Source: an uncultured Planctomycetales bacterium (lineage in GTDB: Bacteria > Omnitrophota > Gorgyraeia > Zapsychrales > JANLHA01). From it: a stretch of 64,000 nt of DNA. This document shows, piece after piece, positions 1-64,000 of the stretch. The notes beneath the pieces were generated by a model. That model made no database searches. It was not told the DNA's origin and worked only from the letters and a program-made list of their open reading frames with translations. The first letter of the stretch is position 1, and every line of letters starts with the position of its first letter. Location of the stretch: positions 13,096-77,095 of the forward strand of contig CAYJXI010000007.1 of assembly GCA_964374105.1 (NCBI GenBank), written 5' to 3'. A program made the translations under genes and the position numbers.

Positions 1-282
1 GAAGGAGAACCAGACGGATTTCTTAAAATCTTAATCAACAAAAGAAGAAAGGTTATTGGAGTACAGATGATTGCAGCGCATGCCGGAGAACTGATCCATT
101 CCTGGGTCGTCGCCTTAAATGGGAGGGTCAAATTATCAACATTGGCTCAGGCCATTTTTGCTTATCCGACTTTATCCGAAATCATGAAAAGAGCCAGTGG
201 GAATTTTCTTTCCCTTTGCCTTTTTAATGAAAAAACAAAAAAAATCTTAAAATTTTTATTTGGATTAAAAGGAAGGGGATAG
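1..282 (+). CDS. Partial 3' end of a pyridine nucleotide-disulfide oxidoreductase (dimerisation domain; dihydrolipoamide dehydrogenase / mercuric reductase-like)
   Basis: In-frame translation from position 1 reads ...GFLKILINKRRKVIGVQMIAAHAGELIHSWVVALNGRVKLSTLAQAIFAYPTLSEIMKRA, typical of the C-terminal dimerisation domain of class I FAD disulfide reductases. The ORF is open to the window edge. Confidence 0.55.
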   Translation, partial: EGEPDGFLKILINKRRKVIGVQMIAAHAGELIHSWVVALNGRVKLSTLAQAIFAYPTLSEIMKRASGNFLSLCLFNEKTKKILKFLFGLKGRG

Positions 283-349
283 AAAATTTCCTGAAACTGA
301 AAAATTGGCTTTATCCTTTCAATAATGTTATAAGAGAGGGAACATTAAG

Positions 350-1000
350 ATGCCTTTGTCTCATCGAAGAAAATGGATTGATGTGACGATTCCTTTAAAA
401 TCGGGAATGGTTCATTGGCCCAATGATCCGGAAGTTAAAATCAGAAGAATAAAAGATATGAATAAAAAGGATCATTGCAATGTTTCGCATCTTTCGCTGG
501 GGTCGCATACCGCAACGCATATGGATTCCCCGTTACATTTTTTAAGGGATGGGAGAAGTCTGGATCAGATGCCCTTAACGGCAACGGTTGGTCCGGCTAA
601 AGTCTTTATCATTCGTGACCAAGAAGCTATTAAAGTCAAGGAGATAAAACGTTTAAAGATGAGAAAAGGAGACCGGATCCTTTTTAAGACTACCAATTCT
701 AACCGCTGTTGGAGATCGAATCGGTTTTTTGAAGATTTTGTTTATATGACAAAAGAGGCGGCTCAATTTCTGGCGGAGCAGGGGGTGCAAACCATAGGGG
801 TCGATTATCTTTCGGTCGGCGGATTTAAAAAAGATGGAATCCAAACACACCAAATCTTATTGAAGAAAGGCATCTGGATTATCGAAGGGTTAAATTTAGC
901 CAAAATCAAAGAGGGAAAGTACGATTTAATTTGTCTGCCCTTGAAGATTTTCAATTCTGATGGTGCACCCGCCAGAGTCATCCTTTCTCCTAAATTCTAA
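350..1000 (+). CDS. Cyclase-family protein (kynurenine formamidase-like)
   Basis: 216-aa ORF with an HTATHMDSPLHF motif characteristic of the putative cyclase / arylformamidase family. A GA-rich RBS precedes the ATG. Confidence 0.55.
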   Translation: MPLSHRRKWIDVTIPLKSGMVHWPNDPEVKIRRIKDMNKKDHCNVSHLSLGSHTATHMDSPLHFLRDGRSLDQMPLTATVGPAKVFIIRDQEAIKVKEIKRLKMRKGDRILFKTTNSNRCWRSNRFFEDFVYMTKEAAQFLAEQGVQTIGVDYLSVGGFKKDGIQTHQILLKKGIWIIEGLNLAKIKEGKYDLICLPLKIFNSDGAPARVILSPKF

Positions 1001-1006
1001 AAGGAA

Positions 1007-1585
1007 ATGAAAAAGAATTATCAATTTTTCAAACCGATTTTTATGGTAAAATGCCTCTTGGTTATTATTTTTACTTTCCCGATTATAAAATTCGGAGTAA
1101 CGGACATGAAAGCAGACCAAAACAGTTTGAATAAGAAGATGGCAGGGAAGATCAAAATATTTAACGTCGCCCGCGGAATCTTTGAGGAAGTGGAAAGGAT
1201 AGAAAAATCCGAGGCGGAGTGGAAGAAACTTTTGACTACTGAACAATTCCGGGTCACCCGAAAAAAGGGTACCGAGAGACCTTTTTCTTCAGAATATGCC
1301 CAAAATAAAAAGAAAGGTATTTATCAATGTATTGCCTGCGCAACGGATTTGTTCGATGCTGAGGCAAAATTCGATTCGGGAACGGGTTGGCCAAGTTTTT
1401 TTAAACCTGTGTCAGAAGAAAACATTGGGTATGAAGAAGACCATAGCCTTTTCATGAAAAGAATTGAGGTCCATTGCGCCCGTTGCGGGGCTCATTTGGG
1501 GCATATTTTTGATGACGGCCCTCCCCCAACTTATAAACGTTACTGTATCAATTCGGTATCTTTGAAATTTGAAGAGAAAAAATGA
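1007..1585 (+). CDS. msrB: Peptide methionine (R)-S-oxide reductase MsrB, with N-terminal hydrophobic (signal-like) extension
   Basis: Core matches the MsrB/SelR domain: LTTEQFRVTRKKGTERPFSSEY, CIACATDLF, GWPSFF, and CARCGAHLGHIFDDGPP (two CxxC zinc pairs). The start codon is uncertain; an internal Met near 1043 is possible. Confidence 0.85.
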   Translation: MKKNYQFFKPIFMVKCLLVIIFTFPIIKFGVTDMKADQNSLNKKMAGKIKIFNVARGIFEEVERIEKSEAEWKKLLTTEQFRVTRKKGTERPFSSEYAQNKKKGIYQCIACATDLFDAEAKFDSGTGWPSFFKPVSEENIGYEEDHSLFMKRIEVHCARCGAHLGHIFDDGPPPTYKRYCINSVSLKFEEKK

Positions 1586-1673
1586 TTCTTTCTTCCTCCC
1601 ATGAGGCCAAGGTTAAGGGAAAATTTTATTAAACGGCATCCTCAAATATCTTGGGGATCGAAAGGAGGAGGTT

Positions 1674-2060
1674 ATGGAAGAGATCCTCATCGTTGATGAT
1701 GATCGATTGACACTCAAATTGCTGGAAAAGGAGTTGGTCAAAGTTAATTACAAGGTCTTTAAGGCTACTAGCGGTAAGAATGCTATTAAGTATGCTAAGG
1801 ACTCTCCCCCAAGTTTAATTCTCTTAGATATTGTTATGCCGGATATGGATGGCCCCCAAGTTGTGAAATTATTAAAGGCTGATGCAAGGACAAAGGATAT
1901 TCCGATAATTTTTATTACGGCCATTCTTTCCAAAGAAGAGCAGTCAAAGCAAGAAGTTAAAATCGATGATGAACTTTATCCCATTATTGCCAAGCCTATT
2001 GATCCCGAGGAACTAAAAGACAAAATTGAGCACACCCTAAAAAAGGTTCAAACCGACTAA
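1674..2060 (+). CDS. Single-domain response regulator (CheY-like receiver)
   Basis: ILIVDDD...LLDIVMPDMDG...IPIIFITA receiver-domain signature. Strong RBS ggaggagg upstream. Confidence 0.8.
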   Translation: MEEILIVDDDRLTLKLLEKELVKVNYKVFKATSGKNAIKYAKDSPPSLILLDIVMPDMDGPQVVKLLKADARTKDIPIIFITAILSKEEQSKQEVKIDDELYPIIAKPIDPEELKDKIEHTLKKVQTD

Positions 2061-2099
2061 AATGAATCATCATCAATTGCATCCTTGAAGGAGAATTTT

Positions 2100-2363
2100 A
2101 TGGAGTATACTTGTGGTGTTTGTGGCAAAAAGGTAGGGGCCGATATGATGGTCTACCGTGAGCACACCGAAAAGCATATTGTGGATTTGGTTAAGGTCGA
2201 CCATCCGGATTGGGTAGAGACCGATGGGATTTGCCGAAAATGTATCGAGTATTATCAGGCAGAACTGAAAGGTACTATATTCGGTGATGCCCCTTGTGCT
2301 TTAAGAATAAGGAAGATAAAAAAAATTTGGGGAAAAATTTTAAATCTGATGAAAGTTCGGTAA
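2100..2363 (+). CDS. Small zinc-ribbon-like hypothetical protein
   Basis: CGVCGK...CRKC pair of CxxC motifs. The ATG at 2100 follows a gaaggag RBS; the ORF track starts at an upstream TTG (2085). Confidence 0.35.
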   Translation: MEYTCGVCGKKVGADMMVYREHTEKHIVDLVKVDHPDWVETDGICRKCIEYYQAELKGTIFGDAPCALRIRKIKKIWGKILNLMKVR

Positions 2364-2438
2364 TTTATATTTTACGTTTAAGGAAAAAAGTTGTACGCCT
2401 CTTAAGTTTGATTTTCACGATCGGGTTTAAATAAAATT

Positions 2439-3074
2439 ATGAATTTCTTTCAGGGGATTTTACGGCCAGGGAATTTTCGTACCGATCGTTTGGATGCCTT
2501 CAGTGATGGTGTGTTTGCCATTGTGATCACTCTCTTGGTCTTAGAGTTGCCTATCCCCCAGATCCAGGGAGAAAGTGTCTCGAAAGATTTAATGGCGAGT
2601 TTGATCCCGTTGGCCCTAAATTTTTTAGTTTTGTTTTGAGTTTTGTTTATATCAGCATTTATTGGATTAATCACCATCAATTATTTCATCTTATTAAACG
2701 ATCCGACCGGGGTCTTTTTTGGTTCAATAGCCTTTTTCTTTTGTGTTTAACTTTTATTCCTTTTCCAACGGCCCTTATTGGAGAATATCCTTAAAGAATA
2801 TGTGGCCGTTGTCTTTTATGGAATTTGTATGTTAATCACGGCTTTGAGTTTTGTGGTCATGAAATGGTATGCGGTTAGCGTCGGCCGGCTGGGTGATCCC
2901 TCTATCAGTGACAAGCATTTGCAGCAATCGTCATTTAAAATTTGGGCAGGACCGATGTTGTATACCTTAGCCATTTCTTTGGCATTTTTAGAAACTTATT
3001 GGGCCATTGTCATTTATGTGATTATCCCCATCATCTATTTTCTTCCCGATCAATTTGAACGTAAAATAAATTAA
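2439..3074 (+). pseudogene. DUF1211 / TMEM175-like K+ channel family gene disrupted by two frameshifts
   Basis: Frame 1 (2439..2639) encodes RTDRLDAFSDGVFAIVITLLVLE, the DUF1211 signature. Frame 2 (about 2633..2794) continues VLSFVYISIYWINHHQLFH...IPFPTALIGEYP. Frame 3 (2778..3074) gives (E)YVAVVFYGICML... The three frames concatenate into one plausible about 205-aa six-TM protein. Confidence 0.55.
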
Positions 3075-3126
3075 TCTTCAAGGAAATCATTTTTCATCTA
3101 TCTTGGGAATCAGACGGTTTTAGAGG

Positions 3127-4167
3127 ATGTTAAAAGGACTTTCCAATTTGATTTTGTCTTTCTGTTTGCTTGGCATTATATTTTTTGGTGTTTTTATGAT
3201 GAGCCTCAATTCACCGCTTTTGACGGAATATTTATTACGACTATTCATCAAAAAGAATTTCAGTCAATATCAAATCAAAACTCTTGATATTCACCATCAG
3301 CAATTTCACTGGCCGGGTCGGCTGATTTTGCAAGATATCCACATTGACTTCAATGCCAGGGACAAACAGAGCATAAAAGTTTCTAAAATTGTCATAGATC
3401 AGTTAAATACCTTATTGGGAAATCCCAAAAGTCTTGATTTGCAATTTGATGATATCAACATTCAATTCCCTCCGTGGGTCATCCATAATCTGGATGTAAC
3501 AGCGCAAAGTTCTTGGCAAGGCTCAAATTCTTCCCAGTTCCAAGGGGCCCTCCATATAATGGATATTGAATATCAGGGAAATTACATCTATAATCTGGAA
3601 TGTCTTTTCGCGGGGAATAATCAAAGACTGGATTTTAAGGAGGTTAAGGCAAAGAGTTTCGATAGTGACCTCAAAGGGAATATTTCCATCGAATATCAGC
3701 CGGAATTTTCCTATCGTATGGATTTTAAGATGGAGCATTTGGATATCAAACAACTTAAAAACCTTTATCCAGACCTTGTCTCTCAAATTGACGGGCGAGC
3801 CCAAGGAACAGTTAAAATCCTGGGGAATAAAAAAGATTTACGTTTTTTTGAGATCAATATCTCTATGCCGCAGGATGGGAAAATTAAGGCTTCTTTATTA
3901 AAGAAACTGATGTTAAATGTCGATTTGCCGATATTAACGGAAAGGCTCAATAACCTTTCTAAGATAGAAAGTATGGTCACTCTCGAAGAGGCTCAACTGA
4001 TGTTAAAAACACTTAATTCGCAAATGCTATCCGGCCTTCTCAAAATGAAAAGCCGCCAACTGAACACAAATTTTGATATACCCATCGACATTCGACTTGA
4101 TGGGAAACTACAGACACTCCTATTTCAGGGTGTAAGGTCAATGCAGCAAAAGGAGGACATATGGTAA
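3127..4167 (+). CDS. Membrane-anchored AsmA-family / YdbH-like protein (short form)
   Basis: 346 aa with an N-terminal TM helix and a soluble domain. It sits immediately upstream of, and overlapping, the YnbE-like lipoprotein and YdbL-like genes, mirroring the E. coli ydbH-ynbE-ydbL operon. The domain call is by context plus weak similarity. Confidence 0.4.
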   Translation: MLKGLSNLILSFCLLGIIFFGVFMMSLNSPLLTEYLLRLFIKKNFSQYQIKTLDIHHQQFHWPGRLILQDIHIDFNARDKQSIKVSKIVIDQLNTLLGNPKSLDLQFDDINIQFPPWVIHNLDVTAQSSWQGSNSSQFQGALHIMDIEYQGNYIYNLECLFAGNNQRLDFKEVKAKSFDSDLKGNISIEYQPEFSYRMDFKMEHLDIKQLKNLYPDLVSQIDGRAQGTVKILGNKKDLRFFEINISMPQDGKIKASLLKKLMLNVDLPILTERLNNLSKIESMVTLEEAQLMLKTLNSQMLSGLLKMKSRQLNTNFDIPIDIRLDGKLQTLLFQGVRSMQQKEDIW

Positions 4168-4382
4168 ATGTTAAAAAGATAAAGATGTACCTATTGTTAT
4201 TGATGTATGGGCTCTTCAGCGGTTGCACGGTCAAGGCGGTGGGAGATCCCAATCGTCCCATCACAATCCAAGCCCACATTACTGTTGATATCAAGGGGTT
4301 GGAGAAGACAGCTTCCAGTATAGAAGATTACGTCAGTGGCGATAAATCCGAGTTAAAAGCAAAAGAGGGAGGAACAAAATGA
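4161..4382 (+). CDS. ynbE: YnbE-family small lipoprotein
   Basis: 73 aa with lipobox LFSGC and PNRPITIQAHITVDIKGLEK, matching the YnbE-like lipoprotein family (PxxPITINxNVKIxHEI). Confidence 0.55.
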   Translation: MVNVKKIKMYLLLLMYGLFSGCTVKAVGDPNRPITIQAHITVDIKGLEKTASSIEDYVSGDKSELKAKEGGTK

Positions 4383-4804
4383 TTAAGAGACTCTGCTTGA
4401 TCACAAGTCTTTTGATTTTCATTCTGGGAATTTGTTTGGGGGAATTACCACAAGCTATCGGTGAATCAACGTATGATCTTAAAGAAATCACTCCAGCGAT
4501 TCAGAAAGCCTTAGAAAACCGAAAAGGGCGGTATGATCAATTGCGGGCCTTCAAGGATCTAGGCATCATCGGAGAAAATAATCGGGGATATGTGGAATTA
4601 TTAAAAGACAACAAGGAAGCCAAAGCCTTGGCCGAGGCCGAAAATAAAGATCGGCAATTGATCTATTCATCTATAGTAGAACAAAACCAGCTGCCGCAAG
4701 AGTCCTTGGCTACGATTGAAAAAGTCTTTGCCCAGGTCCAACGGGAGAAAGCCAATAAAGGTGATCAAGTTCAGGATGAAAACGGACAATGGGTCAGTAA
4801 ATGA
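4379..4804 (+). CDS. ydbL: YdbL-family (DUF1318) periplasmic protein
   Basis: 141 aa with a signal peptide and a conserved RKGRYDQLRAFKDLGIIGENNRGYVELL block typical of DUF1318/YdbL. It overlaps the preceding gene by 4 nt (operonic). Confidence 0.5.
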   Translation: MIKRLCLITSLLIFILGICLGELPQAIGESTYDLKEITPAIQKALENRKGRYDQLRAFKDLGIIGENNRGYVELLKDNKEAKALAEAENKDRQLIYSSIVEQNQLPQESLATIEKVFAQVQREKANKGDQVQDENGQWVSK

Positions 4805-4879
4805 AATTCGACAAAGAATGTAGATAAGCCATTGATTTTTTTACGTTGTTTTATCGAAACTTGTGCCAGCATTTCTAAT

Positions 4880-5812
4880 ATGAAGATCGCCATTTTATCA
4901 CGCAAAAGAAATATTTACAGTACCCAGAGATTGAAGGAGGCTTGCCTTAAGAGAGGGCATCAGGTCAGGGTATGGGATCCTTTGAATTTTTCCATCTTAT
5001 TGGAAAAAGATTCTCCCCAATTGCATTATTTGAATAAACCCTTACCTAAATTTAATGCCGTGATTCCCAGGATCGGTGTCTCGATTACTTTTTTCGGGAC
5101 AGCCGTCTTAAGACAATTGGAAGGCACAGGGGTTTATTGCCTGAATTCATCTTTGGGAATTAGTCATGCAAGGGATAAATTAAAGTCCATTCAAATTTTA
5201 AGCCGACATCATATTGATATTCCTCCTTCGGTATTCATTGGTTACGGTTCTCCAGTTGTTCCGGCGATTGCAGCCGTGGGAGGGGGCCCCCTCATTATCA
5301 AGCTTCTTGAGGGAAGCCAAGGCGTTGGGGTGATTCTGGCTGAGACAAACAAAGTTGCCGAAACCGTGATTCAAACACTCCATAGTCTTAGACAGGATAT
5401 TTTGATTCAAAAATTTATCAAGGAAAGTCGAGGCAAAGATATCCGGGCCTTTGTTGTTGGTCAAAGAGTTGTGGCAGCCATGCGACGACTTGCTGTAGGG
5501 GATGAATTCAGAACCAATGTTCACCAAGGAGGTAAGGCAGAACCGCTAACGTTAGATCCAGCTTATGAAAGAATCGCCATTCAGGCGGCGCGTGTCATTG
5601 GCTTGAATGTGGCGGGAGTCGATATCTTGGAAAGTGATTTAGGACCTAAGGTCATGGAAGTGAATGCCTCTCCGGGATTGGAGGCTATTGAACAGACAAC
5701 CGGAGTGGATGTGGCGGAGAAAATCATTGAATTTCTGGAAAAGCAAGTTTTTTCAATGAATTTCGGTGCGAAATCGGAGAATCGAAAATCACCGCACAAG
5801 AGTCATCGATAA
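4880..5812 (+). CDS. rimK: RimK-family ATP-grasp ligase (ribosomal protein S6 glutamate ligase / alpha-L-glutamate ligase-like)
   Basis: MKIAILSRK...DKLKSIQIL...LIIKLLEGSQGVGVILAE...IRAFVVGQRVVAAMRR...TNVHQGG...MEVNASPGLE, the RimK ATP-grasp signature. The start is taken at the internal ATG 4880 (MKIAIL), 48 nt inside the ORF-track start. Confidence 0.8.
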   Translation: MKIAILSRKRNIYSTQRLKEACLKRGHQVRVWDPLNFSILLEKDSPQLHYLNKPLPKFNAVIPRIGVSITFFGTAVLRQLEGTGVYCLNSSLGISHARDKLKSIQILSRHHIDIPPSVFIGYGSPVVPAIAAVGGGPLIIKLLEGSQGVGVILAETNKVAETVIQTLHSLRQDILIQKFIKESRGKDIRAFVVGQRVVAAMRRLAVGDEFRTNVHQGGKAEPLTLDPAYERIAIQAARVIGLNVAGVDILESDLGPKVMEVNASPGLEAIEQTTGVDVAEKIIEFLEKQVFSMNFGAKSENRKSPHKSHR

Positions 5813-6003
5813 TTTGCAGAGATGGAAGATCACCCCGCTATTGCGGGGTGTCCTCTTAAGGTGCGAAGGCGGATGCAATTTTCAATATAAAAACTTGGAA
5901 ACTCGAAATTTTTTGATGTATAACTCATTGCTTCATAGGTTGTCATCCCCCCCCCGTATTAAATGCGCGCTGGGGATCTATCTCTAGATTCAACAAGAAA
6001 TAG

Positions 6004-7773
6004 ATGAACATTGGAACATTTAAAATTTTGGAAAAGAAAATTATCATTCGCATCCAGGATCGGATCTGCGAAAACTCGGAAGAACTGTTATCAAATAATA
6101 TTTTTCAGGAGATTTTAAAACGAGCCATCGAAGATCTCTCCCAGCGCAATTCGTTTCTTTTGAATGTCTTTGGCCAACACGAGATCAATGAAAAAACCAT
6201 TCACACGTTGATTGAAACGATGAGATTTTTGACCAAAATGCCTGGCCATTTGCTACCTAACGTGGTGAAAGGATCAGATATGTTTTTAAAGGATTCTCAC
6301 CTCTTTAATGATTTCATTGAGTATCTTTATAATTATTGGCGAAGTTATGACCGTTTTATTATCTGCGATTCTTCCGGGGACGATCTCGATAAACGACCAT
6401 ACCGGACATTCAATTCAACCATTGAACATTTGATGCATATGATTCGCTGGACCTACCGTGATATTCAGGAAAATATCACTGGGAATCATCCACGGATTTA
6501 CCGGCAGGTGACGGCTGGGGCAGAGGTGGCTACCATTGCCTCAACTAAGGATATCCCATTTCCAACTTTGGTTTATCAAAAATTGAATTCGATTTCCTTG
6601 ATCCGTCAGATGCTGCTGTATCCGCCTTTAATTCTTAATCCTCCGATGAATAAACGATCTGGCAAGTTTGATCGAATTGACAAGAATCCCCTTGAAAAAA
6701 TTGATATCAATCCAGAAGAATGGCTTTGTTATCCAGCCAAAGTAGGCCCCTTGGTCATTTTGATCTATTTTCACCAGAAATTTTTAGAGTTGGGAGTATC
6801 CTTATGTAACCTTTTTGCCTTGGCCGAGGATGAAGATTTGAATAAAAACCCCGATGCGGTCTACACCTTTGGGGTTCCGGGGAATGTGTTGGATGAATTC
6901 GGATCTTTCCCAACAGTTTTTTATGATGATGAAAAGAATAACATGATGGTTGCGGCCGTTCCCAATCGGAATGAATTTGGTTATTTTGGTTATCTAAAAA
7001 AAATGGTCCTTACCTTGCACAATATCATCATGATGAAAAGAGGCCGATTTCCTTTTCATGGGGCTTTGGTGAAAATTATTCTTAAAGGTCATCGGGAAGC
7101 CACGATTCTTTTCATTGGGGATACCGGCGCCGGTAAATCAGAAACACTGGAGGCCTTAAGAGAAATCGGGTCAAAAGAGATCCAGGATCTTATCATCATT
7201 GCCGATGATATGGGTTCTTTGGATATTAACCAAGATGGGCAGGTGCTTGGTTATGGCACTGAGATTGGAGCGTTTTTGAGGCTGGATGATTTACAACCCG
7301 GTTATGCCTTGGGACAGATTGATCGGGCTATCATCATGAGTCCTAATCAAGTGAATGCGAGAATTATCCTTCCGGTGACGAGCTATGAAAATGTGGTGAA
7401 GGGTTACCGGATCGACTTTATTCTCTATGGGAATAATTATGATGAGATTGATGAAGACCATCCAGTCATAGAGCGATTCACTTCCGTTGATCACGCCTTA
7501 GATGTTTTTCGGGAAGGGACCGTAATGAGTAAAGGCACGACCACTTCAACCGGAATTGTGCATACCTATTTTGCTAATATTTTTGGACCTCCCCAATACA
7601 AAGAAATTCACGAGATTCTCACCCGGAAATTCTTTCAAATCTTTTTTAAGCAAGGCCTCTTTGTGGGACAATTAAGGACCCGATTGGGCTTAACGGGTTG
7701 GGAGAGAACCGGTCCCTTAGAAGCAGCCCAAGAACTCCTTAAAGTGATCAGCCCTTGTCAACCTTCCCTTTAG
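6004..7773 (+). CDS. Hypothetical protein with C-terminal HPr-kinase/PEPCK-like P-loop domain (HprK-related kinase)
   Basis: FHGALVKIILKGHREATILFIGDTGAGKSETLEALREIG...IIIADD closely resembles the HprK C-terminal P-loop (HGVLV...GDSGIGKSE...ADD). The N-terminal about 330 aa are unassigned. Confidence 0.45.
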   Translation: MNIGTFKILEKKIIIRIQDRICENSEELLSNNIFQEILKRAIEDLSQRNSFLLNVFGQHEINEKTIHTLIETMRFLTKMPGHLLPNVVKGSDMFLKDSHLFNDFIEYLYNYWRSYDRFIICDSSGDDLDKRPYRTFNSTIEHLMHMIRWTYRDIQENITGNHPRIYRQVTAGAEVATIASTKDIPFPTLVYQKLNSISLIRQMLLYPPLILNPPMNKRSGKFDRIDKNPLEKIDINPEEWLCYPAKVGPLVILIYFHQKFLELGVSLCNLFALAEDEDLNKNPDAVYTFGVPGNVLDEFGSFPTVFYDDEKNNMMVAAVPNRNEFGYFGYLKKMVLTLHNIIMMKRGRFPFHGALVKIILKGHREATILFIGDTGAGKSETLEALREIGSKEIQDLIIIADDMGSLDINQDGQVLGYGTEIGAFLRLDDLQPGYALGQIDRAIIMSPNQVNARIILPVTSYENVVKGYRIDFILYGNNYDEIDEDHPVIERFTSVDHALDVFREGTVMSKGTTTSTGIVHTYFANIFGPPQYKEIHEILTRKFFQIFFKQGLFVGQLRTRLGLTGWERTGPLEAAQELLKVISPCQPSL

Positions 7774-7852
7774 GTTCTTATCCATCATTCCTAAAAAGGA
7801 AAATATCTGATATAATTGCCAGAGTCTTAATCTTTTAAAGAGGGAGGAAAAG

Positions 7853-8410
7853 ATGAATACGTCGGCTTTCATAGAATCTCCCGTTTTTTCATGGGTTGTC
7901 CTGCCTCTATTGATTTTCATAGCCAGAGTCTTGGATGTGTCTTTAGGAACGGTTCGTATCATCCTCATCTCTCGGGGGAAAAAGTATTTATCCCCGTTTT
8001 TAGGATTTGTTGAGGTTATGATATGGCTCTTAGCGATTCGACAGATCATCTTTAATTTATCAAATTGGGCCTGTTATTTTGCTTTTGCCGGTGGGTTTGC
8101 CATGGGTAATTTTGTAGGGATATATATTGAGGAAAAAATTGCCATGGGGACTCAAGTGATCCGTATCATCACCAGAATGGAGGCCACCGACTTAATCGGG
8201 AGCCTTCAGCAAAAGGGTTACGGGGTGACGGTTGTGGATGCCATGGGAACAACGGGCAAGGTCAATGTCATTTTCACCATCATCAATCGCCGGGATCAGG
8301 ACAAAGTGATTGAACTCATTAAAAAATTTAATCCCAAGGCCTTTTATTCCGTTGAGGATATCCGTTCGGTCAAAGAGGGTGTTTTCCCGGAGTATGATAA
8401 AAAATTTTAA
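7853..8410 (+). CDS. DUF2179-containing membrane protein (UPF0316-like)
   Basis: 185 aa with an N-terminal TM region and a C-terminal GYGVTVVDAMG...VIFTII domain typical of DUF2179/UPF0316. Confidence 0.45.
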   Translation: MNTSAFIESPVFSWVVLPLLIFIARVLDVSLGTVRIILISRGKKYLSPFLGFVEVMIWLLAIRQIIFNLSNWACYFAFAGGFAMGNFVGIYIEEKIAMGTQVIRIITRMEATDLIGSLQQKGYGVTVVDAMGTTGKVNVIFTIINRRDQDKVIELIKKFNPKAFYSVEDIRSVKEGVFPEYDKKF

Positions 8411-8444
8411 AGCAGAAGTTCCTGACATTAGTGTTGAAATTGTT

Positions 8445-8565
8445 AATTCGTTATTCCTGCTTTAAGCGGAATCCAGACGACCCCGCCCAAGGCGAGGGAT
8501 CCCAGATTAAAGCATTCCTGCCTGCCGGCAGGCGGGGATGACACAAATCATGTCTCCAATCAATA
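8445..8565. repeat. GC-rich palindromic intergenic repeat element (contains gcctgccggcaggc perfect palindrome)
   Basis: Shares submotifs ctgctttaagc, ggaatccaga, ggatccc, cctgNctgccgNcaggc and gtcatcccc with the element at 60690..60800. Confidence 0.45.
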
Positions 8566-8635
8566 TGATCGTTGAGAAGAAATATTTTATTTGGATGCGT
8601 ACAGATAAATTTTTTGTTAATTTAAAGAGCAAACT

Positions 8636-9310
8636 ATGAGAATCTTGATTGTGGAAGATGAAAGAAAATTGGCTAATTTTATTCAAAGAGGTTTGAAGGA
8701 AGAAAAATATTCTGTCGATGTGGCCTATGATGGTGAAAAGGCACTTTTTCTCGTTGAAGTGAATTCTTACGATCTTATTATTTTAGATATTATGATCCCG
8801 GGAAAAGATGGGATTTACATTTGCCGTGAGATCCGAAAGAAAAATATGGATGTCCCGATTTTGATTTTAACCGCCCGTGATACTGTTGAAGATAAAGTGC
8901 AAGGATTAGACGCCGGGGCGGATGATTATTTAACCAAGCCTTTTGCCTTTGAAGAGTTTTTAGCGAGGGCGCGGTCTCTATTGAGACGCAAAAGAGATCA
9001 AAAATCAACGATACTGAAGGTCGCTGATTTAGAGCTCAATCAGTTAAATCATAAAGTTAAAAGGGCCAATAAAGAAATTGTCTTAACTAGCAAAGAATAT
9101 GCTCTTCTTGAGTATCTTATGCTTAAGGCCGGTCAGGTGGTCACACGAACCATGATATCGGAACATGTTTGGAATGAAAATTTCGATAGTTTTACCAACG
9201 TCATTGATGTTTATATCAAATATCTGCGTAATAAGATTGATAAAGGATTTTCCAAGGCCTTGATTCAAACGATCCGCGGGACGGGGTATATTATGAAAAA
9301 TTCAATCTGA
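8636..9310 (+). CDS. OmpR-family winged-helix response regulator
   Basis: MRILIVEDE...LDIMIPGKDG receiver domain plus a C-terminal trans_reg_C (LTSKEYALLEYLM...VYIKYLRNKID). Confidence 0.85.
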   Translation: MRILIVEDERKLANFIQRGLKEEKYSVDVAYDGEKALFLVEVNSYDLIILDIMIPGKDGIYICREIRKKNMDVPILILTARDTVEDKVQGLDAGADDYLTKPFAFEEFLARARSLLRRKRDQKSTILKVADLELNQLNHKVKRANKEIVLTSKEYALLEYLMLKAGQVVTRTMISEHVWNENFDSFTNVIDVYIKYLRNKIDKGFSKALIQTIRGTGYIMKNSI

Positions 9311-9329
9311 TCAAGGGGTTGCCATATTT

Positions 9330-10856
9330 ATGAAACTATTCAATTCTATAAAATTTAAAATCAGTGTTTTTTATACCCTGGTCTTTGGTTTGATCATTGT
9401 CATCCACAGTGGGATATTGTATTTTAGTCTTTATCGTCAGCTCTATCATGAGTTGGATCGGGAATTGAAAGTCAAAGCCCAAGAAATAACCCGTACGATA
9501 GATCTGTATCTTAATAAATTGTCACGGGATTCGAGTGTATTCCCTTTTGTGGTGAAACGGGTCATCACTTTTGAAGGCAATCATGCGCAGCAAGAAGAGA
9601 TTAAATATTGGGAAAAAATATGGCGACAGAAAGTCGACAAATTGGGCTTAAGTCAAAACTACCTCAATTTTGTTACTCCCCGAGGACAGACCTTAGGCCG
9701 ATCTAAAAATCTTAATAATGAAATACTGGCGGTTTTTCTTAAAATTTTACCGCTTAAGCAGGAACCGAACATAACATATGCGGATATTGAGTTTGAAAAT
9801 CGGATATTACGAGTCATCAATTCCCCTTTCCTTTATAATGACCGGCTTTATTTTTTGCAAATTGGATCCTCACAGAAACCCATCTTAGAATTATTACACA
9901 ATAAACTTAAAGTGATGGCCATCAGTATTCCTGTCATTATCTTCATCACCAGCTTATTCGCTTGGTTTCTTGTTTCTAAAATGTTAGATCCCGTTGCCGA
10001 ATTGACAAAAATTGCCAAAAGAATCTCGCACGAAGATTTAAGCACGGTGATCACGGCCAAACATGTGGATGAAGAAATGAAGGATTTGGTTGTGGCCTTT
10101 AATGATATGGTGATTCGCCTGCAGAAATCGTTTAAACATATCATGGATTTCAGCTCCCAGGTGGCCCATGAATTAAGAACACCCCTAGCGATCATGCGGG
10201 GGGAATCCGAATTGGCCTTGCGTAAAGAAAGGGATCAGGAAGAATATGAGAGGGTTCTCAAAGTCAATTTAGAAGAAATTCAGCGTATGATGAAAACGAT
10301 TGATGATTTATTGCTGTTAACCAAGCTGGACTACCGGCCAGAAATTTTCAAATTTCAAGAGATAGATTTTATTCTCTTTTTTAAAGAAATGGCCGAACAA
10401 TGCAAATTACTTGCCGCTCAAAAAGGGATTGCTATTGAACTCAAACTTCCTACCGAATCGTTAAAGATCAAGGCCGATGAACTGCACTTAAGGCGTTTGT
10501 TTTTTAATATTTTGGATAATGCCATTAAATTTACGGATAAAGGCGGTCAAATTAAACTCTGTGTGGATCAACAGGACAAAGAAATTCATATCTCCATTTC
10601 CGATACGGGCCTGGGAATCCCGCCAGGCGATCTTCCCAAAATTTTTGAAAGATTTTATCATGGCAGTTGCCCATCTCATTTTGATAAAATTGGGAGTGGG
10701 TTAGGATTAAGTATTGCCCAATCCATTGCTAATATTCATCAGGGAGATATCAAGGTTGAGAGTCAAGTCAATGTTGGGACAACATTTAAAATTAACCTAC
10801 CTTTAAGTTCTCAAAGTGAACCTCCGATAGAACTTGTGTCTTTATCCTTAAGCTAA
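9330..10856 (+). CDS. Sensor histidine kinase (2 TM, HAMP, HisKA, HATPase_c), cognate to the 8636 regulator
   Basis: H-box HELRTPLAIMRGESELAL, N-box NILDNAIKFT, G-boxes DTGLGIP and GSGLGLSIA. Confidence 0.85.
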   Translation: MKLFNSIKFKISVFYTLVFGLIIVIHSGILYFSLYRQLYHELDRELKVKAQEITRTIDLYLNKLSRDSSVFPFVVKRVITFEGNHAQQEEIKYWEKIWRQKVDKLGLSQNYLNFVTPRGQTLGRSKNLNNEILAVFLKILPLKQEPNITYADIEFENRILRVINSPFLYNDRLYFLQIGSSQKPILELLHNKLKVMAISIPVIIFITSLFAWFLVSKMLDPVAELTKIAKRISHEDLSTVITAKHVDEEMKDLVVAFNDMVIRLQKSFKHIMDFSSQVAHELRTPLAIMRGESELALRKERDQEEYERVLKVNLEEIQRMMKTIDDLLLLTKLDYRPEIFKFQEIDFILFFKEMAEQCKLLAAQKGIAIELKLPTESLKIKADELHLRRLFFNILDNAIKFTDKGGQIKLCVDQQDKEIHISISDTGLGIPPGDLPKIFERFYHGSCPSHFDKIGSGLGLSIAQSIANIHQGDIKVESQVNVGTTFKINLPLSSQSEPPIELVSLSLS

Positions 10857-10994
10857 AGAGACCTCATCTTTTTAGAGGGAAGGCCAATCACAACCTTTCG
10901 AGGTTCTTTATAGTTCCTCATTAAATTTTACATTCCTCTCAGGTTAAAAATTTTTAATATTATTTTAATTTTAATTTAATTCATAGATTATAAA

Positions 10995-11170
10995 CTATGT
11001 CTAGTGCATTGTCAGATAAATTTTCTGACAATGCACGCAGGGGGACTGGGGGAAAGCCTTTCCCCCAGGTTTGGGGGGTGCTTAAGCGAGCGAAGCGAGC
11101 GCCGAAGGGGGGCTTGCCCCCCTAGCGGAAGTGCGGAGTCAGTATAAAAATTTATCTGACGGAGCACTAG
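10995..11170. repeat. Structured GC-rich element bounded by about 20-bp terminal inverted repeats (MITE-like or ncRNA)
   Basis: 5' ctagtgcattgtcagataaa pairs with 3' tttatctgacggagcactag. Internal perfect hairpins are ctgggggaaagcctttcccccag and ggggggcttgcccccc, plus a gcgagcgaagcgagcgc motif. Confidence 0.35.
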
Positions 11171-11276
11171 TAAAACGTTTCATGACAAGTAAAAAGCGCA
11201 AGGAAGTGGTAAAAGGAGAGCCGAATTTTATCATTAATTCAACCCTTGATCAATCTTTAACAAAGGAGAAGAGGAA

Positions 11277-11735
11277 ATGAAAAACAAAGGGTTAATTTTG
11301 AGTTTTTGGGTTGGTCTCATCGTATTAGGGTTTCTCACCCCGGTCTTTGCCCAACCCGAGGCCGCACCGGCTGCTGGCGATGAACCAACTGCCGCGGAAG
11401 GAACGGAAACGGCTGCAGAAGAGGAAACGATGCAATATGCTTATGGGACAGTCGTCTCAGCGGCCGCAGATCAGTTGACCATCAAGGAATATGACTATGA
11501 TGCTGATCAAGAAGTAGAGGTTGTCTACAAGGTTGAGAATCCTAAATTGCTTAATGTCAATTCCCTTCAGGAGTTAGCCGTGGGCGATAGTGTGGAAATT
11601 TTCTTTGAAGAAAAAGATGGGAATAAGATAGCGGTGCAGATCGTAAAAGAGACATTGGAAGAAGAAGAGGCAGACATTGAGGAGGAAGAAGGCGTGGAAG
11701 CAGTTGAACCGGAGGCTCCTGCAACGACAGAGTAA
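11277..11735 (+). CDS. Secreted acidic hypothetical protein
   Basis: Signal peptide ...PVFAQ followed by an Ala/Glu/Thr-rich low-complexity N-terminus and a Glu-rich C-terminus. Good RBS (aaggagaagagg). Confidence 0.5.
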   Translation: MKNKGLILSFWVGLIVLGFLTPVFAQPEAAPAAGDEPTAAEGTETAAEEETMQYAYGTVVSAAADQLTIKEYDYDADQEVEVVYKVENPKLLNVNSLQELAVGDSVEIFFEEKDGNKIAVQIVKETLEEEEADIEEEEGVEAVEPEAPATTE

Positions 11736-11763
11736 TTTAAGATAATAAGTTCATCCTAGTTTA

Positions 11764-11822
11764 AAGGGGACAGTTCCTTGATTAGAGAAAAGGGGCTGTC
11801 CCCTTTTTCTTTTTGTTGTATA
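11764..11822 (+). terminator. Rho-independent terminator (GACAG-core hairpin family)
   Basis: aggggacag ... ctgtcccct stem followed by tttttctttttg. Confidence 0.5.
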
Positions 11823-11888
11823 ATGGGGGGCAAAAATCAAATAGGGAACTGTTCCCACCTCCAATGGGAAAAAGCCTCAAATTGCGCT

Positions 11889-12080
11889 ATGATCAAGAAT
11901 AAATACCTTATGATGTTGGTGAGCTTATTCTCCATCATTATTCTTCTTCAAAACACTCAGGTGACGACCTTCCAGATCCTTTTCTGGAAGGTGAGTATGT
12001 CCAGGATCTTATTTCTGATTTTGGTTTTGTCATTGGGATTTGTATTAGGGTATTTGTTCGGGTCTCAAAGACATCGTTAA
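11889..12080 (+). CDS. LapA/DUF1049-family small inner-membrane protein
   Basis: Two TM segments with NTQVTTFQILFWKVSMS...LGFVLGYLFG resembling the LapA domain. Start taken at ATG 11889 (MIKNKY). Confidence 0.4.
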   Translation: MIKNKYLMMLVSLFSIIILLQNTQVTTFQILFWKVSMSRILFLILVLSLGFVLGYLFGSQRHR

Positions 12081-12092
12081 AATTTTTGTGAG

Positions 12093-13169
12093 ATGAAACC
12101 CAAAACTCCTAAGCTATATAAAAGTGCCTCCCTCAAGGCGGGCCTTCCTCCCGGAACACTGGTTCACATCGGTGAGAAGAAATTAGCGAAAACTGTCATT
12201 AGTGTTTTTGAATACGATCAAGATCAATATCGAGAAAGGCAAGTACAAACAATTGAAGAAAGCTTTCCGGTCAAGGATCGGACCAGCGTTACGTGGGTCA
12301 ATATTGACGGACTTGAACAAATTGATGTCATCGAAAAGATAGATGCGCATTTCGGAATTCATCCGTTGGTGTTAGAGGACATCGTCAGTACCGAACAGCT
12401 ACCCAAACTGGAGGATTACGAAGACTATCTTTTTGTCGTTTTAAAGATGTTTTATCTGGATGATAGAAAGAAAGAAATTAAAATTGAACAAATCAGCATT
12501 ATCCTCGGCCTCAATTATGTGATTTCTTTCCAAGAAACACCAGGGGATATTTTTGATCCCATTCGGGAAAGGATAAGAAATGATAAAGGCCGCATTAGAA
12601 AAATGGGAGCCGATTATCTGGCCTATTGTTTGCTGGATTCGATTGTTGATCATTATTTTATTGTCTTTGAGCACCTGGGAGGGATCCTGGATCATCTTGA
12701 GGAACAACTGCTGAAAAACCCATCGGTGGCGATGGCCCAAGAACTGCATTACCTTAAACGCGAAATGATTTATTTACGGAGATACATCTGGCCGGTCAGA
12801 GAGTTAGTCACCGGGCTTTTAAGGACTGAATCAAAGTTGATCAAGAAAACCACAAATATTTATTTACGCGATTTGTACGATCATTCCATCCAGGTTATGA
12901 ATTCCATTGATTCCTACCGAGATCTCTTGGCAGGGATGCACGATATTTATCTCTCTAGCCTCAGCCAAAAGATCAATGAGGTCATGAAGGTCTTAACGAT
13001 TATCTCCGCCGTTTTTAGTCCCATTACCTTTATTGTTGGCGTTTACGGAATGAACTTTAAATACATGCCGGAATTAGAGTATCCATGGGGGTATTTTATT
13101 GTCTTAGGTGTGATGTGGTTGATCAGTTTATCGATGTTGATGTATTTCAAGATAAAGAAGTGGTTGTAA
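12093..13169 (+). CDS. corA: Magnesium/cobalt transporter CorA
   Basis: 358 aa with the C-terminal YGMNFKYMPE (GMN motif) followed by a TM2 acidic end. Typical CorA architecture. Confidence 0.9.
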   Translation: MKPKTPKLYKSASLKAGLPPGTLVHIGEKKLAKTVISVFEYDQDQYRERQVQTIEESFPVKDRTSVTWVNIDGLEQIDVIEKIDAHFGIHPLVLEDIVSTEQLPKLEDYEDYLFVVLKMFYLDDRKKEIKIEQISIILGLNYVISFQETPGDIFDPIRERIRNDKGRIRKMGADYLAYCLLDSIVDHYFIVFEHLGGILDHLEEQLLKNPSVAMAQELHYLKREMIYLRRYIWPVRELVTGLLRTESKLIKKTTNIYLRDLYDHSIQVMNSIDSYRDLLAGMHDIYLSSLSQKINEVMKVLTIISAVFSPITFIVGVYGMNFKYMPELEYPWGYFIVLGVMWLISLSMLMYFKIKKWL

Positions 13170-13261
13170 TTGCCGTCTAAAGAGCAGGGATAGGGCATGC
13201 CCGTCTTGTTTCGCATCGAAAAGAGTGGCCTGCTCTTTTCTTCAAAGATATCCTGATTTAA

Positions 13262-13292
13262 GAAAAGTGGCCACGTGGCCACTTTTCTCTTG
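13262..13292 (+). terminator. Terminator-like perfect palindrome gaaaagtggccacgtggccacttttc followed by a T-rich tract
   Basis: 26-nt perfect inverted repeat with tctcttgg after it, about 90 nt downstream of the corA stop. Confidence 0.45.
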
Positions 13293-13775
13293 GAGGTGTG
13301 CCGAGCATGAACAGTGGTTAGAGAGGGTGAGTTCAGAACATCGTATACCCATAACAGGATTACGCCTTTTGATTATGGTTACGAGATCCGTTTCGGTCAA
13401 GGTTACGTTATTCGCTTCTTCTCAACGACAAACGTCACCGAAAGCCGATACGGTTATCGTCTCCGTAACCGAAGGATGTAAGACAGAGTGTCGTTACCAG
13501 AGTAAACGATGTCTTGATATTTGACATGTAGTTGAGGGGTCGGAGAGTTTCCGACCCCTCATGACCCCTCGGGTAAGGTAGCTTAAAAACTCCCCGAGTG
13601 GTCATGTAGTTAGAAGAGTCAATCAACAAAGAAGTGATTTTTGTTGCCTTCTCTACCCTGTGCCCTCTCAAGAAATGTGGTTTACGACCCCCACCTTGTT
13701 AATTGCTGCAAATAATTTTATACTTTTATTAAGATAAATCTTAAAATTCATCCTTATAATTTTCAAATAAAACAA

Positions 13776-16700
13776 GTGATGTTCCAAACAAAAGTTTCTA
13801 GATTGTTTTTGAAGGTCACAGCCCTTCTTGTTATTTTCTCAATGGTTGTGACATCGAATCTTTTATTTCTGGGAGAAAGGGCCTATGCCCAAGTCATTAA
13901 CCTAGGATCCAGTGGGCTTACTCTTCCCTCTCCCGGCAGTCTTGTCTCGTTGAGTGCTGGGTTTCAACCGGTTGTCCTGAAAGGTATTAAAGTATATCCG
14001 CAGAATCCATTCCATTTTGACTTTATTGTTGATACCGGCGACAGCAAACTTAAAGAAGACCAGTTAAAGCAGGAGTCGACCAGACTGATTAAATATTTTC
14101 TGGCCTCCTTGACTGTTCCAGAAGATCAGATGTGGGTGAATTTATCCCCTTATGAAAAGGAACGGATCATCCCGGAAAGCTTTGGTGTCACCGAGATGGG
14201 ACGGGATATGTTACTGCAGGATTATCTCTTAAAGCAGTTAACTGCCTCGTTGATTTACCCGGAGCATGATTTGGGGAAGGCCTTTTGGGAGAAGATCTAT
14301 CAGAAGGCCTATGAGCAGTACGGGACAACAAATATTCCGGTCAATACCTTCAACAAGGTGTGGATTCTACCAGAGCGGGCAGTTGTCTATGAACACGAAG
14401 GGATGGCCTTTGTGGGGGAATCCCGCTTGAAGGTGATGCTGGATCATGATTATCAGGCTTTAAGAAGTCAACTGCTAAAGGATCAAGGTGCCACGGATCC
14501 CTCGCTTAAGGCTAAGGAGGTTAATGATCTTTCCGGCTCAATAGTCAAGGATTTGATCGTTCCGGCGATTGAAAAAGAGGTCAACGAAGGGGAAAACTTT
14601 GCCAATTTGCGGCAGATCTATCATTCGCTAATTTTGGCGGCTTGGTATAAGCGGACTTTGAAGGAGAGTCTTCTAGGTCAACAGTATGTTGATCAAAATA
14701 AGGTCAAAGGCATTGACCTTGAAGATAAAGAGATCAAGCAAAAGATCTATGAGCAATATCTTAAGGTGTTTAAGAAAGGGGTTTACAACTATATCCGGGA
14801 GGATTACGATCCCTACACCCAAGAATCCATCCCTCGCAAGTATTTCTCAGGAGGGATTGAGTGGAAGATCAATGAAGATTTACAAGTCACTAATGTGAGG
14901 GAAAAGAAAACATTCACAAGGCTCTTTCAAGGAGTTGTGGCGGGTGTGGTCATGCTGGCGAGTGTGGCCTTAAGAAGTCCTGCCTATGCTCAAGACAATA
15001 CCATATCACCTCTTCCCCAACCTCCAGCCCCTGGCCTATTAGAAAATGAGGAAAAGCCTATCGAAAAAGAAGCCCCCAATCAAGGTGTGGTCATTAAAAA
15101 CTTGGACTCAATCGCTAAAGAAGGCCCTCTTGATGAGAAAGATTTTAAAGATGGCTTTGACTTGAGGGATGCTTTAAACGCTATCTATCAATCGGATGAA
15201 GCTGATGAGTTTAAACAGAAGGTTGTCTCAGCCAAAATATTTTCAAGGCTTTTTAATGTTTATTATGAAAATCTGATGGATGAGAAGAAGGCTGATCGTT
15301 TAAAAGTGCGTGCAGTTCACTTAGCTGAAATTGTTGGTACTATTTTAAGGCATCAGCAAAATGAGATTGAAGAAGAAATTCTTGAGAACGATATTATCGG
15401 GAAAATTCGCAATATTTATCACGCGGAGGTTGTCAATCGCAAACTGCTCTTTGAGTTAGCAAGAACCGGCCCTTCTTCTCATGAGGAGGGTTCCTCCCTG
15501 AAACAACCCAATCGAAGCTATTTCAATTGGGTGTGGCAAGAAAAAATCCAGGAACATATTGATGAAGGAAGGTTCCCCAATATTCAACAAAAGTTTGGCC
15601 CGCAAGTACCATCTTTAAGAGATCAAATGAGATTTTATAATGGAGGGGCATTTGAGCTGACCAAGGCCGTTGTTAAATTAGGCCAATCAAAAAATCAAAG
15701 AGTAATAAAGGAGATCAAAAAGGCGGGATTAATCAAATCCCTTTTTCATTACGCAACCCTTCCTTCTCCTGTTAATGGTTATGTCTCTGCCACTACCGAG
15801 ACCATGTTGGGTCTAGCCGAAATCATCGAAGCCCAGCCAGGGTTTTTCTTAGAAGAACTCAATGAGATCGATGAGGTCCTTGGCCAGAGCATAGTAGATT
15901 TTATCAAAGACAACCTTGGGAAAGAACACGCTGCCCCTTATCAAAGATTAACAGATTCTAAAGCATCACCAAGTTATGAAAAAGCCTTTAGAAAGATTAA
16001 AGAAGCTACCACAGATGCAACCTCATTCATTGATGAGGCGGATTTCTCGATAAAAGTTTCCCAAGAAGTCTTAGAAACTTTAAGAAAGACATCCAGTGGG
16101 CAAGATGAGAACGGTTATTTTCTTTTTGTGAATAAAGGAACTGGTGTCATTGAGAAAGTAACGAATAGGTATGTTCATTCAAACAGGACGAATTTTTACG
16201 TTAACGAAGGTTTTCTTCATTACGCCAATGAGCTTGCCAAAAAACATGGGTATCTTTTGATCGGAGATTTTCATGCCCATCCGGATACCTTTATTAACCT
16301 TAAAGAGATGCCAGAAGAAGGATTCAAAGATGATGGCAGGGCCTATGATTTGTTAAGTCGGGGAGATTCCGTTTCGGGTCAGGTAAGGACTAAGCAACTG
16401 AATTTTTTGGGTGTGGGTTTCGATGGGAACTTTGAGGTTTTAGTCTATTTGCCCCTTTTTGAAAAAACACTGGGTGTGGGGCATGCTTATCTTAAGAGAA
16501 AAGATGAATTTCTAGACAAAGGTGTTTTTCCGGCTAGATCGCGGGTCATCAAAAATAGAAGTCAAGAGCTCGTGAGATTAAAATTAAAGGTCGTTGATTC
16601 AACAGTTCCGAGTGACCTAGATATCTTGGATCAATATCCCCCTTTCATCAAACAGAGTAAAAAGGAATTGAATTCTCAAGAATATGGTGATCTCATTTAT

Positions 16701-19700
16701 AACCTTAAAAAGATTGGCCTTGCTAACATGACGATTACATCCGCTGGATTAAAGATAAAGGGACTCGAGGCAAGGTTACAAGCCTTACGCGATCGACTAC
16801 AGACAGAGGATGTTAAAAAAGAAATAGAGAACTTACAAGAAGAAATCCAAAAATTAAGAAAAGTCTCTTATGAAAAAGACCATGATCATTTTGATTTTGT
16901 AGGAGAAAAGGATCCGGGAGTCATTATTTTTGTGGAAAGACAAGATGGAATCTTTGTCATCAGCGGTTCGGTTAATGACATCGATGATTTCCAATTGTGG
17001 TACAAGGAACACGATGGTTCTATTGCTACTTTGCTATTTCGGGTTGGGACAAACTTATATACAGCACACGAGAAAGATGCAACGGAAGTTGCCAGATTTT
17101 TACAATCATGGATAAAAATGCATAAAGCAGGGATAGGGGAGGGTATCTTGCAAAAGGTATCAGCAATAGAGAATCTCCCTCGTCAAGTCGGTGCTTTGTT
17201 GCGGGAGAATCAGGTGGAGGAATTGGATAATTTTGTCTCGGAAGAATACCTTAAGTTCATCAATACTAATCAAACATTGCTTGAGGAGTTTACCAGGGGA
17301 GTCTTGGATCGGGGTGTTTCGATTGAAACATGGGAACTTCTTCAAAAGAAAGGTGGCCCGTGGGGAAAAATTGCTAATAGTGTCTTAAAGAAATTGGGTG
17401 GGGAGGCAGAAATTCTCAAGAAGACAAAGCAGATCATTGATGATGGCATCAAGGAAAAGCGAACTCCTCAAGAATTAAGGCAGAAACTTACGGAGCTTAT
17501 AAAATATAGCAGTATCTACCGAGATATGATCTCTGGAGGAGTGACTCGATTGATTGAAAAAAGAAAGGTTGAAAATGATTTTGCGTTGAGATTGTTTGTG
17601 GTTTATGTGGCTAAATATACCTATGTTTATCTTTTAGATCAGCTAGGTCTGAGGGGTGAGGAGTTTGATAACTTTTTAGAAGAGTTTTTAGACTCAACCA
17701 CCCCTTATTATGAGGATAAACTGATTTGGGATGGGACAATTGATTATAAAGAAGGACATATCAAACCAAATTTAAATGCCAAGATCCGCGGGATCGAATG
17801 GATATTTGATATAGTCATCCACGAAGCGATCCATAAGATTGTTGCCGCCGATTGGATGCGGGAATATTTAAGATTAAATTTTGGTGATGACATGCGTTGG
17901 CTGTTGGCTACAGCGTTGGGGAGATTCAATGCCGGCATTATGGAAGGGACATTTCTTGAAGCGGGATTTCAACCTCCCTTTGGAAAGGAGACTTTTGTGG
18001 ATCGCCAAAGAACACCCTTCTTAACCCATGCAAAATTTCGTCTTATCCCTGATACGATTAGAACATGGGATGAAGTTGTCAAATATATCGAAGAGAATAA
18101 AGGGGGAAAAACCTGGGGTGATGAGCCAGGCAAATCCTATATCGAAGGAGATCTCTTAGCGGTATACTCAGCCTATCATTATGGTAAGGGGGGGGGTCTT
18201 CTTATCAGACTTTACGGAACCCGATTCAAGGAATTGAATTTTGCTCAGATGGAGTTGGCGGCAGCGGTTCTAAGGAATATCTTAAAGGGTCATGAGGTAG
18301 AAGGGTCGTTTTTTGATTTGGAAGAGAAAATCATCGTTGAGGTAAGAAAATTAGATTTGAGAGATGATACGACCTACGAGACCTTAGAGGAAAAAGAAAA
18401 GGGACTGACCGAATCTTTAATAAAAGAGTTGAAAGAAGCCGGTCAAATTAAAGAAGTCAAAAAGACTTCCCAAAATATCCGTGATCGAGAGGAGACTAAA
18501 AAAGATCAGGCGATTCTGACGGATGGCTTAAATGCCCAAGGGATTGCTCAACTTGACTATGGAGCGATTGTCTCGGCTATCAAAAAAGCAGAAGAACAGC
18601 ATGTCAGTCCCCTTGATTTGGCTCGTGAGCTTTTCCAAAAAAACAATATATCATTGGATGAACAAAATCAATTAACTCTTTATACCTTCCTTGTCGTTCT
18701 TGATGCCTTAAGGAGAATCGGGATAGTTTATGAAAATCTTCAGCCCCCCACTTTGGTGGGGATGATGAGGGTGCTTCTCCCTCATTTAAAGAGCTTGGAT
18801 CCTCAAAACAAAGATCCTTTGGGGACCATCAGAAAAATTGAGGAAGGTATTAATGATAGAAATTCAAAGATCTTTCAAGAGTTTATTGAGCATATCCTTG
18901 ATGTTAAGGATTTAATCTCCCCCACGACCGGACGAAGCCGATATCCTGACCAGACCTTTTTCTTGCAAGAATTTGCCCTGCCGCGGTTGATTGCCTTTAA
19001 AAAGATGAGGAATGACCGGGTGATCCGAATCGGGAGTCTGGGTTCATCCACTGGAGAAGACTTAATGAAATTGGCTGAGACGGTTTCGATAGTCTTCCAT
19101 CAGACTGGGGAAAACTTAAACGATTGGAAAATCATTTTGGAAGCGCGGGATGTCTCAGCTAAGTCCCTCAATGTGTTTAGAGAAACAGCGCAAGCGGAAT
19201 TGACTCATCCTGTTTTTCAGATTGAAACAAAAGTGACGATTCTGGGGGATAAGGAAGATCTCAAGGAGATTTCCAATCTTTCCTATGACATCTTAGCGGT
19301 TCGAGCAGTTGGGGAATATTTAAGGCCGCAGATAAGGACACAATTAGGAGATGCTCTTCATTCCACTTTGCTTCTTTCCGATCGTCATATCATCCCCAAC
19401 AATGAATCTTATCTCTCTTTCGCTGAAGTGGGACCTTTTCAGAATGTGCACCAATCCCGAAAAGGGGATTTCCCTCTGATTCAACTTAAGCCTCAAGAAC
19501 AAGAAAAAATCAAAGAATATCAAATCAAGAAAATGATTCCTCTGATCCAATTGGAACTTAAAGAGGCCATCCCGCGTATCTTTGCAGAGGAAGGGCAGAT
19601 CAGAGAGCTCATTGAAACGTTAGCACAAGAAACAAAGGAATCTTCAGATACCATTTTCAAGTTCATTATGGATTCTGCCCGTCATGTCGATTTGGAAGAT

Positions 19701-22700
19701 GAAGAAAGAATCAAGGCCTTACTCTTTGATGAAACGAAAGCAGAAGAGACAGGGACTTTTGCTGAATTTAAAGAGAGGGTTATGAAAGGATGGGATAAAA
19801 GGAAGAAATCCCCTCAGGGGGAGGAAGGCATTAAGAAAGATGAGGCAATCCTGACAAGTTTAGAAAAATTGGAACAAGATTTTTTAGACGGGACTCTGTT
19901 ACAAGAAGGAATTGCTCGAATCAATCAAGAGCATCCAGAGTTAAATATTAGAAAATCTTCCGACATTTCCAAACTTAATAGCAAAGTCGCTAATTTCGAT
20001 ATTGCCTTTTTACCTTTACTGACCAAAATCCCTCAGGCGGTTTTGACCGATCAAGATTGGGGGATTTATCGACTGACTAAAGAAGGAATTGAATTGAGAA
20101 GTGGGGATGGGATTCAGAAAGAATTGATTCCCTTTACGAAAGAGGCTCAAGCGCTTATCGCTAAACTCCTAGAGAAGTATGAGGAGGTTTACTTCGACCA
20201 AAGAATTAATGCAACAACGAAATCCTATGTTGTCCACCCCTTTTATTACGATCAAGGAGATATGTCAATCGCCATTTCTTTGATTAGACGGGGTATTGAT
20301 TTGGTAAGTCAAACAATTGATATAGATCATGAAGAACACCGCAGGGTTTTATTTACCGATGAAGAATGGGACATGAATATTCATCAAGATCGACCTATGC
20401 CGGTGCAGTTTACCTTAATCATCTTAGGTCTTTTGGAAAGATTGCCAGCGATTTTAAGACCGGGGGTCACAAGAGAGGATTGGTACTGGGTCCCACGCGA
20501 GAGTGGTATTGAATTTGTCAATAAAGTGACGGGTGAACATGAATGGGTCAATTTTACTCCCGATGAAACGGTTTTGAATTTACCAGAAACTCAAAAGATC
20601 AGGCACATCTTTGAGATTTTAAGGTTATTACCTTCGCATCATGCCATGAATGACTTGGATCAGAAGTTGTTAAAAAATGAACAAGGGTTATTAACGATGT
20701 ATGATCAATTGCGATTAGCTATCCAAAGAAATTTTGATGATCATGTTCCTTTAGCCTACGATCAATATGAAATTTTAGCCGGCCTAAAAAATCGAGGGAA
20801 GGTCCTAGAGCAAGAAGCGATCAACAGCCGATTCACGTTAAGAGAATTACAACTTATCTATGCAATGTTGTCCTCCTTACCTAGAGAAATTGTTGATCAA
20901 TACCAAGATCAATTCTTTTCTTTTCGGCCTCGGGAATTAAGAAATTTTACACAATCTTATCCAGAAGATGGGCATGCCTCTTTGGTGATTGCACCTTTAA
21001 ATATGCGGGAGGTATGGATGTTTTGGGATATCATTCGAAGTAAAGAAATCCGTGGCTATTTAGGTCAATTCACGAAAGAGAAAATCATTGAACTTTCTTT
21101 TATCCGGATGCTTTTGCACGAGCTAGCCCACCGGGTCTATAAAAATCTTGATACAAAACTTCAACGTGCTTATGGTGGGATTTCCTGGGATATGAAGTCT
21201 TGGACTGGACAGGAAGCCACGAAAAAAAGGAACCAGGGGAGGCGTTTCTTGGGAAAACATTTCCTCATTGATTATGCCTTCCCTGAGGAAGATAATTCGC
21301 AAGAAGATTTTGTGGATCAGTTCTCGGCTTATATTTTATTTGGTCCCCAGTTTCGAAGGGCAGCCGAACGTTCCGCCGCCATCAAGGCCAAATATAATTT
21401 TTTTAAGAATATATTCAAAGGGAATGAGTACGAAAGGAATTTTGATTATCATGCTAAAGTCCCTCAGATCGATCAGGCAATGATCACACAGGATGAACTG
21501 AAACAAAAGCAGGCTAAAGTGGATCAGATGTTAGAGCAGGTGCGTGCCTTGCGGGAGGGGCCTCACACATCCCTTAATCTTAAAAAGACCGCTGAGGATT
21601 TTGAAAAAGTTTATCCGCGATTGTTAGAATTTTCCGATCACCTCATTCAGCGTTATCAAGAGATAGCGAATCGATACAGATTAAACCCAGGTGAGATAAG
21701 ACTTTATATGGTTGGTGGACGTGTGAGGGGAACGCCACTTAAAGAAGATAGTGATATTGATTTGATTTTTGCAGTGGAGAATCCGGGAAGTTCATTGGGA
21801 AGAATTCCGTTTGAGCGATTTTCCGATCCATTAGAAGCATGGGATTTTAAATTAGATCGGATGAAGGAATTGTTGGCTGATGTATCCAAGATTTCAAATC
21901 AGTTAGGTGTTAGGAACCTTTTTCATATTTTAAGTCTTGATGTAAAGATTCCTGAGGATGATTTGATTGTAACCCAAGAGAGACTTTTATTAGCAAAATC
22001 GAAGGGACAAACGACTGCCTTTCCCGCAACGACGACAACCCCTCAACGAGATGAGGCGATGGTGACGCCAGATCGTCAGCCCCAGCAGATCTTGATGGAA
22101 AGGATGGGCTTTGCCAGTGCTATGCTGGAATTGAAATTGAATATTCATGGTTTGGAGATGGAGAATCTCTTTCAACATTATGAGAAAGAACATGACGCTT
22201 ACATCTTAGACGATAAAGTCATGGATGTGATGGGACAACTGGGTGGGATGAAAAATGGGGAGGCTCTTAATTTGGTTGGTTTTGTTTTTATCCGCGGGAG
22301 CACGGTAGAAAAACTTAAAACAGCTGATAAGGAGGCATTCCTCTCTTTAAGGCATGAACAGAGGCACAATGATTATCATGCCATTCACGGCTATGCCATT
22401 GAATCCAGCGAACAAAAACTCATTGATGAATTGTATGCTTACTTTGCCTCATTTATCCAAATCTACGGGGTGGAAGGCCTCACAACAATCCAAGAACGAC
22501 AGATCGGCACAGGCCCCTGGGCCCAGATTGTTCTCAATGTCCTCATTCAGGATTATTTGAAGGATGAGCGTGAGGAGGCACTTAAAGCAGATCTCATTGA
22601 ACGGCTTCGCTATGTGGCCAGTATCTTAGATTGGTATTTAAAAACTCAAGATCCCAATATGATCTTGGAATTTTTAAAAACAGCCACCTCATTGAATCAA

Positions 22701-23801
22701 ATCTTGGCAATGGTGAATTTTGATTATCTCAAAGACAATTTGAAAGAAAAGATTCCTTTAGAAGAATATGAGCGGCTTGCTGGCCAATTTAGAAAATTTA
22801 GAAGTGATTTCCAAACAATGAAATCAAAAGAGGGTGGCCGTGCTTCTCAATTTGAGGCAAATCCCCAACGCGACCAGGCGATGGTGACAAAACCAGGAGA
22901 ACCATTGATCCCTCCTTTATGGGAAGGGCAGATTCGGTATGTTCCGGAAGCGATGGTCAAGAAGGGAGGCTGGAAACTCCATTTGCGGGTTCAACCGCAT
23001 GGAAGATTCGCAGAGATTATCCACAAGTGGCTGTGGAGGAATACAAAAAAAGGAGAGGTCGGTTATAAATATTTACATGGGGGAGACAAGGGAGAAAAAG
23101 ATTTTACAATTTATGTAGGACCTAAAAAAGATGCTGATCAACTGGCCATCAAAATTTCCCAAGAGATTGGGTATCTCTTAAGGAATCCAGGAGAACATAT
23201 TCTCGAAACAGACATCGAATTCGCTCCCAAAGTCTGGGGCCGGTTCGATGTGAAGGATATTGAAGGGAATCAATACTTCTATGGGATGGTAAGGGCGGGT
23301 GTTGAAGGAACAGGGATTCCCATCTTGAAGAAAGATTGGCATGAGAGGTTTAGATTATTGTTTAATTATGGGAAGCCCCGCTCACCACAACAAGAGAAAG
23401 CCGACCACAAGAAACTGCGCCAATCAGAACCATTGTTTATCCAAAGAGCGTTTGATCTCTTGAAAAATGAGTTGGGAGACTATTTTACAGGCGGGGCAGA
23501 AAATGTCGAAGGGCTTTCTCCTAAAGGAGAGAGACCTTTGGAACAAGAGGGGAAAAGTAAAGATGAAGCTATGATCACAAAGCCTGTTGGTGGGATTGAC
23601 TTTGCACCTGGGAATTTGATTTTGGATATAAAGAGAGATGCTAACGGGGCGCCACTTCCTTTGCCAGTTCAGCAGATGCAGCAGATCAAAATTGATGGAC
23701 TTGTGCCGGTGATTATTCAGATCACACCGGTGACGAATTTCCCACTTCTTTTTGGCCTGTCGGAACAAGGGACCGAAGAACAGCTTTCCTTAAAGGATTG
23801 A
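13776..23801 (+). CDS. Giant (3341 aa) secreted/membrane-anchored multidomain protein of unknown function
   Basis: Uninterrupted 10,026-nt ORF with an N-terminal hydrophobic signal/anchor (...FLGERAYAQ). Internal motifs include HEAIH, HELAH and an NTase signature GGRVRGTPLKEDSDIDLIFAVEN. Confidence 0.8.
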   Translation: MMFQTKVSRLFLKVTALLVIFSMVVTSNLLFLGERAYAQVINLGSSGLTLPSPGSLVSLSAGFQPVVLKGIKVYPQNPFHFDFIVDTGDSKLKEDQLKQESTRLIKYFLASLTVPEDQMWVNLSPYEKERIIPESFGVTEMGRDMLLQDYLLKQLTASLIYPEHDLGKAFWEKIYQKAYEQYGTTNIPVNTFNKVWILPERAVVYEHEGMAFVGESRLKVMLDHDYQALRSQLLKDQGATDPSLKAKEVNDLSGSIVKDLIVPAIEKEVNEGENFANLRQIYHSLILAAWYKRTLKESLLGQQYVDQNKVKGIDLEDKEIKQKIYEQYLKVFKKGVYNYIREDYDPYTQESIPRKYFSGGIEWKINEDLQVTNVREKKTFTRLFQGVVAGVVMLASVALRSPAYAQDNTISPLPQPPAPGLLENEEKPIEKEAPNQGVVIKNLDSIAKEGPLDEKDFKDGFDLRDALNAIYQSDEADEFKQKVVSAKIFSRLFNVYYENLMDEKKADRLKVRAVHLAEIVGTILRHQQNEIEEEILENDIIGKIRNIYHAEVVNRKLLFELARTGPSSHEEGSSLKQPNRSYFNWVWQEKIQEHIDEGRFPNIQQKFGPQVPSLRDQMRFYNGGAFELTKAVVKLGQSKNQRVIKEIKKAGLIKSLFHYATLPSPVNGYVSATTETMLGLAEIIEAQPGFFLEELNEIDEVLGQSIVDFIKDNLGKEHAAPYQRLTDSKASPSYEKAFRKIKEATTDATSFIDEADFSIKVSQEVLETLRKTSSGQDENGYFLFVNKGTGVIEKVTNRYVHSNRTNFYVNEGFLHYANELAKKHGYLLIGDFHAHPDTFINLKEMPEEGFKDDGRAYDLLSRGDSVSGQVRTKQLNFLGVGFDGNFEVLVYLPLFEKTLGVGHAYLKRKDEFLDKGVFPARSRVIKNRSQELVRLKLKVVDSTVPSDLDILDQYPPFIKQSKKELNSQEYGDLIYNLKKIGLANMTITSAGLKIKGLEARLQALRDRLQTEDVKKEIENLQEEIQKLRKVSYEKDHDHFDFVGEKDPGVIIFVERQDGIFVISGSVNDIDDFQLWYKEHDGSIATLLFRVGTNLYTAHEKDATEVARFLQSWIKMHKAGIGEGILQKVSAIENLPRQVGALLRENQVEELDNFVSEEYLKFINTNQTLLEEFTRGVLDRGVSIETWELLQKKGGPWGKIANSVLKKLGGEAEILKKTKQIIDDGIKEKRTPQELRQKLTELIKYSSIYRDMISGGVTRLIEKRKVENDFALRLFVVYVAKYTYVYLLDQLGLRGEEFDNFLEEFLDSTTPYYEDKLIWDGTIDYKEGHIKPNLNAKIRGIEWIFDIVIHEAIHKIVAADWMREYLRLNFGDDMRWLLATALGRFNAGIMEGTFLEAGFQPPFGKETFVDRQRTPFLTHAKFRLIPDTIRTWDEVVKYIEENKGGKTWGDEPGKSYIEGDLLAVYSAYHYGKGGGLLIRLYGTRFKELNFAQMELAAAVLRNILKGHEVEGSFFDLEEKIIVEVRKLDLRDDTTYETLEEKEKGLTESLIKELKEAGQIKEVKKTSQNIRDREETKKDQAILTDGLNAQGIAQLDYGAIVSAIKKAEEQHVSPLDLARELFQKNNISLDEQNQLTLYTFLVVLDALRRIGIVYENLQPPTLVGMMRVLLPHLKSLDPQNKDPLGTIRKIEEGINDRNSKIFQEFIEHILDVKDLISPTTGRSRYPDQTFFLQEFALPRLIAFKKMRNDRVIRIGSLGSSTGEDLMKLAETVSIVFHQTGENLNDWKIILEARDVSAKSLNVFRETAQAELTHPVFQIETKVTILGDKEDLKEISNLSYDILAVRAVGEYLRPQIRTQLGDALHSTLLLSDRHIIPNNESYLSFAEVGPFQNVHQSRKGDFPLIQLKPQEQEKIKEYQIKKMIPLIQLELKEAIPRIFAEEGQIRELIETLAQETKESSDTIFKFIMDSARHVDLEDEERIKALLFDETKAEETGTFAEFKERVMKGWDKRKKSPQGEEGIKKDEAILTSLEKLEQDFLDGTLLQEGIARINQEHPELNIRKSSDISKLNSKVANFDIAFLPLLTKIPQAVLTDQDWGIYRLTKEGIELRSGDGIQKELIPFTKEAQALIAKLLEKYEEVYFDQRINATTKSYVVHPFYYDQGDMSIAISLIRRGIDLVSQTIDIDHEEHRRVLFTDEEWDMNIHQDRPMPVQFTLIILGLLERLPAILRPGVTREDWYWVPRESGIEFVNKVTGEHEWVNFTPDETVLNLPETQKIRHIFEILRLLPSHHAMNDLDQKLLKNEQGLLTMYDQLRLAIQRNFDDHVPLAYDQYEILAGLKNRGKVLEQEAINSRFTLRELQLIYAMLSSLPREIVDQYQDQFFSFRPRELRNFTQSYPEDGHASLVIAPLNMREVWMFWDIIRSKEIRGYLGQFTKEKIIELSFIRMLLHELAHRVYKNLDTKLQRAYGGISWDMKSWTGQEATKKRNQGRRFLGKHFLIDYAFPEEDNSQEDFVDQFSAYILFGPQFRRAAERSAAIKAKYNFFKNIFKGNEYERNFDYHAKVPQIDQAMITQDELKQKQAKVDQMLEQVRALREGPHTSLNLKKTAEDFEKVYPRLLEFSDHLIQRYQEIANRYRLNPGEIRLYMVGGRVRGTPLKEDSDIDLIFAVENPGSSLGRIPFERFSDPLEAWDFKLDRMKELLADVSKISNQLGVRNLFHILSLDVKIPEDDLIVTQERLLLAKSKGQTTAFPATTTTPQRDEAMVTPDRQPQQILMERMGFASAMLELKLNIHGLEMENLFQHYEKEHDAYILDDKVMDVMGQLGGMKNGEALNLVGFVFIRGSTVEKLKTADKEAFLSLRHEQRHNDYHAIHGYAIESSEQKLIDELYAYFASFIQIYGVEGLTTIQERQIGTGPWAQIVLNVLIQDYLKDEREEALKADLIERLRYVASILDWYLKTQDPNMILEFLKTATSLNQILAMVNFDYLKDNLKEKIPLEEYERLAGQFRKFRSDFQTMKSKEGGRASQFEANPQRDQAMVTKPGEPLIPPLWEGQIRYVPEAMVKKGGWKLHLRVQPHGRFAEIIHKWLWRNTKKGEVGYKYLHGGDKGEKDFTIYVGPKKDADQLAIKISQEIGYLLRNPGEHILETDIEFAPKVWGRFDVKDIEGNQYFYGMVRAGVEGTGIPILKKDWHERFRLLFNYGKPRSPQQEKADHKKLRQSEPLFIQRAFDLLKNELGDYFTGGAENVEGLSPKGERPLEQEGKSKDEAMITKPVGGIDFAPGNLILDIKRDANGAPLPLPVQQMQQIKIDGLVPVIIQITPVTNFPLLFGLSEQGTEEQLSLKD

Positions 23802-23885
23802 AATCCTTTAAAAAGCAGGGAGAGACATTGATCAAGCCGACGTTGAAGAATTAAAGTTGATTAAAAAGCTTAAAAGAAGATACCG

Positions 23886-24053
23886 ATGATTTTTAGATGG
23901 GAAACTAAAGAAGAGCGGATATTGCGTTTCCTCAAGATCCCTCCAGAAAAGAAATTAGAATGGCTCCGTAAGATGCAGGAGTTTACAAAGAAAACTTCCT
24001 CTAGGCGCCTTCTTTTAATCCGAAAAAGATTACGGGAATTAAGAAGGCGCTAA
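23886..24053 (+). CDS. Possible small basic protein (55 aa) immediately downstream of the giant gene
   Basis: ATG..TAA ORF MIFRWETKEERILRFLKIPPEKKLEWLRKMQEFTKKTSSRRLLLIRKRLRELRRR. It is not in the supplied track (<60 aa) and has a weak RBS. Confidence 0.2.
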   Translation: MIFRWETKEERILRFLKIPPEKKLEWLRKMQEFTKKTSSRRLLLIRKRLRELRRR

Positions 24054-24156
24054 CAGATATCTTATGCCCTTGAGGTTAATGAGAGGGAGACCCGAGACGG
24101 GAAGAAAAAAAAGGAACTTGACAATTTTATCCCAATAGTGTAAACATGAGAGTGCA

Positions 24157-24540
24157 ATGAAAAGAATTTACGAAATATCAACCTTTTTGATGATCTCCAT
24201 TCTTATTTTGGGTTTGGTTTCTTGCTGTTGTGCCAGTGAGATTAACTGGGGGGCTTTAAATACTGAGACCTGCCATCAAGACCCCTTTCATCATCAACAA
24301 TCGCCCCAAAATTCGACGGATGACAATCATTGTGATTGCCCAGTTCTTATTGGTGTCAACCCATCGTTTGGTATTGACTTTAAGTCTCAGATGGCTTTTA
24401 GCCAACAACTCCATTTTGAGAATTTAAGCCATTTGGGTTCTTCAATTCAAATTGTTCTCACCGTGAATTACAATCAAGGACCTCCCAAAGGTTCTTTAAC
24501 CCTCCCGCTGTATCTTAAGAATTCTGTCCTTCGGCTTTAA
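24157..24540 (+). CDS. Small secreted His/Cys-rich hypothetical protein (possible metal-binding)
   Basis: Signal peptide/lipobox-like LVSCCC, then HQDPFHHQQSPQNSTDDNHCDCP. Sits directly upstream of the cusCBA-like operon. Confidence 0.35.
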   Translation: MKRIYEISTFLMISILILGLVSCCCASEINWGALNTETCHQDPFHHQQSPQNSTDDNHCDCPVLIGVNPSFGIDFKSQMAFSQQLHFENLSHLGSSIQIVLTVNYNQGPPKGSLTLPLYLKNSVLRL

Positions 24541-24656
24541 TCCGCCTTAAAGATAATCATTCTTATTTTTCTTCATTATTTCATACAAACTTTGTCTCAA
24601 AGTTGTTACAATTGACTTGTTGTAAATTCTTTTTAAGGAGAAGACAAGGAGAGAAA

Positions 24657-25922
24657 ATGAAAAAATTGGGGTTAGTATCATTGATTTTGATTCCCATGAT
24701 TTTTCCTGGGCAGATTGCGGCTGAGGAGGCCTTGCCTTCGAACCTGTCGGATTTGATTGAACAGGCCGTTAAAAATAATCCCTCGATTAAGGCGCAATAT
24801 AGCCAATGGCAGGCCGCCAAAAACCGTGTCCCGCAGGCTTCGAGTTTACCCGATCCTATGGGTGGCTACGCGGTCATGGGGCCGATGCTGGAGACGCGGT
24901 TAGGTCCCCAGAAAGATATGTACGAATTTGAACAAATGATTCCCTTTCCTGGGAAACTCTTTGAGCGAAGAAAAATGGCGGAAGCCCAGGCCCGGATGGC
25001 TGAGGCCAAATACAAAATGACCGAGCAAGAGGTGATCTTGAGGGTCAAAGAGGTCTATTACGATCTTTTTTCCGTGGAGGCCTCTTTAAGGATTTTAGAG
25101 GAAATCCGAGATTTAATGAGGAACTTTGAATCGATTGCCCAAGCGAGGTATGCCAGTCAGTCCGCAGGTCAGGGGGAGGTGGCCAAGGCCCAGGCCGAAG
25201 TTTCCGAGGCGTTAAAACAGATTTTTACGCTTCGCCAACAGAAAGAAACTCTGGTAAGCCTGATGAATTCTCTTCTTAATCGCGATCATTCCACTCCTTG
25301 GGAAGGACTCATAACCGAACCCACCTTGCCGCCCTTGGATCTCAATCTCGAAGAATTACTCACCGAGGCTAGAAACAATCGTCCCGAACTGAAAGAAGCA
25401 TTGGCTATGCAAAAAAGAGAAGAGCACGGCAAGTCTTTAGCCAAGTATGAATATGCCCCGGATCTGACGGTGGGTTTCCAATATTTTCGTATTGGAGAAC
25501 GTGAAACCAATGAGGCCGATGATGGTCGGGATGCCTGGATGATTCCCATTAAATTTACTATCCCTTTGTGGCAGAATCGAATTGTCCCCACCATCGCGGA
25601 GGCCAAAAACAATTTAAAAGCCAGTGAAGCACGCTTTAGGGAAGTTAGCAATGAAACCGAATATGAAATCAAGCGTGCTTTTTTTCAATTTACAAATCAG
25701 AAACAAATTGTGGAGCTCTATCGGAATGCCTTTATCCCGCAGGCCGAGTTAGCTTTTCGCTCGGATCAAGCGGGGTATGAATCGGGGTCAACCGATATTT
25801 TACAACTGATTGACAGCGAAAGGGTTTATCTTAATGCAAAAATGTCTTATTATCAGACATTAGCTGAGGTCATGAAGAGTTTTGCAGTTATCGAAAGAAT
25901 TGTGGGAAAAGAATTGAAATAA
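24657..25922 (+). CDS. TolC-like outer membrane efflux protein (CusC/OMF family)
   Basis: Signal peptide, then two OEP-type repeats (LSDLIEQAVKNNPSIKA... and LEELLTEARNNRPELKEALA...). The ATG at 24657 follows aaggagag. Confidence 0.8.
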   Translation: MKKLGLVSLILIPMIFPGQIAAEEALPSNLSDLIEQAVKNNPSIKAQYSQWQAAKNRVPQASSLPDPMGGYAVMGPMLETRLGPQKDMYEFEQMIPFPGKLFERRKMAEAQARMAEAKYKMTEQEVILRVKEVYYDLFSVEASLRILEEIRDLMRNFESIAQARYASQSAGQGEVAKAQAEVSEALKQIFTLRQQKETLVSLMNSLLNRDHSTPWEGLITEPTLPPLDLNLEELLTEARNNRPELKEALAMQKREEHGKSLAKYEYAPDLTVGFQYFRIGERETNEADDGRDAWMIPIKFTIPLWQNRIVPTIAEAKNNLKASEARFREVSNETEYEIKRAFFQFTNQKQIVELYRNAFIPQAELAFRSDQAGYESGSTDILQLIDSERVYLNAKMSYYQTLAEVMKSFAVIERIVGKELK

Positions 25923-25938
25923 GAAGGGAGTAAGCATC

Positions 25939-27357
25939 ATGTCACGAAATAAATTTGTGGTCCTACTCATAATCATTCTTATGATCACGGGAGTGATTCT
26001 CACCATCAAAGGAGGGAATCTTCCCCGCTCTCAAAATAAAAAGGAAAAGGCGGTTTACTATTGTCCTATGCACCCAACTTACATCAGTGATAAGCCCGGG
26101 GATTGCCCTATCTGTTATATGAAGTTAGTCAAGAAAGAAGATTCCAATCCCGTGCCAGCAAAAGAACAAATGGTGCAAAGGATGAAAGACATTTGCATCA
26201 TGCACAATTGTCCTAAAAAACATGAGGGTAAAATTTGTCCGATGTTGATGGTGACCGAAGAAGGTGAAAAGGTTACCTGTCCTATTTGCGGGATGCATGT
26301 GGTGGGAGAAACGGCCGCACTTAAAGAGAAAAGAATTTTGTATTGGACGGACCCCATGATCTCGGGATATAAATCAGAAAAACCGGGGAAATCACCCATG
26401 GGAATGGATTTGATTCCTGTTTATGAAGAAGAGGGTGTAACTCAATCCCAAGGATCAACTCCTGAAGGTTATGCCTCAGTTGTTCTTTCTACTCAAAAGC
26501 AGCAATTGATCGGTATCAAAACGGCAAAGATCGAGAAAAAAAGGCTCAACAAAACAATTCGAACAGTTGGTACCATTGCCCATGACCCAGAACTTTATCA
26601 AGCCCAATCGGAATATATTCAAGCGATTAAGGCTTACCAACAGGCGCAAGCAAGTTCTATCCCAGAAATTGTTGACCAATCCAAACGCCTGCTGGAATCC
26701 ACTCGAATTCGTTTGAAACATCTAGGCCTCAGTGATGATCTGATTGAAGAAATCGCCACATGGAAAGAGCCGGAGCACAGCCTGCTTTTTGCCCATCCGG
26801 GAGATCCAGTATGGATGTATGCCCAAATCTACGAATTTGAACTGCCCCTGATTAAAGTTGGGCAGGAAGTTGATGCGGGAATCCCTTCTCTTCCCGGTGA
26901 AGTTTTTAAAGGGAAAATACGTGCGATTGATCGAATGGTTGAACCAACGACAAGAACGACCCGAATTCGGGTCTTAATAGAAGATCTTAAAGGGCACCTT
27001 AAACCGGATATGTATGTCAATGTCACGCTCAACATTGATCTGGGGGAAACTCTCACCGTTCCGGTTGAGGCGGTTTTTAATACCGGCACACGACAGATTG
27101 TTTTTCTTGATGAAGGTCAGGGGATCTTTACTCCCCGCGATGTTGTCTTAGGAACAAAGACAGAAAATGATTATGAGGTTAAAGAGGGTCTTAAAGAACA
27201 GGAAAGTGTCGTTGTCAGCGGCAACTTCTTGATTGATTCCGAAAGCCGTCTTAAATCGGCCATTGAGGGAATGATTTCTGAAAAAGGAAGTCCTAAAGGC
27301 AGCCCAATGGCTGAAGAGCCATCCTCAACGACAGGAGGCAATCGCCATGGACAATAG
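25939..27357 (+). CDS. Efflux RND periplasmic adaptor (CusB-like) with N-terminal tandem metal-binding motifs
   Basis: N-terminus carries YYCPMHPTYISDKPGDCPICYMKLV (heavy-metal-binding domain), two further Cys-rich copies, and a degenerate copy YWTDPMISGYKSEKPGKSPMGMDLIPV. This is followed by the membrane-fusion-protein body (HlyD-like beta-barrel/lipoyl regions). Confidence 0.8.
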   Translation: MSRNKFVVLLIIILMITGVILTIKGGNLPRSQNKKEKAVYYCPMHPTYISDKPGDCPICYMKLVKKEDSNPVPAKEQMVQRMKDICIMHNCPKKHEGKICPMLMVTEEGEKVTCPICGMHVVGETAALKEKRILYWTDPMISGYKSEKPGKSPMGMDLIPVYEEEGVTQSQGSTPEGYASVVLSTQKQQLIGIKTAKIEKKRLNKTIRTVGTIAHDPELYQAQSEYIQAIKAYQQAQASSIPEIVDQSKRLLESTRIRLKHLGLSDDLIEEIATWKEPEHSLLFAHPGDPVWMYAQIYEFELPLIKVGQEVDAGIPSLPGEVFKGKIRAIDRMVEPTTRTTRIRVLIEDLKGHLKPDMYVNVTLNIDLGETLTVPVEAVFNTGTRQIVFLDEGQGIFTPRDVVLGTKTENDYEVKEGLKEQESVVVSGNFLIDSESRLKSAIEGMISEKGSPKGSPMAEEPSSTTGGNRHGQ

Positions 27358-30300
27358 TCTTAAAAAATCCAATCCATCTCCCATTGAAGAAACAGGGGGG
27401 GAGCGGGAAAATAATGATGGCATTATTGAAAAGGTGATTGACTTCTCGGCCCGCAACAAGTTTATCATTTTCATTCTCATCATTGCCGCTATGATGGCCG
27501 GGTATGTCTCTTTAATAAATATCCCTTTGGATGCGATTCCTGATCTTTCTGACACTCAGGTCATTATTTACTCTCGGTGGGATCGTAGTCCCGATATCAT
27601 TGAGGACCAAGTGACTTACCCGATTGTGACAGCGATGCTGGGGGCGCCTCAAGTCAAGGCGATCCGCGGATTTTCGGATTTCGGATTTTCTTATGTTTAT
27701 GTCATCTTTAAGGATGGAACTGATGTTTACTGGGCGCGCAGTCGCACCTTGGAATACTTAAGTAAGATCATCCCGCGTTTGCCCGAAGGGGTTAGAACCG
27801 AATTGGGACCGGATGCCTCCGGGGTGGGGTGGGTCTATCAGTATGCCTTGGTGGATAAATCTGGGCAGCATAGCCTGCAAGAGTTAAGAAGCTTTCAAGA
27901 TTGGTACCTGCGTTATCATCTGCAGAGTGTTCCGGGAGTCGCGGAGGTTGCTTCTCTAGGAGGGTTTGTCAAACAGTATCAAATCACAATTGATCCTAAT
28001 AAACTCCTTGCGTACAACATATCTCTCCCTAGGGTTATTGAGGCCGTCCGCAAAGGGAATCAGGAGGTGGGAGGCAGACTCCTGGAATTTTCCGGGGCCG
28101 AGTATATGGTTCGGGGGCGTGGTTATGCAAAGTCCATCAAGGATTTGGAAGACATTGTGGTAGAGACCAAGGAGAAGGGAACGCCTATTTTGGTTAAAAA
28201 TTTGGGCAATGTGGCCTTGGGGCCGGAAATCCGTCGGGGATTGGCGGATCTGGATGGAGAAGGAGATGTGGTGACCGGAACTGTGGTGATGCGTTATGGA
28301 GAAAATGCCCTCAATGTCATCAACAGGGTCAAAACGAAACTCAAAGAGATTGAACCCTCTCTTCCTAAGGGCGTGGAAGTGGTCAGCCTTTATGATCGTT
28401 CGGAACTCATCAAACGTTCCATTGATACATTAAAGGAAAAACTCCTTGAGGAAATGATTACCGTGAGTTTGGTCATTCTTCTTTTCCTCTGGCATTTAAG
28501 GAGTGCCCTGATTCCGATTTTTACCTTACCGATTGCGGTTCTGATTTCTTTTATACCAATGTATTCGATGAAATTGACCTCCAATATCATGTCTTTGGGG
28601 GGTATCGCTATTGCCATTGGAGCGATGGTGGATGCCTCGATTGTCCTCATTGAAAATGCCCACAAACGCATTGAACGTTGGAAAGAGGAAGGCCGAAGAG
28701 AACCTTATAATGAAGTTTTGATTTCAGCGGCCAAGGAAGTAGGCCGTCCGATCTTTTTTTCTCTGCTAGTGATTGCGGTGTCATTTATTCCGATCTTCAG
28801 TCTGGAGGCCCAGGAGGGGCGGCTTTTTAAACCCCTCGCCTTCACCAAGAATTATGCGATGGCCTTTGCCGCTCTTTTGTCGGTCACGTTAGCACCCGCC
28901 TTGATGCTTTTATTAATTCGGGAGACAAAGTTTACCTTTAAACCCCGCTGGCTCAGTTCCCTTCTAACCTTCTTTGCCGGTGGAGAAATTCATGCCGAGG
29001 AAAAACATCCCGTCAGCCGTATCTTATTTCATCTTTATGAACCGATTGTCAAATGGGTGGTGGATTACCGTCAAGGTGTGATTGGCTTGGCTGTCATCTT
29101 GGTTCTTCTGACCGTGCCGGTTTACTTCTGGATTGGCCAAGAATTCATGCCGCAGCTGAATGAAGGATCTCTCCTCTATATGCCCACCACTTTACCCGGG
29201 ATTTCTGTTACTGAGGCCCAGCGTTTACTGCAGACTCAGGATAAAATCCTTAAAGGATTTGAAGAAGTCGAAAGAGTCTTCGGAAAGGCGGGACGAATAG
29301 AAAGCTCAACAGATCCTGCCCCCTTTTCAATGATGGAAACCGTGGTGACCTTAAAACCGCAGAACCAATGGTCACGCAAAATCTCTTATGAAGAACTGAT
29401 CTCCCAAATGGATGAGGTTTTAAGGATCCCCGGTTCCACCAATGCCTGGACCATGCCGATCAAGAATCGGATTGATATGCTCACAACGGGAGTAAGGACT
29501 CCTATTGGAATTAAGATATTCGGAGATGATCTTAAAAAAATAGAAGGGATCGGGATTGAGCTTGAGGTGATTTTAAAAGGAATTCCTGGGACACGGAGTA
29601 TTTATGCCGAACGGGTTGCCGGCGGATATTTTCTTGATTTCGATTTGAAACGCGGGGAATTAGCCCGTTACGGGCTAACCGTGGAAGACGCCCAGATGAT
29701 TATTATGACTGCTATCGGAGGAGAAAATATCACCACAACAATCGAAGGCCGGGAACGGTATCCGGTGAATATCCGTTATCCTCGGGAATTACGTGATGAT
29801 GTCGAGAAACTCAAACGGGTTTTGGTCCCCACTCCTTTGGGACAACATATTCCCTTGGTTCAAATCGCTGACATCGTTTTACGTTCAGGGCCGGCGATGG
29901 TCCGCAATGAGAATGGGTTACTGGCTGGTTACGTTTATGTGGATATGACCGGACGCGACCTGGGGGGTTACGTCAAGGAAGCCAAACGGATTGTCCGCGG
30001 AAAATTAAAGCTTCCCACCGGTTATGCCATTGTCTGGAGTGGTCAGTATGAAAATATGGCAAGGGTCATGCAACGGTTGGTAGTGGTCCTTCCCATGACC
30101 TTATTTATCATTTTCTTTTTGCTATACGTCAATACTAAATCCTTAGTCAAAACTTTTATTGTTTTGTTGGCTGTTCCTTTTTCTCTGATTGGGGCTTTAT
30201 GGCTCTTGTGGTTGTTGGGTTACAATATGTCGGTTGCGGTTTGGGTGGGGTTGATTGCCTTAGCCGGAGTGGATGCCGAGACAGGGGTCATTATGCTTTT

Positions 30301-30613
30301 GTATCTTGATTTGGCCTATGAGGAAGCAAGACGCAAAGGCACGATGAAAACTTTTGAACAATTGAAAGAAGCGATCATTCACGGGGCCGTGAAACGAATC
30401 CGTCCCAAAATGATGACGGTGGGGACAACGTTTATGGGACTCTTGCCTATTATGTGGGCCGCCAGTTGGGAAACCGGCGCCGATGTGACGAAACGCATCG
30501 CCGCTCCCATGGTGGGGGGCATCTTCACGTCCTTTATTATGGAATTATTGGTTTATCCGGCGATTTATGCGGTCTGGAAATGGAATTTTGAAATGAAGAA
30601 AGGTAACCGCTAA
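27347..30613 (+). CDS. cusA: Heavy-metal efflux RND transporter, CusA/CzcA family
   Basis: 1088 aa with 12 TM segments and two large periplasmic loops. Conserved HME-RND blocks are present (e.g. GIAIAIGAMVDASIVLIEN, AVWVGLIALAGVDAETGVIM). It overlaps the adaptor gene by 11 nt. Confidence 0.9.
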   Translation: MDNSLKKSNPSPIEETGGERENNDGIIEKVIDFSARNKFIIFILIIAAMMAGYVSLINIPLDAIPDLSDTQVIIYSRWDRSPDIIEDQVTYPIVTAMLGAPQVKAIRGFSDFGFSYVYVIFKDGTDVYWARSRTLEYLSKIIPRLPEGVRTELGPDASGVGWVYQYALVDKSGQHSLQELRSFQDWYLRYHLQSVPGVAEVASLGGFVKQYQITIDPNKLLAYNISLPRVIEAVRKGNQEVGGRLLEFSGAEYMVRGRGYAKSIKDLEDIVVETKEKGTPILVKNLGNVALGPEIRRGLADLDGEGDVVTGTVVMRYGENALNVINRVKTKLKEIEPSLPKGVEVVSLYDRSELIKRSIDTLKEKLLEEMITVSLVILLFLWHLRSALIPIFTLPIAVLISFIPMYSMKLTSNIMSLGGIAIAIGAMVDASIVLIENAHKRIERWKEEGRREPYNEVLISAAKEVGRPIFFSLLVIAVSFIPIFSLEAQEGRLFKPLAFTKNYAMAFAALLSVTLAPALMLLLIRETKFTFKPRWLSSLLTFFAGGEIHAEEKHPVSRILFHLYEPIVKWVVDYRQGVIGLAVILVLLTVPVYFWIGQEFMPQLNEGSLLYMPTTLPGISVTEAQRLLQTQDKILKGFEEVERVFGKAGRIESSTDPAPFSMMETVVTLKPQNQWSRKISYEELISQMDEVLRIPGSTNAWTMPIKNRIDMLTTGVRTPIGIKIFGDDLKKIEGIGIELEVILKGIPGTRSIYAERVAGGYFLDFDLKRGELARYGLTVEDAQMIIMTAIGGENITTTIEGRERYPVNIRYPRELRDDVEKLKRVLVPTPLGQHIPLVQIADIVLRSGPAMVRNENGLLAGYVYVDMTGRDLGGYVKEAKRIVRGKLKLPTGYAIVWSGQYENMARVMQRLVVVLPMTLFIIFFLLYVNTKSLVKTFIVLLAVPFSLIGALWLLWLLGYNMSVAVWVGLIALAGVDAETGVIMLLYLDLAYEEARRKGTMKTFEQLKEAIIHGAVKRIRPKMMTVGTTFMGLLPIMWAASWETGADVTKRIAAPMVGGIFTSFIMELLVYPAIYAVWKWNFEMKKGNR

Positions 30614-30623
30614 CCAAAAGTAG

Positions 30624-30643
30624 GGGCACGGCATGCCGTGCCC
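30624..30643. repeat. Perfect 20-bp palindrome gggcacggcatgccgtgccc (family member)
   Basis: The same arms recur at 31076..31126 (interrupted by a 26-nt insert) and at 37974..37999. Confidence 0.5.
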
Positions 30644-30674
30644 TGCCAGGCTTATTTTAAAGGAGGGGAAAACG

Positions 30675-31061
30675 ATGATTTACTTAATGACCATTCTAGG
30701 ATTCATGAGTCTAATTTTGGGAACATGGCAGGGAGCGATCAACAAAGAACAAACAAACAAGAAGAACACAGAATCGCAAGTACAAGTGATCGCCAAGGAA
30801 AAAGATTCCCAAGCCAATACCCAAGGGAAACAAGAAGTTGGTAATAAGATTTGTCCGGTCAGTGGGGAAGAGGTCGGTACAATGGGTGAGGTTGTCAAAT
30901 ACGAACATAAGGGCAAGGTTTATAATTTCTGCTGCAAGATGTGTGTCAAGGATTTTAAGAAGGATCCACAGAAATTTATTAAGAAGGTGGAGGAGGAAAT
31001 GAAAAAAGGAGAGTCTGCCTCTCCCGAGAACAAAGATGCCCATCATGAGCATAAACATTAG
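30675..31061 (+). CDS. YHS/TRASH-domain small metal-binding protein
   Basis: KICPVSGEEV...YEHKGKVYNFCCKMCVKDFKKDPQKF (YHS-like) with a His-rich C-terminus HHEHKH. The start at 30675 follows aggagggg. Confidence 0.55.
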   Translation: MIYLMTILGFMSLILGTWQGAINKEQTNKKNTESQVQVIAKEKDSQANTQGKQEVGNKICPVSGEEVGTMGEVVKYEHKGKVYNFCCKMCVKDFKKDPQKFIKKVEEEMKKGESASPENKDAHHEHKH

Positions 31062-31073
31062 AAAAAAGACGGT

Positions 31074-31128
31074 AGGGGGCACGGCATGCTCGCCTCGCTT
31101 CGCATCGGCGCAGCGGGCCGTGCCCCTC
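31074..31128. repeat. Split copy of the GGGGCACGGC palindrome with nested GCTTCGC-containing insert
   Basis: gggggcacggcatgc + tcgcctcgcttcgcatcggcgcagcg + ggccgtgcccc. Confidence 0.45.
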
Positions 31129-31155
31129 CTAATATTTAAAATAAAGGACCACTAA

Positions 31156-31578
31156 ATGAATTTCCATTTCCCCATCCATCCTGTCTTCGTTCACTTTCCC
31201 ATTGCCCTATTTTTTGCCAGTCTGATTTTTGAGATGATGGGAATCATTTTTAAAAGAGAAGACTTGCATCAATGTGGATTTTGGGTTTTTCATTTGGCGG
31301 TCATCAGTACACCCTTAGCGGTTGTGAGTGGCCTCTGGGAGGCGAACAAACATCATCTTCACCATCCTGTTATAGATCTCCACAGAAATTTGGGTTTGTT
31401 GACGATGGGGGAAGCGATCTTCTTGACCCTCATCTTGTGGTATGTTAAAAAGCGCTTACCCTCTTTATTTAGAGGGGTGTATCTCATATCATTACTTCTG
31501 ATTGTTATGGCTGTGTTTTTAACCGCTTATCAGGGGGGACGTTTGGTTTATGAATATGCCATTGGAGTTGAACTATGA
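31156..31578 (+). CDS. DUF2231-family membrane protein
   Basis: HPVFVHFPIALF N-terminal motif and four TM helices. Confidence 0.5.
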   Translation: MNFHFPIHPVFVHFPIALFFASLIFEMMGIIFKREDLHQCGFWVFHLAVISTPLAVVSGLWEANKHHLHHPVIDLHRNLGLLTMGEAIFLTLILWYVKKRLPSLFRGVYLISLLLIVMAVFLTAYQGGRLVYEYAIGVEL

Positions 31579-32747
31579 AAAAAGATCCAATCTGCGGGAT
31601 GAATGTCGATGAGAAAAAGGCTTACCGCTTGATGACCCAAAATGCCGAAGCTATCTATTTTTGCAGCCAGCATTGCTTAGAAAAATTCGCAAAGCAAGAG
31701 AACATCAATTTGAAGGAAATCGCCATTTCCTGTTATCCAAAAGAAGCGGGTTGGTATTTGAACAAGACAGTTTGGGTGGCTGGGGTGTTGTTGGCATTGG
31801 GCGGGTTGTCTTATTATTTTCCTATTTTAATTCCTTTTAGAAACACGCTCCTTATGTATGTCCATACCATTTGGTGGGCTATTCTTTTGGGATTGATTTT
31901 GGGAGGCATCATCGATCATTTTGTCCCTCGGGAATATATCTCCCATGTCTTAGCCCGTCCTTCCAAACGAACGATTTTGCACGCCGTCACTCTGGGATTT
32001 TTTATGAGCGCCTGCAATCATGGGATCCTGGCTTTGTCCATGGAGCTTTATAAAAAAGGGGCCTCGACCTCCTCAGTCATTGCATTTCTTCTGGCAAGTC
32101 CGTGGGCCAATTTTTCCCTGTCCTTAATGCTTTTTGGATTATTCGGACTGCTTAAAACAATTTATATCATTTTGGGGGCGGTTGTCATCGCCATTGTCAC
32201 CGGATTGATTTATCAAATCCTGGAAAGAGAAAAATGGGTTGAGAAAAATGAAGGCAGTCTTGCTTTCAATGAGAATTATTCTATCCTTTCCGATTTTAAA
32301 ATTCGCTACCAAAATTATCATCTGACCCGACAACAAATCCTTGATGATTTAAAGGGAGTTTATAAAGGGATGATCTCCTTAGGGAATATGGTCCTCTGGT
32401 GGACCTTTCTGGGAATTGGCTTGGCCAGTTTTTTTGGAGCGTATGTTCCTGAGAAGTTTTTTCATCAATATATGGGTCCCACCGTTAGGGGAATGATGGT
32501 GACGCTGTTTGTGGCTACCGTTCTTGAGGTTTGTTCGGATGGCATGTCTCCCTTGGCTTTTGAATTGTATCGCCAAACCAAAGCCTTGGGAAATAGTTTT
32601 GTTTTCCTCATGTCCGGTGTTGTGACCGATTACACAGAGATTGGACTGATTTGGCAGAATATTGGTAAGAAGGCGGCCATTTGGTTACCGATCATTACTG
32701 TCCCTCAGGTGATTGTCTTAGGTGTTATTGCCAATTTAATTTTTTAA
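31575..32747 (+). CDS. YHS-domain fused to a DUF318/COG0701-type permease
   Basis: N-terminal DPICGMNVDEKKAYRL...YFCSQHC (YHS metal-binding motif) followed by about 340 aa of polytopic membrane protein resembling predicted permeases (two internal repeats). Confidence 0.55.
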   Translation: MKKDPICGMNVDEKKAYRLMTQNAEAIYFCSQHCLEKFAKQENINLKEIAISCYPKEAGWYLNKTVWVAGVLLALGGLSYYFPILIPFRNTLLMYVHTIWWAILLGLILGGIIDHFVPREYISHVLARPSKRTILHAVTLGFFMSACNHGILALSMELYKKGASTSSVIAFLLASPWANFSLSLMLFGLFGLLKTIYIILGAVVIAIVTGLIYQILEREKWVEKNEGSLAFNENYSILSDFKIRYQNYHLTRQQILDDLKGVYKGMISLGNMVLWWTFLGIGLASFFGAYVPEKFFHQYMGPTVRGMMVTLFVATVLEVCSDGMSPLAFELYRQTKALGNSFVFLMSGVVTDYTEIGLIWQNIGKKAAIWLPIITVPQVIVLGVIANLIF

Positions 32748-32757
32748 AATGAAATGA

Positions 32758-32797
32758 AGTAGGTGACAGTCACTGTAAAATGACAGTCACCATTGTT
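32758..32797. terminator. Bidirectional terminator-like hairpin between convergent genes (two copies of palindrome gtgacagtcac)
   Basis: ggtgacagtcactgtaaaatgacagtcacc lies between the convergent 31575..32747(+) and 32803..34644(-) genes. Confidence 0.4.
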
Positions 32798-32802
32798 CAG
32801 TT

Positions 32803-34644
32803 TTATCGGGAACAACCGCATTTTGGTTTGAGCTGTTCTCCTTGGGTTTGCAAGGCTTTATTCAAGACTCCTAAATGATTTACGCCTGGCGAATTTTCAC
32901 TTTGAGGATTCCATCCCTCCAACCTCGAATCTTTTTGAGGGTCTTTCCCGCCACCCGGCGTTGTGTCACTTTGAGGATCAGTGACAATAGCTGTAAAGTT
33001 GCAAAGACATTCGGGTGGTTGCCCGCCACAATCACTTTTACCGATTGAACAACCGAGAGTATTTTTACTTCCAAAAAATTTGCAGAAACCTGTTCCCGCT
33101 CCCGCACCAGGACTCCCTAAATTGAGAGGCGAAGCAATGGTCATAATATCGATAGAGACTGGTATCTGATCTGGCATCCGACGTCCACACCAAACGCGGC
33201 CAAGGGCATCATAATGACAGGGAAGGCTTTCGGCCGTATTGATTGCGACAATACCTCCCGCTGAATAACCAATCAAATGAAAGAATATTTTCCTAAGCCC
33301 CGTAAGTTTAAAGTCAGGGTTAGATATTATATTGGCAAAGTAATTATTAAAATAAGCAATAACGTGGTCGGCATTTTGCCGGGCCGTTTTAGTATGGTCA
33401 TAATTGACGGCGAATAACATCTTTCGACAACATTCATTCGCAGTAACAGTTTTAGCCTTACTAGCCAAAACGCCCAAAAAAACAATTTTTTCAGCGGCGA
33501 ACACTTTACCATCTTTTCCTTTATCACCTAAACCACGAAAATAAATTGTTATCGAAAGATCCCATCCTGTATAGCAAGGATTGCAGGTGGGAATGAAATA
33601 ATTATCAGCCATTTTTTTAACTCCCACTGGCATCTTTTGATAATCTTGGTTATCAACAGCGGCATTATTCGCCGCAAGTAAATTTGCGGCGGTCGTAGTA
33701 GATAGGGTAGACTTCATGATTGCTTCGTACAATGCCCTGATCATATGTTCAGGGACACCATTGTCACGCAATTTACTGGTCAATCGATATCCCTTCAATT
33801 TTAGATCCTTTAAAATAAGGATCAATTCTTCAAGATCGCGGATATTAAACGGATCCAATCCTTTGATTCTCATGAAGGCTTGATACAGATCTGGATTGTG
33901 CCCTAACAATGTTAGGATCTCCTCATCTGACATGGCTTTGATTAAAATCATCGTTTTATAAAATGGATTAATGTCCAAATCGGTGAGAAAGGTATCTAAG
34001 AGGCCCGGCTCATCTCCTAAGGAAAAGGATTGTTCTCCTGGAAAGAGTTGGTTGGGATCTTCCGGGAATTGTTCAACTTGACCACCGTATAAAGCCACCC
34101 AGTCTTCGTGATCAAGCTTCACAGTTTCAACCCAATCAACTAAATTTTGCGGAGCATCACAGAGCTTATAGGGATCGTTGATTGTGAAGTCCCACCCAGC
34201 CTCAGGATGGGGATAAGGAATCGCTCGGCCTTGAAAGAATAAGAAGTTATTTAGAAATATTTGATCTGAGACATCGAGAAAACCATCATCATTGACATCT
34301 AAGGCATCGAGACAAATGGGTCCCGGACCTTCTTAGAATAAATAATTGAGAATAGTAACTCCATCAGAGATATCTAAAATTCGATCATTATTACAATGTC
34401 CGCGTACAAAAGTAGGAGGGGGAATATCAGGGACAATATTAGGGATAATATCCTCACTGAGGGATATGGGATTAAATTGAAAGAAGGAAAAAATGGTAAT
34501 AAGGATTACCCTTACTGTTGGCGACTTTTTTATATTTTTAAATGTTATGCTCATTGATTGGTCCTCCAATAAAATGATGATAATTTTATTTGTTGATAAA
34601 AGTTTAACACTTTTATTGTAGGGGAAACAAGGAGGGCGAGGCAT
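32803..34644 (-). pseudogene. Secreted dockerin-like + alpha/beta-hydrolase (lipase GxSxG) protein interrupted by an in-frame TAA
   Basis: The upper ORF (34333..34644) ends ...CNNDRILDISDGVTILNYLF then TAA (34333..34335). The same frame continues EGPGPICLDALDVNDDGFLDVSDQIFLNNFLF... into the 439-aa ORF with IGYSAGG (nucleophile elbow) and a Cys-rich C-terminus. Confidence 0.5.
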
Positions 34645-34834
34645 TTAAAGGAAACGTTTTCTTTAGAATGCACTTAGCGAATCTTAAAACAGAGGTAAAG
34701 GAAGAATGAGAGATTTAAGAATTTGACTATGGTCTTTTCATTGCGTATGCTAAACTTTTTAAAAGAAATCTGAGAATTGAAGGTGAACTGTGAATTTTTT
34801 AAAGAGAGTCTATTTTAAAAAAGGAGAAAGTTAA

Positions 34835-35182
34835 ATGAAAAAGAGATCTCTCTTTGGTATCATTTTAGCTTTGGCACATCTTTACTTAGTCATTTATACG
34901 ATCAATTCAATCTTGTATAATAGAGAACCAGACTGGCCGATGTACTGGATGTTATTCATGGGAATAGATTTCCCATTTTCTTTATTCCTGCTTCCTTTGA
35001 GTTTTTTATTAGATTTCTTAAATTTGGGTGTGCTGGTTGAGGCTTTCCCATCTCCCCTCAATGACGTTACTGATTTTTGGTTACCTGCATTCTTCTTTGG
35101 AATATTGGGAACGATCTGGTTCTTTTTTATACCAACGATAGTGATGAAGATTGTGTCTTGGCGAACAAGTCGTGTGAAGTGA
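34835..35182 (+). CDS. Small polytopic membrane protein, hypothetical
   Basis: 115 aa with 3-4 predicted TM helices. RBS aaaggagaaag. Confidence 0.35.
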   Translation: MKKRSLFGIILALAHLYLVIYTINSILYNREPDWPMYWMLFMGIDFPFSLFLLPLSFLLDFLNLGVLVEAFPSPLNDVTDFWLPAFFFGILGTIWFFFIPTIVMKIVSWRTSRVK

Positions 35183-35211
35183 TCAGTGTTTCTAAATAAT
35201 CTGTTTGAAAT

Positions 35212-37383
35212 ATGAATGATGTGATCGAAATCTTTACCTCCGCCTCTCATCAAGATGTCCTGGCCCTTGTGACCCAGATTGCCGTCCTCCTTTTTACAGC
35301 TAGACTTTTTGGAGAGTGTGCACAGCGTTTAGGACAACCGGTTGTCTTAGGTGAAATCCTTGCCGGCATTTTCTGGGGACCGTCTTTTTTGGGAAAATTT
35401 TTCCCTTTCCTAGTTGGGATTATCATCCCTGGCAATCCGACCCAGGGGCATCTGATTGAAGCCATCAGTTTGCTAGGAGCCATATTTCTTCTGCTTTTGA
35501 CCGGGTTAGAGACGGATATCAATTTGATTCGTCGGCATGCCAAGACAGCGTTAGGTGTTTCTCTGGGAGGAATTTTTGTTACCTTTATCTCGGGTTTTGT
35601 TTTGGGGCAATATCTTCCGGATTTTCTTCTGGTGAATCAAGAAGGAAGATTGGTTTTTTCTCTATTTATGGCAACAGCCTTTTCTATTTCCTCGATTCCG
35701 GTCATCGCAAAGGTCTTAATGGATCTTAAATTGATGCGCCGCGACATTGGTCAGACAATTATTGCCGCAGGAATGAGCGATGACACCATAGGATGGATTA
35801 TTCTCTCGGTAGTGGCCGGATTAGCCTCAGGTAAGGTCGTGACTTTGGGAGGGGCATTTTCTAATGCCTTGACTGTCGTTTTCTTTTTGATTGTGAGTTG
35901 CACTTTAGGCAAATGGATTGTTAAGAAATCTTTAGATTTTGTCCAAGATCATACAACAGGCAAAGATCGTCTTTTGACATTAGTCGTAGTATTGAGTTTC
36001 TTCTGGGGGGCGTTTTGCAAGGCCCTTCATCTTGAACCAGTCTTTGGCGCCCTTGTGATGGGGATCTTATTTAATCAAATGCCTAGACTTCCCAATTATG
36101 TTCATCAGAAATTAGAAAGTATTGCTTTGGGAATCTTTGCCCCTATCTTTTTTTCGGTGACGGGTTTAAAGGTCAATATCCTAACTCTATTAAATCTCCC
36201 GTTGTTATGGTTGACACTGGTAACGATATCAGTGGCTGTTTCAAGCAAAATGATCGGAACCTTCTTGGGGGCTCGATGGTTAGGAGGCAAGGATTTCTGG
36301 TCATCCTTAAGTTATGGCTCTGGCTTAACCGCGCGGGGAGCTATGGGCATTATCATTGCCACCATCGGATTATCCTTAGGTGTGCTAACCCAAGAGATGT
36401 TTTCCATCCTTATTCTGATGGCTGTTGTAACATCTCTGGTGGCTCCATTTTTATTAAGGTGGACGATTAAGCATGTCAAACCAAACGAAGAAGAATCGAG
36501 GCGTCTTAAGGAAGAACAGCTTGCGCAAGGAAGTTCAATAGGCCGAATCCATCGCGTTCTTGTTCCAGTCAGACGATGGGAATCCAAGATTCATTTGAGT
36601 GTGATGCAGACAATCAAATCCCGCCTCTTGCAAAGGATTGCTAAGAAGGCAAAACTCTCCATTACCCTTCTTAATGTGGATAAATTAGGGCACAAAACCA
36701 AAAACATTGAGTTTCTCAATGAATTGGGTTCTCTTTTCACTCACCAAGAAGTGATCAAAAGAATCGTTGAAAGTACCGATGTGATTAATGTAGTTCTGGA
36801 TGAATCGCAGAAGAATTACGATCTTTTAGTCCTGGGGGCATCCGAAACCCAAAACGATTCTGAATATATTTTTTCTAAGGTCATTGATTCCATTCTCAGT
36901 TTATCCACCTGCATGACGATTGTAGTTCATGCCAAGGAGGTTAAAGAAGGCTGGGAGCCTAAACGGATTCTTGTCCCAACTAACGGTTCCTTTGCCGCCA
37001 AACGGGCAGCGGAGTTTTCCTTTCTGTTGATAGCTTCAGAACAGGAAAGGGTTTATGTCCTCAATGTGATTGAACGAGATCAAAATCAATGGCAACAAGA
37101 TCTCTCCTCGGATCTGTTTAAGAGACAGTTTAAGGTATCAGAAAGCATAGTAGAGGAGTTAAAGGTCTTAGGGACAGCCCATGGGGTGAAGACATTGGCC
37201 GATGTTAAAATCGGTCCTGCTCCAGAAAAAGTTATTTTGGATTATGCCAAAGAGGAAAATATTGATCTCATCATTTTAGGTACAGATGTCCGTCCTGCTT
37301 CAGAACGTCTGTTTCTTGGGCCACGGGTGGAAAGGATCATCAAGAATTCCCCTTGCCCCGTGATCATCTTGAATTCAGGTTAA
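35212..37383 (+). CDS. CPA2-family (Kef-type) cation:proton antiporter fused to C-terminal universal stress protein (UspA) domains
   Basis: N-terminal about 400 aa Na+/H+ exchanger-type membrane domain (GEILAGIFWGPSFLG...). The C-terminal soluble region carries two Usp-like alpha/beta domains (...LILGTDVR...SPCPVIIL). Confidence 0.75.
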   Translation: MNDVIEIFTSASHQDVLALVTQIAVLLFTARLFGECAQRLGQPVVLGEILAGIFWGPSFLGKFFPFLVGIIIPGNPTQGHLIEAISLLGAIFLLLLTGLETDINLIRRHAKTALGVSLGGIFVTFISGFVLGQYLPDFLLVNQEGRLVFSLFMATAFSISSIPVIAKVLMDLKLMRRDIGQTIIAAGMSDDTIGWIILSVVAGLASGKVVTLGGAFSNALTVVFFLIVSCTLGKWIVKKSLDFVQDHTTGKDRLLTLVVVLSFFWGAFCKALHLEPVFGALVMGILFNQMPRLPNYVHQKLESIALGIFAPIFFSVTGLKVNILTLLNLPLLWLTLVTISVAVSSKMIGTFLGARWLGGKDFWSSLSYGSGLTARGAMGIIIATIGLSLGVLTQEMFSILILMAVVTSLVAPFLLRWTIKHVKPNEEESRRLKEEQLAQGSSIGRIHRVLVPVRRWESKIHLSVMQTIKSRLLQRIAKKAKLSITLLNVDKLGHKTKNIEFLNELGSLFTHQEVIKRIVESTDVINVVLDESQKNYDLLVLGASETQNDSEYIFSKVIDSILSLSTCMTIVVHAKEVKEGWEPKRILVPTNGSFAAKRAAEFSFLLIASEQERVYVLNVIERDQNQWQQDLSSDLFKRQFKVSESIVEELKVLGTAHGVKTLADVKIGPAPEKVILDYAKEENIDLIILGTDVRPASERLFLGPRVERIIKNSPCPVIILNSG

Positions 37384-37745
37384 TCCCTATTTGCCTTGTA
37401 TATGATAGAGTGATGTAGTTTTTTTAGGGAAGGGAGGAACTATTAGCCTTGAAGGAAAGATTCATAACAACCTATTTTACCTGTTGAGATAAATAATCTT
37501 AAAGGGAGCCTAATGGGTTGCTTAGGGGAATGAAACTCAGCCCTAGTTTTCTTAGGATATTAATTGACAAATATATTGCAAAAAGGTATTCTTTTTACTG
37601 AACACAAGTTAATGACTTAGAAAATAGTAAATATAAGCTTCAATTGTTTCTGTCCGCAAAAATTTAGAACTCTAAAAGGTGGCGGGTCTTCCTTCTGGTG
37701 TTATTTGCTATTTTCGAAGTTGATAATGAGAGGAGGAAGTCAATA

Positions 37746-37946
37746 ATGGCAAAGGGTAAAGTGAAATGGTTTAATGCCAAGAAAGGGTATGGTTTTATAG
37801 CCTCTGAATCTGGAGAGGATGTCTTTGTCCACTACAGCGAGATCCAAGGCAGTGGCTATAAGTCTCTGGAGGAAGGCCAGGCGGTAGAGTTTGAAATTGA
37901 GCAAAACCCCAAAGGTTTAAAAGCCAAAAATGTCATAGTTCCCTAG
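37746..37946 (+). CDS. cspA: Cold-shock protein (CspA family)
   Basis: [50 protein letters not shown] (RNP1/RNP2 motifs). A long about 360-nt leader upstream is typical of csp genes. RBS gaggagg. Confidence 0.9.
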
Positions 37947-37967
37947 GATGACATTAAATTGTTTATA

Positions 37968-38010
37968 AACAAGCAGGGGCACGGCAGGCCGTGCCCCTGC
38001 TTGTTTTGTG
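37968..38010 (+). terminator. Rho-independent terminator (GGGGCACGGC palindrome family)
   Basis: caagcaggggcacggc-agg-ccgtgcccctgcttg followed by ttttgtg. Confidence 0.6.
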
Positions 38011-38087
38011 CGCGCGGCATGATATGAGAAGTCTCCTTTTTCCCGATAGGTATAGTATAATTATATTGAGGACGGTTACCCCAACCC

Positions 38088-38834
38088 GTGGAAAATAAAA
38101 TGGAATCTCGTGGAAAAATACTTGTTGTGGACGATGATAAGACAATCACCACCCTTCTTGAGGCCAGGTTATCCGACTACGGTTTTCAAGTGATGTCTGC
38201 CTTTGATGGAATCGAGGCTATGGAAAAATATATTCACTTTGAACCAGATCTTATTATTCTTGATATATTGATGCCTCGGATGGATGGGTATACATTTGTT
38301 TTGGAATTCAAAAAGATTGCTAACATTAAAACTACACCTATCATTATCTTGACCTCTCGGGAGAATATGCAGGATATCTTTGAGATGGAAGGAATTAACG
38401 ATTACATGGTCAAGCCTTTTAAAATGGAAGATTTGTTACGAAAGATCAACAAACGGTTGATATCTAAGGAGAAAAAGATTTTGGTCGTTGATGATGAAGT
38501 TGATTTAGCCAACCTGATTGAATATCGTCTCACCCAAAGTGGTTATGATGTTTTTAAGGCCTACGACGGCCTGCAAGGATTGACCGCTGCCCAGCGAATG
38601 AATCCTGATTTAATGGTTATAGATGTGATGATGCCGAAATTGGATGGGTTTCGTGTCTGTCGCATGCTCAAATTTGACGAAAAATTTAAGAATATTCAGA
38701 TTGTTCTATTATCTTCTCTTCGACGAGAGAACGATCGAATTTTGGGCAAAGAAGTGGGCGCGGATGCCTATCTTACGAAACCCTACAATGGCAAAGTTCT
38801 TCTGCAGACCATGAAGGAATTATTGTGGGATTGA
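38088..38834 (+). CDS. Response regulator with two tandem receiver domains (no output domain)
   Basis: KILVVDDDKTITTLL...LDILMPRMDG and KILVVDDEVDLANLI...IDVMMPKLDG. Confidence 0.8.
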   Translation: MENKMESRGKILVVDDDKTITTLLEARLSDYGFQVMSAFDGIEAMEKYIHFEPDLIILDILMPRMDGYTFVLEFKKIANIKTTPIIILTSRENMQDIFEMEGINDYMVKPFKMEDLLRKINKRLISKEKKILVVDDEVDLANLIEYRLTQSGYDVFKAYDGLQGLTAAQRMNPDLMVIDVMMPKLDGFRVCRMLKFDEKFKNIQIVLLSSLRRENDRILGKEVGADAYLTKPYNGKVLLQTMKELLWD

Positions 38835-38935
38835 TTTCTCACGGGTCCATTTTATTCCCTCATTATCCCCAACACCCGGTGTTTGGGTGGTCGAATTTTT
38901 ATAAATATCATAGCAAAAAGCCTTGAGAATTTCCC

Positions 38936-40864
38936 ATGACTAAGAGATTGACCTACAAGGAACTACTAAACTATTATCAACTCTTTCAAGATTTCATGGA
39001 TCATATCCCGGATGTGATTTATTTTAAAGATACCAAGGGCAGGCTTATTTTAGTCAATGCGGCTCACGCCAAAGGGTTAGGGTTAAAACCAAAAGAAGTG
39101 GTTGGCAAAACAGATTTTGATATCTTCCCTTCCCAACGTGCCGAAAGGATGAACAAAGACGATCAATATGTCTTGAAGACAGGAAAACCGATCATCGATA
39201 AGATTGAGCGGGGCACCCGTCCGGATGGTGTAGATAATTATGTTTCCACAACCAAAATTCCTCGATTTGATAAAAAAGGACGCGTGACGGGATTAGTGGG
39301 GGTCACCCGGGATGTGACCAAACGCATGCAATTGGAACGTCTGCGGGAAGAACGAAAGCAAATCGAGAAGAAGCTTCAGATGCTGGAAGATTTAAATAAA
39401 CTGAAGTCAGAGTTTCTTTCTGCAGTTTCCCACGAATTAAGAACCCCTTTGGCCATCATCAAACAGCTGTTATTACTTATTTATGATGAAACCGTTGGGG
39501 AAATCAATGATAAGCAACGAGAAGTCTTGGTCAAAGCAAAGGAGAATATCGAACGGCTCAAAAGAATCATTGACCAATTGCTAGATATTTCTGCCATTGA
39601 AGGGAAACGGCTTAAATTGAATTATTCTTTGGTGAATTTTAATGAGTTATTTAAAGACTCCCAGGATTTTTTTAAAGAACAGGCTAAAAAGAAGAATATC
39701 AGATTGAAATATGACCTTCCCAAAAAGGAAATTAATATTTTTATTGATGTGGAGAGGGTGATCCAGGTCATTTCGAATCTCATTGAAAACGCCCTAAAGT
39801 ATACTGAGGAAAATGGCCAGATTATCGTTGAAGTTGATATGTTAGAAACCAAAGTCAGGGTCGGCGTTCATGATACCGGCATCGGGATTCCTAAGGCCCA
39901 TTTGCCAAAAATATTTGAGAAGTTTGTTCAAGTCGCAGAAAAAGACACCCCCGGGGCCAAGGGATTGGGTTTGGGATTAGCCATTGCCAAGGAAATCGTG
40001 GAGAAACATAGCGGAGAAATCTGGGCAGAATCCCAAGCGGGGGTGGGGAGCAAATTTTATTTTACTTTACCTCGATTTTTTACTGCTGATATCCTGGAGA
40101 AATCGATCAAAGATAAAATCAGGAATTTGTTAAATCAGGGAGCACCTGTCTATTTGATTAATCTATTGATTGTAAATTTTCAAGAATTTACCAGAAGAAT
40201 TGGTATCGGATCTCAACAATTATCTAGGGATTTGAAATCGATCCTTGATTCCGGCTTTAAGAGGTTCCCTAAGCTCAAGCATAATCAGATATTCATCAGT
40301 GATATCAAACACGGGAAATATAGCATTATTTTTCCAGAATCTTCTGAAAAGCGAGTCGTCACTTTCTGTGAGTTGATTAGAAATAGAACCAAGAATTATT
40401 TTAACAAACATAAAATTGAAGATGTCTTCATTGCCTTAGGGATTTTATCTTACCCGGCAATGGCCAAAGGAGTTAAGGAAGAGTTTGACAGAAATTTAAA
40501 CATCAAGGAAATCTATATTGGTTCAGAGGTGAGGCGTTTTAAGAGAATCAATTATAAAACCGATATACAAATTTCCCTCCCCAACGAGAAAGGGTATGTT
40601 TCTTCCACCATCGATCTTTCTTTGGGTGGGGTCTGTTTTTTGAGCCAAGAACTTTTAAAAACAGATGCCAAAATTAAAATGAAATTATTTCTTCTTAAGA
40701 AAAATACCCTCATTACGGCTTTAACCCGGGTCGCTTGGATTAGGAAAATGGATCTTTTACCCGGAGAAAATTTCCATCGATATAAGATAGGGCTTGAATT
40801 CATCAGAATGGATAGGCAAGATCGCAAATCCCTAGTGCAAGAGTTGAAATTATATTATGAATAA
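38936..40864 (+). CDS. PAS-domain sensor histidine kinase with C-terminal PilZ (c-di-GMP-binding) domain
   Basis: PAS (VIYFKDTKGRLILVNAAHAK...), H-box SHELRTPLAII, HATPase (HDTGIGIP, GLGLGLAIAKEIV). The C-terminus has RRFKRINYKTD...IDLSLGGVCF (RxxxR...DxSxGG, PilZ). Confidence 0.7.
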   Translation: MTKRLTYKELLNYYQLFQDFMDHIPDVIYFKDTKGRLILVNAAHAKGLGLKPKEVVGKTDFDIFPSQRAERMNKDDQYVLKTGKPIIDKIERGTRPDGVDNYVSTTKIPRFDKKGRVTGLVGVTRDVTKRMQLERLREERKQIEKKLQMLEDLNKLKSEFLSAVSHELRTPLAIIKQLLLLIYDETVGEINDKQREVLVKAKENIERLKRIIDQLLDISAIEGKRLKLNYSLVNFNELFKDSQDFFKEQAKKKNIRLKYDLPKKEINIFIDVERVIQVISNLIENALKYTEENGQIIVEVDMLETKVRVGVHDTGIGIPKAHLPKIFEKFVQVAEKDTPGAKGLGLGLAIAKEIVEKHSGEIWAESQAGVGSKFYFTLPRFFTADILEKSIKDKIRNLLNQGAPVYLINLLIVNFQEFTRRIGIGSQQLSRDLKSILDSGFKRFPKLKHNQIFISDIKHGKYSIIFPESSEKRVVTFCELIRNRTKNYFNKHKIEDVFIALGILSYPAMAKGVKEEFDRNLNIKEIYIGSEVRRFKRINYKTDIQISLPNEKGYVSSTIDLSLGGVCFLSQELLKTDAKIKMKLFLLKKNTLITALTRVAWIRKMDLLPGENFHRYKIGLEFIRMDRQDRKSLVQELKLYYE

Positions 40865-41234
40865 GAAAAGAATTCTTTTAGTTGATGATGAGAAGGATTT
40901 AGTCTATGCTGTGAAATTGCAGCTAGAGAAGAATTATTTTGAGGTTTTAACCGCTTATGATGGCCAAGAAGCCTTGGAAAAGGCCCGGGATGAAAATCCG
41001 GATATTATCATTTTGGATTTGATGTTGCCTAAGATCCACGGATACAAAGTATGCCGCATGTTAAAATTCGATGAAAAATACAAAGATATCCCCATTATCA
41101 TTTTTACCGCCCGCGCGCAGGAAAGTGATAAAAAATTGTCGTTTGAGGTAGGGGCGGATGCCTATATCACCAAACCCTTTGAGCCACAGATGTTGTTGGA
41201 TAAAATCAAGGACCTGTTGGATATACGCCCCTGA
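40857..41234 (+). CDS. Single-domain response regulator (PilH/CheY-like)
   Basis: RILLVDDEKDLVYAVKL...LDLMLPKIHG...IPIIIFTA. Confidence 0.8.
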   Translation: MNKKRILLVDDEKDLVYAVKLQLEKNYFEVLTAYDGQEALEKARDENPDIIILDLMLPKIHGYKVCRMLKFDEKYKDIPIIIFTARAQESDKKLSFEVGADAYITKPFEPQMLLDKIKDLLDIRP

Positions 41235-41253
41235 ATAAAAGAATAAAAGGTGA

Positions 41254-41285
41254 CAGTCCCGCCAAGGCGGGACTGTCATCTCAAT
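41254..41285. repeat. GACAG-core hairpin ggtgacagtcccgcc-aa-ggcgggactgtcatc between the regulator and pilB
   Basis: Perfect 15-bp stem with no U-tract. It gives the spurious mirror ORF starts MTVPP... on both strands. Confidence 0.45.
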
Positions 41286-41297
41286 CTGGGAGGCAAA

Positions 41298-42968
41298 ATG
41301 GATAAAACCAGAGAAGTAGTTGATTTATTAATTAAGGAAGGATTAATAACAGATGAGAATTTACAGAAAGCCAGGGAGGAATCCAAACGCACTGGTCTGC
41401 CGGTGGATAAGGCATTGGAAAAATTAGGTTTTATCAGTGATAAAGAAATTTTAAGAGTCCGTGCCTCGACCTTAAGTCTTCCCTATATTGATTTAGCGGA
41501 TTATATGATCGATAAAAGCCTTATTCCTTTGATCCCGGAACAAGTGGCAAAGAAATACAAGGCCGTTCCCCTTTTTCGGATCAATAATAGTTTAACGGTG
41601 GGGATGGTTGATCCGCAGGATGTGGCGGCCTTGGATCATATCCGCCGGGTAAGTCATATGGACATGATTGAACCGGTTTTGATTTCAGAGAAAGGAGTCC
41701 AGCTTGTCCTAGATACCTGTTATACCGCCGAAGAAACTTTTGAAGACATTGTCCGGTCCATAGACAAAGAAAAGATTCAGGAGTCCGATCGCAAAGGTTT
41801 GGTGGAAGTTGCGGAAGATGCCCCGGTTATCAAATTGGTGAATAACATCATCAGCCAGGCCATTAAAGATCGAGCCTCGGATATTCATATGGAACCAGAA
41901 GAGGACAGTGTTAGAATCCGTATCCGAATTGATGGTTTATTAAATGAAATGGCCGTTTTCCCCAAGAAACTCCAAAATGCCCTTGTCTCCCGAGTGAAGG
42001 TCTTAGCGAAAATGGATATTGCCGAGAGCCGAAAACCCCAAGATGGGAGAATCCGACTGAAGATGGAGAATAAAGATTTGGATATGCGGATTTCCACATT
42101 CCCGACCGTTCATGGAGAGAATGTGGTGATGAGATTATTGGATAAATCTTCGGTGGTGATGGGGTTGAAGGAATTGGGCTTATTGGAAGAAGACCTTCAG
42201 ATGTTTAACAAATTAATCCGACGACCCCATGGGATTATCTTGGTGACCGGTCCCACGGGGAGTGGGAAAACAACGACCCTTTATACGGCCTTATCCACGA
42301 TCAGTTCCATGGAAAAAAATATTGTCACCATCGAAGACCCGGTGGAGTATGAACTGCCGTTGATTCGCCAGACCCAGGTCAACACAAAAGCGGGAATTAC
42401 CTTTGCCAATGGATTAAGAAGTCTTTTAAGACAGGATCCAGATGTCATGATGGTGGGGGAGATCCGTGATAAAGAAACCGCCGAAGTCGCTATTCAGGCT
42501 TCCTTAACCGGACATCTTGTTTTCGCTACTCTTCATACCAACGATGCCCCATCCTCCTTGACCAGACTGATTGATATGGAGATTGAATCCTTTCTCATTT
42601 CCAGCTCTATTGTGGGAATCATCGCGCAGCGGTTGGTCAGATTAATCTGCGATAAATGCAAAGAAAGATATGAGCCCACAGCAGAGGTGATAAAGGAATT
42701 GGGGATTACGGAAAAAATGGAATTTTCTCACGGAAAAGGATGTCATCATTGTAAAAAGACAGGATTTATAGGACGAAGTGGAATTTTTGAGATCCTTACC
42801 CTTAATGATGAGATAAGAAGGATGATTGACCAAAGAAGTTCCGCGGACGATATCAAAAAGAAAGCAATCACGTTAGGCATGAAAACATTAAGAAAGGATG
42901 GCCTTATCAAAGTCCAAAAAGGAATAACCGTTCCTGAGGAAGTATTGAGGGTAACGGAAATTGAATGA
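41298..42968 (+). CDS. pilB: Type IV pilus assembly / type II secretion ATPase (PilB/GspE family)
   Basis: N-terminal T2SSE_N domain, Walker A GPTGSGKTTTLY, Asp/His boxes, and a tetracysteine zinc motif CDKC...CHHC. Confidence 0.9.
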   Translation: MDKTREVVDLLIKEGLITDENLQKAREESKRTGLPVDKALEKLGFISDKEILRVRASTLSLPYIDLADYMIDKSLIPLIPEQVAKKYKAVPLFRINNSLTVGMVDPQDVAALDHIRRVSHMDMIEPVLISEKGVQLVLDTCYTAEETFEDIVRSIDKEKIQESDRKGLVEVAEDAPVIKLVNNIISQAIKDRASDIHMEPEEDSVRIRIRIDGLLNEMAVFPKKLQNALVSRVKVLAKMDIAESRKPQDGRIRLKMENKDLDMRISTFPTVHGENVVMRLLDKSSVVMGLKELGLLEEDLQMFNKLIRRPHGIILVTGPTGSGKTTTLYTALSTISSMEKNIVTIEDPVEYELPLIRQTQVNTKAGITFANGLRSLLRQDPDVMMVGEIRDKETAEVAIQASLTGHLVFATLHTNDAPSSLTRLIDMEIESFLISSSIVGIIAQRLVRLICDKCKERYEPTAEVIKELGITEKMEFSHGKGCHHCKKTGFIGRSGIFEILTLNDEIRRMIDQRSSADDIKKKAITLGMKTLRKDGLIKVQKGITVPEEVLRVTEIE

Positions 42969-43009
42969 TCTGAGCAGGCTTAAGTTTTAAACCTTTTTTA
43001 AGGTCAAGC

Positions 43010-44224
43010 ATGACCACCTACCATTATAAAGCGCGGGATCAATTTTCCAAATCACTGGAAGGCATCATGGCCGCGGAATCAGAGAATGCCGTGGCCTTAA
43101 AGTTAAAACAGATGGGCTATATCCCCATTTCCATCATTCAGACTAGGGGAAAACAGAAATTTGATTCGATCTTTGACGGGTTAAGAGGGATTAAGTCTTC
43201 GGAGTTGAATATGTTTAGTCGACAACTATATGCCCTCCAAAAAGCAGGGCTCCCCCTTTTAGGTAGTCTCATGGCCCTGCGGGATCAGGCCGCCAACAGA
43301 ACCTTTAAGAATGTTTTGGGACAAATAATAAGAGATATTGAAGGAGGGGTTAATTTATCATTGGCCCTCGAAAGTCATCCGCGGATTTTTGACAACATCT
43401 ATGTTAATATGATCCGATCTGGAGAAGTCTCGGGACGATTGTCGGAGATTTTAGAAAGGCTTACCTCATTGGGAGAACGTGATGAAAAAATCCGCTTAAG
43501 GATTAAAACCGCTTTGCGTTACCCTATGATTGTTGTTTTGGCTATTACCATTGCCTTTATAATTCTGATTATAGTGGTGTTGCCTAAATTTGCCCAATTG
43601 TACAGCCAGTTTAAAACGCAACTTCCTCTGCCAACACGGATTCTTATAGGTTTAAATTTCTTCCTTACCCATTATTGGTGGTTAATAATCATTTTATTAA
43701 TATTGGGGAGTATTGCTTTTATCGCTCTGATCAGAACCAAAAAGGGAAAATATTATTGGGATCAATTGAAATTGCGACTTCCTATTTTTGGGCCGTTGTT
43801 GTTAAAATTGGCCCTCTCCCGATTTGGACGAATCAACGGAACCCTTATGAAAAGTGGAGTGCCTTTGTTACAGATTTTGGATTTGGTTGCTGAAGGCGAA
43901 GGGAATGTGATCATTTCAAAAACTTACACCCAAGTCAAAAAGAGCGTCAATGAAGGCAAGGGGATGCTTGAGCCGATGAAGACCAGTGGATTATTCCCGC
44001 CGGTTGTAACCCAGATGGTGGCGGTGGGGGAGGAAACCGGAAAACTGGATGAGTTGTTATTGCATGTGTCCGATTATTATGATACTGAGATTGATTATAC
44101 CATTAATAATCTGGTGACACTGATTGAACCCATCTTAACTTTTTTTTTAGCCATTGTTGTTCTTTTCATTGCTTTAGGGGTCTTCATGCCGATGTGGAAT
44201 ATGATCCATTTGTATAAGAGATAA
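43010..44224 (+). CDS. pilC: Type IV pilus assembly inner-membrane platform protein PilC/GspF
   Basis: Two T2SSF repeats, 3 TM segments, 404 aa. Confidence 0.9.
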   Translation: MTTYHYKARDQFSKSLEGIMAAESENAVALKLKQMGYIPISIIQTRGKQKFDSIFDGLRGIKSSELNMFSRQLYALQKAGLPLLGSLMALRDQAANRTFKNVLGQIIRDIEGGVNLSLALESHPRIFDNIYVNMIRSGEVSGRLSEILERLTSLGERDEKIRLRIKTALRYPMIVVLAITIAFIILIIVVLPKFAQLYSQFKTQLPLPTRILIGLNFFLTHYWWLIIILLILGSIAFIALIRTKKGKYYWDQLKLRLPIFGPLLLKLALSRFGRINGTLMKSGVPLLQILDLVAEGEGNVIISKTYTQVKKSVNEGKGMLEPMKTSGLFPPVVTQMVAVGEETGKLDELLLHVSDYYDTEIDYTINNLVTLIEPILTFFLAIVVLFIALGVFMPMWNMIHLYKR

Positions 44225-44231
44225 AGGAAAA

Positions 44232-44276
44232 AGGGGACAGCGCCCTTTAAAGAAAGGGTGCTGTCCCCTTTTTCAC
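44232..44276 (+). terminator. Rho-independent terminator after pilC (GACAG-core family)
   Basis: ggggacagcgccc-tttaaagaaa-gggtgctgtcccc followed by ttttt. Confidence 0.55.
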
Positions 44277-44436
44277 GGAGCGGAATAGTTTTAAGCAAAA
44301 TTGAAAGCGTTTTCTTAAATTTTCACTGATTTGAGAAATTTTTTGTCTCACCTTGACTTTAATTTTTTTAGATAGTATATTTATAACGTAAAAGATCAAT
44401 TTGGTTTGATGAAAAAGGTAAACCATTCGTAAGAAT

Positions 44437-44560
44437 GGGGCCCCCCGCGAAAAGCGGAGGCCCCCGCTGAACTTAAAGCGGGGGACAAAGCTAGAGGGTC
44501 CTGCTTCCGCGAAGCCTGACTGCGTCAGGCAGACGGCGGGATAGCCAGCTGCCATCAATG
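44437..44560. repeat. Cluster of GC-rich hairpins (cccccgct...agcggggg; gcctgactgcgtcaggc; contains gcgaagc) upstream of the pilin gene
   Basis: Three or more short perfect stems in about 120 nt; the surrounding DNA is AT-rich. Confidence 0.4.
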
Positions 44561-44713
44561 TGGATTTCAACTTAGAAACTAAAGGCCTATTCTACGAATG
44601 TGGAATAGGCCTTAAATATTTTGTGGGGAGCAAGAAAATTAAATTTAAACACCCCTTAAAAAGAAAAACGAAGTATAATAAATTTGAATTTGTAAAGCAA
44701 AAGGAGGAAAGAG

Positions 44714-45088
44714 ATGAATAACAAAAGCGGGTTTACATTGATCGAGTTGATCATGATCATTGTGATCATTGGTATTTTGGCTATTGTTGCGATCCCACAG
44801 TATCGTGATCTATCGAATCAAGCCAATCAGGCTGCGGAAGATGGTGTCGTGGGGGCGGTGCGCTCAGGGATATTAGCGTCTTTCGCCCAGAATAGGGTAT
44901 TCCCGGCTACTTTAGATACGGTTGCCGCTGGTGGCTCCTGTATTGCTGGTAGTCCTTGCTTTGACAATGTCCTGGCTCAGGGTGGCCTAAGTACAGGCGG
45001 TTGGACGAAGAATGCCGCTGGGAATTATGTGGCACCGGATGGGACGGTTTATGTGTATTCCGGACCCCCGAATGGGACATTTCAATAA
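44714..45088 (+). CDS. pilA: Type IV pilin (prepilin with N-terminal methylation motif), probable major pilin
   Basis: MNNKSGFTLIELIMIIVIIGILAIVAIPQY is the class III signal peptide: G|FTLIE with Glu at +5. Confidence 0.8.
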   Translation: MNNKSGFTLIELIMIIVIIGILAIVAIPQYRDLSNQANQAAEDGVVGAVRSGILASFAQNRVFPATLDTVAAGGSCIAGSPCFDNVLAQGGLSTGGWTKNAAGNYVAPDGTVYVYSGPPNGTFQ

Positions 45089-45214
45089 TAAAGTGATTTT
45101 TGCCTGAAATTTAATTCATTTTTATTATATTGATTCCCCTGCCTATTTGATGTTTAATAGGCAGGGGGATTTTCGTTTTTGAATAATGCATTTGTTAAAT
45201 AGGGAAGATAAAGA

Positions 45215-46036
45215 GTGAATCCTTTCCAAAGACGTGGTTTCATTCTGTTAGCCTTCATTATCCTTCTTGTCTTTGCCTCCCTTGCCGTTTTGGGTGTAAC
45301 GTTCTTAGTGACCCAACGGCTTTCCTTTGTCGTTACCCAACAGATTCAAGCCTCCTGCATTGATCTTGCCCATGCGGGAATCCATCAAGCTATCTATTTC
45401 TATCGCGAGAGGGATAGAACCGGAAACGGTTATTTTAGTCTGGGACAAACTAACATCGATGCTAATAATTTTTTCGTGCTGGGAGGGGGGGGATCTTTAG
45501 TCGATTTATTAATGGTGAATACCTCCCAAACAAGGATTCAAAACCGTTTTTTAAACCGTTTATATCTTCAGAATGCGACGAATTCCCAACCCATAACGAT
45601 CGATAGCATGTTAGTTACTTGGACCAATCCCAATCCGCAGAGGAGACTCAACCGGATTCGGATTCGCCCCCGGCCAACCGGGGGATGGACTACGGTTTGG
45701 AGCAATGGGGGTCAGAATGGAGGGTTATTTTCACCCGTGAATGCTAATATTAGTGATTACAGTCTTAATACCACACCCAGTACTTATGAAGTGGAGTTAA
45801 GATTCAGCGGGAATTTACCTCCTGACACAACGATCATTGATATTCAATTTAGTATGACAGATGGGTCTACAAAAGCATTAAGGGTTTATAATGGGGGGGC
45901 CGCTCTCAATAATTTTAATTTCAATTTCACGGTTAGATCAACGGGAAGAACCAGCGGTTCCAATATCTATCGGACTATCTCAGCAGAGTATAATGCCTTA
46001 ACTGGAAGGATCATCAGTTACAATGAGATTAATTAA
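45215..46036 (+). CDS. PilX-N-terminal-domain-like pilus assembly protein
   Basis: MNPFQRRGFILLAFIILLVFASLAVLGV...QQIQASCIDLAHAGIHQAI resembles the PilX_N domain. Confidence 0.4.
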   Translation: MNPFQRRGFILLAFIILLVFASLAVLGVTFLVTQRLSFVVTQQIQASCIDLAHAGIHQAIYFYRERDRTGNGYFSLGQTNIDANNFFVLGGGGSLVDLLMVNTSQTRIQNRFLNRLYLQNATNSQPITIDSMLVTWTNPNPQRRLNRIRIRPRPTGGWTTVWSNGGQNGGLFSPVNANISDYSLNTTPSTYEVELRFSGNLPPDTTIIDIQFSMTDGSTKALRVYNGGAALNNFNFNFTVRSTGRTSGSNIYRTISAEYNALTGRIISYNEIN

Positions 46037-46451
46037 GAAATCACATCATGATCGAATAGGGAAATGGACAAACGTCCTTGGATTGACTTTAGTTGAACTC
46101 ATCATGACCATTGTGGTGGTGAGTATCCTTGCGATTCCTTTAGCCCTCCTTTTAAGGGAACATATTGAAGGGGCATTTCAATCCCAGGATGACACAACAG
46201 CACTCAATTTAGCGCGAAAGGAAATGGAAACAGTCAAGAATATGAGTTATGATAATATCCTCATTGGGAATTTTAATTTACCTCCTGAACAGGGTTTTGA
46301 TAAAGAAAGACGTGTGAGATATGTTCAGGGATCCGGTTCAACACAAGAAAGACTGAAAGAAATTCGAGTGAACATAAGAAGATCAGGAGATCCCTCTGTC
46401 CTTTTTAGCTTGGTCACGTATCTGGCCAGGAATGTGAGTTATGGAATTTAA
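46023..46451 (+). CDS. Minor pilin / pseudopilin (prepilin-type N-terminal cleavage/methylation domain)
   Basis: GLTLVELIMTIVVVSILAIPLAL. Confidence 0.6.
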   Translation: MRLIKKSHHDRIGKWTNVLGLTLVELIMTIVVVSILAIPLALLLREHIEGAFQSQDDTTALNLARKEMETVKNMSYDNILIGNFNLPPEQGFDKERRVRYVQGSGSTQERLKEIRVNIRRSGDPSVLFSLVTYLARNVSYGI

Positions 46452-46998
46452 ATACAAGAAAGGGTTTACATTTGTCGAAGGGCTGATGGTTATCGTGATC
46501 ATCGCTATTTTAGCTGCCTCAGGAGCCGTGCTTTTGATCTCTTTTGTCCAAAATGAAGTCTTTGTCCCTAGTCAGCTTAAGAGTGGTATGGTCGCCGCGG
46601 AAGCGTTAGAGATTATGATTGAAGGAGACAATCAGGCTAAGGGATTGAGAACGAGCCGGATAGTGACCAATATCCAAGATTATCAAGTGACATTTATCAA
46701 TCAAGACAACCAGACTGTCCGCTTTCGATTAGATACGGGTTCAAACAAATTGTATCGATCTATCAATGGGGGTCAGGAAACCCTAATTCCCTATTACGTC
46801 GCTCCCGCGATGAATATGCTGGTACAAAATAATCGTTTGTTTACTTATTTTGATGCCGCTGAGATTATAACAACTGATCCTGCCAATGTGCGAAGAATAG
46901 AGGTGACTCTTATAGCGAGAACTGGGAGCGGTTCGTATACCGATTGGGAAGGGCAGACCGAGTTGACGTCAGCGGTTGCGGTTAAAAAATTTCAATAA
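46441..46998 (+). CDS. Minor pilin / pseudopilin (prepilin-type)
   Basis: KKGFTFVEGLMVIVIIAILAA. Confidence 0.65.
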   Translation: MEFKYKKGFTFVEGLMVIVIIAILAASGAVLLISFVQNEVFVPSQLKSGMVAAEALEIMIEGDNQAKGLRTSRIVTNIQDYQVTFINQDNQTVRFRLDTGSNKLYRSINGGQETLIPYYVAPAMNMLVQNNRLFTYFDAAEIITTDPANVRRIEVTLIARTGSGSYTDWEGQTELTSAVAVKKFQ

Positions 46999-47004
46999 GC
47001 AGTA

Positions 47005-47043
47005 GGGGCGACCCCTGCCTGCCGGACAGGCAGGGGTCGCCCT
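47005..47043. repeat. Long perfect hairpin ggggcgacccctgcctgcc-gga-caggcaggggtcgccc after the pilin genes (GCCTGNC...CAGGC family)
   Basis: About 17-bp GC-rich stem with no U-tract. Confidence 0.45.
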
Positions 47044-47131
47044 TACGCCTAAACGCATGTTAGCAGCGAGAGATTTAGGAACTTCCCCTCGTGGTCAAAA
47101 ACTTTTTTAACAAAACACTGAAAAAAACCAA

Positions 47132-48751
47132 ATGAAACGATTAAACTTTCTTCCTTCCAAAGGACGAAGATTTTTAGCCATCGATTTTGGCCATTCCCGA
47201 GTGGTGATAACGCATGTGTCTTTGGTGTTTGATCGATATAAGCTCCTCCATTATGAAATCAAAGAGGTTGTGCCCAAAAGAGAAAATGAAAAGGAAGATA
47301 TCCCCAATTTTATTATCGGTTTTATCAAAAAGAATTCCATCCGGCACAGGGATGTCATTTTAAGCATTTCTGATCTTGATTCGGTGGCGATTAAAACTTT
47401 AATTTTACCGGAATTGCCGGAAAGGGAAATTCCTAAGGCGGCCAAATGGCAGTTGAAAGAAGAAGTCCCGTTCGATCTGGAGGAGGCCTTGATCGAATGG
47501 CAGATCCTTGATCAATTTTTTGATAATGAGAATATCAAGAAAAGCAGGATTATTTTTATTGCGATTGAGAAACGAATCGCGGACCGATATTTATCCATTC
47601 TTGCCCAATGTCGACTTCGACCTTTAAGCATCGTGAGCGGGTTTTTCAATTTCGCTCATCTTTTAAAGACCTTTCCTAAAATCCTTGAGAATGTGGCTGT
47701 TCTGGATTTGGATGATAAAGATTCCAGCCTAGGCATTTACTGTCATAGCAAATTAAATTTCGTAAGAAGACTCCCTATCGCTATGGAGAAACTTACCGAA
47801 TCATTAACCAATGTAGTCGTGACCGAAAAAGGAAAGATGGAATTGACTTTACAAGAGGCCAAAGAGATTGAAAATACGATCGGGATCCCTTTAGAAGAAT
47901 CCCAAATCCTCAAAGATCAAATTGAAGCTTCCCATATCATTCCCCTGATTCGTCCCCACCTTGAGACCTTGGTTCGGGAGATCAAATCTTCTTTCTACTA
48001 TTTTACTTCCAACTTTGGTATTGAACGCGCCAGCCAATTGTTCTTAACGGGTAAAGGTGCTTATTTAAAGAATCTTGATTCCTATTTATCCAAGGAGTTG
48101 GGAATTAAAGTCTCGCTGTTTCCCTGGCCACCGACATTGGAGAAAAGCGTCACAAAAAATAAAGGATTGCTGCTTCCAGATGAGCTGAAGATATCGAAAT
48201 GTTTGGGGGCGACCTTAGGGTTAACCCAAGGGATCAATGTCCTACCATTGGATTTAAAGACAAAGAATGTTGAAATTTTTCAGAAGGCACTGGTGAGAAT
48301 CATTTCGATTACATTAACGATCGTCTTATCGTTTCTTATTTTTATAACGGAATTTCAGATCAAGGATTACCAAAATCGGTTAAGCAATGCCCAAACCCAA
48401 TTAACGATCATCAGCGGAATTAAGTATTTAAAAGTGGGAATCAAAGGCTACGAGGAACTCATTGATAAAATTCAATATCATGAGATCCCCACCCACGGGA
48501 TTTTAAAGGTCCTTAGCAATACCATCCCCGAGGAGATAATCTTAGATGAATTTGTTTGGTATCGCGGCAATGCGCAAATGATCTTGAAAGGTAAGGTTTT
48601 AACCAAGGAAGATCAAAATCAATCTGTTTTAACGCATTTCATGGAGCGGCTGGAGAGATCACAGTTTATAACGGATGCGGTGCTTGTTTCTTCCAACAAA
48701 GGTGTGGGGATCCAGATTTTTGAAATCCGATGTGATCTCCTCCACAATTAA
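47132..48751 (+). CDS. pilM: PilM (actin-like ATPase) fused to PilN-like TM/coiled-coil domain
   Basis: N-terminal FLAIDFGHSRVVIT... actin-like fold (about 350 aa). A TM helix (LVRIISITLTIVLSFLIF) and a PilN-like periplasmic domain follow. Total 539 aa. Confidence 0.65.
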   Translation: MKRLNFLPSKGRRFLAIDFGHSRVVITHVSLVFDRYKLLHYEIKEVVPKRENEKEDIPNFIIGFIKKNSIRHRDVILSISDLDSVAIKTLILPELPEREIPKAAKWQLKEEVPFDLEEALIEWQILDQFFDNENIKKSRIIFIAIEKRIADRYLSILAQCRLRPLSIVSGFFNFAHLLKTFPKILENVAVLDLDDKDSSLGIYCHSKLNFVRRLPIAMEKLTESLTNVVVTEKGKMELTLQEAKEIENTIGIPLEESQILKDQIEASHIIPLIRPHLETLVREIKSSFYYFTSNFGIERASQLFLTGKGAYLKNLDSYLSKELGIKVSLFPWPPTLEKSVTKNKGLLLPDELKISKCLGATLGLTQGINVLPLDLKTKNVEIFQKALVRIISITLTIVLSFLIFITEFQIKDYQNRLSNAQTQLTIISGIKYLKVGIKGYEELIDKIQYHEIPTHGILKVLSNTIPEEIILDEFVWYRGNAQMILKGKVLTKEDQNQSVLTHFMERLERSQFITDAVLVSSNKGVGIQIFEIRCDLLHN

Positions 48752-48753
48752 AT

Positions 48754-49329
48754 ATGGAAAGAGATCTTACCCCCTCTCAGAGAAAGATTTTTATATTGGC
48801 GATACTGCTGGGGGTTGTGTTTTTCCTGGTTTGGATATTCATTGTTATCCCTCGGCAGATAACTTTAAGTCGTATGAAAGAAGAGTTGAAATCTATTCAA
48901 AATCAAATTTTGGAAATCGAGTCGATCGTACCTAAAGATGCAAAAATTGATCAGGTCATACGGGCTTTTGATGAAGAGAAACAACGTCTCGTTTCCAAAT
49001 TTCCCAATCGGGATGAAGAGGGAATCAAAATGCTTTCTGACTATGCGCGTAAGTTTAACATTGAAATCGTTTCTCTGCGATCGCAGACCAAGGTATTATT
49101 TTTTGACCGGGATCAAAAGAAAGTTGAGATTGAGGGAAAAAACTGTTATCAAGTTCTTGTATCGATCGAGTTGAAAAGTCAATTTAAGAATCTGGTTCAA
49201 TATCTTCAGGATTTAAAAAAGACATTCCCCCGCTACATCACGTTAGAAAAAGTGAAAATCAATAAAGATTTTTCTTCTCCCAACTCGTTGTATGTAACCG
49301 TGGACCTTTATTTGTATCTTTTAACTTGA
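48754..49329 (+). CDS. pilO: PilO-like pilus assembly protein
   Basis: Single N-terminal TM and a coiled-coil (LSRMKEELKSIQNQILEIES). Its position after pilMN supports the call. Confidence 0.55.
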   Translation: MERDLTPSQRKIFILAILLGVVFFLVWIFIVIPRQITLSRMKEELKSIQNQILEIESIVPKDAKIDQVIRAFDEEKQRLVSKFPNRDEEGIKMLSDYARKFNIEIVSLRSQTKVLFFDRDQKKVEIEGKNCYQVLVSIELKSQFKNLVQYLQDLKKTFPRYITLEKVKINKDFSSPNSLYVTVDLYLYLLT

Positions 49330-49330
49330 G

Positions 49331-49771
49331 ATGAAAAGTAAGGAAAAAATTGAAGTTGGGGTAACCGTAATCTTAATTATCATATTCTGTTTTCTTTTCT
49401 TTTGGACTGTCTTTAAGAAAAATAATTCCCAACCTTTATTAAAGGGCATTCCATCTCCCCCTTTGAATCTCGTTATTTATAATCCTCAATCAGTTAAAAA
49501 TTTATATAAAACCCTTGAAGAAGAGATTCTCAATCAAGAAATCCCTAGGGATCCTTTCTACAAAGTGCCGGTCATCGCAAGCGATGAGACCCCCAAATTG
49601 ATCTTGTATGGCATTGCTTGGGATGAGAATAAACCAACGGCGATGATTAATAATGAAATTGTAGAAGAGGGAAGTACCATCCTTGGCTATAGTGTGGTGG
49701 CTATCAAAGAAGATCGCGTTATTCTTCTGGACAATGAAAATAAAATATTAGAATTGGTGATTGGGCCTTGA
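49331..49771 (+). CDS. pilP: PilP-like pilus assembly lipoprotein/periplasmic protein
   Basis: N-terminal TM/signal, RDPF motif, and a C-terminal beta-domain GIAWDENKPTAMINNEIVEEGSTILGYSVVAI. Confidence 0.45.
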   Translation: MKSKEKIEVGVTVILIIIFCFLFFWTVFKKNNSQPLLKGIPSPPLNLVIYNPQSVKNLYKTLEEEILNQEIPRDPFYKVPVIASDETPKLILYGIAWDENKPTAMINNEIVEEGSTILGYSVVAIKEDRVILLDNENKILELVIGP

Positions 49772-49800
49772 AGAGAGGTTAAGTGGTGGCGGCTTCTTCC

Positions 49801-50460
49801 TTAATCCGTAATATGATGCTTAATCACCTTTCCATCGACCATATAGATCACATCCTCGCAGATGTTGGTGGAATGATCCGCAACCCTTTCTAAGTTTTTG
49901 GCGACCAAGATCAAATCAATCACCCGTTCCACGGGCGATTGGTCTTCCGGCTTGGCCTTCAATATTTCCATGAAAATTTCATGATTGAGATCATCCACTT
50001 CGTCATCGCGTTTGCAGACTTCGTAAGCCAGCTTGGAATCTTTATTGACAAAGGCATTGAGGCTGTCTTTAAGCATCCCTTGGGCGGCCTGCGCCATTTT
50101 AGGAATGTTGAGTCGCAATTTGAGCGGAGGGACTTTTAATAAATCTAACGTTCTTTGCGCAATGTTGACCGCGAGATCCCCGATCCTTTCTAGGTCACTG
50201 TTGATCTTCAGGGTGGAGGTGATAAAGCGAAGATCTCCCGCTGTCGGTTGATACAAGGCAAGAAGTTTTAAACAAAGTTCATCGATCTCAATTTCCAGGA
50301 GATTGACGGCATCATCCGATTTGATCACCTTGTAAGACAATTCGGCATCTCGTTCCATCAAGGCCTTGATAGAGGAGCTGATGCTCTCTTCCACAAGTCC
50401 ACTCATTCTTAAAAGTTTTTCTTTTAAGTTCCTTAAGGCCTCATCAAAATGACGTTGCAT
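49801..50460 (-). CDS. phoU: Phosphate signalling complex protein PhoU
   Basis: Two PhoU repeats (...DLERIGDLAVNIA... / ...NLERVADHSTNIC...). Confidence 0.9.
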   Translation of the reverse strand: MQRHFDEALRNLKEKLLRMSGLVEESISSSIKALMERDAELSYKVIKSDDAVNLLEIEIDELCLKLLALYQPTAGDLRFITSTLKINSDLERIGDLAVNIAQRTLDLLKVPPLKLRLNIPKMAQAAQGMLKDSLNAFVNKDSKLAYEVCKRDDEVDDLNHEIFMEILKAKPEDQSPVERVIDLILVAKNLERVADHSTNICEDVIYMVDGKVIKHHITD

Positions 50461-50483
50461 GGGTTACTCCTCTCGATTGTGTT

Positions 50484-51305
50484 TTATCCGAACCGTCCGG
50501 TAATGTAAGCATCGGTGCGTTGATCACGAGGATTTGTAAAAATATTTTTTGTTTTTCCAAACTCAATCAATTCTCCTAAAAGCATAACCCCGGTATCATC
50601 TGAGACACGGGCGGCCTGCTGCATATTGTGCGTGACAATAATGATGGTGTAATTCTCTTGAAGGACCCGCATCAATTCTTCAATCCGGTCGGTGGCGATG
50701 GGGTCCAGGGCCGAACAAGGCTCATCCATTAAAAGGATTTCTGGTTTTACTGGTAAAAGTCTAGCGATGCACAGACGCTGTTGTTGTTCCAGGGAAAGAT
50801 TTAAAGCATTGGTATGCAGTTTGTCTTTAAGATCATCCCACAGTAAAACAGCCTTTAAAGATTCCTCCACAATTGTATCATAATCTTGTCTTTTCGCACT
50901 CTGATGGATTTTGGGTCCAAAGAGGATATTTTCATAAACACTTAAAGGGAAGGGATTGGGTCTCTGGAAGACCATTCCGACCTTTTTTCTTAAACCTACC
51001 AGATTTGTTTTTTCGTTTAAGATATTTTCCTCATCGATGAGGACTTCTCCGGTAATCTTGACCCCTTCAATAAGATCATTCATACGATTAAGGGTTCGTA
51101 AAAAAGTGGACTTGCCACAACCGGAAGGTCCGATGAGAGCGGTGATAGAGTTTTTCTCAACTTTGATATCGATGTCCTTTAAAGCATGAAAACCACTATA
51201 GAATAAATTAAGGTCTTTCGTTTTAACGATAGGTGTGGGCTTGAGGGAGGACTTCGCCCGGCTGTAGATGTTTGATTTTCTTTCCAACATATCATTATTC
51301 TTCAT
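50484..51305 (-). CDS. pstB: Phosphate ABC transporter ATP-binding protein PstB (copy 2)
   Basis: Walker A GPSGCGKST, ABC signature LSLEQQQRL, Walker B LLMDEP. Pst-type C-terminus. Confidence 0.9.
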   Translation of the reverse strand: MKNNDMLERKSNIYSRAKSSLKPTPIVKTKDLNLFYSGFHALKDIDIKVEKNSITALIGPSGCGKSTFLRTLNRMNDLIEGVKITGEVLIDEENILNEKTNLVGLRKKVGMVFQRPNPFPLSVYENILFGPKIHQSAKRQDYDTIVEESLKAVLLWDDLKDKLHTNALNLSLEQQQRLCIARLLPVKPEILLMDEPCSALDPIATDRIEELMRVLQENYTIIIVTHNMQQAARVSDDTGVMLLGELIEFGKTKNIFTNPRDQRTDAYITGRFG

Positions 51306-51307
51306 GA

Positions 51308-52069
51308 TTAACCAAACCTCCCAGAGATATAATCATTCGTTCTTTGATCGGAAGGATTGGTAAATATTTTCTCCGTGCGATCAATTTCGATCAATTCTCC
51401 CATGAGAAAAAAGGCAGTTCGCTCGCTGACTCGGGCGGCCTGTTTGGTATTGTTGGTGACAAGGATCTGGGTGTATTTATTTTGAAACTTTACCATGGCT
51501 TCTTCAATCTTTGCCGTTGAAATAGGGTCTAAGCCAGAACAAGGTTCATCGTATAAAATGACCTCAGGATCAACAGCCAGCGTCCTGGCTAAACATAATC
51601 GTTGCTGTTGCCCACCGGATAATTTTAAGGCGGAGGAATTCAGCCGGTCTTTCACTTCCTCCCATAGATAGGCTGCTTTTAAAGATGTTGCAACAATCTT
51701 CTCTAGCTGTTTTTTATCATGTATCCCATGGCGTCGGGGTCCGTAAACAACATTTTCAAATATGGTTAATGGCAAGGGTACAGGTAAAGCAAACACCATT
51801 CCCATCCTTTTTCTTAACTGACCAATTTCGATATCTTTATAAATATCCAGGTTGTCCAAAGTAATTTTCCCTTGATATTTGAAATGGACATTGAGATCAT
51901 TCAGGCGATTCAAAGAACGTAAAAGAGTACTTTTGCCACTGTTGGCAGGACCAATGACACTTAAGATCTCGTTCTCATAGACCTTAATGTTGATAGATTT
52001 TAAAGAATGAGCGAAGCCAAACCAGGCATTCAGATCGTCTGTCTTAATTTTAACTTTTTGTGTCACCAT
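51308..52069 (-). CDS. pstB: Phosphate ABC transporter ATP-binding protein PstB (copy 1)
   Basis: GPANSGKST, LSGGQQQRL, ILYDEP. Confidence 0.9.
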   Translation of the reverse strand: MVTQKVKIKTDDLNAWFGFAHSLKSINIKVYENEILSVIGPANSGKSTLLRSLNRLNDLNVHFKYQGKITLDNLDIYKDIEIGQLRKRMGMVFALPVPLPLTIFENVVYGPRRHGIHDKKQLEKIVATSLKAAYLWEEVKDRLNSSALKLSGGQQQRLCLARTLAVDPEVILYDEPCSGLDPISTAKIEEAMVKFQNKYTQILVTNNTKQAARVSERTAFFLMGELIEIDRTEKIFTNPSDQRTNDYISGRFG

Positions 52070-52914
52070 TTTTTCTTTTTTCTAAACTGGGCACGAACAA
52101 GGATCGCTAAAAAATTCATGGATAAAACCATGACTAATAAAACCAGCGCTGTTCCATAACGAACACGCTCCTCAACATTGGGGACCTGCGTTGAAATGAC
52201 GAAGAGATGATAAGGCAAGGCCATGGCTTGATCAAAAATCGATTGCGGCAATTTGGGAAGATAAAATGCCGCTACGGTAAATAAAATAGGGGCCGTTTCT
52301 CCTGCCGCACGGCTGATCCCTAAGATCACACCGGTGAGAATCCCCGGCATGGCATGAGGGAGAACTGAATAACGAATTGTCTGCCATTTGCTGGCACCTA
52401 AGGAGAGACTGACCTCACGGAAAGATTGAGGCACGCTATCCAGTGCTTCTTTCGAAGTCGTAATGATAATAGGAAGAACCATAATCGCCAAGGTTAGAGA
52501 GCCCGCCAGGATGGAAGCCCCGAATTTAAGGAAAATCACAAAAATCCCTAAGCCAAAGAGACCGTAAACTACGGATGGGACCCCCGCCAAATTGATGATG
52601 GCGAGTTTTACCAACCGAGTTAATAGATTATCTTTGGCATATTCCGTCAAATAAATAGCTGAAAAAACCCCTAAGGGAAGAGCAAAAATGAGTGTTCCCA
52701 AGACTAGACAAAGTGTGCCAACGATGGCAGGGAAGATGCCGCCTTCCCGCATTCCCATTTTGGGCATTGTGGTTAAAAACTCTAGGGAAATTGCCGGGAT
52801 TCCCTTCTTGATGATAATCAACAATATAAAAATGACCGGAAGGACAACCAGAACAGTCGCCAAGAAAAGGATAGAAAAGGCAATTCTTTCCGTAAAATAA
52901 GGATTATTTTTCAT
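52063..52914 (-). CDS. pstA: Phosphate ABC transporter permease PstA
   Basis: 6 TM with an EAA-like loop (SLGASKWQTIRYSVLP...). Confidence 0.85.
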   Translation of the reverse strand: MKNNPYFTERIAFSILFLATVLVVLPVIFILLIIIKKGIPAISLEFLTTMPKMGMREGGIFPAIVGTLCLVLGTLIFALPLGVFSAIYLTEYAKDNLLTRLVKLAIINLAGVPSVVYGLFGLGIFVIFLKFGASILAGSLTLAIMVLPIIITTSKEALDSVPQSFREVSLSLGASKWQTIRYSVLPHAMPGILTGVILGISRAAGETAPILFTVAAFYLPKLPQSIFDQAMALPYHLFVISTQVPNVEERVRYGTALVLLVMVLSMNFLAILVRAQFRKKKKW

Positions 52915-52927
52915 GTTTTGATTTGCA

Positions 52928-52966
52928 GAAAAGTGACAGTCACCAAAAGGTGACTGTCACTTTTCT
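52928..52966. repeat. Intra-operon perfect hairpin aaaagtgacagtcacc-aaaa-ggtgactgtcactttt between pstC and pstA
   Basis: 16-bp perfect stem in the 51-nt pstC-pstA gap. A T-tract follows on the transcribed (minus) strand. Confidence 0.45.
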
Positions 52967-53835
52967 TATAACTTCCGATGAATCGCTAAATCCGCAAAAA
53001 AGTTAATAATGAATGTGATCACAAAAAGGACAATCCCAATAGCAAACAGGGCATGATAATGATCACTTCCTTGGACCGTTTCTCCCATTTCGGCAGCGAT
53101 CGTTGCCGTTAAGGTTCGGACCGGTTGAAAAAGGGAGGATGGAATTTTAACGGCATTCCCGGTGATCATCATAACCGCCATAGTTTCCCCTATGACTCGT
53201 CCAATTCCCAGCATGACCGCTGCTACTATTCCCGAGGAAGCAGCCCGTAATACAACCCGCCAAATAGCCTGCCAACGAGTGGCTCCCAAGGCTAAAGCCG
53301 CTTCTTTATATTTTTTGGGGACCGCGGTCAAGGCATCCTCGGCAATACTAACAATTGTCGGCATCGCCATAAAGGCCAGTATCAAAGAACCAGAAAAAGC
53401 TGTCAGGCCGGTGGGAAGATGAAAAAAATTTTTAACAAAAGGAACAAGGGTTGTCATTCCGATAAATCCTAAAACAACACTGGGGATCGCGGCCAAGATT
53501 TCAATTCCGGATTTGAGGATTTCTTTAATGCGTGGGGAGGCAACCTCGGCAATGTAAACCGCACTGGCCACCCCTATTGGAACAGAGAGGATCGTTGCGC
53601 CGAGGGTGACATAGAGGGACCCCAGGATTAAAGGTAAAATCCCAAATTTAGCCGGGTCAGAGATGGGATACCACTGTCGTCCTAAGAGAAAGTCAAAAAG
53701 AGAAATTTTTTGAAAAAGAGAAAGCCCCTCTTTAGCAAGGAAGGTAAATATCAACAAAACGACGACAATGGAGGTGATTCCACAGGCCAGGATGATTTTT
53801 TCAATAAGGAATTCTTTAAGATTTTTCAGGAGCAT
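52966..53835 (-). CDS. pstC: Phosphate ABC transporter permease PstC
   Basis: 6 TM with an EAA loop (ALALGATRWQAIWRVVL). Confidence 0.85.
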   Translation of the reverse strand: MLLKNLKEFLIEKIILACGITSIVVVLLIFTFLAKEGLSLFQKISLFDFLLGRQWYPISDPAKFGILPLILGSLYVTLGATILSVPIGVASAVYIAEVASPRIKEILKSGIEILAAIPSVVLGFIGMTTLVPFVKNFFHLPTGLTAFSGSLILAFMAMPTIVSIAEDALTAVPKKYKEAALALGATRWQAIWRVVLRAASSGIVAAVMLGIGRVIGETMAVMMITGNAVKIPSSLFQPVRTLTATIAAEMGETVQGSDHYHALFAIGIVLFVITFIINFFADLAIHRKL

Positions 53836-53837
53836 GA

Positions 53838-54746
53838 TTATTGGACGGGAACAAAATCAATCTGACGAATAATCTGTTGCCCTTCTTTACTTAAAATAAA
53901 ATCTATAAATTCTTTAACGATCCCTTGCGGTTCTCCATTGGTATACATAAGAAGGGGCCGAGAGATATAGTATTGACCGCTTTTTACATTTTCAATTGTA
54001 GGGAGGATAAAGGGGCTGTTTTTATCCTTGGCAATGGCAAGGATTTTTTGAGTGGAATTGGCATAACCCATCCCATAATAGCCAATGCCATTTGGGTTTT
54101 GATTGATTTCATCCGCAATGGCCTGGGAGGAAGGCATCAATAATGCCCCTTGTGCAAATTCTTCTTTGCGGGATTCATCTCCTCCTCTTAAAACATGCTC
54201 CTTAAAATAAACATGGGTCCCGGAATTAACTTCCCGGGATAAAAGAACGATGGGGGTGTCAACGCCTCCAACTTCTTTCCAATTCTTAATTTTCCCTGTG
54301 AAAATGTCAGCGACCTGATCGACCGTCAATTGAGTCACAGGATTTTGCGGGCTAACGACAACGGCCAACCCATCCAAGGCCACAGTTAATTCTTTGGGTT
54401 CAATCCCATTGGTTCGAGCTTGAACTAATTCCTTGTCTTTCATTTTACGGGAAGTAGCGGCAAGATCGCATGTCCCATTGAGCAGGGCGGCAATGCCGGT
54501 GCCGGATCCCCCTCCTGTCACGGCTACAAAAGCGTTTGGATTTTTTTTCATAAAACCTTCAGCCCAGGCTTGCCCCAGATTAACCATTGTATCGGATCCT
54601 TTGATCTGAATGGAATGGGCGGAATCAGAGGAATGGCCTGATCGTGAAGAATCATTCAATGATTCGCGGGTGGTATTTCGTTCGCAAGCAGAAAGCAATC
54701 CGATGCAGAGTAATAAAGATATCAATAAATTTTCAGAAATCTTCAT
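53838..54746 (-). CDS. pstS: Phosphate-binding protein PstS (lipoprotein)
   Basis: Lipobox LLSAC, then a PBP superfamily fold (TGGGSGTGIAAL...). Confidence 0.85.
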   Translation of the reverse strand: MKISENLLISLLLCIGLLSACERNTTRESLNDSSRSGHSSDSAHSIQIKGSDTMVNLGQAWAEGFMKKNPNAFVAVTGGGSGTGIAALLNGTCDLAATSRKMKDKELVQARTNGIEPKELTVALDGLAVVVSPQNPVTQLTVDQVADIFTGKIKNWKEVGGVDTPIVLLSREVNSGTHVYFKEHVLRGGDESRKEEFAQGALLMPSSQAIADEINQNPNGIGYYGMGYANSTQKILAIAKDKNSPFILPTIENVKSGQYYISRPLLMYTNGEPQGIVKEFIDFILSKEGQQIIRQIDFVPVQ

Positions 54747-54802
54747 CTTGACTCCTATTTGAAAGGTTTGTTAGTTGTTAATATACTTCTAAATTATTAA
54801 AT

Positions 54803-54832
54803 AAGGATTAATGAATTGTAAAGATTAGGTTA
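54803..54832 (-). promoter_or_regulatory. Putative Pho boxes upstream of pstS
   Basis: On the minus strand cTTAACCtaatcTTTACAattcaTTAATCc gives three TT(A/T)A(C/T)(C/A)-like direct repeats with exact 11-bp periodicity, about 60-85 nt upstream of the pstS start. Confidence 0.35.
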
Positions 54833-54899
54833 AGAAAAGGCTCAAAGAAAGGATACTTTCTAACCTCTTCATGTTCAAATTATTAAAAAAATCAATCGG

Positions 54900-56267
54900 C
54901 TAGCGAGAATGTTGAATGGGGAGGAAGACGGAAAATAGTGAACCCTTCTGAAGTTCACTTTCGACAGAAACTTTACCTTTATGAACTTGCACCAGATGTT
55001 TGACTATGGCGAGACCCAGACCGGTACCCCCTAAGTCTCGGGATCGACCCTTGTCCACTCGATAAAACCGCTCAAAAATTCGATCGAGATGTTCAGATCC
55101 TATCCCAATTCCTGAATCTTGAACATTGATACGGATATATTCATTTTCTTTTACGGCTTTGATTGTGATGATCCCTCCCGGAGGGGTGAATTTAATAGCA
55201 TTATCCAAGAGATTTAAGAAAACTTGTTCCATTTTAGGAGGATCAATAAAGACCGAAGGAAGACCTTCCGGGATATTGACAATGATTTTGTGTTGTCGGC
55301 TTTCTATTTGATCTTTGCATAAATGGATCACGGGTTCAATAATAGAATTGAGGGAGGTTTTTTCCAGGTTCAAGGTGATTTCCCTTGTTTCGATAGAGGA
55401 CAAACTTAAAATATCATTGACTAAGTTCTCCAATCGATGAGTATGCCTTTGGATAATATCTAAGAATTTCTGCGCTTTCTCTTTATCTTTTAAGGCTCCA
55501 TCCTTAAGTGTTTCCACAAATCCTTTAATAGAGGTTAAGGGTGTTTTTAACTCATGGGAAACATTGGCCACAAACTCGGATCTTAAGCGTGCCAATTTTT
55601 TCATTTCTGTGATGTCATGAAAGACGGCCACCACTGCCGACAAGTTCCCTGAATCGGATATGATGCAGGAGACTTGCATAGAAAATTGGCTTTCTTGCAG
55701 GGAGATAATCGTTATCTCCCTCCTTAATGATTTTTTTTCAGCCATGGCCTCTTTGAGTAAGGAATTGATTTCTTCATTCCGGATCACTTCCCAGTAGGGT
55801 TTACCAATGATATCTCGGGAGCGAAGGTCTAGCATCGTATAGACCGGAGAGTTCATCAGGATCACCCTTTCATCCTTCCCTATGACAATAACCCCCTCTA
55901 CCATACTGGATAGAATAGCCTTGAGTTCATTTTTGTCTTGAGTGATTTCCTTGATTTTATTCTGCAAATCAATCGACATAAACTGAAGGTGTTGGGCGAG
56001 TTCTCCTAATTCATCTTTTCTTCCGAGAGAAATACGACCTTTAAATTCTCCTTGCCGTATTTGTTGGGCCGCATTTTGTATTTCAAGAAGGGGTTTTAAA
56101 TAAACTCGAGTCATAATCCAGTCCAGGATCAGGGCCATGACCGCCCCGATGAAAATCACAATAACAAACTCAAGAGAAGAGAGTTCAAGGATCAATCCTA
56201 ATATAAAAAGACAGACAAAGATGATGCAGGAATTAAAAAAAAATAATTTTTTTACACCCTTATTCAT
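54900..56267 (-). CDS. phoR: Phosphate regulon sensor histidine kinase PhoR
   Basis: TM, HAMP, PAS, HisKA (SHELKTPLTSIKGFVETL) and HATPase (DSGIGIG, GGTGLGLAIV). It overlaps phoB by 8 nt. Confidence 0.85.
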   Translation of the reverse strand: MNKGVKKLFFFNSCIIFVCLFILGLILELSSLEFVIVIFIGAVMALILDWIMTRVYLKPLLEIQNAAQQIRQGEFKGRISLGRKDELGELAQHLQFMSIDLQNKIKEITQDKNELKAILSSMVEGVIVIGKDERVILMNSPVYTMLDLRSRDIIGKPYWEVIRNEEINSLLKEAMAEKKSLRREITIISLQESQFSMQVSCIISDSGNLSAVVAVFHDITEMKKLARLRSEFVANVSHELKTPLTSIKGFVETLKDGALKDKEKAQKFLDIIQRHTHRLENLVNDILSLSSIETREITLNLEKTSLNSIIEPVIHLCKDQIESRQHKIIVNIPEGLPSVFIDPPKMEQVFLNLLDNAIKFTPPGGIITIKAVKENEYIRINVQDSGIGIGSEHLDRIFERFYRVDKGRSRDLGGTGLGLAIVKHLVQVHKGKVSVESELQKGSLFSVFLPIQHSR

Positions 56268-56964
56268 GATCCTGGTCTTCTAAATCCTTAAAACGATAAC
56301 CCACGCCTCTCACTGTTTCTATCAAATGGGCAGCAGTTTTAAGTTTTTTCCTTAACCCACGGATATGCACATCTACCGCACGATCCACAATAAATTTACC
56401 TTCTTTCCAAACTTTATCCATGATCTGGTCACGGCTAAAGACGCGTCCGGGATAACGGGAAAGGAATTCTAAAATATTAAATTCGATCATGGTCAAAGTA
56501 ATAGGTTTGCCTTGATAAGTGATTTTGTGTTTGGGAATATCGATCCTTATTCTGGCGATTTCCCGCATTTCCAGGGGAGTTTTATGATCGGTAAAGCGGC
56601 GTAAAATGGCCTTGACTCGCGCGATTAAAACTTTTGGGCTGAAGGGTTTGGTTACATAATCATCAGCTCCCAGTTGGAGACCCACCACCACATCTGATTC
56701 CTCACTTTTTGCGGTTAACATGAGGATGGGGATTGAGCTAGTTTTATTTTCTTGTTTGAGCAAACGGCAAGTTTCAAGACCGTCCATGCCGGGTAACATC
56801 AGATCAAGAATTATGAGATCAACGGATTGGTGCTGTAAAATCTTAACGGCTTCTTCACCGGTATTGACCGCAACAGTAGACAATCCTTCCCGTTCAAGAT
56901 TGTATTGTACTAATTCCACAATATCTTTTTCATCTTCTACAATGAGAATCTTTGCCTTTTTCAT
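56260..56964 (-). CDS. phoB: Phosphate regulon response regulator PhoB (OmpR family)
   Basis: KILIVEDEKDIVELV...LDLMLPGMDG receiver and a winged-helix (LTMIEFNILEFLSRYPGRVFSRDQI). Confidence 0.85.
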   Translation of the reverse strand: MKKAKILIVEDEKDIVELVQYNLEREGLSTVAVNTGEEAVKILQHQSVDLIILDLMLPGMDGLETCRLLKQENKTSSIPILMLTAKSEESDVVVGLQLGADDYVTKPFSPKVLIARVKAILRRFTDHKTPLEMREIARIRIDIPKHKITYQGKPITLTMIEFNILEFLSRYPGRVFSRDQIMDKVWKEGKFIVDRAVDVHIRGLRKKLKTAAHLIETVRGVGYRFKDLEDQDHE

Positions 56965-57297
56965 GGGTTAATCTTCCTTGATGAAATAGTTCTTTTGATC
57001 AATGGGGATTATGAATTTGGGAAATCATTTATCTGTCTACGCATAAGACCCCCCGCCGTTTTGGTTCGCCTGTTGACAGGCAGGCAAAGCGAAGCAGCGC
57101 AGGATGAATACGAAAAAAATGCTTCAGAGGATTTCGCCCGAAGAGGCAAGCCCATGGGATTCCATTGGATAATATTATACTCGAAATTAGGATTCCTAAG
57201 ACAAATTTTCCTTAAAGGTCACTTATCCGTGCGATATGTGAGGGGAGATATTTAAAGTTGAGGAAAGTTAAGATTGTGACGAGTTTATTCTGATTCA

Positions 57298-58551
57298 TCA
57301 AAATTTAAAATTCATGTCGGTCTGCCAAAGATGTTCTACGGTGGCCTTTCGGGAATCGATTTCCTCTCCTCCAATAGGTGCACTGCGATAATAATCCAGA
57401 TCTAGGCTGACATTTTTGCCTAAACTATAACTGAGAATAGCCTCGTGTCCCTGAACATGAGTCCTACCGCTGTAAAAATCCGAGTCAGGGAAAATGTCTA
57501 AAACCGCGTTTCTTTCCAGTCGTCGGTAATTATAGGAAAGTTGCCATTGGCGAGGGCCAGCGACTTTTTTATCACCTATCGTGATCCCTAAAAGAAATCC
57601 CTGATCATGTTCATCGGCATTTGGATTATTGATATATTCTCCAAAGAGGCTTAAGTGGGGGAGGGATTGAAGGCCAAAAGGATTAAAGAACATAATTTCC
57701 GACCCTACCGAAAAGGCATCGTAATCGTAAACATAAAGAGAACTGCTATTGACTGTATTGGTGCTACTTGAGTGGGCCAATTGAGAATAGTTTTTGATTG
57801 TTTCAAAGCCGTAGTAAGCCCCGGCCAATTTTAGTTGGGTTTGAGAGTTAGGCGAAAATGTGATACCGGGTTGTACCCCGTACATAAGGGGATCATAATT
57901 TTCGGTTGAGTTTTCATCTAAAATAAAAAATCCGGTGTTGAAAAAGGGTTCCCATTGATCATTGATTTTCTTTTTGAGGTTGGCCCCGGCCCCATCAAAG
58001 GTAATATCGGTATCAAAGATCAAATCCTTCGGGTTCCAAAAAGGCCTGGGAATTTTTCCTCCTGAGACAGCGGCCCAATCGGCAGGGGTGTATTGAGCAT
58101 AGGCATAATCCAAGCGCACATCGGATTTCTCAAAAGAATTTTCCAGTGTCTCATTGGTGGCACGGGGATCGCCTGTTCCCGTGGCCAATCCCAGGGCGGC
58201 TTTCAGTTTGTCATTCACATTTGTTTCAACGCCAAATCTGAGGCGGATCCTTCCTCGATCTCTGGTATTAGTCGATTCCCTTTGTTCATGCTGATAACGA
58301 ACACGTAAGTCTCCCTTAAATTTCATGTCTTGGACCCAAGAGGGGAGGCTGGTTTTAAGGCCTTCCTCCCGTAGTAATTTTTCATCCGTTGCAATTTCCT
58401 CTTTCAATTCCAACGCCTCTTGTTGGGTCAAGATTCCTTTTTCCACCAGTTTTCTAATCAAGGCATCAACTTGTGTGCTATCGGCCATACCAGTGTGGGG
58501 GAGTCCCAGTAACCCCAAAATCGTTAAACTTAAGAGAATAAGTTTTTTCAT
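57298..58551 (-). CDS. Outer-membrane beta-barrel porin, probably phosphate-selective porin O/P family
   Basis: Signal peptide ...GMA|DST, an N-terminal coiled-coil segment, beta-strand-rich body and a C-terminal aromatic (…MNFKF). Sits at the head of the phoBR-pst cluster. Confidence 0.5.
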   Translation of the reverse strand: MKKLILLSLTILGLLGLPHTGMADSTQVDALIRKLVEKGILTQQEALELKEEIATDEKLLREEGLKTSLPSWVQDMKFKGDLRVRYQHEQRESTNTRDRGRIRLRFGVETNVNDKLKAALGLATGTGDPRATNETLENSFEKSDVRLDYAYAQYTPADWAAVSGGKIPRPFWNPKDLIFDTDITFDGAGANLKKKINDQWEPFFNTGFFILDENSTENYDPLMYGVQPGITFSPNSQTQLKLAGAYYGFETIKNYSQLAHSSSTNTVNSSSLYVYDYDAFSVGSEIMFFNPFGLQSLPHLSLFGEYINNPNADEHDQGFLLGITIGDKKVAGPRQWQLSYNYRRLERNAVLDIFPDSDFYSGRTHVQGHEAILSYSLGKNVSLDLDYYRSAPIGGEEIDSRKATVEHLWQTDMNFKF

Positions 58552-58902
58552 ATTCCTTCCTCCTTCAATAGGGATTGTTAAAATAAAACTTCCTTGACCA
58601 ACGAATATCTTCTTCTACACTTTTTAAACTGTCTTGAACGTAACCATCAATGGGATTCCCATTCTCAACATATTGAAGAATCTTAAGCAGAATTTTAATA
58701 TTGGTATCCAAGACGTTGACTAGGAGATCTTCTTTGAGGATGAAATATCCTTGATTTTCATATTCCCTTTTCCATTTTCTGCCAGAAGTATAATGGACGA
58801 GATTAAAAATAGAATAAAGGTTCTGTTAATTTCGGGTTAAGTAGACAACAGCAATAGAGAAGAGAGAAATGTAGCTAAGCAAGATGATTAGGCCTGGGGT
58901 TT

Positions 58903-58931
58903 GCGCTTCCCCGACAAATTCCTTGACAAAA
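58903..58931 (+). promoter_or_regulatory. Strong sigma70-type promoter TTGACA-N17-TATATT
   Basis: Exact -35 consensus at 58903..58908, a 17-nt spacer, and -10 TATATT at 58926..58931. Confidence 0.45.
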
Positions 58932-59009
58932 AAGACCTTTTTCTTTATATTAGAAAAGTTCTGAATAATGGAGAAGATCCTCAAATATTCGGATAGGCAA
59001 TATGCCATT

Positions 59010-59046
59010 GGCGGCTGTATGAGTAGCCGCCTTTTTATTTTTTAAA
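59010..59046 (+). terminator. Rho-independent terminator (ggcggct-gtatgagt-agccgcc + tttttatttttt)
   Basis: 7-bp GC stem plus a long U-tract, about 80 nt upstream of the GGDEF gene start. Confidence 0.55.
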
Positions 59047-59124
59047 TTTTTTGTTTGAAGATAAGAAGCTTTGTATTAAACCACGGGTTGTAAGTTAACT
59101 GCGCAGGGGTTAGCGACTTAAGTA

Positions 59125-60534
59125 ATGTCTTATTTTGCCAATAATAAAGAAATTAATCTCCTCCATCCGGAAGCTCAGAAAATTTTCCGTAATCTGATTG
59201 AATCGGTGAAAGCCGGAATCTATATGGCCGATTCTAAAGGGAAATTATTCTTTGTCAATCAGACCTTTGTGGATATTTTGGGTTATAACAATAAACAAGA
59301 GGTTTTAGGACTGGACTTAGTCCAGGTTTTATATACGGACTTAGAAAAACGAAATGTCTTTTTGAAAACGATGGAAAAGGTGGGTTTTGTACGTGATGAT
59401 GGAGTTAAGATTATGCGAAAAGATGGATCGATGGTGAATGTGTCTACCACCAGCCATGTTATTCGAAATGAAAAGAATGAAGTGATTGGCTTTGAAGGGA
59501 TCATTCAGGATATCACCGAAAAAAAAGAATTGGAAGATAATTTAAAAATCGAAAAATTCAAATTGGAACAAATCCTCTCTTTCGAGGAAAAAATCCGCTC
59601 GATTCATAAATTTGATGAATTGGTCAACTTTATTGTGGAGAAAACAACCCAGATTCTCAATGCGGCAAGATGTTCCCTTATGCTTGTGGAGGAGGGTACC
59701 CAAGAATTGTCGATTAAGGCGGCCATTGGTTTAGATAAGGAAGTGATGAAAAACACCCGAGTTAAATTAGGAGAGCCGATTGCCGGGCTGGTGGCCCAAG
59801 AGGAAGATCCTGTTTTGGTCAAGAATATTGAATACGATCAGCGTTTCAAAAGGGGTAATAAACCCTATTATCGAGGCCGATCTTTTATGAGTGCTGCTAT
59901 CAGGCAGGATCATAAACTGATCGGAGTCGTCAATGTCTCGGATAAAAATCCCCAGAATTCTGATAATTTCAATGAACTTGATTTGAAAATTTTAAGTACC
60001 ATTGTCCGTCAGGCGGCTGGGATCATTGAGAATGCCAAATTGTACAATGAATTGGAATATCTGTCTAAAATGGATCCTTTAACGGATCTTTATAATTATC
60101 GAAGTTTTGTTAAGAGTTTAGATCAGGAAATCAATCGTCTTAAACGCTATCCCGGCAGTTTAAGTTTACTGATGATAGACGTGGATGATTTTAAGACCTA
60201 CAATGACACCCACGGACATCTGGAAGGAGATATCCTTCTAAAGAAACTGAGTGACGTTTTCAAACAGCATTTGCGTTCGGTTGATACCATCTGTCGCTAT
60301 GGAGGAGATGAGTTTGCGGTGATCCTGCCCGGTACGGATAGCCAGCAGGCGAAGCTGGTTGCCGAAAAACTCAGGAAAAATGTGGAAGAGGTTCCCTTTA
60401 AAGATAAGATCACCTTAAGTATCGGGATTTCTGATTACCAGTCCCATTTAAGCCGGTTTGATTTAACCCGCCTGGCGGATAAAGCCCTTTATCAAGCTAA
60501 ACGAGAGGGGAAAAACCGAATTGGGATTTATTAA
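59125..60534 (+). CDS. PAS-GAF-GGDEF diguanylate cyclase
   Basis: PAS (FVNQTFVDILGY...), GAF (...ARCSLMLVEEG...), and GGDEF with an intact RYGGDEFAVIL active site. Confidence 0.85.
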   Translation: MSYFANNKEINLLHPEAQKIFRNLIESVKAGIYMADSKGKLFFVNQTFVDILGYNNKQEVLGLDLVQVLYTDLEKRNVFLKTMEKVGFVRDDGVKIMRKDGSMVNVSTTSHVIRNEKNEVIGFEGIIQDITEKKELEDNLKIEKFKLEQILSFEEKIRSIHKFDELVNFIVEKTTQILNAARCSLMLVEEGTQELSIKAAIGLDKEVMKNTRVKLGEPIAGLVAQEEDPVLVKNIEYDQRFKRGNKPYYRGRSFMSAAIRQDHKLIGVVNVSDKNPQNSDNFNELDLKILSTIVRQAAGIIENAKLYNELEYLSKMDPLTDLYNYRSFVKSLDQEINRLKRYPGSLSLLMIDVDDFKTYNDTHGHLEGDILLKKLSDVFKQHLRSVDTICRYGGDEFAVILPGTDSQQAKLVAEKLRKNVEEVPFKDKITLSIGISDYQSHLSRFDLTRLADKALYQAKREGKNRIGIY

Positions 60535-60689
60535 ATGCCTTCTTCATCTTCTTAAAAAAACCTTCCCACCTTTTCTAATCCAATACCCTCCCCAATTCAT
60601 AAAAATTAATGAAACAATTAATCATCTTCTCCTTCTGTATGTTATATTTTAAAGAACATTATGAAACATGACTGTCCAAATTACCAAAT

Positions 60690-60800
60690 TGTCATTCCTG
60701 TCCCGCATTAAATGCGGGATAAACTTGCTTCTGCTTTAAGCAGGGGGCAGGAATCCAGATGGGAAATCTGGATCCCCGACCTGTCTGCCGACAGGCAGGT
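60690..60800. repeat. GC-rich palindromic intergenic repeat element (paralogue of 8445..8565)
   Basis: cccgcattaaatgcggg, ctgctttaagcag, ggaatccagatgggaaatctggatcc, cctgtctgccgacaggcagg. Confidence 0.45.
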
Positions 60801-60917
60801 TAAAACATTCGGGGGTGACAGAATCCATGTCTTAAATTAGCATTATCTTCGATAACTTATTACTATTTTGGACACGCATGATTATGAAAGGATAATAAAA
60901 ACGAAAGTGAGAAATCT

Positions 60918-62552
60918 GTGTCGATAAATAAAAAGATAATTATGATTTGGTTGATGACGGGGTTTTTGGGCTTAGCCGTCTTTATTGGTTTTTATGACTT
61001 TACAAACCCCGAGGCCTCGGTTGATATTCGAGTGAGCCGAACAAAAGCCGAGGGAATTGCCGAGTCCTTCATTAAAGAGAGAGGACTTGATCTTAAGGGA
61101 TTTGATAAAACAATTGTCTTTAGTGATTGCGGTGAGACCCCCATTGTTTATTTACAAAAAAGCCAAGGGCTTAAAAGGGCGAATGACCTGTTACGTTTTG
61201 AGATTCCGTGTTGGGCCTGGGAAATCCAATATTTCAAAGAACTCAACAAAGAAAGATTCTTTGTTCACGTGACTCCCTCAAATGGGAAAGTCACCTATTT
61301 TGATCATGCCCTTATGGAAGATGATCCCGGAGGGAGGTTAACCCAAGGGGAAGCCCGCAAGATTGCCGAGGATATACTGATACTGCAGGGAGAGATATTA
61401 GAGGAATATGAACTCAAATCATTTTCTACCGATGAACGGAAAAATCGTACCGACCATCATTTTGAATGGGAGAAAAAGGGTTACAAGATTGCGGATGGGA
61501 CAATGCGAATTGCTGTCTCTATCGATGGAGATAAATTGGGATATTATGGTAAATACTTTCATATCCCTGAGCAGTTTGAAAGAGACTTCACGAAAGAGAA
61601 AACTCCGGGCTACATTCTAAGCTTTGTGTTTGGTTCTTTTATTTTTCTACTTGTTATTGCCGCTATCTTTATCTTGATTGTCCAGTATAAAAACAGTCGT
61701 ATCCGATGGTCTTTGGCATTTTGGTTTAGTATCATTTTTATTCCTTTAAATCTTCTTTCGTTTTTTAACGATTTACCTATTCTTTGGAGTAACTATATTG
61801 ATACGTTAAGTAAAAATGTTTTTTTGGGGATTAGTTTTGGTGGGGTGTTGGTGGGAACCTTGTTTGGGGGACTTCTGATTTTTCTCTTCTGTGCTTCTGG
61901 GGAATCCTTAAGTTATGATCTTAAACACAATTGCTTGCCCATCATCAATGCCTTCAAAGAAAGGACATTAAGGCTACAGGACCTTTCCTTAAGAATTATG
62001 ATTGGATATTCTTTGGGATTGTTTGGATTAGGGTATGTGACCATTTTTTATTTGATCGCGGAGAATTATCTTCATGTCTGGAAACCTTTATCTCCGGATT
62101 ATTCCAATATGTTGGGGACTTCTATGCCGTTTTTATATCCTTTAACGATTGCTTCCTTTGCTGCGATCAGCGAGGAATTTATGGATCGGATGTTTGCAAT
62201 CTCCTTTTTCAAGAAATATTTTAAACGAACATGGCTAGCGATTCTCATCCCAGCGATCCTCTGGGGTTTTGCTCATTCGGGGTATGCCATTTACCCTATG
62301 TATGTCAGGGGAATTGAATTGACGATAGTAGGGATTATTTGGGGAATGATTTATCTAAAATACGGTGTGGAGACGGTGATCATTGCTCATTATGTCTATA
62401 ATGCCGTTATGATCGGCTTGCCTTTGCTGCGTTCCCAAAATTATTATTATTTGATATCAGGGTTGATTGTGATTGTTTTATTGTTAATCCCTGTCTTAAT
62501 TCTCCCTTTATTGATAAAGATTCCTAAAAAAGAATCAAGCTCGCCATTGTGA
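60918..62552 (+). CDS. CPBP-family (CAAX protease / Abi) intramembrane metalloprotease with large N-terminal extracytoplasmic domain
   Basis: The C-terminal membrane domain carries the three CPBP motifs: EEFMDRMF (EExxxR), FAHSGY (FxxxH) and HYVYNAV (HxxxN). Confidence 0.6.
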   Translation: MSINKKIIMIWLMTGFLGLAVFIGFYDFTNPEASVDIRVSRTKAEGIAESFIKERGLDLKGFDKTIVFSDCGETPIVYLQKSQGLKRANDLLRFEIPCWAWEIQYFKELNKERFFVHVTPSNGKVTYFDHALMEDDPGGRLTQGEARKIAEDILILQGEILEEYELKSFSTDERKNRTDHHFEWEKKGYKIADGTMRIAVSIDGDKLGYYGKYFHIPEQFERDFTKEKTPGYILSFVFGSFIFLLVIAAIFILIVQYKNSRIRWSLAFWFSIIFIPLNLLSFFNDLPILWSNYIDTLSKNVFLGISFGGVLVGTLFGGLLIFLFCASGESLSYDLKHNCLPIINAFKERTLRLQDLSLRIMIGYSLGLFGLGYVTIFYLIAENYLHVWKPLSPDYSNMLGTSMPFLYPLTIASFAAISEEFMDRMFAISFFKKYFKRTWLAILIPAILWGFAHSGYAIYPMYVRGIELTIVGIIWGMIYLKYGVETVIIAHYVYNAVMIGLPLLRSQNYYYLISGLIVIVLLLIPVLILPLLIKIPKKESSSPL

Positions 62553-62633
62553 AAAAAGATGGACAAACTTTGTGCCCATTTTCCTTGAAGGTGTGGTAGG
62601 AAATAAAACCCGGGTTTTGAACTTTTATCTATT

Positions 62634-63290
62634 ATGAATGGAACTTCTCTTGTATTAAGGATCATAAGGAAGTCAAAATGGAGTTTATTCTTTGGGATTA
62701 TTTTGAATTTGAGCATGCTAGCAGCGTTATCTGCCAAGACATTTTGGCCTCCTCAGTTAGGCGAATCTTATCCGGATTTGATATTAATGGATAGTCATGG
62801 TCAAAAGATTCGCCTTTCCGATTTGACAGGTAAAGTTATTATTATTGAATATGTTGGCATGACCTGTCCTGCTTGCCAGGCCTTCAGTGGAGCACACATT
62901 TATGGCGCTTATCAAAACATCGAGCCGCAGCAGGGATTGGCCTCTTTTAAAGAATACTTTACGGAATATACAAAAGGTATCTCGTTAAAGGATGATCGCA
63001 TCGTTTTTATTCAGATGATATTGTATAGTATGACTATGGGTGTTCCTTCTCTCGAAGATGTTCACCATTGGGCAAAGCATTTCCATTTGGACCAGCATAG
63101 CAATTTTCTTGTCTTGATGGGGACAAAAGAGATGTTAGGAGAAGACAGTTACAATCTTATTCCAGGCTTTCAATTGATTGATAAAAATTTTATTCTACGC
63201 TACGATAGTACTGGCCATCATCCTCGGCATAATCTTTTTACGGAACTGTTACCAATGGTCCCCAAAATTTTAGAAGAGTCATATCAATAA
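62634..63290 (+). CDS. Thioredoxin-fold thiol:disulfide oxidoreductase (TlpA/redoxin-like)
   Basis: N-terminal TM/signal. GKVIIIEYVGMTCPACQAF has the CxxC (CPAC) in the context typical of redoxin/AhpC-TSA proteins. Confidence 0.5.
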   Translation: MNGTSLVLRIIRKSKWSLFFGIILNLSMLAALSAKTFWPPQLGESYPDLILMDSHGQKIRLSDLTGKVIIIEYVGMTCPACQAFSGAHIYGAYQNIEPQQGLASFKEYFTEYTKGISLKDDRIVFIQMILYSMTMGVPSLEDVHHWAKHFHLDQHSNFLVLMGTKEMLGEDSYNLIPGFQLIDKNFILRYDSTGHHPRHNLFTELLPMVPKILEESYQ

Positions 63291-63307
63291 TTAGGTTCAT
63301 TAACCGT

Positions 63308-63853
63308 ATGGATTTTTTTCTCATTATCTTAGGGTTTGTTTTATTGTTAGTAGGACGGAGGCTTTTTTGGCTTTTTGTAGGAGTTCTGGGTTTTATTTAT
63401 GGGATGGAAAATGCAAAATTCATTTTTTCCCAAGAGTATCAGTGGGTGACGATCTTACTGGGATTGCTTTTGGGAATATTGGGGGCCCTCTTAGCGATTT
63501 TTCTTCAAAAAATTGCTATCGGTTTAGCGGGATTCATTTCGGGAGGATATCTTATCTTCCTTTTGGATGCCTTTCTAGGATTAAAGGATGTCATTTTCTG
63601 GCCGCTTTTTGTTTTTAGCGGATTGGTGGGTTGTGTTCTGGGATTGATTTTGCTGGATTGGGCTTTGATTATCTTTTCCTCTCTTTTGGGAGCCATTTTG
63701 ATTGTTGAGAATATTCATTTTTTTCCTCTTCCTTTTGTTAGTGTGGTGTGTATCATTTTGATCGTTGTTGGTTTTACATTTCAGGCTAAAGGATTAGAAG
63801 GAAGACGATCAGTTGCATCAAAAAAGGAAAAAGAGGGTGGGGAGAAGAAATAA
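63308..63853 (+). CDS. Polytopic membrane protein, hypothetical
   Basis: 181 aa with about 5 TM helices and a Lys/Glu-rich C-terminal tail. Confidence 0.4.
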   Translation: MDFFLIILGFVLLLVGRRLFWLFVGVLGFIYGMENAKFIFSQEYQWVTILLGLLLGILGALLAIFLQKIAIGLAGFISGGYLIFLLDAFLGLKDVIFWPLFVFSGLVGCVLGLILLDWALIIFSSLLGAILIVENIHFFPLPFVSVVCIILIVVGFTFQAKGLEGRRSVASKKEKEGGEKK

Positions 63854-63902
63854 AGATATCAGAACTTAAGTTTCTACGAATCAAAGGAATGAAAAGATTA
63901 TG

Positions 63903-64000
63903 GAGATAGGGATTGTTGGGTTACCCAATGTGGGGAAATCAACCCTTTTTAATGCTTTAACGGGAGCCTCAGCGGCGGCCGAAAATTTTCCATTTACAAC
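63903..64000 (+). CDS. ychF: Ribosome-binding ATPase YchF (5' partial, runs off window)
   Basis: [32 protein letters not shown] is the canonical YchF/OLA1 N-terminal G1 motif. Confidence 0.8.

Follow-up and report, generated by a model that had tools for sequence, protein, structure and literature searches.

GC-rich intergenic hairpins in an apparent Omnitrophota genome mostly belong to the GTAG- and CGTC-tagged REP super-families

The 64,000-nt stretch of DNA analysed here (the window) very probably carries small, non-autonomous palindromic repeats of two known REP super-families, one tagged GTAG and the other CGTC/TGTC. Hairpins with at least 8 pairs number 32 in the window vs 7–14 in shuffles, and at least 17 of the 32 lie in intergenic DNA, roughly 10% of the window; GC content is about 41% for the window and 48–73% for the elements. 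The recurring GC-rich hairpins of the original prediction are thus real, with several of its coordinates and motif strings inexact, but its 'one family of repeats' gives way to two distinct super-families (GTAG and CGTC/TGTC; PMC3733652), a nested palindrome, three composites and ordinary terminators. Because the hairpins mostly belong to super-families already known, the finding is largely ordinary; tags, stem/loop rules, CCA tail, dimers and a position close to where the preceding ORF ends are as published (PMC3733652). All units lie 4–160 nt 3′ of stop codons, between co-directional genes, and 3–5 copies per class were seen within about 69 kb of this genome.

The GTAG group has five copies in the window, at 13528, 30620, 31072, 37973 and 47002. 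Three are of class GGGCACGGC, one is of class GGGCGACC and the fifth is of neither; only tag and shape place the copies at 13528 and 37973 in the group. A class GGGCACGGC REP at 30620..30645 (+), 7 nt past a cusA-like stop codon, reads GTAG-GGGCACGGC-AT-GCCGTGCCC. An expanded-loop member of the class, GTAG-GGGGCACGGC-(31 nt)-GCCGTGCCCC, follows the stop of a YHS gene by 11 nt (31072..31130, +), and the same core forms a perfect 19+19 palindrome, AAACAAGCAG-GGGCACGGC-AG-GCCGTGCCC-CTGCTTGTTT, 21 nt past a cold-shock gene (37967..38006), where each strand is tagged GCAG and the A/T frames are terminator-like. The class GGGCGACC REP lies 4 nt past the stop of a pilin-like gene (47002..47046, +; GTAG-GGGCGACC-CCTGCCTG-CCGGA-CAGGCAGG-GGTCGCCC-TTAC) and has a further palindrome, hairpin b, nested inside its loop; a related GTAGGGGCGACCC REP is found in the relative L132. 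The remaining tagged hairpin (13528..13561, +; GTAG-T-TGAGGGGTCGGA-GAGTT-TCCGACCCCTCA) starts 4 nt past the stop of ORF 13225-13524. Upstream of it, GATAGGGCATGCCCGTCTTG at 13185..13215 (+), a 78% match to 31076-31107, is a weak candidate for a degenerate GGGCACGGC REP relic and resembles ...GCCGTGCCCGTCTTG variants in other genomes. The inverted repeat GGGGCACGGC(A/C)(T/G)GCCGTGCCCC originally proposed for the class GGGCACGGC sites is exact at 37976 only: at 30623 the final base is T, and at 31076 the left arm is present with its partner separated, at 31117 beyond the 31-nt loop. No copy of GGGCACGGC-NN-GCCGTGCCC is expected by chance, and GGGCACGGCNNGCCGTGCCC has two matches in the window vs 0.00 expected, plus one split copy.

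These units closely resemble the GTAG REPs and REPINs moved by RAYT (TnpA-REP), i.e. E. coli REP/BIME, Pseudomonas REPIN and Stenotrophomonas SMAG (Di Nocera 2013, PMC3733652; Nunvar 2010, PMC2817692). As in those systems, a 5′ GTAG adjoins a GC-rich 9–16-bp stem with a 2–5-nt loop, and the units are extragenic, near the 3′ end of the upstream ORF and patchy among relatives. In L130 and L131, which have a CusA 85% identical to that of the window and the same cusA-YHS-DUF2231 order, comparison of orthologous sites, a check suggested with the original prediction, found both the 30620 and the 31072 REP absent. Unlike the known GTAG REPs, the window copies are mostly single rather than in inverted pairs, and the host appears to be a member of the Omnitrophota. 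A scan for class GGGCACGGC, with one genome per species, returned at least 120 stretches. Among the matches listed, genomes with the exact hairpin bear over 20 different lineage labels, although a REP class is usually taken to be specific to one lineage; GTAG is present at 119 of 140 sites (85%), with 27 tagged on both sides, vs the roughly 0.8% at which a random tetranucleotide would be met on one side or the other. More than one copy was present in 17 of the 120 loci (among the matches listed).

The same hairpin is linked to genes of its presumed transposase in other genomes. PF01797 (RayT) proteins are encoded in L040, L101 and L124, three genomes that carry the window's REP. In L101, a pair of window-class REPs lies 440 nt from the RayT gene, an arrangement like that of known RAYT-mobilised REPs. 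In L040, L124 and L256, the REP lies inside the RayT coding sequence, and L254 has a different REP class inside its RayT gene; the unit sits within many RayT homologues and not merely beside them as in known systems, which is the lead worth pursuing. For the GTAG hairpins, the original reading as REPs served by a cognate tyrosine transposase encoded elsewhere has good support from the tag (85% of 140 listed copies), the PF01797 association and the absence at orthologous sites, although no RAYT gene was found in the window or in the flanks for which sequence exists. By analogy with established REP/RAYT systems, we infer that a single-copy HUH/Y1 'RayT' encoded elsewhere in the genome would recognise the hairpin and its GTAG tag on single-stranded DNA, and that its cutting would spread copies into intergenic DNA; RayT may drive mobility in this genome in the same way. 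With insertion just 3′ of stop codons and between co-directional genes, the repeats would probably be co-transcribed and place RNA hairpins at mRNA 3′ ends, where they might act as stabilisers or attenuators rather than as canonical terminators.

The original prediction had also offered termination as a role, and the hairpins could in principle be nothing but the host's transcription terminators or 3′-end mRNA hairpins, alike through local sequence preference and never mobile. We regard this as very unlikely. Position is in its favour, GC-rich stem-loops standing right after stop codons as in Rho-independent terminators (4–160 nt downstream, with co-directional neighbours), and the 37967 copy shares its A/T frames with true bidirectional terminators (44227 and 52927). 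Stem mismatches on the sense strand are G.T (14 vs one A.C), which also counts in favour of structured REPs, but the plus strand has a positive GC skew that confounds this bias. However, none of the REP hairpins has a T-tract, and they are for that reason not canonical terminators; genuine A/T-framed terminators occur in the window at 11784, 44227, 45132, 52927 and 59010. Further, two of the REP hairpins lie within an apparent cusA-YHS-DUF2231 operon, the tags are conserved, an identical GTAG-tagged 20-mer recurs in many lineages, relatives lack the REPs at the same sites, and the class GGGCACGGC unit is associated with RayT genes. All of this argues against the terminator reading.

The CGTC/TGTC group consists of a singleton at 5941 and two head-to-head dimers, 8449-8543 and 60690-60820. 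The singleton (5941..5980, +), identical in the independent Logan assemblies L127 and L262, reads TGTC-ATCCCC, a 21-nt loop with GTATTAAATGCG, and GGGGAT-CTA. In the first dimer, the left unit (8449..8475, +; CGTT-ATTCC(T)GCT-TTA-AGCGGAAT-CCA) has the same architecture as metagenome copies of the form YGTC-ATTCCTGC-GNRA-GCAGGAAT-CCA, and the right unit (8514..8543, −), TGTC-ATCCCCGCC-..-GGCAGGAAT on the minus strand, has hairpin b (8517-8536) nested in it. The left unit of the second dimer (60690..60757, +) is TGTC-ATTCCTGTCCC, a 39-nt loop with two small palindromes, and GGGGCAGGAAT-CCA; the right unit (60769..60820, −) reads on the plus strand TGG-ATCCCCGA, hairpin b (60779-60800) plus 9 nt, and TCGGGGGT-GACA. 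Fold z-scores are −6.5 for the second dimer and −3.6 for the first. Of two motifs originally assigned to these elements, GCATTAAATGCG is exact at 60705 and has one mismatch in the 5956 copy (GTATTAAATGCG), while ctgctttaagc and ggaatccaga are each indeed present in two copies, whose true positions are 8457/8468 and 60731/60750 and not those first given.

Known CGTC-tagged REPs, classed as CGTC-1 to CGTC-4, include Neisseria dRS3/NIME and Rickettsia RPE-4/RPE-6 (Di Nocera 2013, PMC3733652). The window units share with them the TGTC/CGTC tag, a stem beginning AT and the CCA tail, and the dimers share the order tag-stem-loop-stem-CCA, spacer, TGG-stem-loop-stem-GACA. When metagenomes were scanned for ATTCCTGC-N3-6-GCRGGAATCCA, at least 120 stretches were returned; among the matches listed, TGTC or CGTC precedes 97 of 129 copies, and 41 of the 129 are head-to-head dimers laid out as at 8449-8543 and 60690-60820. 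Unlike these metagenome copies, which have the canonical 4–5-nt loops (mostly GNRA), four of the five window units have loops of 8–39 nt with nested palindromes, and one tag is CGTT. To our knowledge, CGTC-type REPs have no dedicated transposase.

Neisseria dRS3 is an integration target. The hairpins might accordingly be primarily targets for site-specific insertion of IS110-type elements or filamentous phage, or else DNA uptake sequences, a reading made conceivable by the correspondence of CGTC-1 repeats to dRS3 (PMC3733652) and by the type IV pilus or T2SS-like genes in the window. We nevertheless consider it extremely unlikely. No IS or phage was recognised beside any window copy when 43 of the 53 ORFs of ≥ 90 aa that were taken as genes were compared with Pfam; an uptake role does not fit either, the copies being far too sparse and none of them lying in a gene. 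A target-site role would, moreover, be compatible with REP identity.

What the two kinds of REP have in common is hairpin b, a 20-nt palindrome (CCTGCCTGCC..GGCAGGCAGG) that nests in their loops, and it is because of this nesting that shared sub-motifs were seen originally. The motif first proposed, GCCTG(C/T)C-N3-CAGGC, is exact at 47017 only; the unit that actually recurs is CCTGYCTGCC / GRCAGGCAGG, with eight arms (8517/8527, 47014/47025, 57075 and 60780/60790) vs 1.77 expected and none of 100 shuffles reaching eight. A degenerate copy, GCCTGTTGACAGGCAGGC, is found in the 3′ part of a porin gene (57045..57105, −), and a contig starting upstream of the window begins in another copy. That every listed site belongs to one MITE-like mobile family with a single transposase, as first proposed, is highly improbable. 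The 20-nt palindrome common to 8517, 47014 and 60780 would fit such a family, as would the presence of both CTGCTTTAAGC and GGAATCCAGA at 8457 and 60731. However, the motif in common, a nested palindrome, is also found by itself (in L130 and at the start of L127), all-against-all intergenic BLAST gave short local matches only, and tags (GTAG vs TGTC/CGTC), stems and organisation all differ; the literature likewise separates the two tag classes as super-families, with a RAYT link for one only. Two super-families remain the preferred reading. The heptamer GCGAAGC, originally put forward as a stable DNA mini-hairpin, is at most weakly non-random (nine occurrences on both strands vs 3.63 expected; 3 of 100 shuffles reach nine), and five of these occurrences are intragenic.

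Several elements differ or are broken in independent assemblies. Within the 60690 element, Logan contigs stop at 60726, whereas L004 parts from the window sequence and from 60729 onwards carries a variant, or a second copy, whose right unit is canonical. At the 47002 REP, another assembly of the species reads CCCCTAC; one of the four SNPs in 22 kb between the two assemblies falls in this stem. Seven of 16 assembly ends within the window lie in or beside hairpin elements (six ends in listed elements and one in the 52927 terminator hairpin), and such breaks may also stem from poor coverage over strong hairpins.

Three GC-rich composites, at 11001-11170, 44437-44560 and 57045-57105, are not accounted for by the two super-families. 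The hairpin cluster at 44437..44560, flanked by a T2SS-F-like gene and a pilin gene, has a fold z of only −2.4 and no match in other loci. MITEs, e.g. Neisseria Correia elements and Coxiella QMITEs, are short, non-coding, structured and intergenic, as are the window elements; the REP units, however, are much shorter and have tags in place of terminal inverted repeats. The 170-bp multi-hairpin composite at 11001..11170 is MITE-like in being closed by 24-nt inverted termini (CTAGTGCATTGTCAGATAAATTTT / AAAATTTATCTGACGGAGCACTAG), but has no demonstrable second copy, target duplication or parent IS, and its termini had no match in JGI metagenomes. Its RNA fold reaches −93.7 kcal/mol (z = −7.95), and two assemblies break within it, at 11047 and 11081.

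GC-rich hairpins are genuinely enriched in the window. We counted 32 hairpins with at least eight pairs, compared with 7–14 in shuffled sequences, and at least 17 of the 32 were intergenic, though intergenic DNA makes up ~10% of the window. The original prediction had read these GC-rich hairpins as a single REP-like family. This was correct in kind, but the single grouping was wrong: the tagged hairpins are further members of two known REP super-families, here in a little-studied phylum. All-against-all BLAST of the intergenic regions returned short local matches only. On this reading, the appropriate annotation for these hairpins between genes is REP, in place of terminator, small RNA or new gene.

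The window has a GC content of ~41% and a positive GC skew throughout. Proteins identical to its own are encoded by the MAG GCA_947085705.1, as well as by Logan assemblies of ERR3478686 and ERR4904390-92; searches with the genes at either end of the window yielded no additional flanking sequence. For the CusA-like pump and a histidine kinase, nearly all of the nearest homologues with a name are from Candidatus Omnitrophica/Omnitrophota, so that the organism is most probably a member of the Omnitrophota. A cus/czc-type RND efflux system is followed by YHS, DUF2231 and ArsP genes; the other genes include a Na+/H+ exchanger, a cold-shock gene, several two-component systems, a T2SS/type IV pilus-like cluster, pst-phoU-phoBR, a porin and a GGDEF protein. 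No tRNA (ARAGORN) and no Rfam family at the gathering threshold was detected in the window. A 3341-aa ORF at 13776–23801 (+) had no Pfam match at E ≤ 0.001.

The first super-family comprises short GC-rich imperfect palindromes of the ~20–45 nt type at 13528–13561, 30620–30645, 31072–31130, 37967–38006 and 47002–47046. We assigned units to it by a GTAG tag, or a GYAG/GTRG variant, 0–2 nt 5′ of the stem; the tag is GTAG at 13528, 30620, 31072 and 47002, and GCAG at 37973. In the GGGCACGGC class, the hairpin can be written GTAG-GGGCACGGC-AT-GCCGTGCCC and the palindrome GTAGGGGCACGGC..GCCGTGCCCCTAC. In the literature, the GTAG REP super-family is defined by a GTAG tag with a GC-rich hairpin after it (PMC3733652), and its members are substrates of REP-associated tyrosine transposases (PMC3733652; PMC6006769). 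The window units lie 4–27 nt past stop codons, between gene pairs that are all co-directional, which is the same placement as that of the published 'uni-REPs', close to where the preceding ORF ends (PMC3733652). REPs of this type typically reach a high copy number per genome; in ~69 kb of this genome, three copies of the GGGCACGGC class were seen against none expected. The palindrome GGGGCACGGC, singled out in the original prediction, gave two full matches in the window against 0.00 expected; it is exact at 37976 and nearly exact at 30623, while at 31076/31117 its arms stand a 31-nt loop apart.

The same GTAG REP recurs far beyond this genome. A scan with the pattern GGGGCACGGCNNGCCGTGCCC, using one genome per species, matched at least 120 stretches, and the source genome is not among the 120 listed. 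Among these matches, genome labels include Acidobacteriota, Chloroflexota, Planctomycetota, Nitrospirota, Gemmatimonadota, Omnitrophota, Cyanobacteria, Verrucomicrobiia, Clostridia, several proteobacterial and desulfobacterial groups, one Coxiellaceae MAG and one MAG labelled archaeal, giving more than 20 lineage labels in all. The pattern itself was fixed by the scan design and the flanks were free to vary; in the listed matches, the stem was immediately preceded by GTAG on one strand at 119 of 140 sites and on both strands at 27 of 140, where a random tetranucleotide would be expected on either side with a chance of roughly 0.8%. More than one copy of the hairpin occurred in 17 of the 120 loci listed. 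The window's own GTAG class is present in other Omnitrophota loci, as are the related GTAG classes GGGCGACCC (L132) and GGGCAATTC (L025). Literature text searches with the exact REP sequence returned unrelated primer matches only.

By analogy with characterized REP/RAYT systems, a RayT would act on single-stranded hairpin DNA and so spread the GTAG units. In such systems, the cognate RAYT is an HUH/Y1 (PF01797) enzyme whose gene typically has REPs on its flanks. No PF01797/RAYT protein was present among the 43 of 53 window ORFs of at least 90 aa that were compared with Pfam (the other ten being minor ORFs at 24.6–27.4 kb and 47.1–49.8 kb) or annotated in the fetched loci. The ORF at 30633–31061, which has a REP on each side, was ruled out as a RAYT, being a YHS-domain protein. 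All-against-all BLASTP of 3223 ORFs from the 8-kb neighbourhoods of 120 loci revealed no protein family enriched near the REPs. Phmmer with an IS200 TnpA query gave no match. A regular expression for HUH plus Y..NP picked out three RayT ORFs among the loci, encoding Y1 transposases; the association of REP and RayT was observed in other genomes only. In an Acidobacteriota locus (L101), 440 nt separate a RayT gene from an inverted pair of GGGCACGGC REPs. RayT genes at L040:1898–2509(−), L124:120–716(+), L254:10001–10549 and L256:2572–3174 carry a GTAG...CTAC REP palindrome within their coding sequence, immediately behind the HUH motif. The REP sits just past the HUH motif in L040 (Dehalococcoidia), L124 (Anaerolineae) and L256 (Nitrospira), where the protein context reads ...MPNHVHGIIVIN-CRGTACRAPT-AERFGKP.... 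At L254, the intragenic unit shares its class with a second unit 74 nt upstream; at L256, the REPs flanking the RayT gene belong to other classes.

A homologue search with RayT returned at least 7988 proteins, some of them named 'REP element-mobilizing transposase RayT'. A REP-encoded peptide followed the HUH motif in 113 of the best 120 of these, a sample that is biased because the query itself carries the peptide. Despite this bias, the intragenic palindrome is read in two frames, as (C)RGTACRAPT or VGARHAVPL, which shows that the DNA palindrome is conserved and not the peptide. An alternative peptide at this position, VGAKNFSPL, corresponds to GTAGGGGCGAAAAATTTTTCGCCCCTAC, another REP class. 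It is possible, if rather doubtful, that the GGGCACGGC REP of the window belongs to a REP lineage which spans many phyla and is carried along with a single large RayT family, and that a GTAG...CTAC copy is kept inside the transposase gene after the HUH motif. Alternatively, the intragenic copy might mark a mere permissive insertion hotspot. If it does not, the RayT gene would physically carry its own substrate, and a copy kept within the gene could act as a master copy or a self-regulatory site; this could also account for how an identical REP spread horizontally and for why these proteins have a short, variable stretch inserted after the HUH motif. Text searches of PMC3733652, PMC6006769 and PMC5581495 gave no mention of a REP inside RayT genes, which does not in itself prove novelty. 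Of our observations, two stand out as worth pursuing: that the REP is conserved exactly in many lineages, and that RayT genes contain a copy of it. The family is very large, and most of its close members have a REP in the coding sequence; should this be confirmed as undescribed, it would offer a direct handle on how REPs and their domesticated transposases remain coupled and spread.

The second super-family is marked by CGTC/TGTC tags. The 'mosaic' elements at 8445–8565 and 60690–60800 parse as head-to-head dimers of the CGTC type. The first dimer (8449–8543) reads CGTT-ATTCC(T)GCT-TTA-AGCGGAAT-CCA, a spacer and ATTCCTGCC-..-GGCGGGGAT-GACA. The second (60690–60820) consists of TGTC-ATTCCTGTCCC-(39 nt)-GGGGCAGGAAT-CCA, then a small hairpin, and TGG-ATCCCCGA-(29 nt)-TCGGGGGT-GACA. 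A singleton at 5941–5980 has the form TGTC-ATCCCC-..-GGGGAT. The tags are thus TGTC at 5941, 60690, 8543(−) and 60820(−), and CGTT at 8449; the stems start with AT (ATTCC.., ATCCCC..), and the stem runs into a CCA tail at 8473, at 60755 and, in minus-strand reading, at 60769–60771, with CTA instead at 5978. Published CGTC REPs have a CGTC/TGTC/CCTC tag, stems of 8–9 bp that begin with AT, loops of 4–5 nt and a CCA tail, are mostly head-to-head dimers, and include Neisseria dRS3 and Rickettsia RPE-4/6 (PMC3733652); no enzyme for them is known in the literature. The main departure of the window copies is their expanded loops: only the unit at 8453–8472 has a short loop, whereas the other four have loops of 8–39 nt.

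This class also recurs in metagenomes. Scanning for ATTCCTGC-N3-6-GCRGGAATCCA matched at least 120 stretches, on contigs of 33–68% GC. Among the matches listed, TGTC/CGTC (YGTC) precedes 97 of 129 tabulated copies, and 41 of the 129 are dimers (...CCA-spacer-TGG-ATTCCCGC-NNNN-GCGGGAAT-GACR) with the same layout as those at 8449–8543 and 60690–60820. The loops of ATTCCTGC-NNNN-GCAGGAAT in the listed matches (loci L134–L253) are mostly GNRA (GAAA 51, GAAG 22, GGAA 15), and expanded loops are present in some metagenome copies too. In an Omnitrophota locus (L014), TGTC-ATTCCTGC-GAAA-GCAGGAAT-CCA lies immediately beside a GTAG REP.

What had joined the two super-families in the original prediction is a nested 20-nt palindrome, CCTGCCTGCC-GG-CAGGCAGG, which is embedded within the loop of the 47002 GTAG REP and within the right-hand unit of each CGTC dimer, with a degenerate copy at 57065. 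The palindrome also opens a contig upstream of the window. Sharing this palindrome does not make the sites one family. In a relative, the palindrome CCTGCCTGCCGGCAGGCAGG lies in-frame in a small Cys-rich ORF (L130:6574–6855, and the same gene in L131), to which it appears to give a peptide with PACRQAG. The motif strings and coordinates proposed at the outset proved approximate only, the hairpins themselves being genuine. The second motif, GCCTGYC-N3-CAGGC, is better written CCTGYCTGCC/GRCAGGCAGG (8 arms against 1.77 expected), and CTGCTTTAAGC and GGAATCCAGA do occur twice as a pair, at positions 8457/8468 and 60731/60750. The heptamer GCGAAGC was rejected as a meaningful motif because it is weakly above chance (nine copies against 3.6 expected, with nine reached in 3 of 100 shuffles); five of its nine copies in the window are intragenic.

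Three GC-rich composites stand beside these families. The most structured, at 11001–11170, is a 170-bp multi-hairpin unit with 24-nt inverted termini and a fold z of −7.95, inside which two independent assemblies break. MITEs combine terminal inverted repeats, multiple copies and target duplication. This unit shows inverted termini; no further copy turned up in the window, the fetched loci or JGI metagenomes (0 matches in a scan for the termini), and no target duplication is evident in its flanks. The cluster at 44437–44560 has a fold z of −2.4, and at 57045–57105 the degenerate palindrome copy is the sole recognized content. BLAST of all three against 1.66 Mb of fetched loci recovered the 20-nt palindrome only.

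Rho-independent terminators carry a T-tract directly after the hairpin, whereas no T-tract follows the full stem of any tagged REP hairpin in the window. The terminator scan covered the window outside 20001–44000, and the units at 30620, 31072 and 37967 were judged from sequence; two fragmentary 5-pair matches in the terminator listing overlap 47002 and 60690. Genuine terminators lie at 11784, 45132, 59010 and elsewhere. The A/T-framed hairpins at 11784–11812, 13261–13288, 32762–32791, 41248–41281, 44227–44274 and 52927–52966, which share AGAAAAG...CTTTTCT frames and the cores GTGACAGTCAC and GGGGACAG, are ordinary bidirectional terminators outside the REP families, and their cores showed no clear enrichment in other genomes. 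GGGGACAG fits the GGGGWSAS motif reported for inverted repeats flanking TIRYT genes. The CGTC dimers fold strongly (z = −6.5 for 60685–60830 and −3.6 for 8445–8550). Stem mismatches on the sense strand comprise 14 G.T against one A.C, a bias that fits folding as RNA and for which the GC skew of the strand is a confounder. Inserted units would probably be co-transcribed with the upstream gene, and we infer that REPs may serve as mRNA 3′ stabilizers or attenuators.

Comparison of orthologous sites in relatives, as the original prediction had proposed, revealed presence/absence variation. In two loci with a CusA 85% identical to that of the window (L130 and L131), the cusA-YHS-DUF2231 order is kept and both cusA-region REPs are absent. 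Where the window has a GTAG REP after cusA, two further relatives (L128:6636–6736 and L129; CusA 84% identical) instead carry a different, ~100-nt palindromic element, TGTCATTGCGAGG...CCTCGCAATGACA, directly after the gene. A homologue search towards a second site comparison, with the histidine kinase next to two elements as query, gave relatives of at most 52% identity.

Independent assemblies end at 11047, 11081, 52964, 60726 (twice), 60797 and 60854. These seven of 16 assembly ends fall within or beside hairpin elements, which by a rough estimate cover < 3% of the window; one of the seven lies at the 52927 terminator hairpin. The breaks could reflect poor coverage across strong hairpins. 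They support mobility or multiplicity of the elements without deciding it, and we offer the REP hairpins as a reason for assembly fragmentation at these points in this lineage. One fetched contig (L004) matches the window up to 60728 and then continues with a variant whose right-hand unit, TGG-ATTCCCGC-TTTC-GCGGGAAT-GA, has the canonical CGTC form; this variant represents a strain allele or else a second copy. Finally, two assemblies of this species differ by four SNPs in 22 kb, one of which falls in the stem at 47002 (window 47043, L125:21832) and changes CCCCTAC in L125 to CCCTTAC in the window, turning a G-C pair into G.T.

Follow-up and report, generated by a model that had tools for sequence, protein, structure and literature searches.

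A 10-kb gene and its upstream region

The window analyzed here, a 64,000-nt stretch of a contig from an uncultured Omnitrophota bacterium, carries a 10-kb open reading frame, and the locus raises the question of what kind of protein it encodes and what such a protein could do for the cell. In the mechanical ORF listing, the frame begins with GTG and runs over 3341 codons (13776..23801, + strand); amino acid numbering in this report starts from that GTG. Codon 2 is an ATG (13779), which is the likelier start because an identical protein of 3340 aa in a public collection begins there. Pfam and NCBIfam scans of the whole protein yielded nothing above cut-off and a PDB sequence search yielded no match, in line with a preliminary description in which the protein fitted no named family. 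The features of the locus are collected in Table 1.

The preliminary description had placed a structured non-coding region in front of the ORF, and folding analysis agrees: the predicted fold of the upstream region reaches -198.7 kcal/mol vs. -148.4 kcal/mol in shuffled sequences (z = -7.6; -7.58 before rounding), and perfect palindromes lie at 13261-13288 and 13533-13561. No Rfam family was matched by this intergenic region. The gene had also been credited with its own AT-rich promoter region; the 3' part (about 13640-13775) is indeed AT-rich, but the promoter amounts to one weak sigma-70-like site at 13696-13724 with a score of 9/12, and such sites are not above chance in the upstream region (26 vs. 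23.8 in shuffles).

Table 1. Features of the giant gene and its upstream region (amino acid positions counted from the GTG; arrows mark predicted cleavage or its equivalent)
Feature	Position	Strand	Basis
Upstream intergenic region, 606 nt, strongly structured as RNA	13170..13775	+	Fold vs. shuffles
CDS, 3340 aa, ATG start	13779..23801	+	ORF listing, translation, public copy
Sec-type signal peptide, aa 1-38, predicted cleavage AYA↓Q	13776..13889	+	Hydrophobic segment, conserved site
Family-defining N-terminal domain, aa 39-360, contains WVNLSPYE, ends IPRKYFSGG	13890..14855	+	
Second signal-peptide-like hydrophobic segment, aa 379-404, TRLFQGVVAGVVMLASVALRSPAYA↓Q	14910..14987	+	Hydrophobic segment detected
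M1a, aa 405-748, Pro-rich start	14988..16019	+	Pfam, NCBIfam, PDB: none; no local homolog found
M1b, aa 749-1135, JAB/MPN-like	16020..17180	+	PADLOC JAB model, motif
M1c, aa 1136-1576, zincin-like	17181..18503	+	HEAIH at aa 1349, nt 17820; Pfam none
M2, aa 1577-2021, opens KKDQAILT, CheR-like SAM methyltransferase	18504..19838	+	GSSTGED
M3, aa 2022-2565, opens KKDEAILT, zincin-like, weakly WLM/SprT-like	19839..21470	+	HELAH at aa 2448, nt 21117
M4, aa 2566-2758, opens IDQAMIT, Pol-beta-type nucleotidyltransferase	21471..22049	+	hGG-x12-D-I-D-L
M5, aa 2759-3032, opens RDEAMVT, gluzincin-like HExxH then Glu	22050..22871	+	13-homolog alignment
M6, aa 3033-3262, opens RDQAMVT, phospho-Ser/Thr-lyase fold (RamC_N/LanKC-lyase/OspF-like)	22872..23561	+	
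Family-defining C-terminal domain, aa 3263-3341, KDEAMIT-KPVGGIDF...GLVPVIIQITPVTNFPLLFGL	23562..23798	+	Alignment of members

A head-and-tail family of Omnitrophota

Searches with the two ends of the protein placed it in a family. The first ~360 aa consist of a cleavable-looking signal peptide and a ~320-aa domain, and the N-terminal 410 aa match 1529 clusters with E-values down to 1e-139; the named clusters are nearly all from Candidatus Omnitrophota/Omnitrophica, and identity is 50-66% to more than 100 homologs among the matches listed. All invariant columns of the N-domain are kept in the giant protein. Across species-representative genomes, the N-domain family comprises at least 587 confirmed loci, nearly all in Candidatus Omnitrophota, as anticipated by the lineage guess and the comparison with Omnitrophota suggested earlier. 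A genome often has several paralogs: up to 5 loci per MAG were found among the best 80 of the at least 587 loci, some of them in tandem arrays, and no conserved partner gene was found beside family members in 80 loci. An origin from a phage or plasmid was considered and rejected on account of the chromosomal neighbourhood and the rarity of family matches on viral contigs (3 in 2.9 million).

At the other end, full-length members share a tail domain of ~65-80 aa with the pattern GGID[LF]...G-x-x-P-V-I-I-x-I-x-P, which occupies the extreme C-terminus in proteins of 400-4134 aa; every examined full-length protein with this tail also has the N-domain. The tail of the giant protein shares 47-59% identity with the best of the C-terminal domains listed for other proteins and keeps all invariant columns, and the Pro-rich C-terminus remarked on earlier is part of it. 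An exhaustive HMMER search with aa 2559-3341 recovered 1811 relatives. Neither the N- nor the C-terminal domain found a match in Pfam, NCBIfam, PDB sequences or PDB folds. The gene is thus solidly a member of a large, multi-copy, Omnitrophota-restricted family, and the protein that the preliminary description could not place, while it does lack a named family, is no one-off. The grammar of the family is a Sec signal peptide, the ~320-aa N-domain, n variable modules and the ~65-80-aa C-domain, with D-x-A-M at the boundaries.

Cargo modules of the giant protein

The region between head and tail was divided into modules, most of which could be related to an enzyme class by motif, profile or homology. 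M1b contains H-A-H-x27-S-R-G-D at aa 833-864, located by regular expression (the JAMM motif being E...HxH...SxxD), and is matched over aa 753-839 by the PADLOC JAB model (E = 0.0027), with no match in Pfam; it is homologous to aa 1086-1472 of the family member P0224 (2.6e-65). For M1c, a word-indexed search found at least one homolog, P0273. In M2, the Pfam CheR model PF01739 covers aa 1727-1802 at E = 0.0061 with 16.4 bits vs. a cut-off of 27; the module fails the curated SAM-methyltransferase cut-off, and its likeness to CheR lies in the G-S-S-T-G-E-D motif only. M3 gives the sole profile match among the three HExxH modules (Pfam WLM, E = 0.053) and has homologous blocks, bounded by junction motifs, in P0122, P0123, P0125 and P0128 (E down to 6e-86).

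M4 carries the nucleotidyltransferase signature VGGRVRGTPLKEDSDIDL, of the general form hG[GS]-x9-13-Dh[DE]h, at aa 2646, about nt 21711. The module itself is below Pfam detection, and the PADLOC oligonucleotide-cyclase model matches it at E = 0.013; its homologs are mostly proteins of 160-200 aa, one of which (P0148) passes Pfam NTP_transf_2 with 23.1 bits vs. a cut-off of 21. M5 contains HEQRH at nt 22353, and its 13 aligned homologs all retain the H, E and H as well as a Glu located 21 residues further on; Pfam gave no match and PDB no significant one, a profile search included. M6 is marked by the conserved signature GGWK-x-HL...K...RFD, and its structure was modelled from a clean alignment, the only module so treated. 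The M6 profile had no significant PDB sequence match, and the copy in the giant protein is below Pfam detection; the modelled fold is like that of the lyases of class III lanthipeptide synthetases (RamC_N PF25816; CurKC 8car, ThurKC 8sam, LxmKY 9dk1) and of the OspF/SpvC/HopAI1 effectors. M6 differs from these phospho-Ser/Thr lyases in sequence, with an identity of 9-16%, and in having no accompanying kinase or cyclase domain.

Several modules are, by prediction from such motifs, folds and profiles, enzymatic in nature: NTase, phospho-Ser/Thr-lyase fold, HExxH(+E) zincin-like, JAB-like and CheR-like. The catalytic-looking motifs and multidomain build of the preliminary description were thereby recovered, with HEAIH near nt 17820 and HELAH near nt 21117 at the positions given for them and the Pol-beta-type NTase signature in M4. 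The same modules recur at other positions in other giant proteins, M6 also in giants of up to 5436 aa that have no signal peptide. Elsewhere in the family, the cargo includes NUDIX, HAD, methyltransferases, PP2C, HATPase, REC, HEAT/ankyrin/TPR, dehydrogenases, PRTase-CE (five times) and GDPD.

The composition of the protein is unusual in one respect. Cysteine is absent from its 3341 aa, vs. 27 residues expected, and makes up 0.80% of the 46 other ORFs of the window (P about 2e-12); across the family the cysteine fraction is 0.11%. Lysine (7.9%) and glutamate (9.0%) are close to their levels in 12 other window proteins (7.6% and 7.3%), so the strongly Lys/Glu-rich, coiled-coil-like character ascribed to the protein could not be upheld, a coiled-coil-like look being confined to short stretches. 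The missing cysteine had been overlooked in the preliminary description, as had HEQRH, the segment aa 379-404 and the six junction motifs.

A proposed effector carrier

Taking these features together, we propose, with about even confidence, that the giant protein is a polymorphic polyprotein that carries effectors, is exported and is probably processed. It would cross the inner membrane via Sec and stay extracytoplasmic, and the N- and C-domains may serve as common "handles" by which the protein is anchored in the envelope, exported further or targeted. The cargo would act as an enzyme cocktail on the host or prey cell of an Omnitrophota bacterium that lives as an episymbiont or predator. The D-x-A-M linkers are candidate sites of processing, or at the least junctions open to proteases, where modules may be released; the protease might lie within the protein itself, as one of its metallopeptidase-like modules, or be a shared enzyme that works in trans. 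As for the roles suggested earlier, the cargo types are compatible with attack or effector delivery, although such a role would be inferential; adhesion found no support, as no adhesin repeats or lectin-type domains turned up in Pfam or NCBIfam. There are counter-points to the effector-carrier proposal: the NTase and methyltransferase modules depend on NTP and SAM, which fits work inside the cell of the producer or the target, and aa 379-404, acting as a stop-transfer anchor, could keep all cargo cytoplasmic.

The junction motif D-x-A-M

Six copies of D-[EQ]-A-[MI]-[ILV]-T mark off the five final modules and the tail of the giant protein, with Ile in place of Met in two of them. In 105 kaa of family cargo, D.AM occurs 159 times vs. 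12.1 expected, at a median spacing of 251 aa, and its density is 1.71/kaa in N-domain proteins vs. 0.18/kaa in unrelated giants that share cargo modules. The homology blocks delimited by exhaustive HMMER searches begin and end at junction motifs. The motifs are conserved as amino acids while synonymous sites vary, about half of them differing between the two most similar linkers. Two nucleotide-level explanations were discarded: an internal Shine-Dalgarno site with start codon, given the variable synonymous positions and the two copies encoding Ile, and a recombination joint, given the divergence of synonymous sites in those two linkers. In the M6 model, the motif falls at the N-terminus, in a stretch of low confidence (residues 1-4 with pLDDT <50, mean of 59 over the first ten). 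Short motif-bearing members have no peptidase module of their own, and therefore any D-x-A-M protease would act in trans.

The motif can also be read without cleavage. On that account, the product is exported and remains an intact surface or "coat" protein, D-x-A-M represents linkers, domain caps or gene-fusion scars, and nothing is delivered. We regard this as possible but unlikely. It accords with the position of the motif between domains, with conservation at the protein level only, with the replacement of Met by Ile and with the complete lack of D-x-A-M in some family members; moreover, we know of no protease with D-x-A-M specificity. However, a family-specific tetrapeptide enriched ~13-fold, and so sparse in giants built from the same modules, points to a function tied to the N/C-domain system and not to a passive linker. 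The catalytic residues kept in the modules likewise argue against cargo that is mere scaffold, and Pfam and NCBIfam detected no adhesin, lectin or repeat domains.

Export and topology

Export of the giant protein is well supported by the features predicted from its sequence, namely the conservation of A-x-A↓Q, the scarcity of cysteine and the internal signal relics. At the predicted cleavage site, A38 is conserved in at least 90% and Q39 in all of 56 homologs. The N-terminal hydrophobic signal/anchor and the exported state proposed earlier both agree with this family-wide site, the latter also with the cysteine depletion. The second hydrophobic segment, aa 379-404, may be either a membrane anchor or what is left of the signal peptide of an exported protein that was fused on. 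A comparable segment follows the N-domain in 15 of 129 family members and is Tat-like (RRxFL) in two of these 15; the internal Sec- and Tat-like relics give the impression that proteins were already exported before they were joined to the family.

If the segment were an anchor, the protein could be an inner-membrane-tethered cytoplasmic multi-enzyme scaffold: the N-domain alone would be periplasmic, aa 379-404 would stop transfer, and the enzyme string of ~2900 aa would form a membrane-fixed regulatory or metabolic "assembly line" in the cytoplasm of the producer. The cargo domains are cytoplasmic in type and require NTP or SAM, other members carry REC, HATPase, dehydrogenase and NUDIX domains, and the giant protein has a hydrophobic segment after its N-domain. 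Layouts with a signal peptide and transmembrane segment, or otherwise membrane-anchored, also dominate among multi-enzyme Omnitrophota proteins of at least 10 kaa, according to a recent survey (10.64898/2026.06.07.730766). We nevertheless judge a tethered scaffold improbable. A segment at this place is the exception among family members, and in the giant protein its Gly/Ala/Val/Ser-rich h-region, basic N-terminal flank and A-Y-A↓Q end make it signal-peptide-like, unlike a stop-transfer anchor; at the equivalent place, two members have Tat-type motifs. The C-terminal domain, moreover, is always paired with the exported N-domain. Depletion of cysteine to this extent would be unexpected in cytoplasmic enzymes, and it reaches the CheR-like motif of M2, which reads GSSTGED vs. 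GCSTGEE, presumably the usual form in CheR.

Comparison with known giant and polymorphic proteins

Large secreted proteins with conserved ends around variable modules are known from other bacteria. In MARTX toxins, conserved N- and C-terminal regions enclose variable, recombining effector modules that are freed by cleavage of the inter-module linkers; these toxins use type I secretion and possess glycine-rich repeats and an inositol-hexakisphosphate-activated cysteine protease domain. The Omnitrophota protein resembles the MARTX toxins of Vibrio in being large, putatively secreted and built of variable modules between conserved ends, with processing inferred in its case, but it has a Sec signal, has neither repeats nor cysteine, and is unrelated in sequence. 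That it belongs to this or another characterized giant secreted class, i.e., the RTX/type I adhesins or toxins (including MARTX), type V autotransporters or type IX substrates, is very improbable, even though its size, its MARTX-like layout and the OEP, HlyD-like and AcrB-like genes immediately downstream might suggest it. Those genes make up an RND efflux set of the Cus type (heavy-metal-binding domain HMBD; ACR_tran) with no ABC transporter and are not kept beside family members, and the complete lack of cysteine excludes a MARTX-type cysteine protease. Homology to RTX proteins or adhesins, named in the preliminary description as what would refute it, was searched for and not found: there are no GG.G.D (RTX nonapeptide) repeats, and Pfam and NCBIfam gave no match to RTX, autotransporter beta-barrel, CPD or type IX C-terminal domains. 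With regard to types V and IX, the C-terminus matched no Pfam or NCBIfam model, the C-domain profile found no PDB relative, and the C-domain is too short for a barrel because it spans only about 65-80 aa. The presence of an N-terminal Sec signal also speaks against such membership.

An assembly chimera or artificial fusion of several genes, which the unusual length and the internal signal-peptide-like segment might bring to mind, has a negligible probability, since 3340-aa versions with one substitution each (3339/3340 identity) occur in two other assemblies of different source (an NCBI contig of 55.8 kb and a Logan contig of 14.4 kb), which uphold the single uninterrupted 10-kb ORF of the preliminary description, and since dozens of complete relatives are, as a rule, bracketed in the same way by the N- and C-domains.

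Polyvalent proteins offer a second point of comparison. Iyer, Burroughs, Anand, de Souza and Aravind reportedly described them in 2017 as strings of "conflict" enzymes (zincin peptidases, methyltransferases, NTases), often thought to be self-processed. They belong to phages and conjugative elements, have no signal peptide and travel with DNA. The likeness lies in the diverse enzyme domains within one polypeptide, and M6 is shared with signal-less giants; the Omnitrophota family, unlike them, is chromosomal and has N- and C-terminal domains of its own. By analogy, the function of the giant protein would resemble that of MARTX toxins or polyvalent proteins, without kinship to either.

Polymorphic toxins, too, combine a conserved trafficking part with swappable enzymes, a short junction peptide (VENN in CdiA, PxxxxDPxGL in Rhs) and many paralogs with different cargo. 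They have a single toxin at the C-terminus, with an immunity gene behind it, whereas the Omnitrophota protein has serial modules, a C-terminal cap domain and no conserved downstream gene.

Relation to published Omnitrophota giants and implications

Giant Omnitrophota proteins bearing a signal peptide and multiple enzymes have already been described in two reports (West-Roberts et al. 2023, 10.1101/2023.11.21.568195; Nielsen & Lui 2026, 10.64898/2026.06.07.730766), which together with Seymour et al. 2023 (PMC10066038) also provide context on the lifestyle of the phylum and catalogue the giants at sizes of at least 10-30 kaa. The 3.3-kaa protein is under these size cut-offs; the published giants share with it the phylum, great length, export or membrane targeting, unrelated enzyme domains, poor annotation and suspected proteolytic processing. 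West-Roberts et al. state that the cleavage points of giant proteins are unknown (10.1101/2023.11.21.568195), and no mention of a shared N-domain, a GGID...PVIINI C-domain or a D-x-A-M motif was found in the available portions of the Omnitrophota giant-protein papers. A bolder and doubtful extension of the effector-carrier proposal is that the N- and C-domains define a previously unrecognized, Omnitrophota-specific export-and-processing system that takes polymorphic effector polyproteins to the surface of the cell or delivers them into its host or prey, with D-x-A-M as the long-sought cleavage points that yield individual enzymes from giant Omnitrophota proteins.

Omnitrophota are abundant and almost uncultured, and they presumably live on other microbes or take them as prey. 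Their giant proteins pose a recognized puzzle, being poorly annotated and lacking known processing sites or a mode of action. At least one large class of these giants obeys a simple, searchable grammar of one head, one tail and one junction motif, which offers a way to divide them module by module before structures are predicted or assays are run. The junction motifs are concrete candidate cleavage sites that can be tested in existing metaproteomes, and the two conserved domains are obvious targets for learning the route of export or anchoring. The cargo of the giant protein, together with that of its relatives (PRTase-CE, NUDIX, PP2C and further types), hints at an extensive pool of enzymes that could act as effectors.

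The giant reading frame and its upstream region

The window protein is encoded by a single unbroken reading frame of 3341 codons counted from a GTG, with an ATG as the next codon (13779); residue numbers refer to the GTG. An identical 3340-aa protein starting with the Met at 13779 is present in a public protein collection, and its 90% cluster holds two further 3340-aa members, each differing by one residue, one encoded on a 55.8-kb NCBI contig and the other on a 14.4-kb Logan contig. Since these near-identical versions come from two other assemblies, an assembly chimera is ruled out and the uninterrupted ORF of the preliminary description stands. The structured non-coding region claimed 5' of it was likewise recovered, with perfect palindromes and a long-range paired core. 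This spacer matched no Rfam family and has no second copy elsewhere within the 64-kb window; possible identities are a stack of terminators, a long 5' leader or a novel RNA. The proposed own promoter did not hold up: one 9/12 consensus match was found, and such matches occur at chance level across the region.

Coordinates of features in the window (nt) and in the window protein (aa)
Feature	Position	Description
Upstream spacer	nt 13170-13775	606 nt, between corA and the giant gene; strongly structured (z = -7.6 vs shuffles)
Palindromic hairpins, perfect (two)	nt 13261-13288; 13533-13561	in the spacer
Paired core, long-range	nt ~13300-13520	in the spacer
Giant gene	nt 13776..23801 (+)	window protein
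N-domain	aa 39-360	head
Second signal-peptide-like segment	aa 379-404	
M1a	aa 405-748	no assignment
M1b	aa 749-1135	JAB/MPN-like H-A-H...S-R-G-D; PADLOC JAB E = 0.0027; homologous to a module of protein P0224
M1c	aa 1136-1576	HEAIH
M2	aa 1577-2021	weak CheR-type methyltransferase similarity; motif GSSTGED
M3	aa 2022-2565	HELAH; weak WLM match
M4	aa 2566-2758	Pol-beta NTase signature
M5	aa 2759-3032	HExxH + Glu 21 residues downstream, invariant across 13 homologs
M6	aa 3033-3262	phospho-lyase-fold module
C-domain	aa 3263-3341	tail
Small Cys-rich ORF	within nt 24157-30613	directly downstream of the giant gene; 127 aa, 6 Cys, hydrophobic N-terminus
Type II secretion/type IV pilus-like cluster	nt 41250-49771	

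A family with a conserved head and tail

Searches with the whole window protein against Pfam, NCBIfam and PDB sequences gave nothing above threshold, in keeping with the earlier statement that it has no recognisable family; however, it is no orphan, as a search with its N-terminal 410 aa recovered 1529 protein clusters, at E-values down to 1e-139 and with 50-66% identity among the matches listed. Named matches are almost all Candidatus Omnitrophota/Omnitrophica. A scan with one genome per species confirmed at least 587 family loci, and the best 80 of these all lie in Omnitrophota MAGs (80/80), including those labelled by depositors as 'uncultured Planctomycetales' and those of Candidatus Aceula, likewise Omnitrophota. 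Among these 80, a single MAG carries as many as five loci, in some cases as tandem arrays; the window holds one copy. Among 2.9 million viral contigs, only 3 carried the N-domain. Members range from ~400 aa to >3700 aa, the longest extending past the fetched flanks.

All members begin with a signal peptide ending in A-x-A↓Q, in which Q39 is invariant and A38 nearly so, followed by the N-domain, which spans ~320 aa with ~80 invariant positions and ends with IPRKYFSGG. Complete members commonly end in the C-domain, a tail of ~65-80 aa composed of GGID[LF], ~30 variable residues and G-[FIL]-x-P-V-I-I-N-I-x-P-x-x-N-L-P-x-L-L-G. In an exhaustive HMMER search, the C-domain was at the extreme C-terminus in every case, and each full-length protein carrying it also had the N-domain. 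In the window protein, one pattern, G-[FL]-x-P-V-[VI]-...-P-x-x-N-...-F, is common to the first β-hairpin of the N-domain (aa 61-84, GFQPVVLKGIKVYPQNPFHFDF) and the final stretch of the C-domain (aa 3309-3329, GLVPVIIQITPVTNFPLLFGL); in addition, an invariant Gly-Gly pair closes the N-domain (YFSGG) and another opens the C-domain (VGGID). Homology, docking or a protease specific for Gly-Gly might each account for this likeness. Head-to-tail sets of two or three paralogs with different cargo occur in other Omnitrophota MAGs (L044:2337-13132, L052:9202-15868, L065:4443-12523), a pattern suggestive of local duplication with later exchange of cargo.

A junction motif separates mobile cargo modules

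The window protein contains six copies of D-[EQ]-A-[MI]-[ILV]-T, at aa 1577, 2022, 2566, 2759, 3033 and 3263. In the 105 kaa of family sequence that follow the N-domain, D-x-A-M occurs 159 times against 12.1 expected, the highest enrichment among gapped tetrapeptides when those internal to the C-domain and SSPV are set aside. N-domain proteins contain 1.71 copies per kaa, versus 0.18 in comparison giant proteins that lack the N- and C-domains and share cargo modules; the motif thus belongs to the family and not to the modules. Consecutive copies are spaced by approximately one domain (median 251 aa, interquartile range 149-433). Independently recovered HMMER homology blocks of the window protein begin and stop at these motifs, homologous blocks elsewhere are flanked by the D-x-A-M of their own host proteins, and the last copy directly precedes the C-domain here and in many relatives. 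In the M6 model, the motif falls within a low-confidence N-terminal stretch (pLDDT <50 for residues 1-4; mean of 59 over the first ten). Conservation is confined to the peptide: synonymous positions vary and two copies use Ile codons, which rules out an internal start site as well as a nucleotide recombination signal. SSPV is likewise linker-like and over-represented (26 observed vs 1.1 expected in family cargo regions); in members with no D-x-A-M at that point, it often directly precedes the GGID of the C-domain.

Combining the motifs with the homology blocks yielded the module map in the table. It accommodates the catalytic motifs noted in the preliminary description, as HEAIH at nt 17820, HELAH at nt 21117 and the Pol-beta NTase signature near nt 21711 were all confirmed. 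Homologs of M4 are mostly proteins of 160-200 aa, one of which exceeds the Pfam NTP_transf_2 cut-off. M3, M4, M5 and M6 each recur at other positions within other large proteins, some of which lack the N- and C-domains and have different leaders or none, indicating that the modules are mobile units. Cargo in other members includes NUDIX, HAD, methyltransferase, PP2C, HATPase, receiver, HEAT, ankyrin, TPR, amino-acid dehydrogenase and CofD domains; most has no Pfam match. In one complete 3535-aa member (L034:488-11092), the same head and tail enclose five PRTase-CE domains and one GDPD domain, and D-x-A-[MI] recurs 13 times at intervals of ~300 aa.

Five proteins of 1100-3300 aa (P0123, P0125, P0128, P0135, P0143) share cargo modules with the window protein, but their leader differs, ending in ...W-A-[YA]-P/D, and they show no N-domain, C-domain or D-x-A-M enrichment; they may represent a second carrier family. 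M6 is also found in giant proteins of 2100-5400 aa (P0236, P0233, P0249, P0270, P0210, P0223, P0198) with Gly/Pro-rich N-termini and no signal peptide, reminiscent of the polyvalent proteins of mobile elements.

Export and topology

Export of the window protein is well supported by indirect, consistent lines of evidence. The hydrophobic N-terminal signal noted previously is present, and its signal-peptidase site is conserved across the family. The protein contains no cysteine, against 27 expected from the 0.80% in 46 other window ORFs (P ~ 2e-12); across the family, cysteine makes up 0.11% of residues, and it is absent from 12 of the 51 members >1000 aa. The Pro-rich C-terminus was also confirmed, whereas the described Lys/Glu richness was not (K 7.9% and E 9.0% vs 7.6% and 7.3% in neighbouring proteins). 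The absence of cysteine, the six junction motifs and the second signal-like segment had escaped that first reading and are informative.

In 15 of 129 members, the N-domain is directly followed by another signal, Sec-like or Tat-like (RRxFL), as if genes of already-exported proteins had been fused on. The corresponding segment of the window protein is of the same kind, passing from basic residues through a Gly/Ala/Val/Ser-rich core to A-Y-A↓Q, and from its sequence we read it as a putative relic signal peptide. Alternatively, the segment could halt translocation as a stop-transfer anchor, and on this the main rival explanation is built. Twin-arginine-type motifs occur ~50-65 aa past the N-domain in L067 and P0052 (RRQFLSKLG..., SRRRFLGML...). 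The Tat pathway normally requires an N-terminal signal, and by sequence these internal motifs resemble remnants of Tat substrates joined by fusion.

Genomic neighbourhood

Downstream of the Cys-rich ORF lies a set of OEP, HlyD-CusB with a heavy-metal-binding domain, and AcrB-type RND proteins, which looks like metal efflux and not a secretion system of the giant protein. The pilus-like cluster encodes a T2SSE ATPase that carries an MshEN domain, the T2SSF platform protein, a PilM-like protein and an ORF bearing an N-terminal methylation (N_methyl) motif; after this ORF come three small ones whose N-termini are similarly prepilin-like. Receiver proteins and a PAS-histidine kinase containing a PilZ domain are encoded upstream.

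A candidate exported effector carrier

We hypothesize that the window protein, a modular member of this family, is an exported, polymorphic effector carrier. The N- and C-domains would be common handles by which it is anchored, exported onward or targeted, the cargo would be an enzyme set aimed at another cell or its surface, and the D-x-A-M linkers may be processing sites or protease-accessible junctions. We infer cargo processing and delivery from the parallel with MARTX toxins and polyvalent proteins and from the host dependence presumed for this phylum (PMC10066038; 10.1101/2023.11.21.568195; 10.64898/2026.06.07.730766). Against this reading, the cargo requires NTP and SAM, short members have the motif and no peptidase module, and the motif is absent from some members.

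Very long, exported or membrane-targeted, multi-enzyme and poorly annotated proteins have already been published for Omnitrophota (PMC10066038; 10.1101/2023.11.21.568195; 10.64898/2026.06.07.730766), in catalogues of proteins of ≥10-30 kaa. No mention of the head domain, tail domain or junction motif was found in the sections searched, and a full-text literature search with the tail-domain motifs found no relevant paper. West-Roberts et al. (10.1101/2023.11.21.568195) describe module-wise analysis as blocked by absent cleavage-point information. Taken singly, the window gene is ordinary; its real interest is as a key to the grammar of the family, whose junction motifs are candidate processing sites that can be tested with existing data.

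Follow-up and report, generated by a model that had tools for sequence, protein, structure and literature searches.

A recurrent hexapeptide marks conserved module boundaries in a giant Omnitrophota protein carrying a Sec-type signal peptide

Six copies of a short peptide motif mark conserved boundaries between the modules of a giant protein encoded by an uncultured Omnitrophota bacterium. This assignment is well supported, and the motif probably serves for recognition or cutting. Omnitrophota are known for giant and multi-domain proteins, to which their predatory or symbiotic lifestyle has been ascribed, although the function of these proteins is opaque. The window analyzed here consists of 64,000 nt of contig CAYJXI010000007.1 (positions 13,096-77,095, forward strand). 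All six copies are carried by one giant open reading frame (ORF; 13776..23801, plus strand; 3,341 aa including the stop), which starts with GTG, the next ATG following at 13779. An identical protein of 3,340 aa is found in public data (P0121); identity is at least 99.9% for all close relatives and drops to 41% in the next one.

A six-frame regular-expression scan for D[EQ]A[MIL][VIL]T returned exactly six matches, all on the plus strand in frame 3 and inside the giant ORF, and none in the rest of the 64-kb window. These are DQAILT (within KKDQAILT; D = aa 1577; 18504..18521), DEAILT (KKDEAILT; aa 2022; 19839..19856), DQAMIT (IDQAMIT; aa 2566; 21471..21488), DEAMVT (QRDEAMVT; aa 2759; 22050..22067), DQAMVT (QRDQAMVT; aa 3033; 22872..22889) and DEAMIT (SKDEAMIT; aa 3263; 23562..23579). 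The six copies of the original prediction are thus real. Its nucleotide positions were off by 4-13 nt, and the distances between successive copies (445, 544, 193, 274 and 230 aa) contradict both the increasing spacing and the modules of about 235-330 aa that it had described.

The composition of the giant protein predicts 0.0036 matches against the six observed, and none of 20,000 shuffles of the protein contained two or more. The looser pattern D.A[MI][LVIMFT] occurs 1.80 times per 1,000 residues in the giant protein versus 0.063 in the other ORFs of the window. A weight matrix was derived from 36 motif instances, all from other genomes. It ranked the six sites of the giant protein as its top six (scores 18.7 to 8.5; runner-up 4.4). 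Counts, enrichment over other ORFs and weight matrix rule out a chance or low-complexity artefact. The residues D, A and M of the motif are invariant, and position 6 is Ser or Thr in 23 and Ala or Gly in 13 of the 36 instances.

Wobble bases vary among the six copies (GAT/GAC, GCG/GCA/GCT, CTG/ATC/GTG and ACG/ACA), indicating selection on the peptide rather than a DNA repeat. The differing codons and the unrelated flanks also rule out a tandem duplication, in agreement with the earlier claim that this is not a simple one. Disorder-promoting residues make up 0.72-0.84 of the upstream flank at five of the six sites (protein mean 0.57 +/- 0.09) and 0.56 at site 3. The Pro/Gln/Thr-rich linkers originally described for every site are present at sites 4-6; sites 1 and 2 are Lys/Glu-rich instead, and site 3 is not disorder-rich.

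The giant protein is a member of a large undescribed Omnitrophota family, defined here, whose layout comprises a signal peptide, a conserved N-domain of ~330 aa, variable cargo and a ~70-aa "GGID...PVIINI" tail. The Sec-type signal peptide (13776..13889, plus strand) has a hydrophobic core at aa 14-32 (Kyte-Doolittle peak 2.27) and a putative cleavage position at ...ERAYAQ|V; the same layout is seen in homologues. The N-domain follows (aa 39-372, ending in PRKYFSGG; 13890..14891). At E <= 1e-3 its homologues number at least 1,595, the best of them 50-66% identical; it shows 39 invariant columns in alignment A1 and is modeled by AlphaFold with a pLDDT of 78.7 and a pTM of 0.80. Both N-domain and C-terminal tail are uncharacterized. 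For the N-domain, neither Pfam nor NCBIfam gave a match, and Foldseek against the PDB gave none below E = 0.16; it is not recognizable as a protease or pore former, the TM-score of 0.12 for the top Foldseek hits, NheA and MakB, not being meaningful.

The C-terminal tail (23589..23798, plus strand) runs from GGIDF (aa 3272) to GLVPVIIQITPVTNFPLLFGL and an acidic end. It aligns with the tails of homologues and meets their consensus, GGI[DN][FLM]...G..PVIINI.P...LLG. The tail is common to at least 30 of 120 listed N-domain homologues and to most complete locus proteins, has no Pfam or NCBIfam model, and is separated from junction motif 6 by three residues. Used as a homology query, the C-terminal 800 aa gave no match at the database-wide threshold.

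Between N-domain and first motif lie two further stretches. A second signal-peptide- or transmembrane-helix-like segment (aa 381-406, ending in TRLFQGVVAGVVMLASVALRSPAYAQ|D; 14916..14993, plus strand; hydrophobicity peak 1.69) completes the only two hydrophobic segments of the protein; P0008, P0009, P0017 and P0040 have a similar one after the N-domain. It is followed by a stretch of 1,170 aa without the motif (aa 407-1576; 14994..18503, plus strand) and without a match in a Pfam scan, in which the JAMM-like signature H-x-H-x-D lies at aa 833 (nt 16272) and HExxH at aa 1349 (nt 17820). Because this region lacks the motif despite at least two catalytic signatures, punctuation is not obligatory at each domain boundary. 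Protease-like signatures of the whole protein amount to three HExxH and this one H-x-H-x-D, with no others.

The six motif sites delimit five modules, all on the plus strand. M1 (aa 1583-2021; 18522..19838) weakly resembles a CheR SAM-dependent methyltransferase (Pfam CheR, E = 3e-4; 20.7 bits, under the cut-off of 27). M2 (aa 2028-2565; 19857..21470; HMMER block query 5-547) is weakly WLM zincin-like (Pfam WLM, E = 0.0055), with HExxH at aa 2448. M3 (aa 2572-2758; 21489..22049; block query 554-734) is a nucleotidyltransferase, its 25.6 bits against NTP_transf_2 exceeding the Pfam cut-off of 21. M4 (aa 2765-3032; 22068..22871; block query 737-1001) is a putative zincin family without a Pfam model, in which H-E-x-x-H...E is invariant (alignment A3). 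M5 (aa 3039-3262; 22890..23561) has a predicted LanKC lyase-domain/RamC_N/HopA1-like fold: Foldseek matched its AlphaFold model to PneKC and ThurKC at probability 0.91-0.99 and to HopA1 (4rsw) at 0.87, and its homologue P0264 scored 25.7 bits against RamC_N, under the cut-off of 27. PDB profile searches with M3-M5 gave weak, non-significant matches only.

Four of the six sites could be tested against homologues, and all four coincide with the edges of homology blocks that are independent of one another, each 2-30 residues ahead of a conserved module. The 287 HMMER hits to aa 2022-3221 resolve into four non-overlapping blocks bounded by sites 2-5, and the only protein to span two blocks is the giant protein itself. 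Local phmmer alignments crossing an internal site numbered 0-2 per site and were low-confidence extensions only, and homology to P0122 and P0123 is confident from 1-3 residues past junction motif 2. For M5, the AlphaFold model is confident over aa 3039-3250 (block-mean pLDDT 68-96, falling to 46-58 at aa 3159-3178 alone). Site 5 closes a stretch of pLDDT <50 directly ahead of the fold, and site 6 lies within another such stretch (model residues 253-287); M5 homologues standing alone stop at ...YFTG, ~22 aa upstream of site 6. The suggestion of a conserved module boundary therefore holds, on the coincidence of block edges with motif sites, on cassettes flanked by motifs in other proteins and, in the proposed AlphaFold check, on low-confidence linkers at sites 5 and 6 flanking a confident fold.

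A search of other large proteins, likewise proposed with the original prediction, yielded 5-9 motif copies in each of the large relatives. Over 26 family proteins (GTDB Omnitrophota), D-x-A-M-[LVIMFT] occurs 0.99 times per 1,000 residues versus 0.074 in neighboring ORFs. In relatives the motif follows the N-domain, separates cargo modules and precedes the tail by 5-28 residues; this last position is occupied in 27 of 48 tail-bearing relatives. Small single-cargo relatives have a stereotyped layout, with two copies 15-45 aa apart between N-domain and cargo and a third between cargo and tail, 10-25 aa ahead of the latter. The giant protein has five inter-module copies and one pre-tail copy; directly after its N-domain, the signal-peptide-like segment stands in place of a motif. 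The motif is under selection as a peptide, lies in linker at block boundaries and recurs in the same architectural places across the family.

Beyond what the original prediction had described, the motif is a feature of the whole family and of the phylum and exists in alternative versions: other lineages carry SSP[VI] or AGLEE in place of DxAM. Among 141 family proteins, 54 have DxAM only, 26 SSP[VI] only and three both; the 58 with neither include many truncated fragments. The nearest N-domain neighbor carries the same version in 60 of 80 cases versus 44 expected, a value reached by none of 2,000 shuffles, and in one genome assembly the four loci with complete or long ORFs are all of the DxAM version. 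The "LP.PGTMV" start of the N-domain showed no co-variation with the motif version. AGLEE is the mark of a third Omnitrophota family. The M5 cassette is preceded either by DQAMVT, 27 aa ahead of GGWKLHL, or by AAGLEE, 20 aa ahead of it, and the M4 cassette is flanked in other proteins by DRAM, DSAM or SSPV. SSP[VI] and AGLEE behave as functionally equivalent marks that replace DxAM in other lineages. That a cassette in a new lineage carries the motif of that lineage argues for selection by host machinery.

A boundary motif allows the cassettes of the family to be catalogued from sequence alone, their horizontal exchange to be traced and its giant proteins to be split into parts. The almost mutually exclusive versions could, moreover, guide a search for the enzyme responsible through phylogenetic profiling. 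No such enzyme is apparent next to the genes. Across 26 loci no neighboring gene is conserved, nor was one seen in the window; the 74 flanking ORFs of these loci include no dedicated protease or secretion gene and encode housekeeping functions only (e.g. SecA, release factors). In the window, too, a dedicated protease or secretion neighbor is absent, and annotated neighbors are all chromosomal housekeeping, regulatory or transport genes, without tRNA genes or Rfam matches. The gene downstream of the giant ORF encodes a TolC-like outer-membrane efflux component, and the TolC/HlyD/AcrB genes next to the ORF make up an efflux set of the RND heavy-metal type rather than an ABC system for type I secretion.

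We see about an even chance that the motif is a lineage-specific punctuation mark at the N-terminal edges of cargo cassettes in a Sec-exported multi-effector protein, read by a protease acting in trans, in analogy to the VENN site of CdiA or the MARTX linkers. Of the mechanisms raised in the original prediction, a processing site is plausible and the one we favor. The hexapeptide D-x-A-[M/I]-[L/V/I]-[T/S] would then mark the N-terminal edge of each exchangeable, independently folding cassette, and a lineage-specific endopeptidase would recognize and cut it. Single-cargo members carry the motif without a protease domain, so that a trans-acting enzyme would be needed. Cuts of the exported precursor would yield N-domain, free cargo enzymes and tail. 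All three versions place a small before a hydrophobic residue (A-M, P-V, G-L), which suggests a cut after a hydrophobic P1 residue, predicted at D-x-A-M|[LVI]-[ST], S-S-P-V| and A-G-L|E-E; MARTX toxins, for comparison, are cut after Leu. In a predatory or host-associated way of life, such cuts would likely serve to deliver or activate effectors, namely the HopA1-like, nucleotidyltransferase and metalloprotease-like modules. The hydrophobic segment at aa 381-406 leaves the topology uncertain; if the cargo were cytoplasmic, it would be out of reach for a periplasmic protease.

A wider version of the same proposal, to which we lean slightly less than halfway, is a phylum-wide polyprotein system in which hundreds to thousands of Sec-exported precursors are cut at hexapeptides specific to each lineage (DxAML[ST], SSP[VI], AGLEE) by co-evolving dedicated proteases. 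If true, these cuts would free effector enzymes and strip off an N-domain of new fold as well as a C-terminal sorting tail that is likewise new. Horizontally acquired cassettes would fall into compatibility groups by their marks, and giant proteins could be dissected with these marks from sequence alone.

Linker location, peptide-level selection and lineage versions would look identical if the motif were never cut and instead docked to a chaperone, to a component of secretion or translocation or to a surface receptor. The polypeptide would stay intact, and a module could be held unfolded or passed to the export channel. The invariable position of the motif at the N-terminal edge of modules fits this reading, as does the AGLEE family, in which the motif lies within ~10 residues of the signal-peptide cleavage site, like an export or sorting signal. 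We nevertheless consider docking unlikely: one copy directly precedes the C-terminal tail with no cargo after it, paired copies 15-45 aa apart behind the N-domain are read more easily as excision of a spacer, and the search for a partner gene was negative.

Post-translational modification of surface-protein linkers, such as O-glycosylation of Ser/Thr in SSPV or DxAML[ST], is improbable. SSP[VI] does occur in Ala/Ser/Pro-rich linkers that resemble low-complexity O-glycosylation acceptor regions, and hydroxyl residues predominate at position 6 of DxAM. Yet AGLEE, which occupies the same place before the same cassette, has no hydroxyl residue, Ala or Gly replaces Ser/Thr in the remaining DxAM instances, and it is D, A and M, not S or T, that are invariant.

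Cassettes are clearly shuffled among proteins and lineages, which raised the question of a recombination scar or target, in which conservation would bear on DNA microhomology at the junctions and the peptide would follow from it. In support, SSPV is encoded in three genomes (loci L001, L024 and L004) by the identical TCC TCG CCG GTG (TCCTCGCCGGTG), even where these codons are rare. This conservation is not general. Over six further genes, five with SSPV and one with AGLEE, codons vary, the SSPV genes switching Ser between TCN and AGY, and DxAM codons vary at wobble positions not only in the giant ORF but also in L025, L013 and L019. A degenerate 18-nt site is, moreover, below the length for homologous recombination, and a transferred cassette bears the motif of its lineage. 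Codon variation has largely refuted the scar reading, to which we attach very little credence.

The original prediction had also mentioned autoproteolysis. The motif would then cut itself in cis, through an N-to-O acyl shift at Ser/Thr or with Asp mediating the cleavage. The invariant Asp and the frequent Ser/Thr at position 6 are compatible with it, but known self-cleaving motifs need a bond-straining folded domain, and here the sites lie in unstructured, low-confidence linkers before unrelated folds. Ala and Gly are tolerated at position 6, and SSPV, AGLEE and DxAM have no chemistry in common, which makes self-cleavage highly improbable.

An RNA-level function, as an internal start at the ATG of DxAM (present in four of six copies), as a remnant ribosome-binding site and start of fused genes, or as a Shine-Dalgarno-like pause at the GGAGG in CTG GAG GAG of GLEE (CTGGAGGAG encodes three of the six GLEE copies of P0135), is barely credible, given ATT and ATC in copies 1 and 2, no GGAG upstream of any of the six copies, a variable residue x, three GLEE copies without GGAGG, and SSPV without Met, start codon or Shine-Dalgarno-like sequence.

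We then compared the proposed cut precursor with known systems. Effector modules of MARTX toxins are freed by cuts in inter-module linkers (PMC2900308, PMC5218395). As proposed for the protein here, a single giant secreted chain carries serial unrelated effectors between conserved N- and C-terminal delivery regions, and the effectors are shuffled between strains and cut out in unstructured linkers. MARTX toxins differ in their glycine-rich repeats, their InsP6-activated internal cysteine protease, type I secretion without a Sec signal, and linkers without a strongly conserved hexapeptide. The giant protein has an N-terminal Sec-type signal peptide, no RTX/MARTX repeat families over its whole length (Pfam and NCBIfam, E <= 1) and no Pfam match to Peptidase_C80.

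Polyvalent proteins combine 2-15 unrelated enzymatic domains per chain and have been proposed to be processed to separate effectors (Iyer et al. 2017, PMC5512222). The likeness extends to zincin-like peptidases, nucleotidyltransferases and methylases in one chain. We know of no conserved junction hexapeptide in them, and they are encoded by phages and conjugative elements and delivered with DNA, without a signal peptide; the family described here has a chromosomal housekeeping context, a Sec signal and a phylum-specific carrier. As in the reading proposed here, viral polyproteins (picornavirus 3C and potyvirus NIa sites) have a recurrent short consensus at each boundary of mature products, which co-varies with the protease of the lineage in unconserved surroundings, but they are cytoplasmic and always encode the protease inside the polyprotein.

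Cargo proteins of the T9SS resemble the family in their Sec signal, in a conserved C-terminal domain of 70-100 aa after a linker, where PorU removes it in the T9SS, and in the many paralogous cargo proteins per genome. The T9SS is Bacteroidota-specific, however, and its cargo has neither repeated internal sites nor a conserved N-domain; the tail of the giant protein had no Pfam or NCBIfam match to Por_Secre_tail/TIGR04183. The archaeovorin/dockerin giants of Omnitrophota reach at least 30,000 aa, with many transmembrane helices, C39/S8 peptidase and SecA-like domains, and dockerin/thrombospondin repeats (West-Roberts et al., 10.1101/2023.11.21.568195); the present protein has 3,341 aa, two hydrophobic segments and none of those Pfam domains.

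In CdiA, toxin entry depends on a precise cut after the VENN junction motif (PMC9424206); CdiA/BcpA lineages also use alternative junction motifs, DAMV among them (PMC4725963). Besides VENN and DAMV these include WVHN, LYVT, NEALV and Nx(E/Q)LYN. The likeness lies in a peptide of 4-6 residues, varying by lineage, where a conserved delivery region meets variable, horizontally exchanged cargo. CdiA, secreted by the two-partner route, has one junction, a TPS domain and FHA repeats, and its immunity gene lies downstream; the proteins described here have up to six or more junctions each and an N-domain and GGID tail as carrier. The giant protein gave no Pfam match to TPS/FHA or PT-VENN (PF04829), contains at least five cargo modules and is followed by an efflux gene rather than a cognate immunity gene. 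One Pseudomonas class of CdiA reads DAMV, and its resemblance to DxAMV is probably coincidental.

A single ORF of about 10 kb in the window (13776-23801, + strand) encodes a protein of 3,341 aa, hereafter the giant protein. A regular-expression scan for D[EQ]A[MIL][VIL]T in six frames of all 64 kb returned six matches, all within this ORF and none outside it. The D codons lie on the + strand at nt 18504 (site 1, aa 1577), 19839 (site 2, aa 2022), 21471 (site 3, aa 2566), 22050 (site 4, aa 2759), 22872 (site 5, aa 3033) and 23562 (site 6, aa 3263). Given the protein's own composition, 0.0036 matches were expected, and two or more occurred in 0 of 20,000 shuffles, confirming the six copies. The original prediction had further proposed that spacing increases from copy to copy and that the modules measure 235-330 aa; neither fits the actual intersite distances of 445, 544, 193, 274 and 230 aa. 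The sequences flanking the six copies are unrelated to one another and their synonymous codons differ (GAT/GAC; GCG/GCA/GCT; CTG/ATC/GTG; ACG/ACA), indicating that a peptide is conserved and not a DNA repeat, and that a simple tandem duplication had rightly been discounted. Disorder-promoting residues account for 0.72-0.84 of the 25 residues upstream of five of the six sites, compared with 0.57 +/- 0.09, and are not enriched upstream of site 3. The Pro/Gln/Thr-type linker expected at every copy precedes sites 4-6 only, and not sites 1-3.

The sites were evaluated as module boundaries by a HMMER search with aa 2022-3221 of the giant protein against 1.84 billion representative proteins. The 287 matches fall into four non-overlapping blocks (query positions 5-547, 554-734, 737-1001 and 1004-1200), with the motifs at positions 1, 545, 738 and 1012 of the same query; except for the giant protein itself (P0121, 100% identical), none of the 287 spans two blocks. 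In a local phmmer comparison of the whole protein with all collected sequences, each internal site was crossed by 0-2 alignments, and these few were low-confidence extensions. Confident similarity begins 1-3 residues past the motif at site 2, and stand-alone homologues of the last module (M5, between sites 5 and 6) end in ...YG.FFTG, leaving a gap of about 22 residues to site 6. For aa 2999-3341, an AlphaFold model based on 11 sequences has a block-mean pLDDT of 68-96 over aa 3039-3250, with a single dip (46-58) over aa 3159-3178. The segment of pLDDT <50 that precedes the M5 fold ends with site 5, and site 6 lies inside the one that follows it, so that both modelled sites are located in linkers, as anticipated, and not inside folded domains. 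HMMER blocks, phmmer edges and AlphaFold linkers thus agree with the sites, and their predicted role as module boundaries is strongly supported.

The modules, numbered M1 (after site 1) to M5, together form a series of unrelated effector-like enzymes. M1 is weakly similar to CheR methyltransferase, M2 combines an HExxH (nt 21117, aa 2448) with weak WLM similarity, M3 matches Pfam NTP_transf_2 above cut-off (25.6 bits) and is a nucleotidyltransferase, and in the M4 family HExxH...E is invariant (HExxH at nt 22353, aa 2860). Foldseek assigned the M5 model (22890-23561) to a LanKC-lyase/RamC_N/HopA1-like fold; PneKC and ThurKC matched with probabilities of 0.91-0.99, and HopA1, an effector of Pseudomonas syringae, with 0.87; the M5 homologue P0264 matches RamC_N slightly under cut-off. 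In class III lanthipeptide synthetases it is the lyase domain that M5 resembles, and HopA1 is a type III effector of a plant pathogen. Domains related to M5 also occur in many proteins of 2,000-5,400 aa without any of the three junction motifs described below. The region ahead of site 1 (aa 407-1576) has no motif and carries a JAMM-like H-x-H-x-D (nt 16272, aa 833) and another HExxH (nt 17820, aa 1349). Any of these four metalloprotease-type signatures could belong to a cis-acting processing enzyme or to an effector.

The first 450 residues of the giant protein have at least 1,595 homologues, all annotated as Omnitrophota-type (top matches 50-66% identical), and the cargo fused to them varies: M48 peptidase, ankyrin, HEAT, kinase, NUDIX, HAD, GNAT or mannanase. 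The conserved N-terminal domain (N-domain; 13890-14891), which ends in PRKYFSGG, has no model in Pfam or NCBIfam. Its AlphaFold model (pLDDT 78.7, pTM 0.80) consists of two beta-hairpins and long helices, matched nothing in the PDB below E = 0.16 by Foldseek, and may represent a new fold. A C-terminal tail of about 70 aa, GGI[DN][FLM]...PVIINI.P...LLG, is present in about one quarter of the N-domain homologues among the matches listed, and also ends most of the complete proteins encoded at 26 GTDB Omnitrophota loci. In the giant protein it extends over 23589-23798 (GGIDF...PVIIQITPVTNFPLLFGL and acidic residues); it has no database model and resembles a domain for sorting or secretion. Directly after the N-domain, a second signal-peptide-like segment (14916-14993, aa 381-406; KK..R, hydrophobic core, SPAYAQ|D) ends in AYAQ, as does the true signal peptide. 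Four homologues (P0008, P0009, P0017, P0040) likewise have one, and it may act as a stop-transfer anchor or internal signal; the compartment of the cargo depends on it and is uncertain. In two further loci an in-ORF motif (L007, aa ~400 and ~1674; L008, aa ~398) is followed by signal-peptide- or lipoprotein-signal-like segments (DGAMLSWRAKGLGIAAAALTGLLGLV; DQAMLSDMKRVWLALGLCLAGC, with lipobox), and some cassettes apparently come with an export signal of their own. In several Omnitrophota assemblies family genes stand in tandem, as two or three large paralogues in a row (L002:12901-21096; L006:2228-9880; L009:5124-9833; L022:6597-9929; L023:4756-8043 and 11390-15352).

Searching other giant proteins for the motif, as had been suggested, revealed it across the family, in up to nine copies. 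D-x-A-M-[LVIMFT] occurs 0.99 times per 1,000 residues in the 26 locus proteins versus 0.074 in the remaining ORFs of these loci. Large relatives (L025, L013, L019, L012, L005, L011) have 5-9 copies each, for example DLAMLS, DEAMLT, DRAMLG, DRAMLT, DAAMLA (twice) and DEAMLS in L025, the last copy lying 9-28 residues before the tail. In a weight matrix trained only on instances from other genomes' proteins, information was confined to the core D-x-A-M-[LV]-[STAG], and its top six scores on the giant protein were the six sites. In other family members [AGS]-S-S-P-[VIM] replaces DxAM at the same positions, with seven copies in L001 and five in L024; small proteins of this kind are arranged as N-domain, SSPx, 15-35 aa, SSPx, cargo, SSPx, 6-18 aa, tail. 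DxAM and SSP almost exclude one another (DxAM only in 54 proteins, SSP only in 26, both in 3). The nearest N-domain neighbour carried the same version in 60 of 80 cases versus 44 expected, a value reached in 0 of 2,000 shuffles; motif version thus tracks N-domain relatedness.

The third version, [AS]-[AG]-G-L-E-E, punctuates the proteins of another Omnitrophota family, which have a signal peptide and no N-domain, the first copy lying at most about 10 residues from the signal-peptide cleavage site. P0130 has 12 copies, P0161 nine and P0225, annotated as Candidatus Omnitrophica, six. This family, which also includes P0133, P0135 and L027:57-1757, has its own conserved C-terminus (...RRMERLESIR.TG.ELQLLSTRA) and has the M5 cassette in common with the giant protein. 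DQAMVT stands 27 aa ahead of GGWKLHL of M5 in the giant protein, and AAGLEE 20 aa ahead of it in P0130, P0133 and P0135; M4 has DRAM or DSAM at its flanks in P0129, P0139, P0146 and P0235, and SSPV in P0131. Judged from these flanks, a cassette that passes to another lineage bears the motif version in use there.

Short junction motifs that vary between lineages are also found in CdiA, which has to be cut precisely after the VENN pre-toxin motif (PMC9424206) and in which some lineages have other motifs instead, DAMV among them (PMC4725963). MARTX toxins, like the giant protein, hold effectors in series, which are freed by cuts in linkers (PMC2900308, PMC5218395). Unlike MARTX, however, the giant protein has no repeat regions and no cysteine protease domain, and it has a Sec signal instead of type I secretion; unlike CdiA, it lacks TPS/FHA and PT-VENN domains as well as a downstream immunity gene. 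No C-terminal-domain model of type IX secretion cargo matches it, and it lacks the defining features of polyvalent proteins of mobile elements and of Omnitrophota proteins of at least 30,000 aa. It works like MARTX, CdiA and related systems, yet belongs to none of those considered. The accounts of Omnitrophota giant genes that were consulted mention neither this family nor any junction motif, one such study stating that cleavage points are unknown, and no literature combining "Omnitrophota" with "polyprotein" was found. While junction motifs and multi-effector precursors are known ideas, there appears to be no precedent for this family, for the motif, for its repeated use in a single protein or for its three versions.

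Located in linkers, the motif is a short peptide that stands where exchangeable cassettes begin and also immediately ahead of the tail; lineage-specific, mutually exclusive equivalents are evident from the proteins compared. A short consensus that recurs at each boundary and changes from lineage to lineage is characteristic of polyprotein cleavage sites, and processing at the motif is plausible. From this pattern and the CdiA and MARTX parallels we infer an endopeptidase of lineage-specific specificity that would cut at the motif and would have to do so in trans, because single-cargo members without a protease domain also carry it. All three versions place a small before a hydrophobic residue (A-M, P-V, G-L), and the cut is therefore predicted after the hydrophobic one. 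A serious rival is that the motif serves as a docking signal and is not cleaved. Counting against cleavage, no conserved partner gene was found in the flanks of the family loci, a stretch of 1,170 aa of the giant protein is motif-free, and the second signal-peptide-like segment leaves the cargo compartment uncertain. Autoproteolysis in cis, raised in the original prediction, is unlikely given the unstructured context of the sites, the unrelated folds downstream of them and the Ala or Gly at position 6 in 13 of 36 instances.

Wobble positions of DxAM copies vary in all genomes examined. The SSPV codons are identical (TCC TCG CCG GTG) in L001, L024 and L004, and are kept in L004 despite contrary codon usage, being rare there; recent cassette spread or GC bias are candidate causes. 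In the DNA of six further genes (five SSPV), Ser switches between TCN and AGY, codons for Pro, Val, Leu and Glu vary, and the identical TCC TCG CCG GTG is not repeated in the five SSPV genes. Codon variation in DxAM, SSPV and AGLEE copies shows that all three are selected as peptides. A recombination site, a Shine-Dalgarno sequence (GGAGG lies within only 3 of 6 GLEE copies) and a start codon are unsupported as the motif's basis.

Elsewhere in the window, the only protease-family gene seen encodes a 544-aa protein with an Rce1-like (CAAX/CPBP) intramembrane protease domain (60918-62552), with no link to the giant protein. For ORFs of 589 aa (6004-7773, +), 439 aa (32803-34122, -) and 346 aa (3127-4167, +), Pfam gave no match at E <= 1e-5. 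Genes for PhoU and an ABC-transporter ATPase (49801-54746, -) probably belong to a phosphate-uptake cluster. Type IV pilus/T2SS genes encode a PilB-like ATPase, a PilC-like protein and PilM (41250-49329), and directly downstream of the giant ORF lies an RND efflux set of a TolC-like protein, an HlyD-like protein with a heavy-metal-binding domain and an AcrB-like pump (24603-30613).
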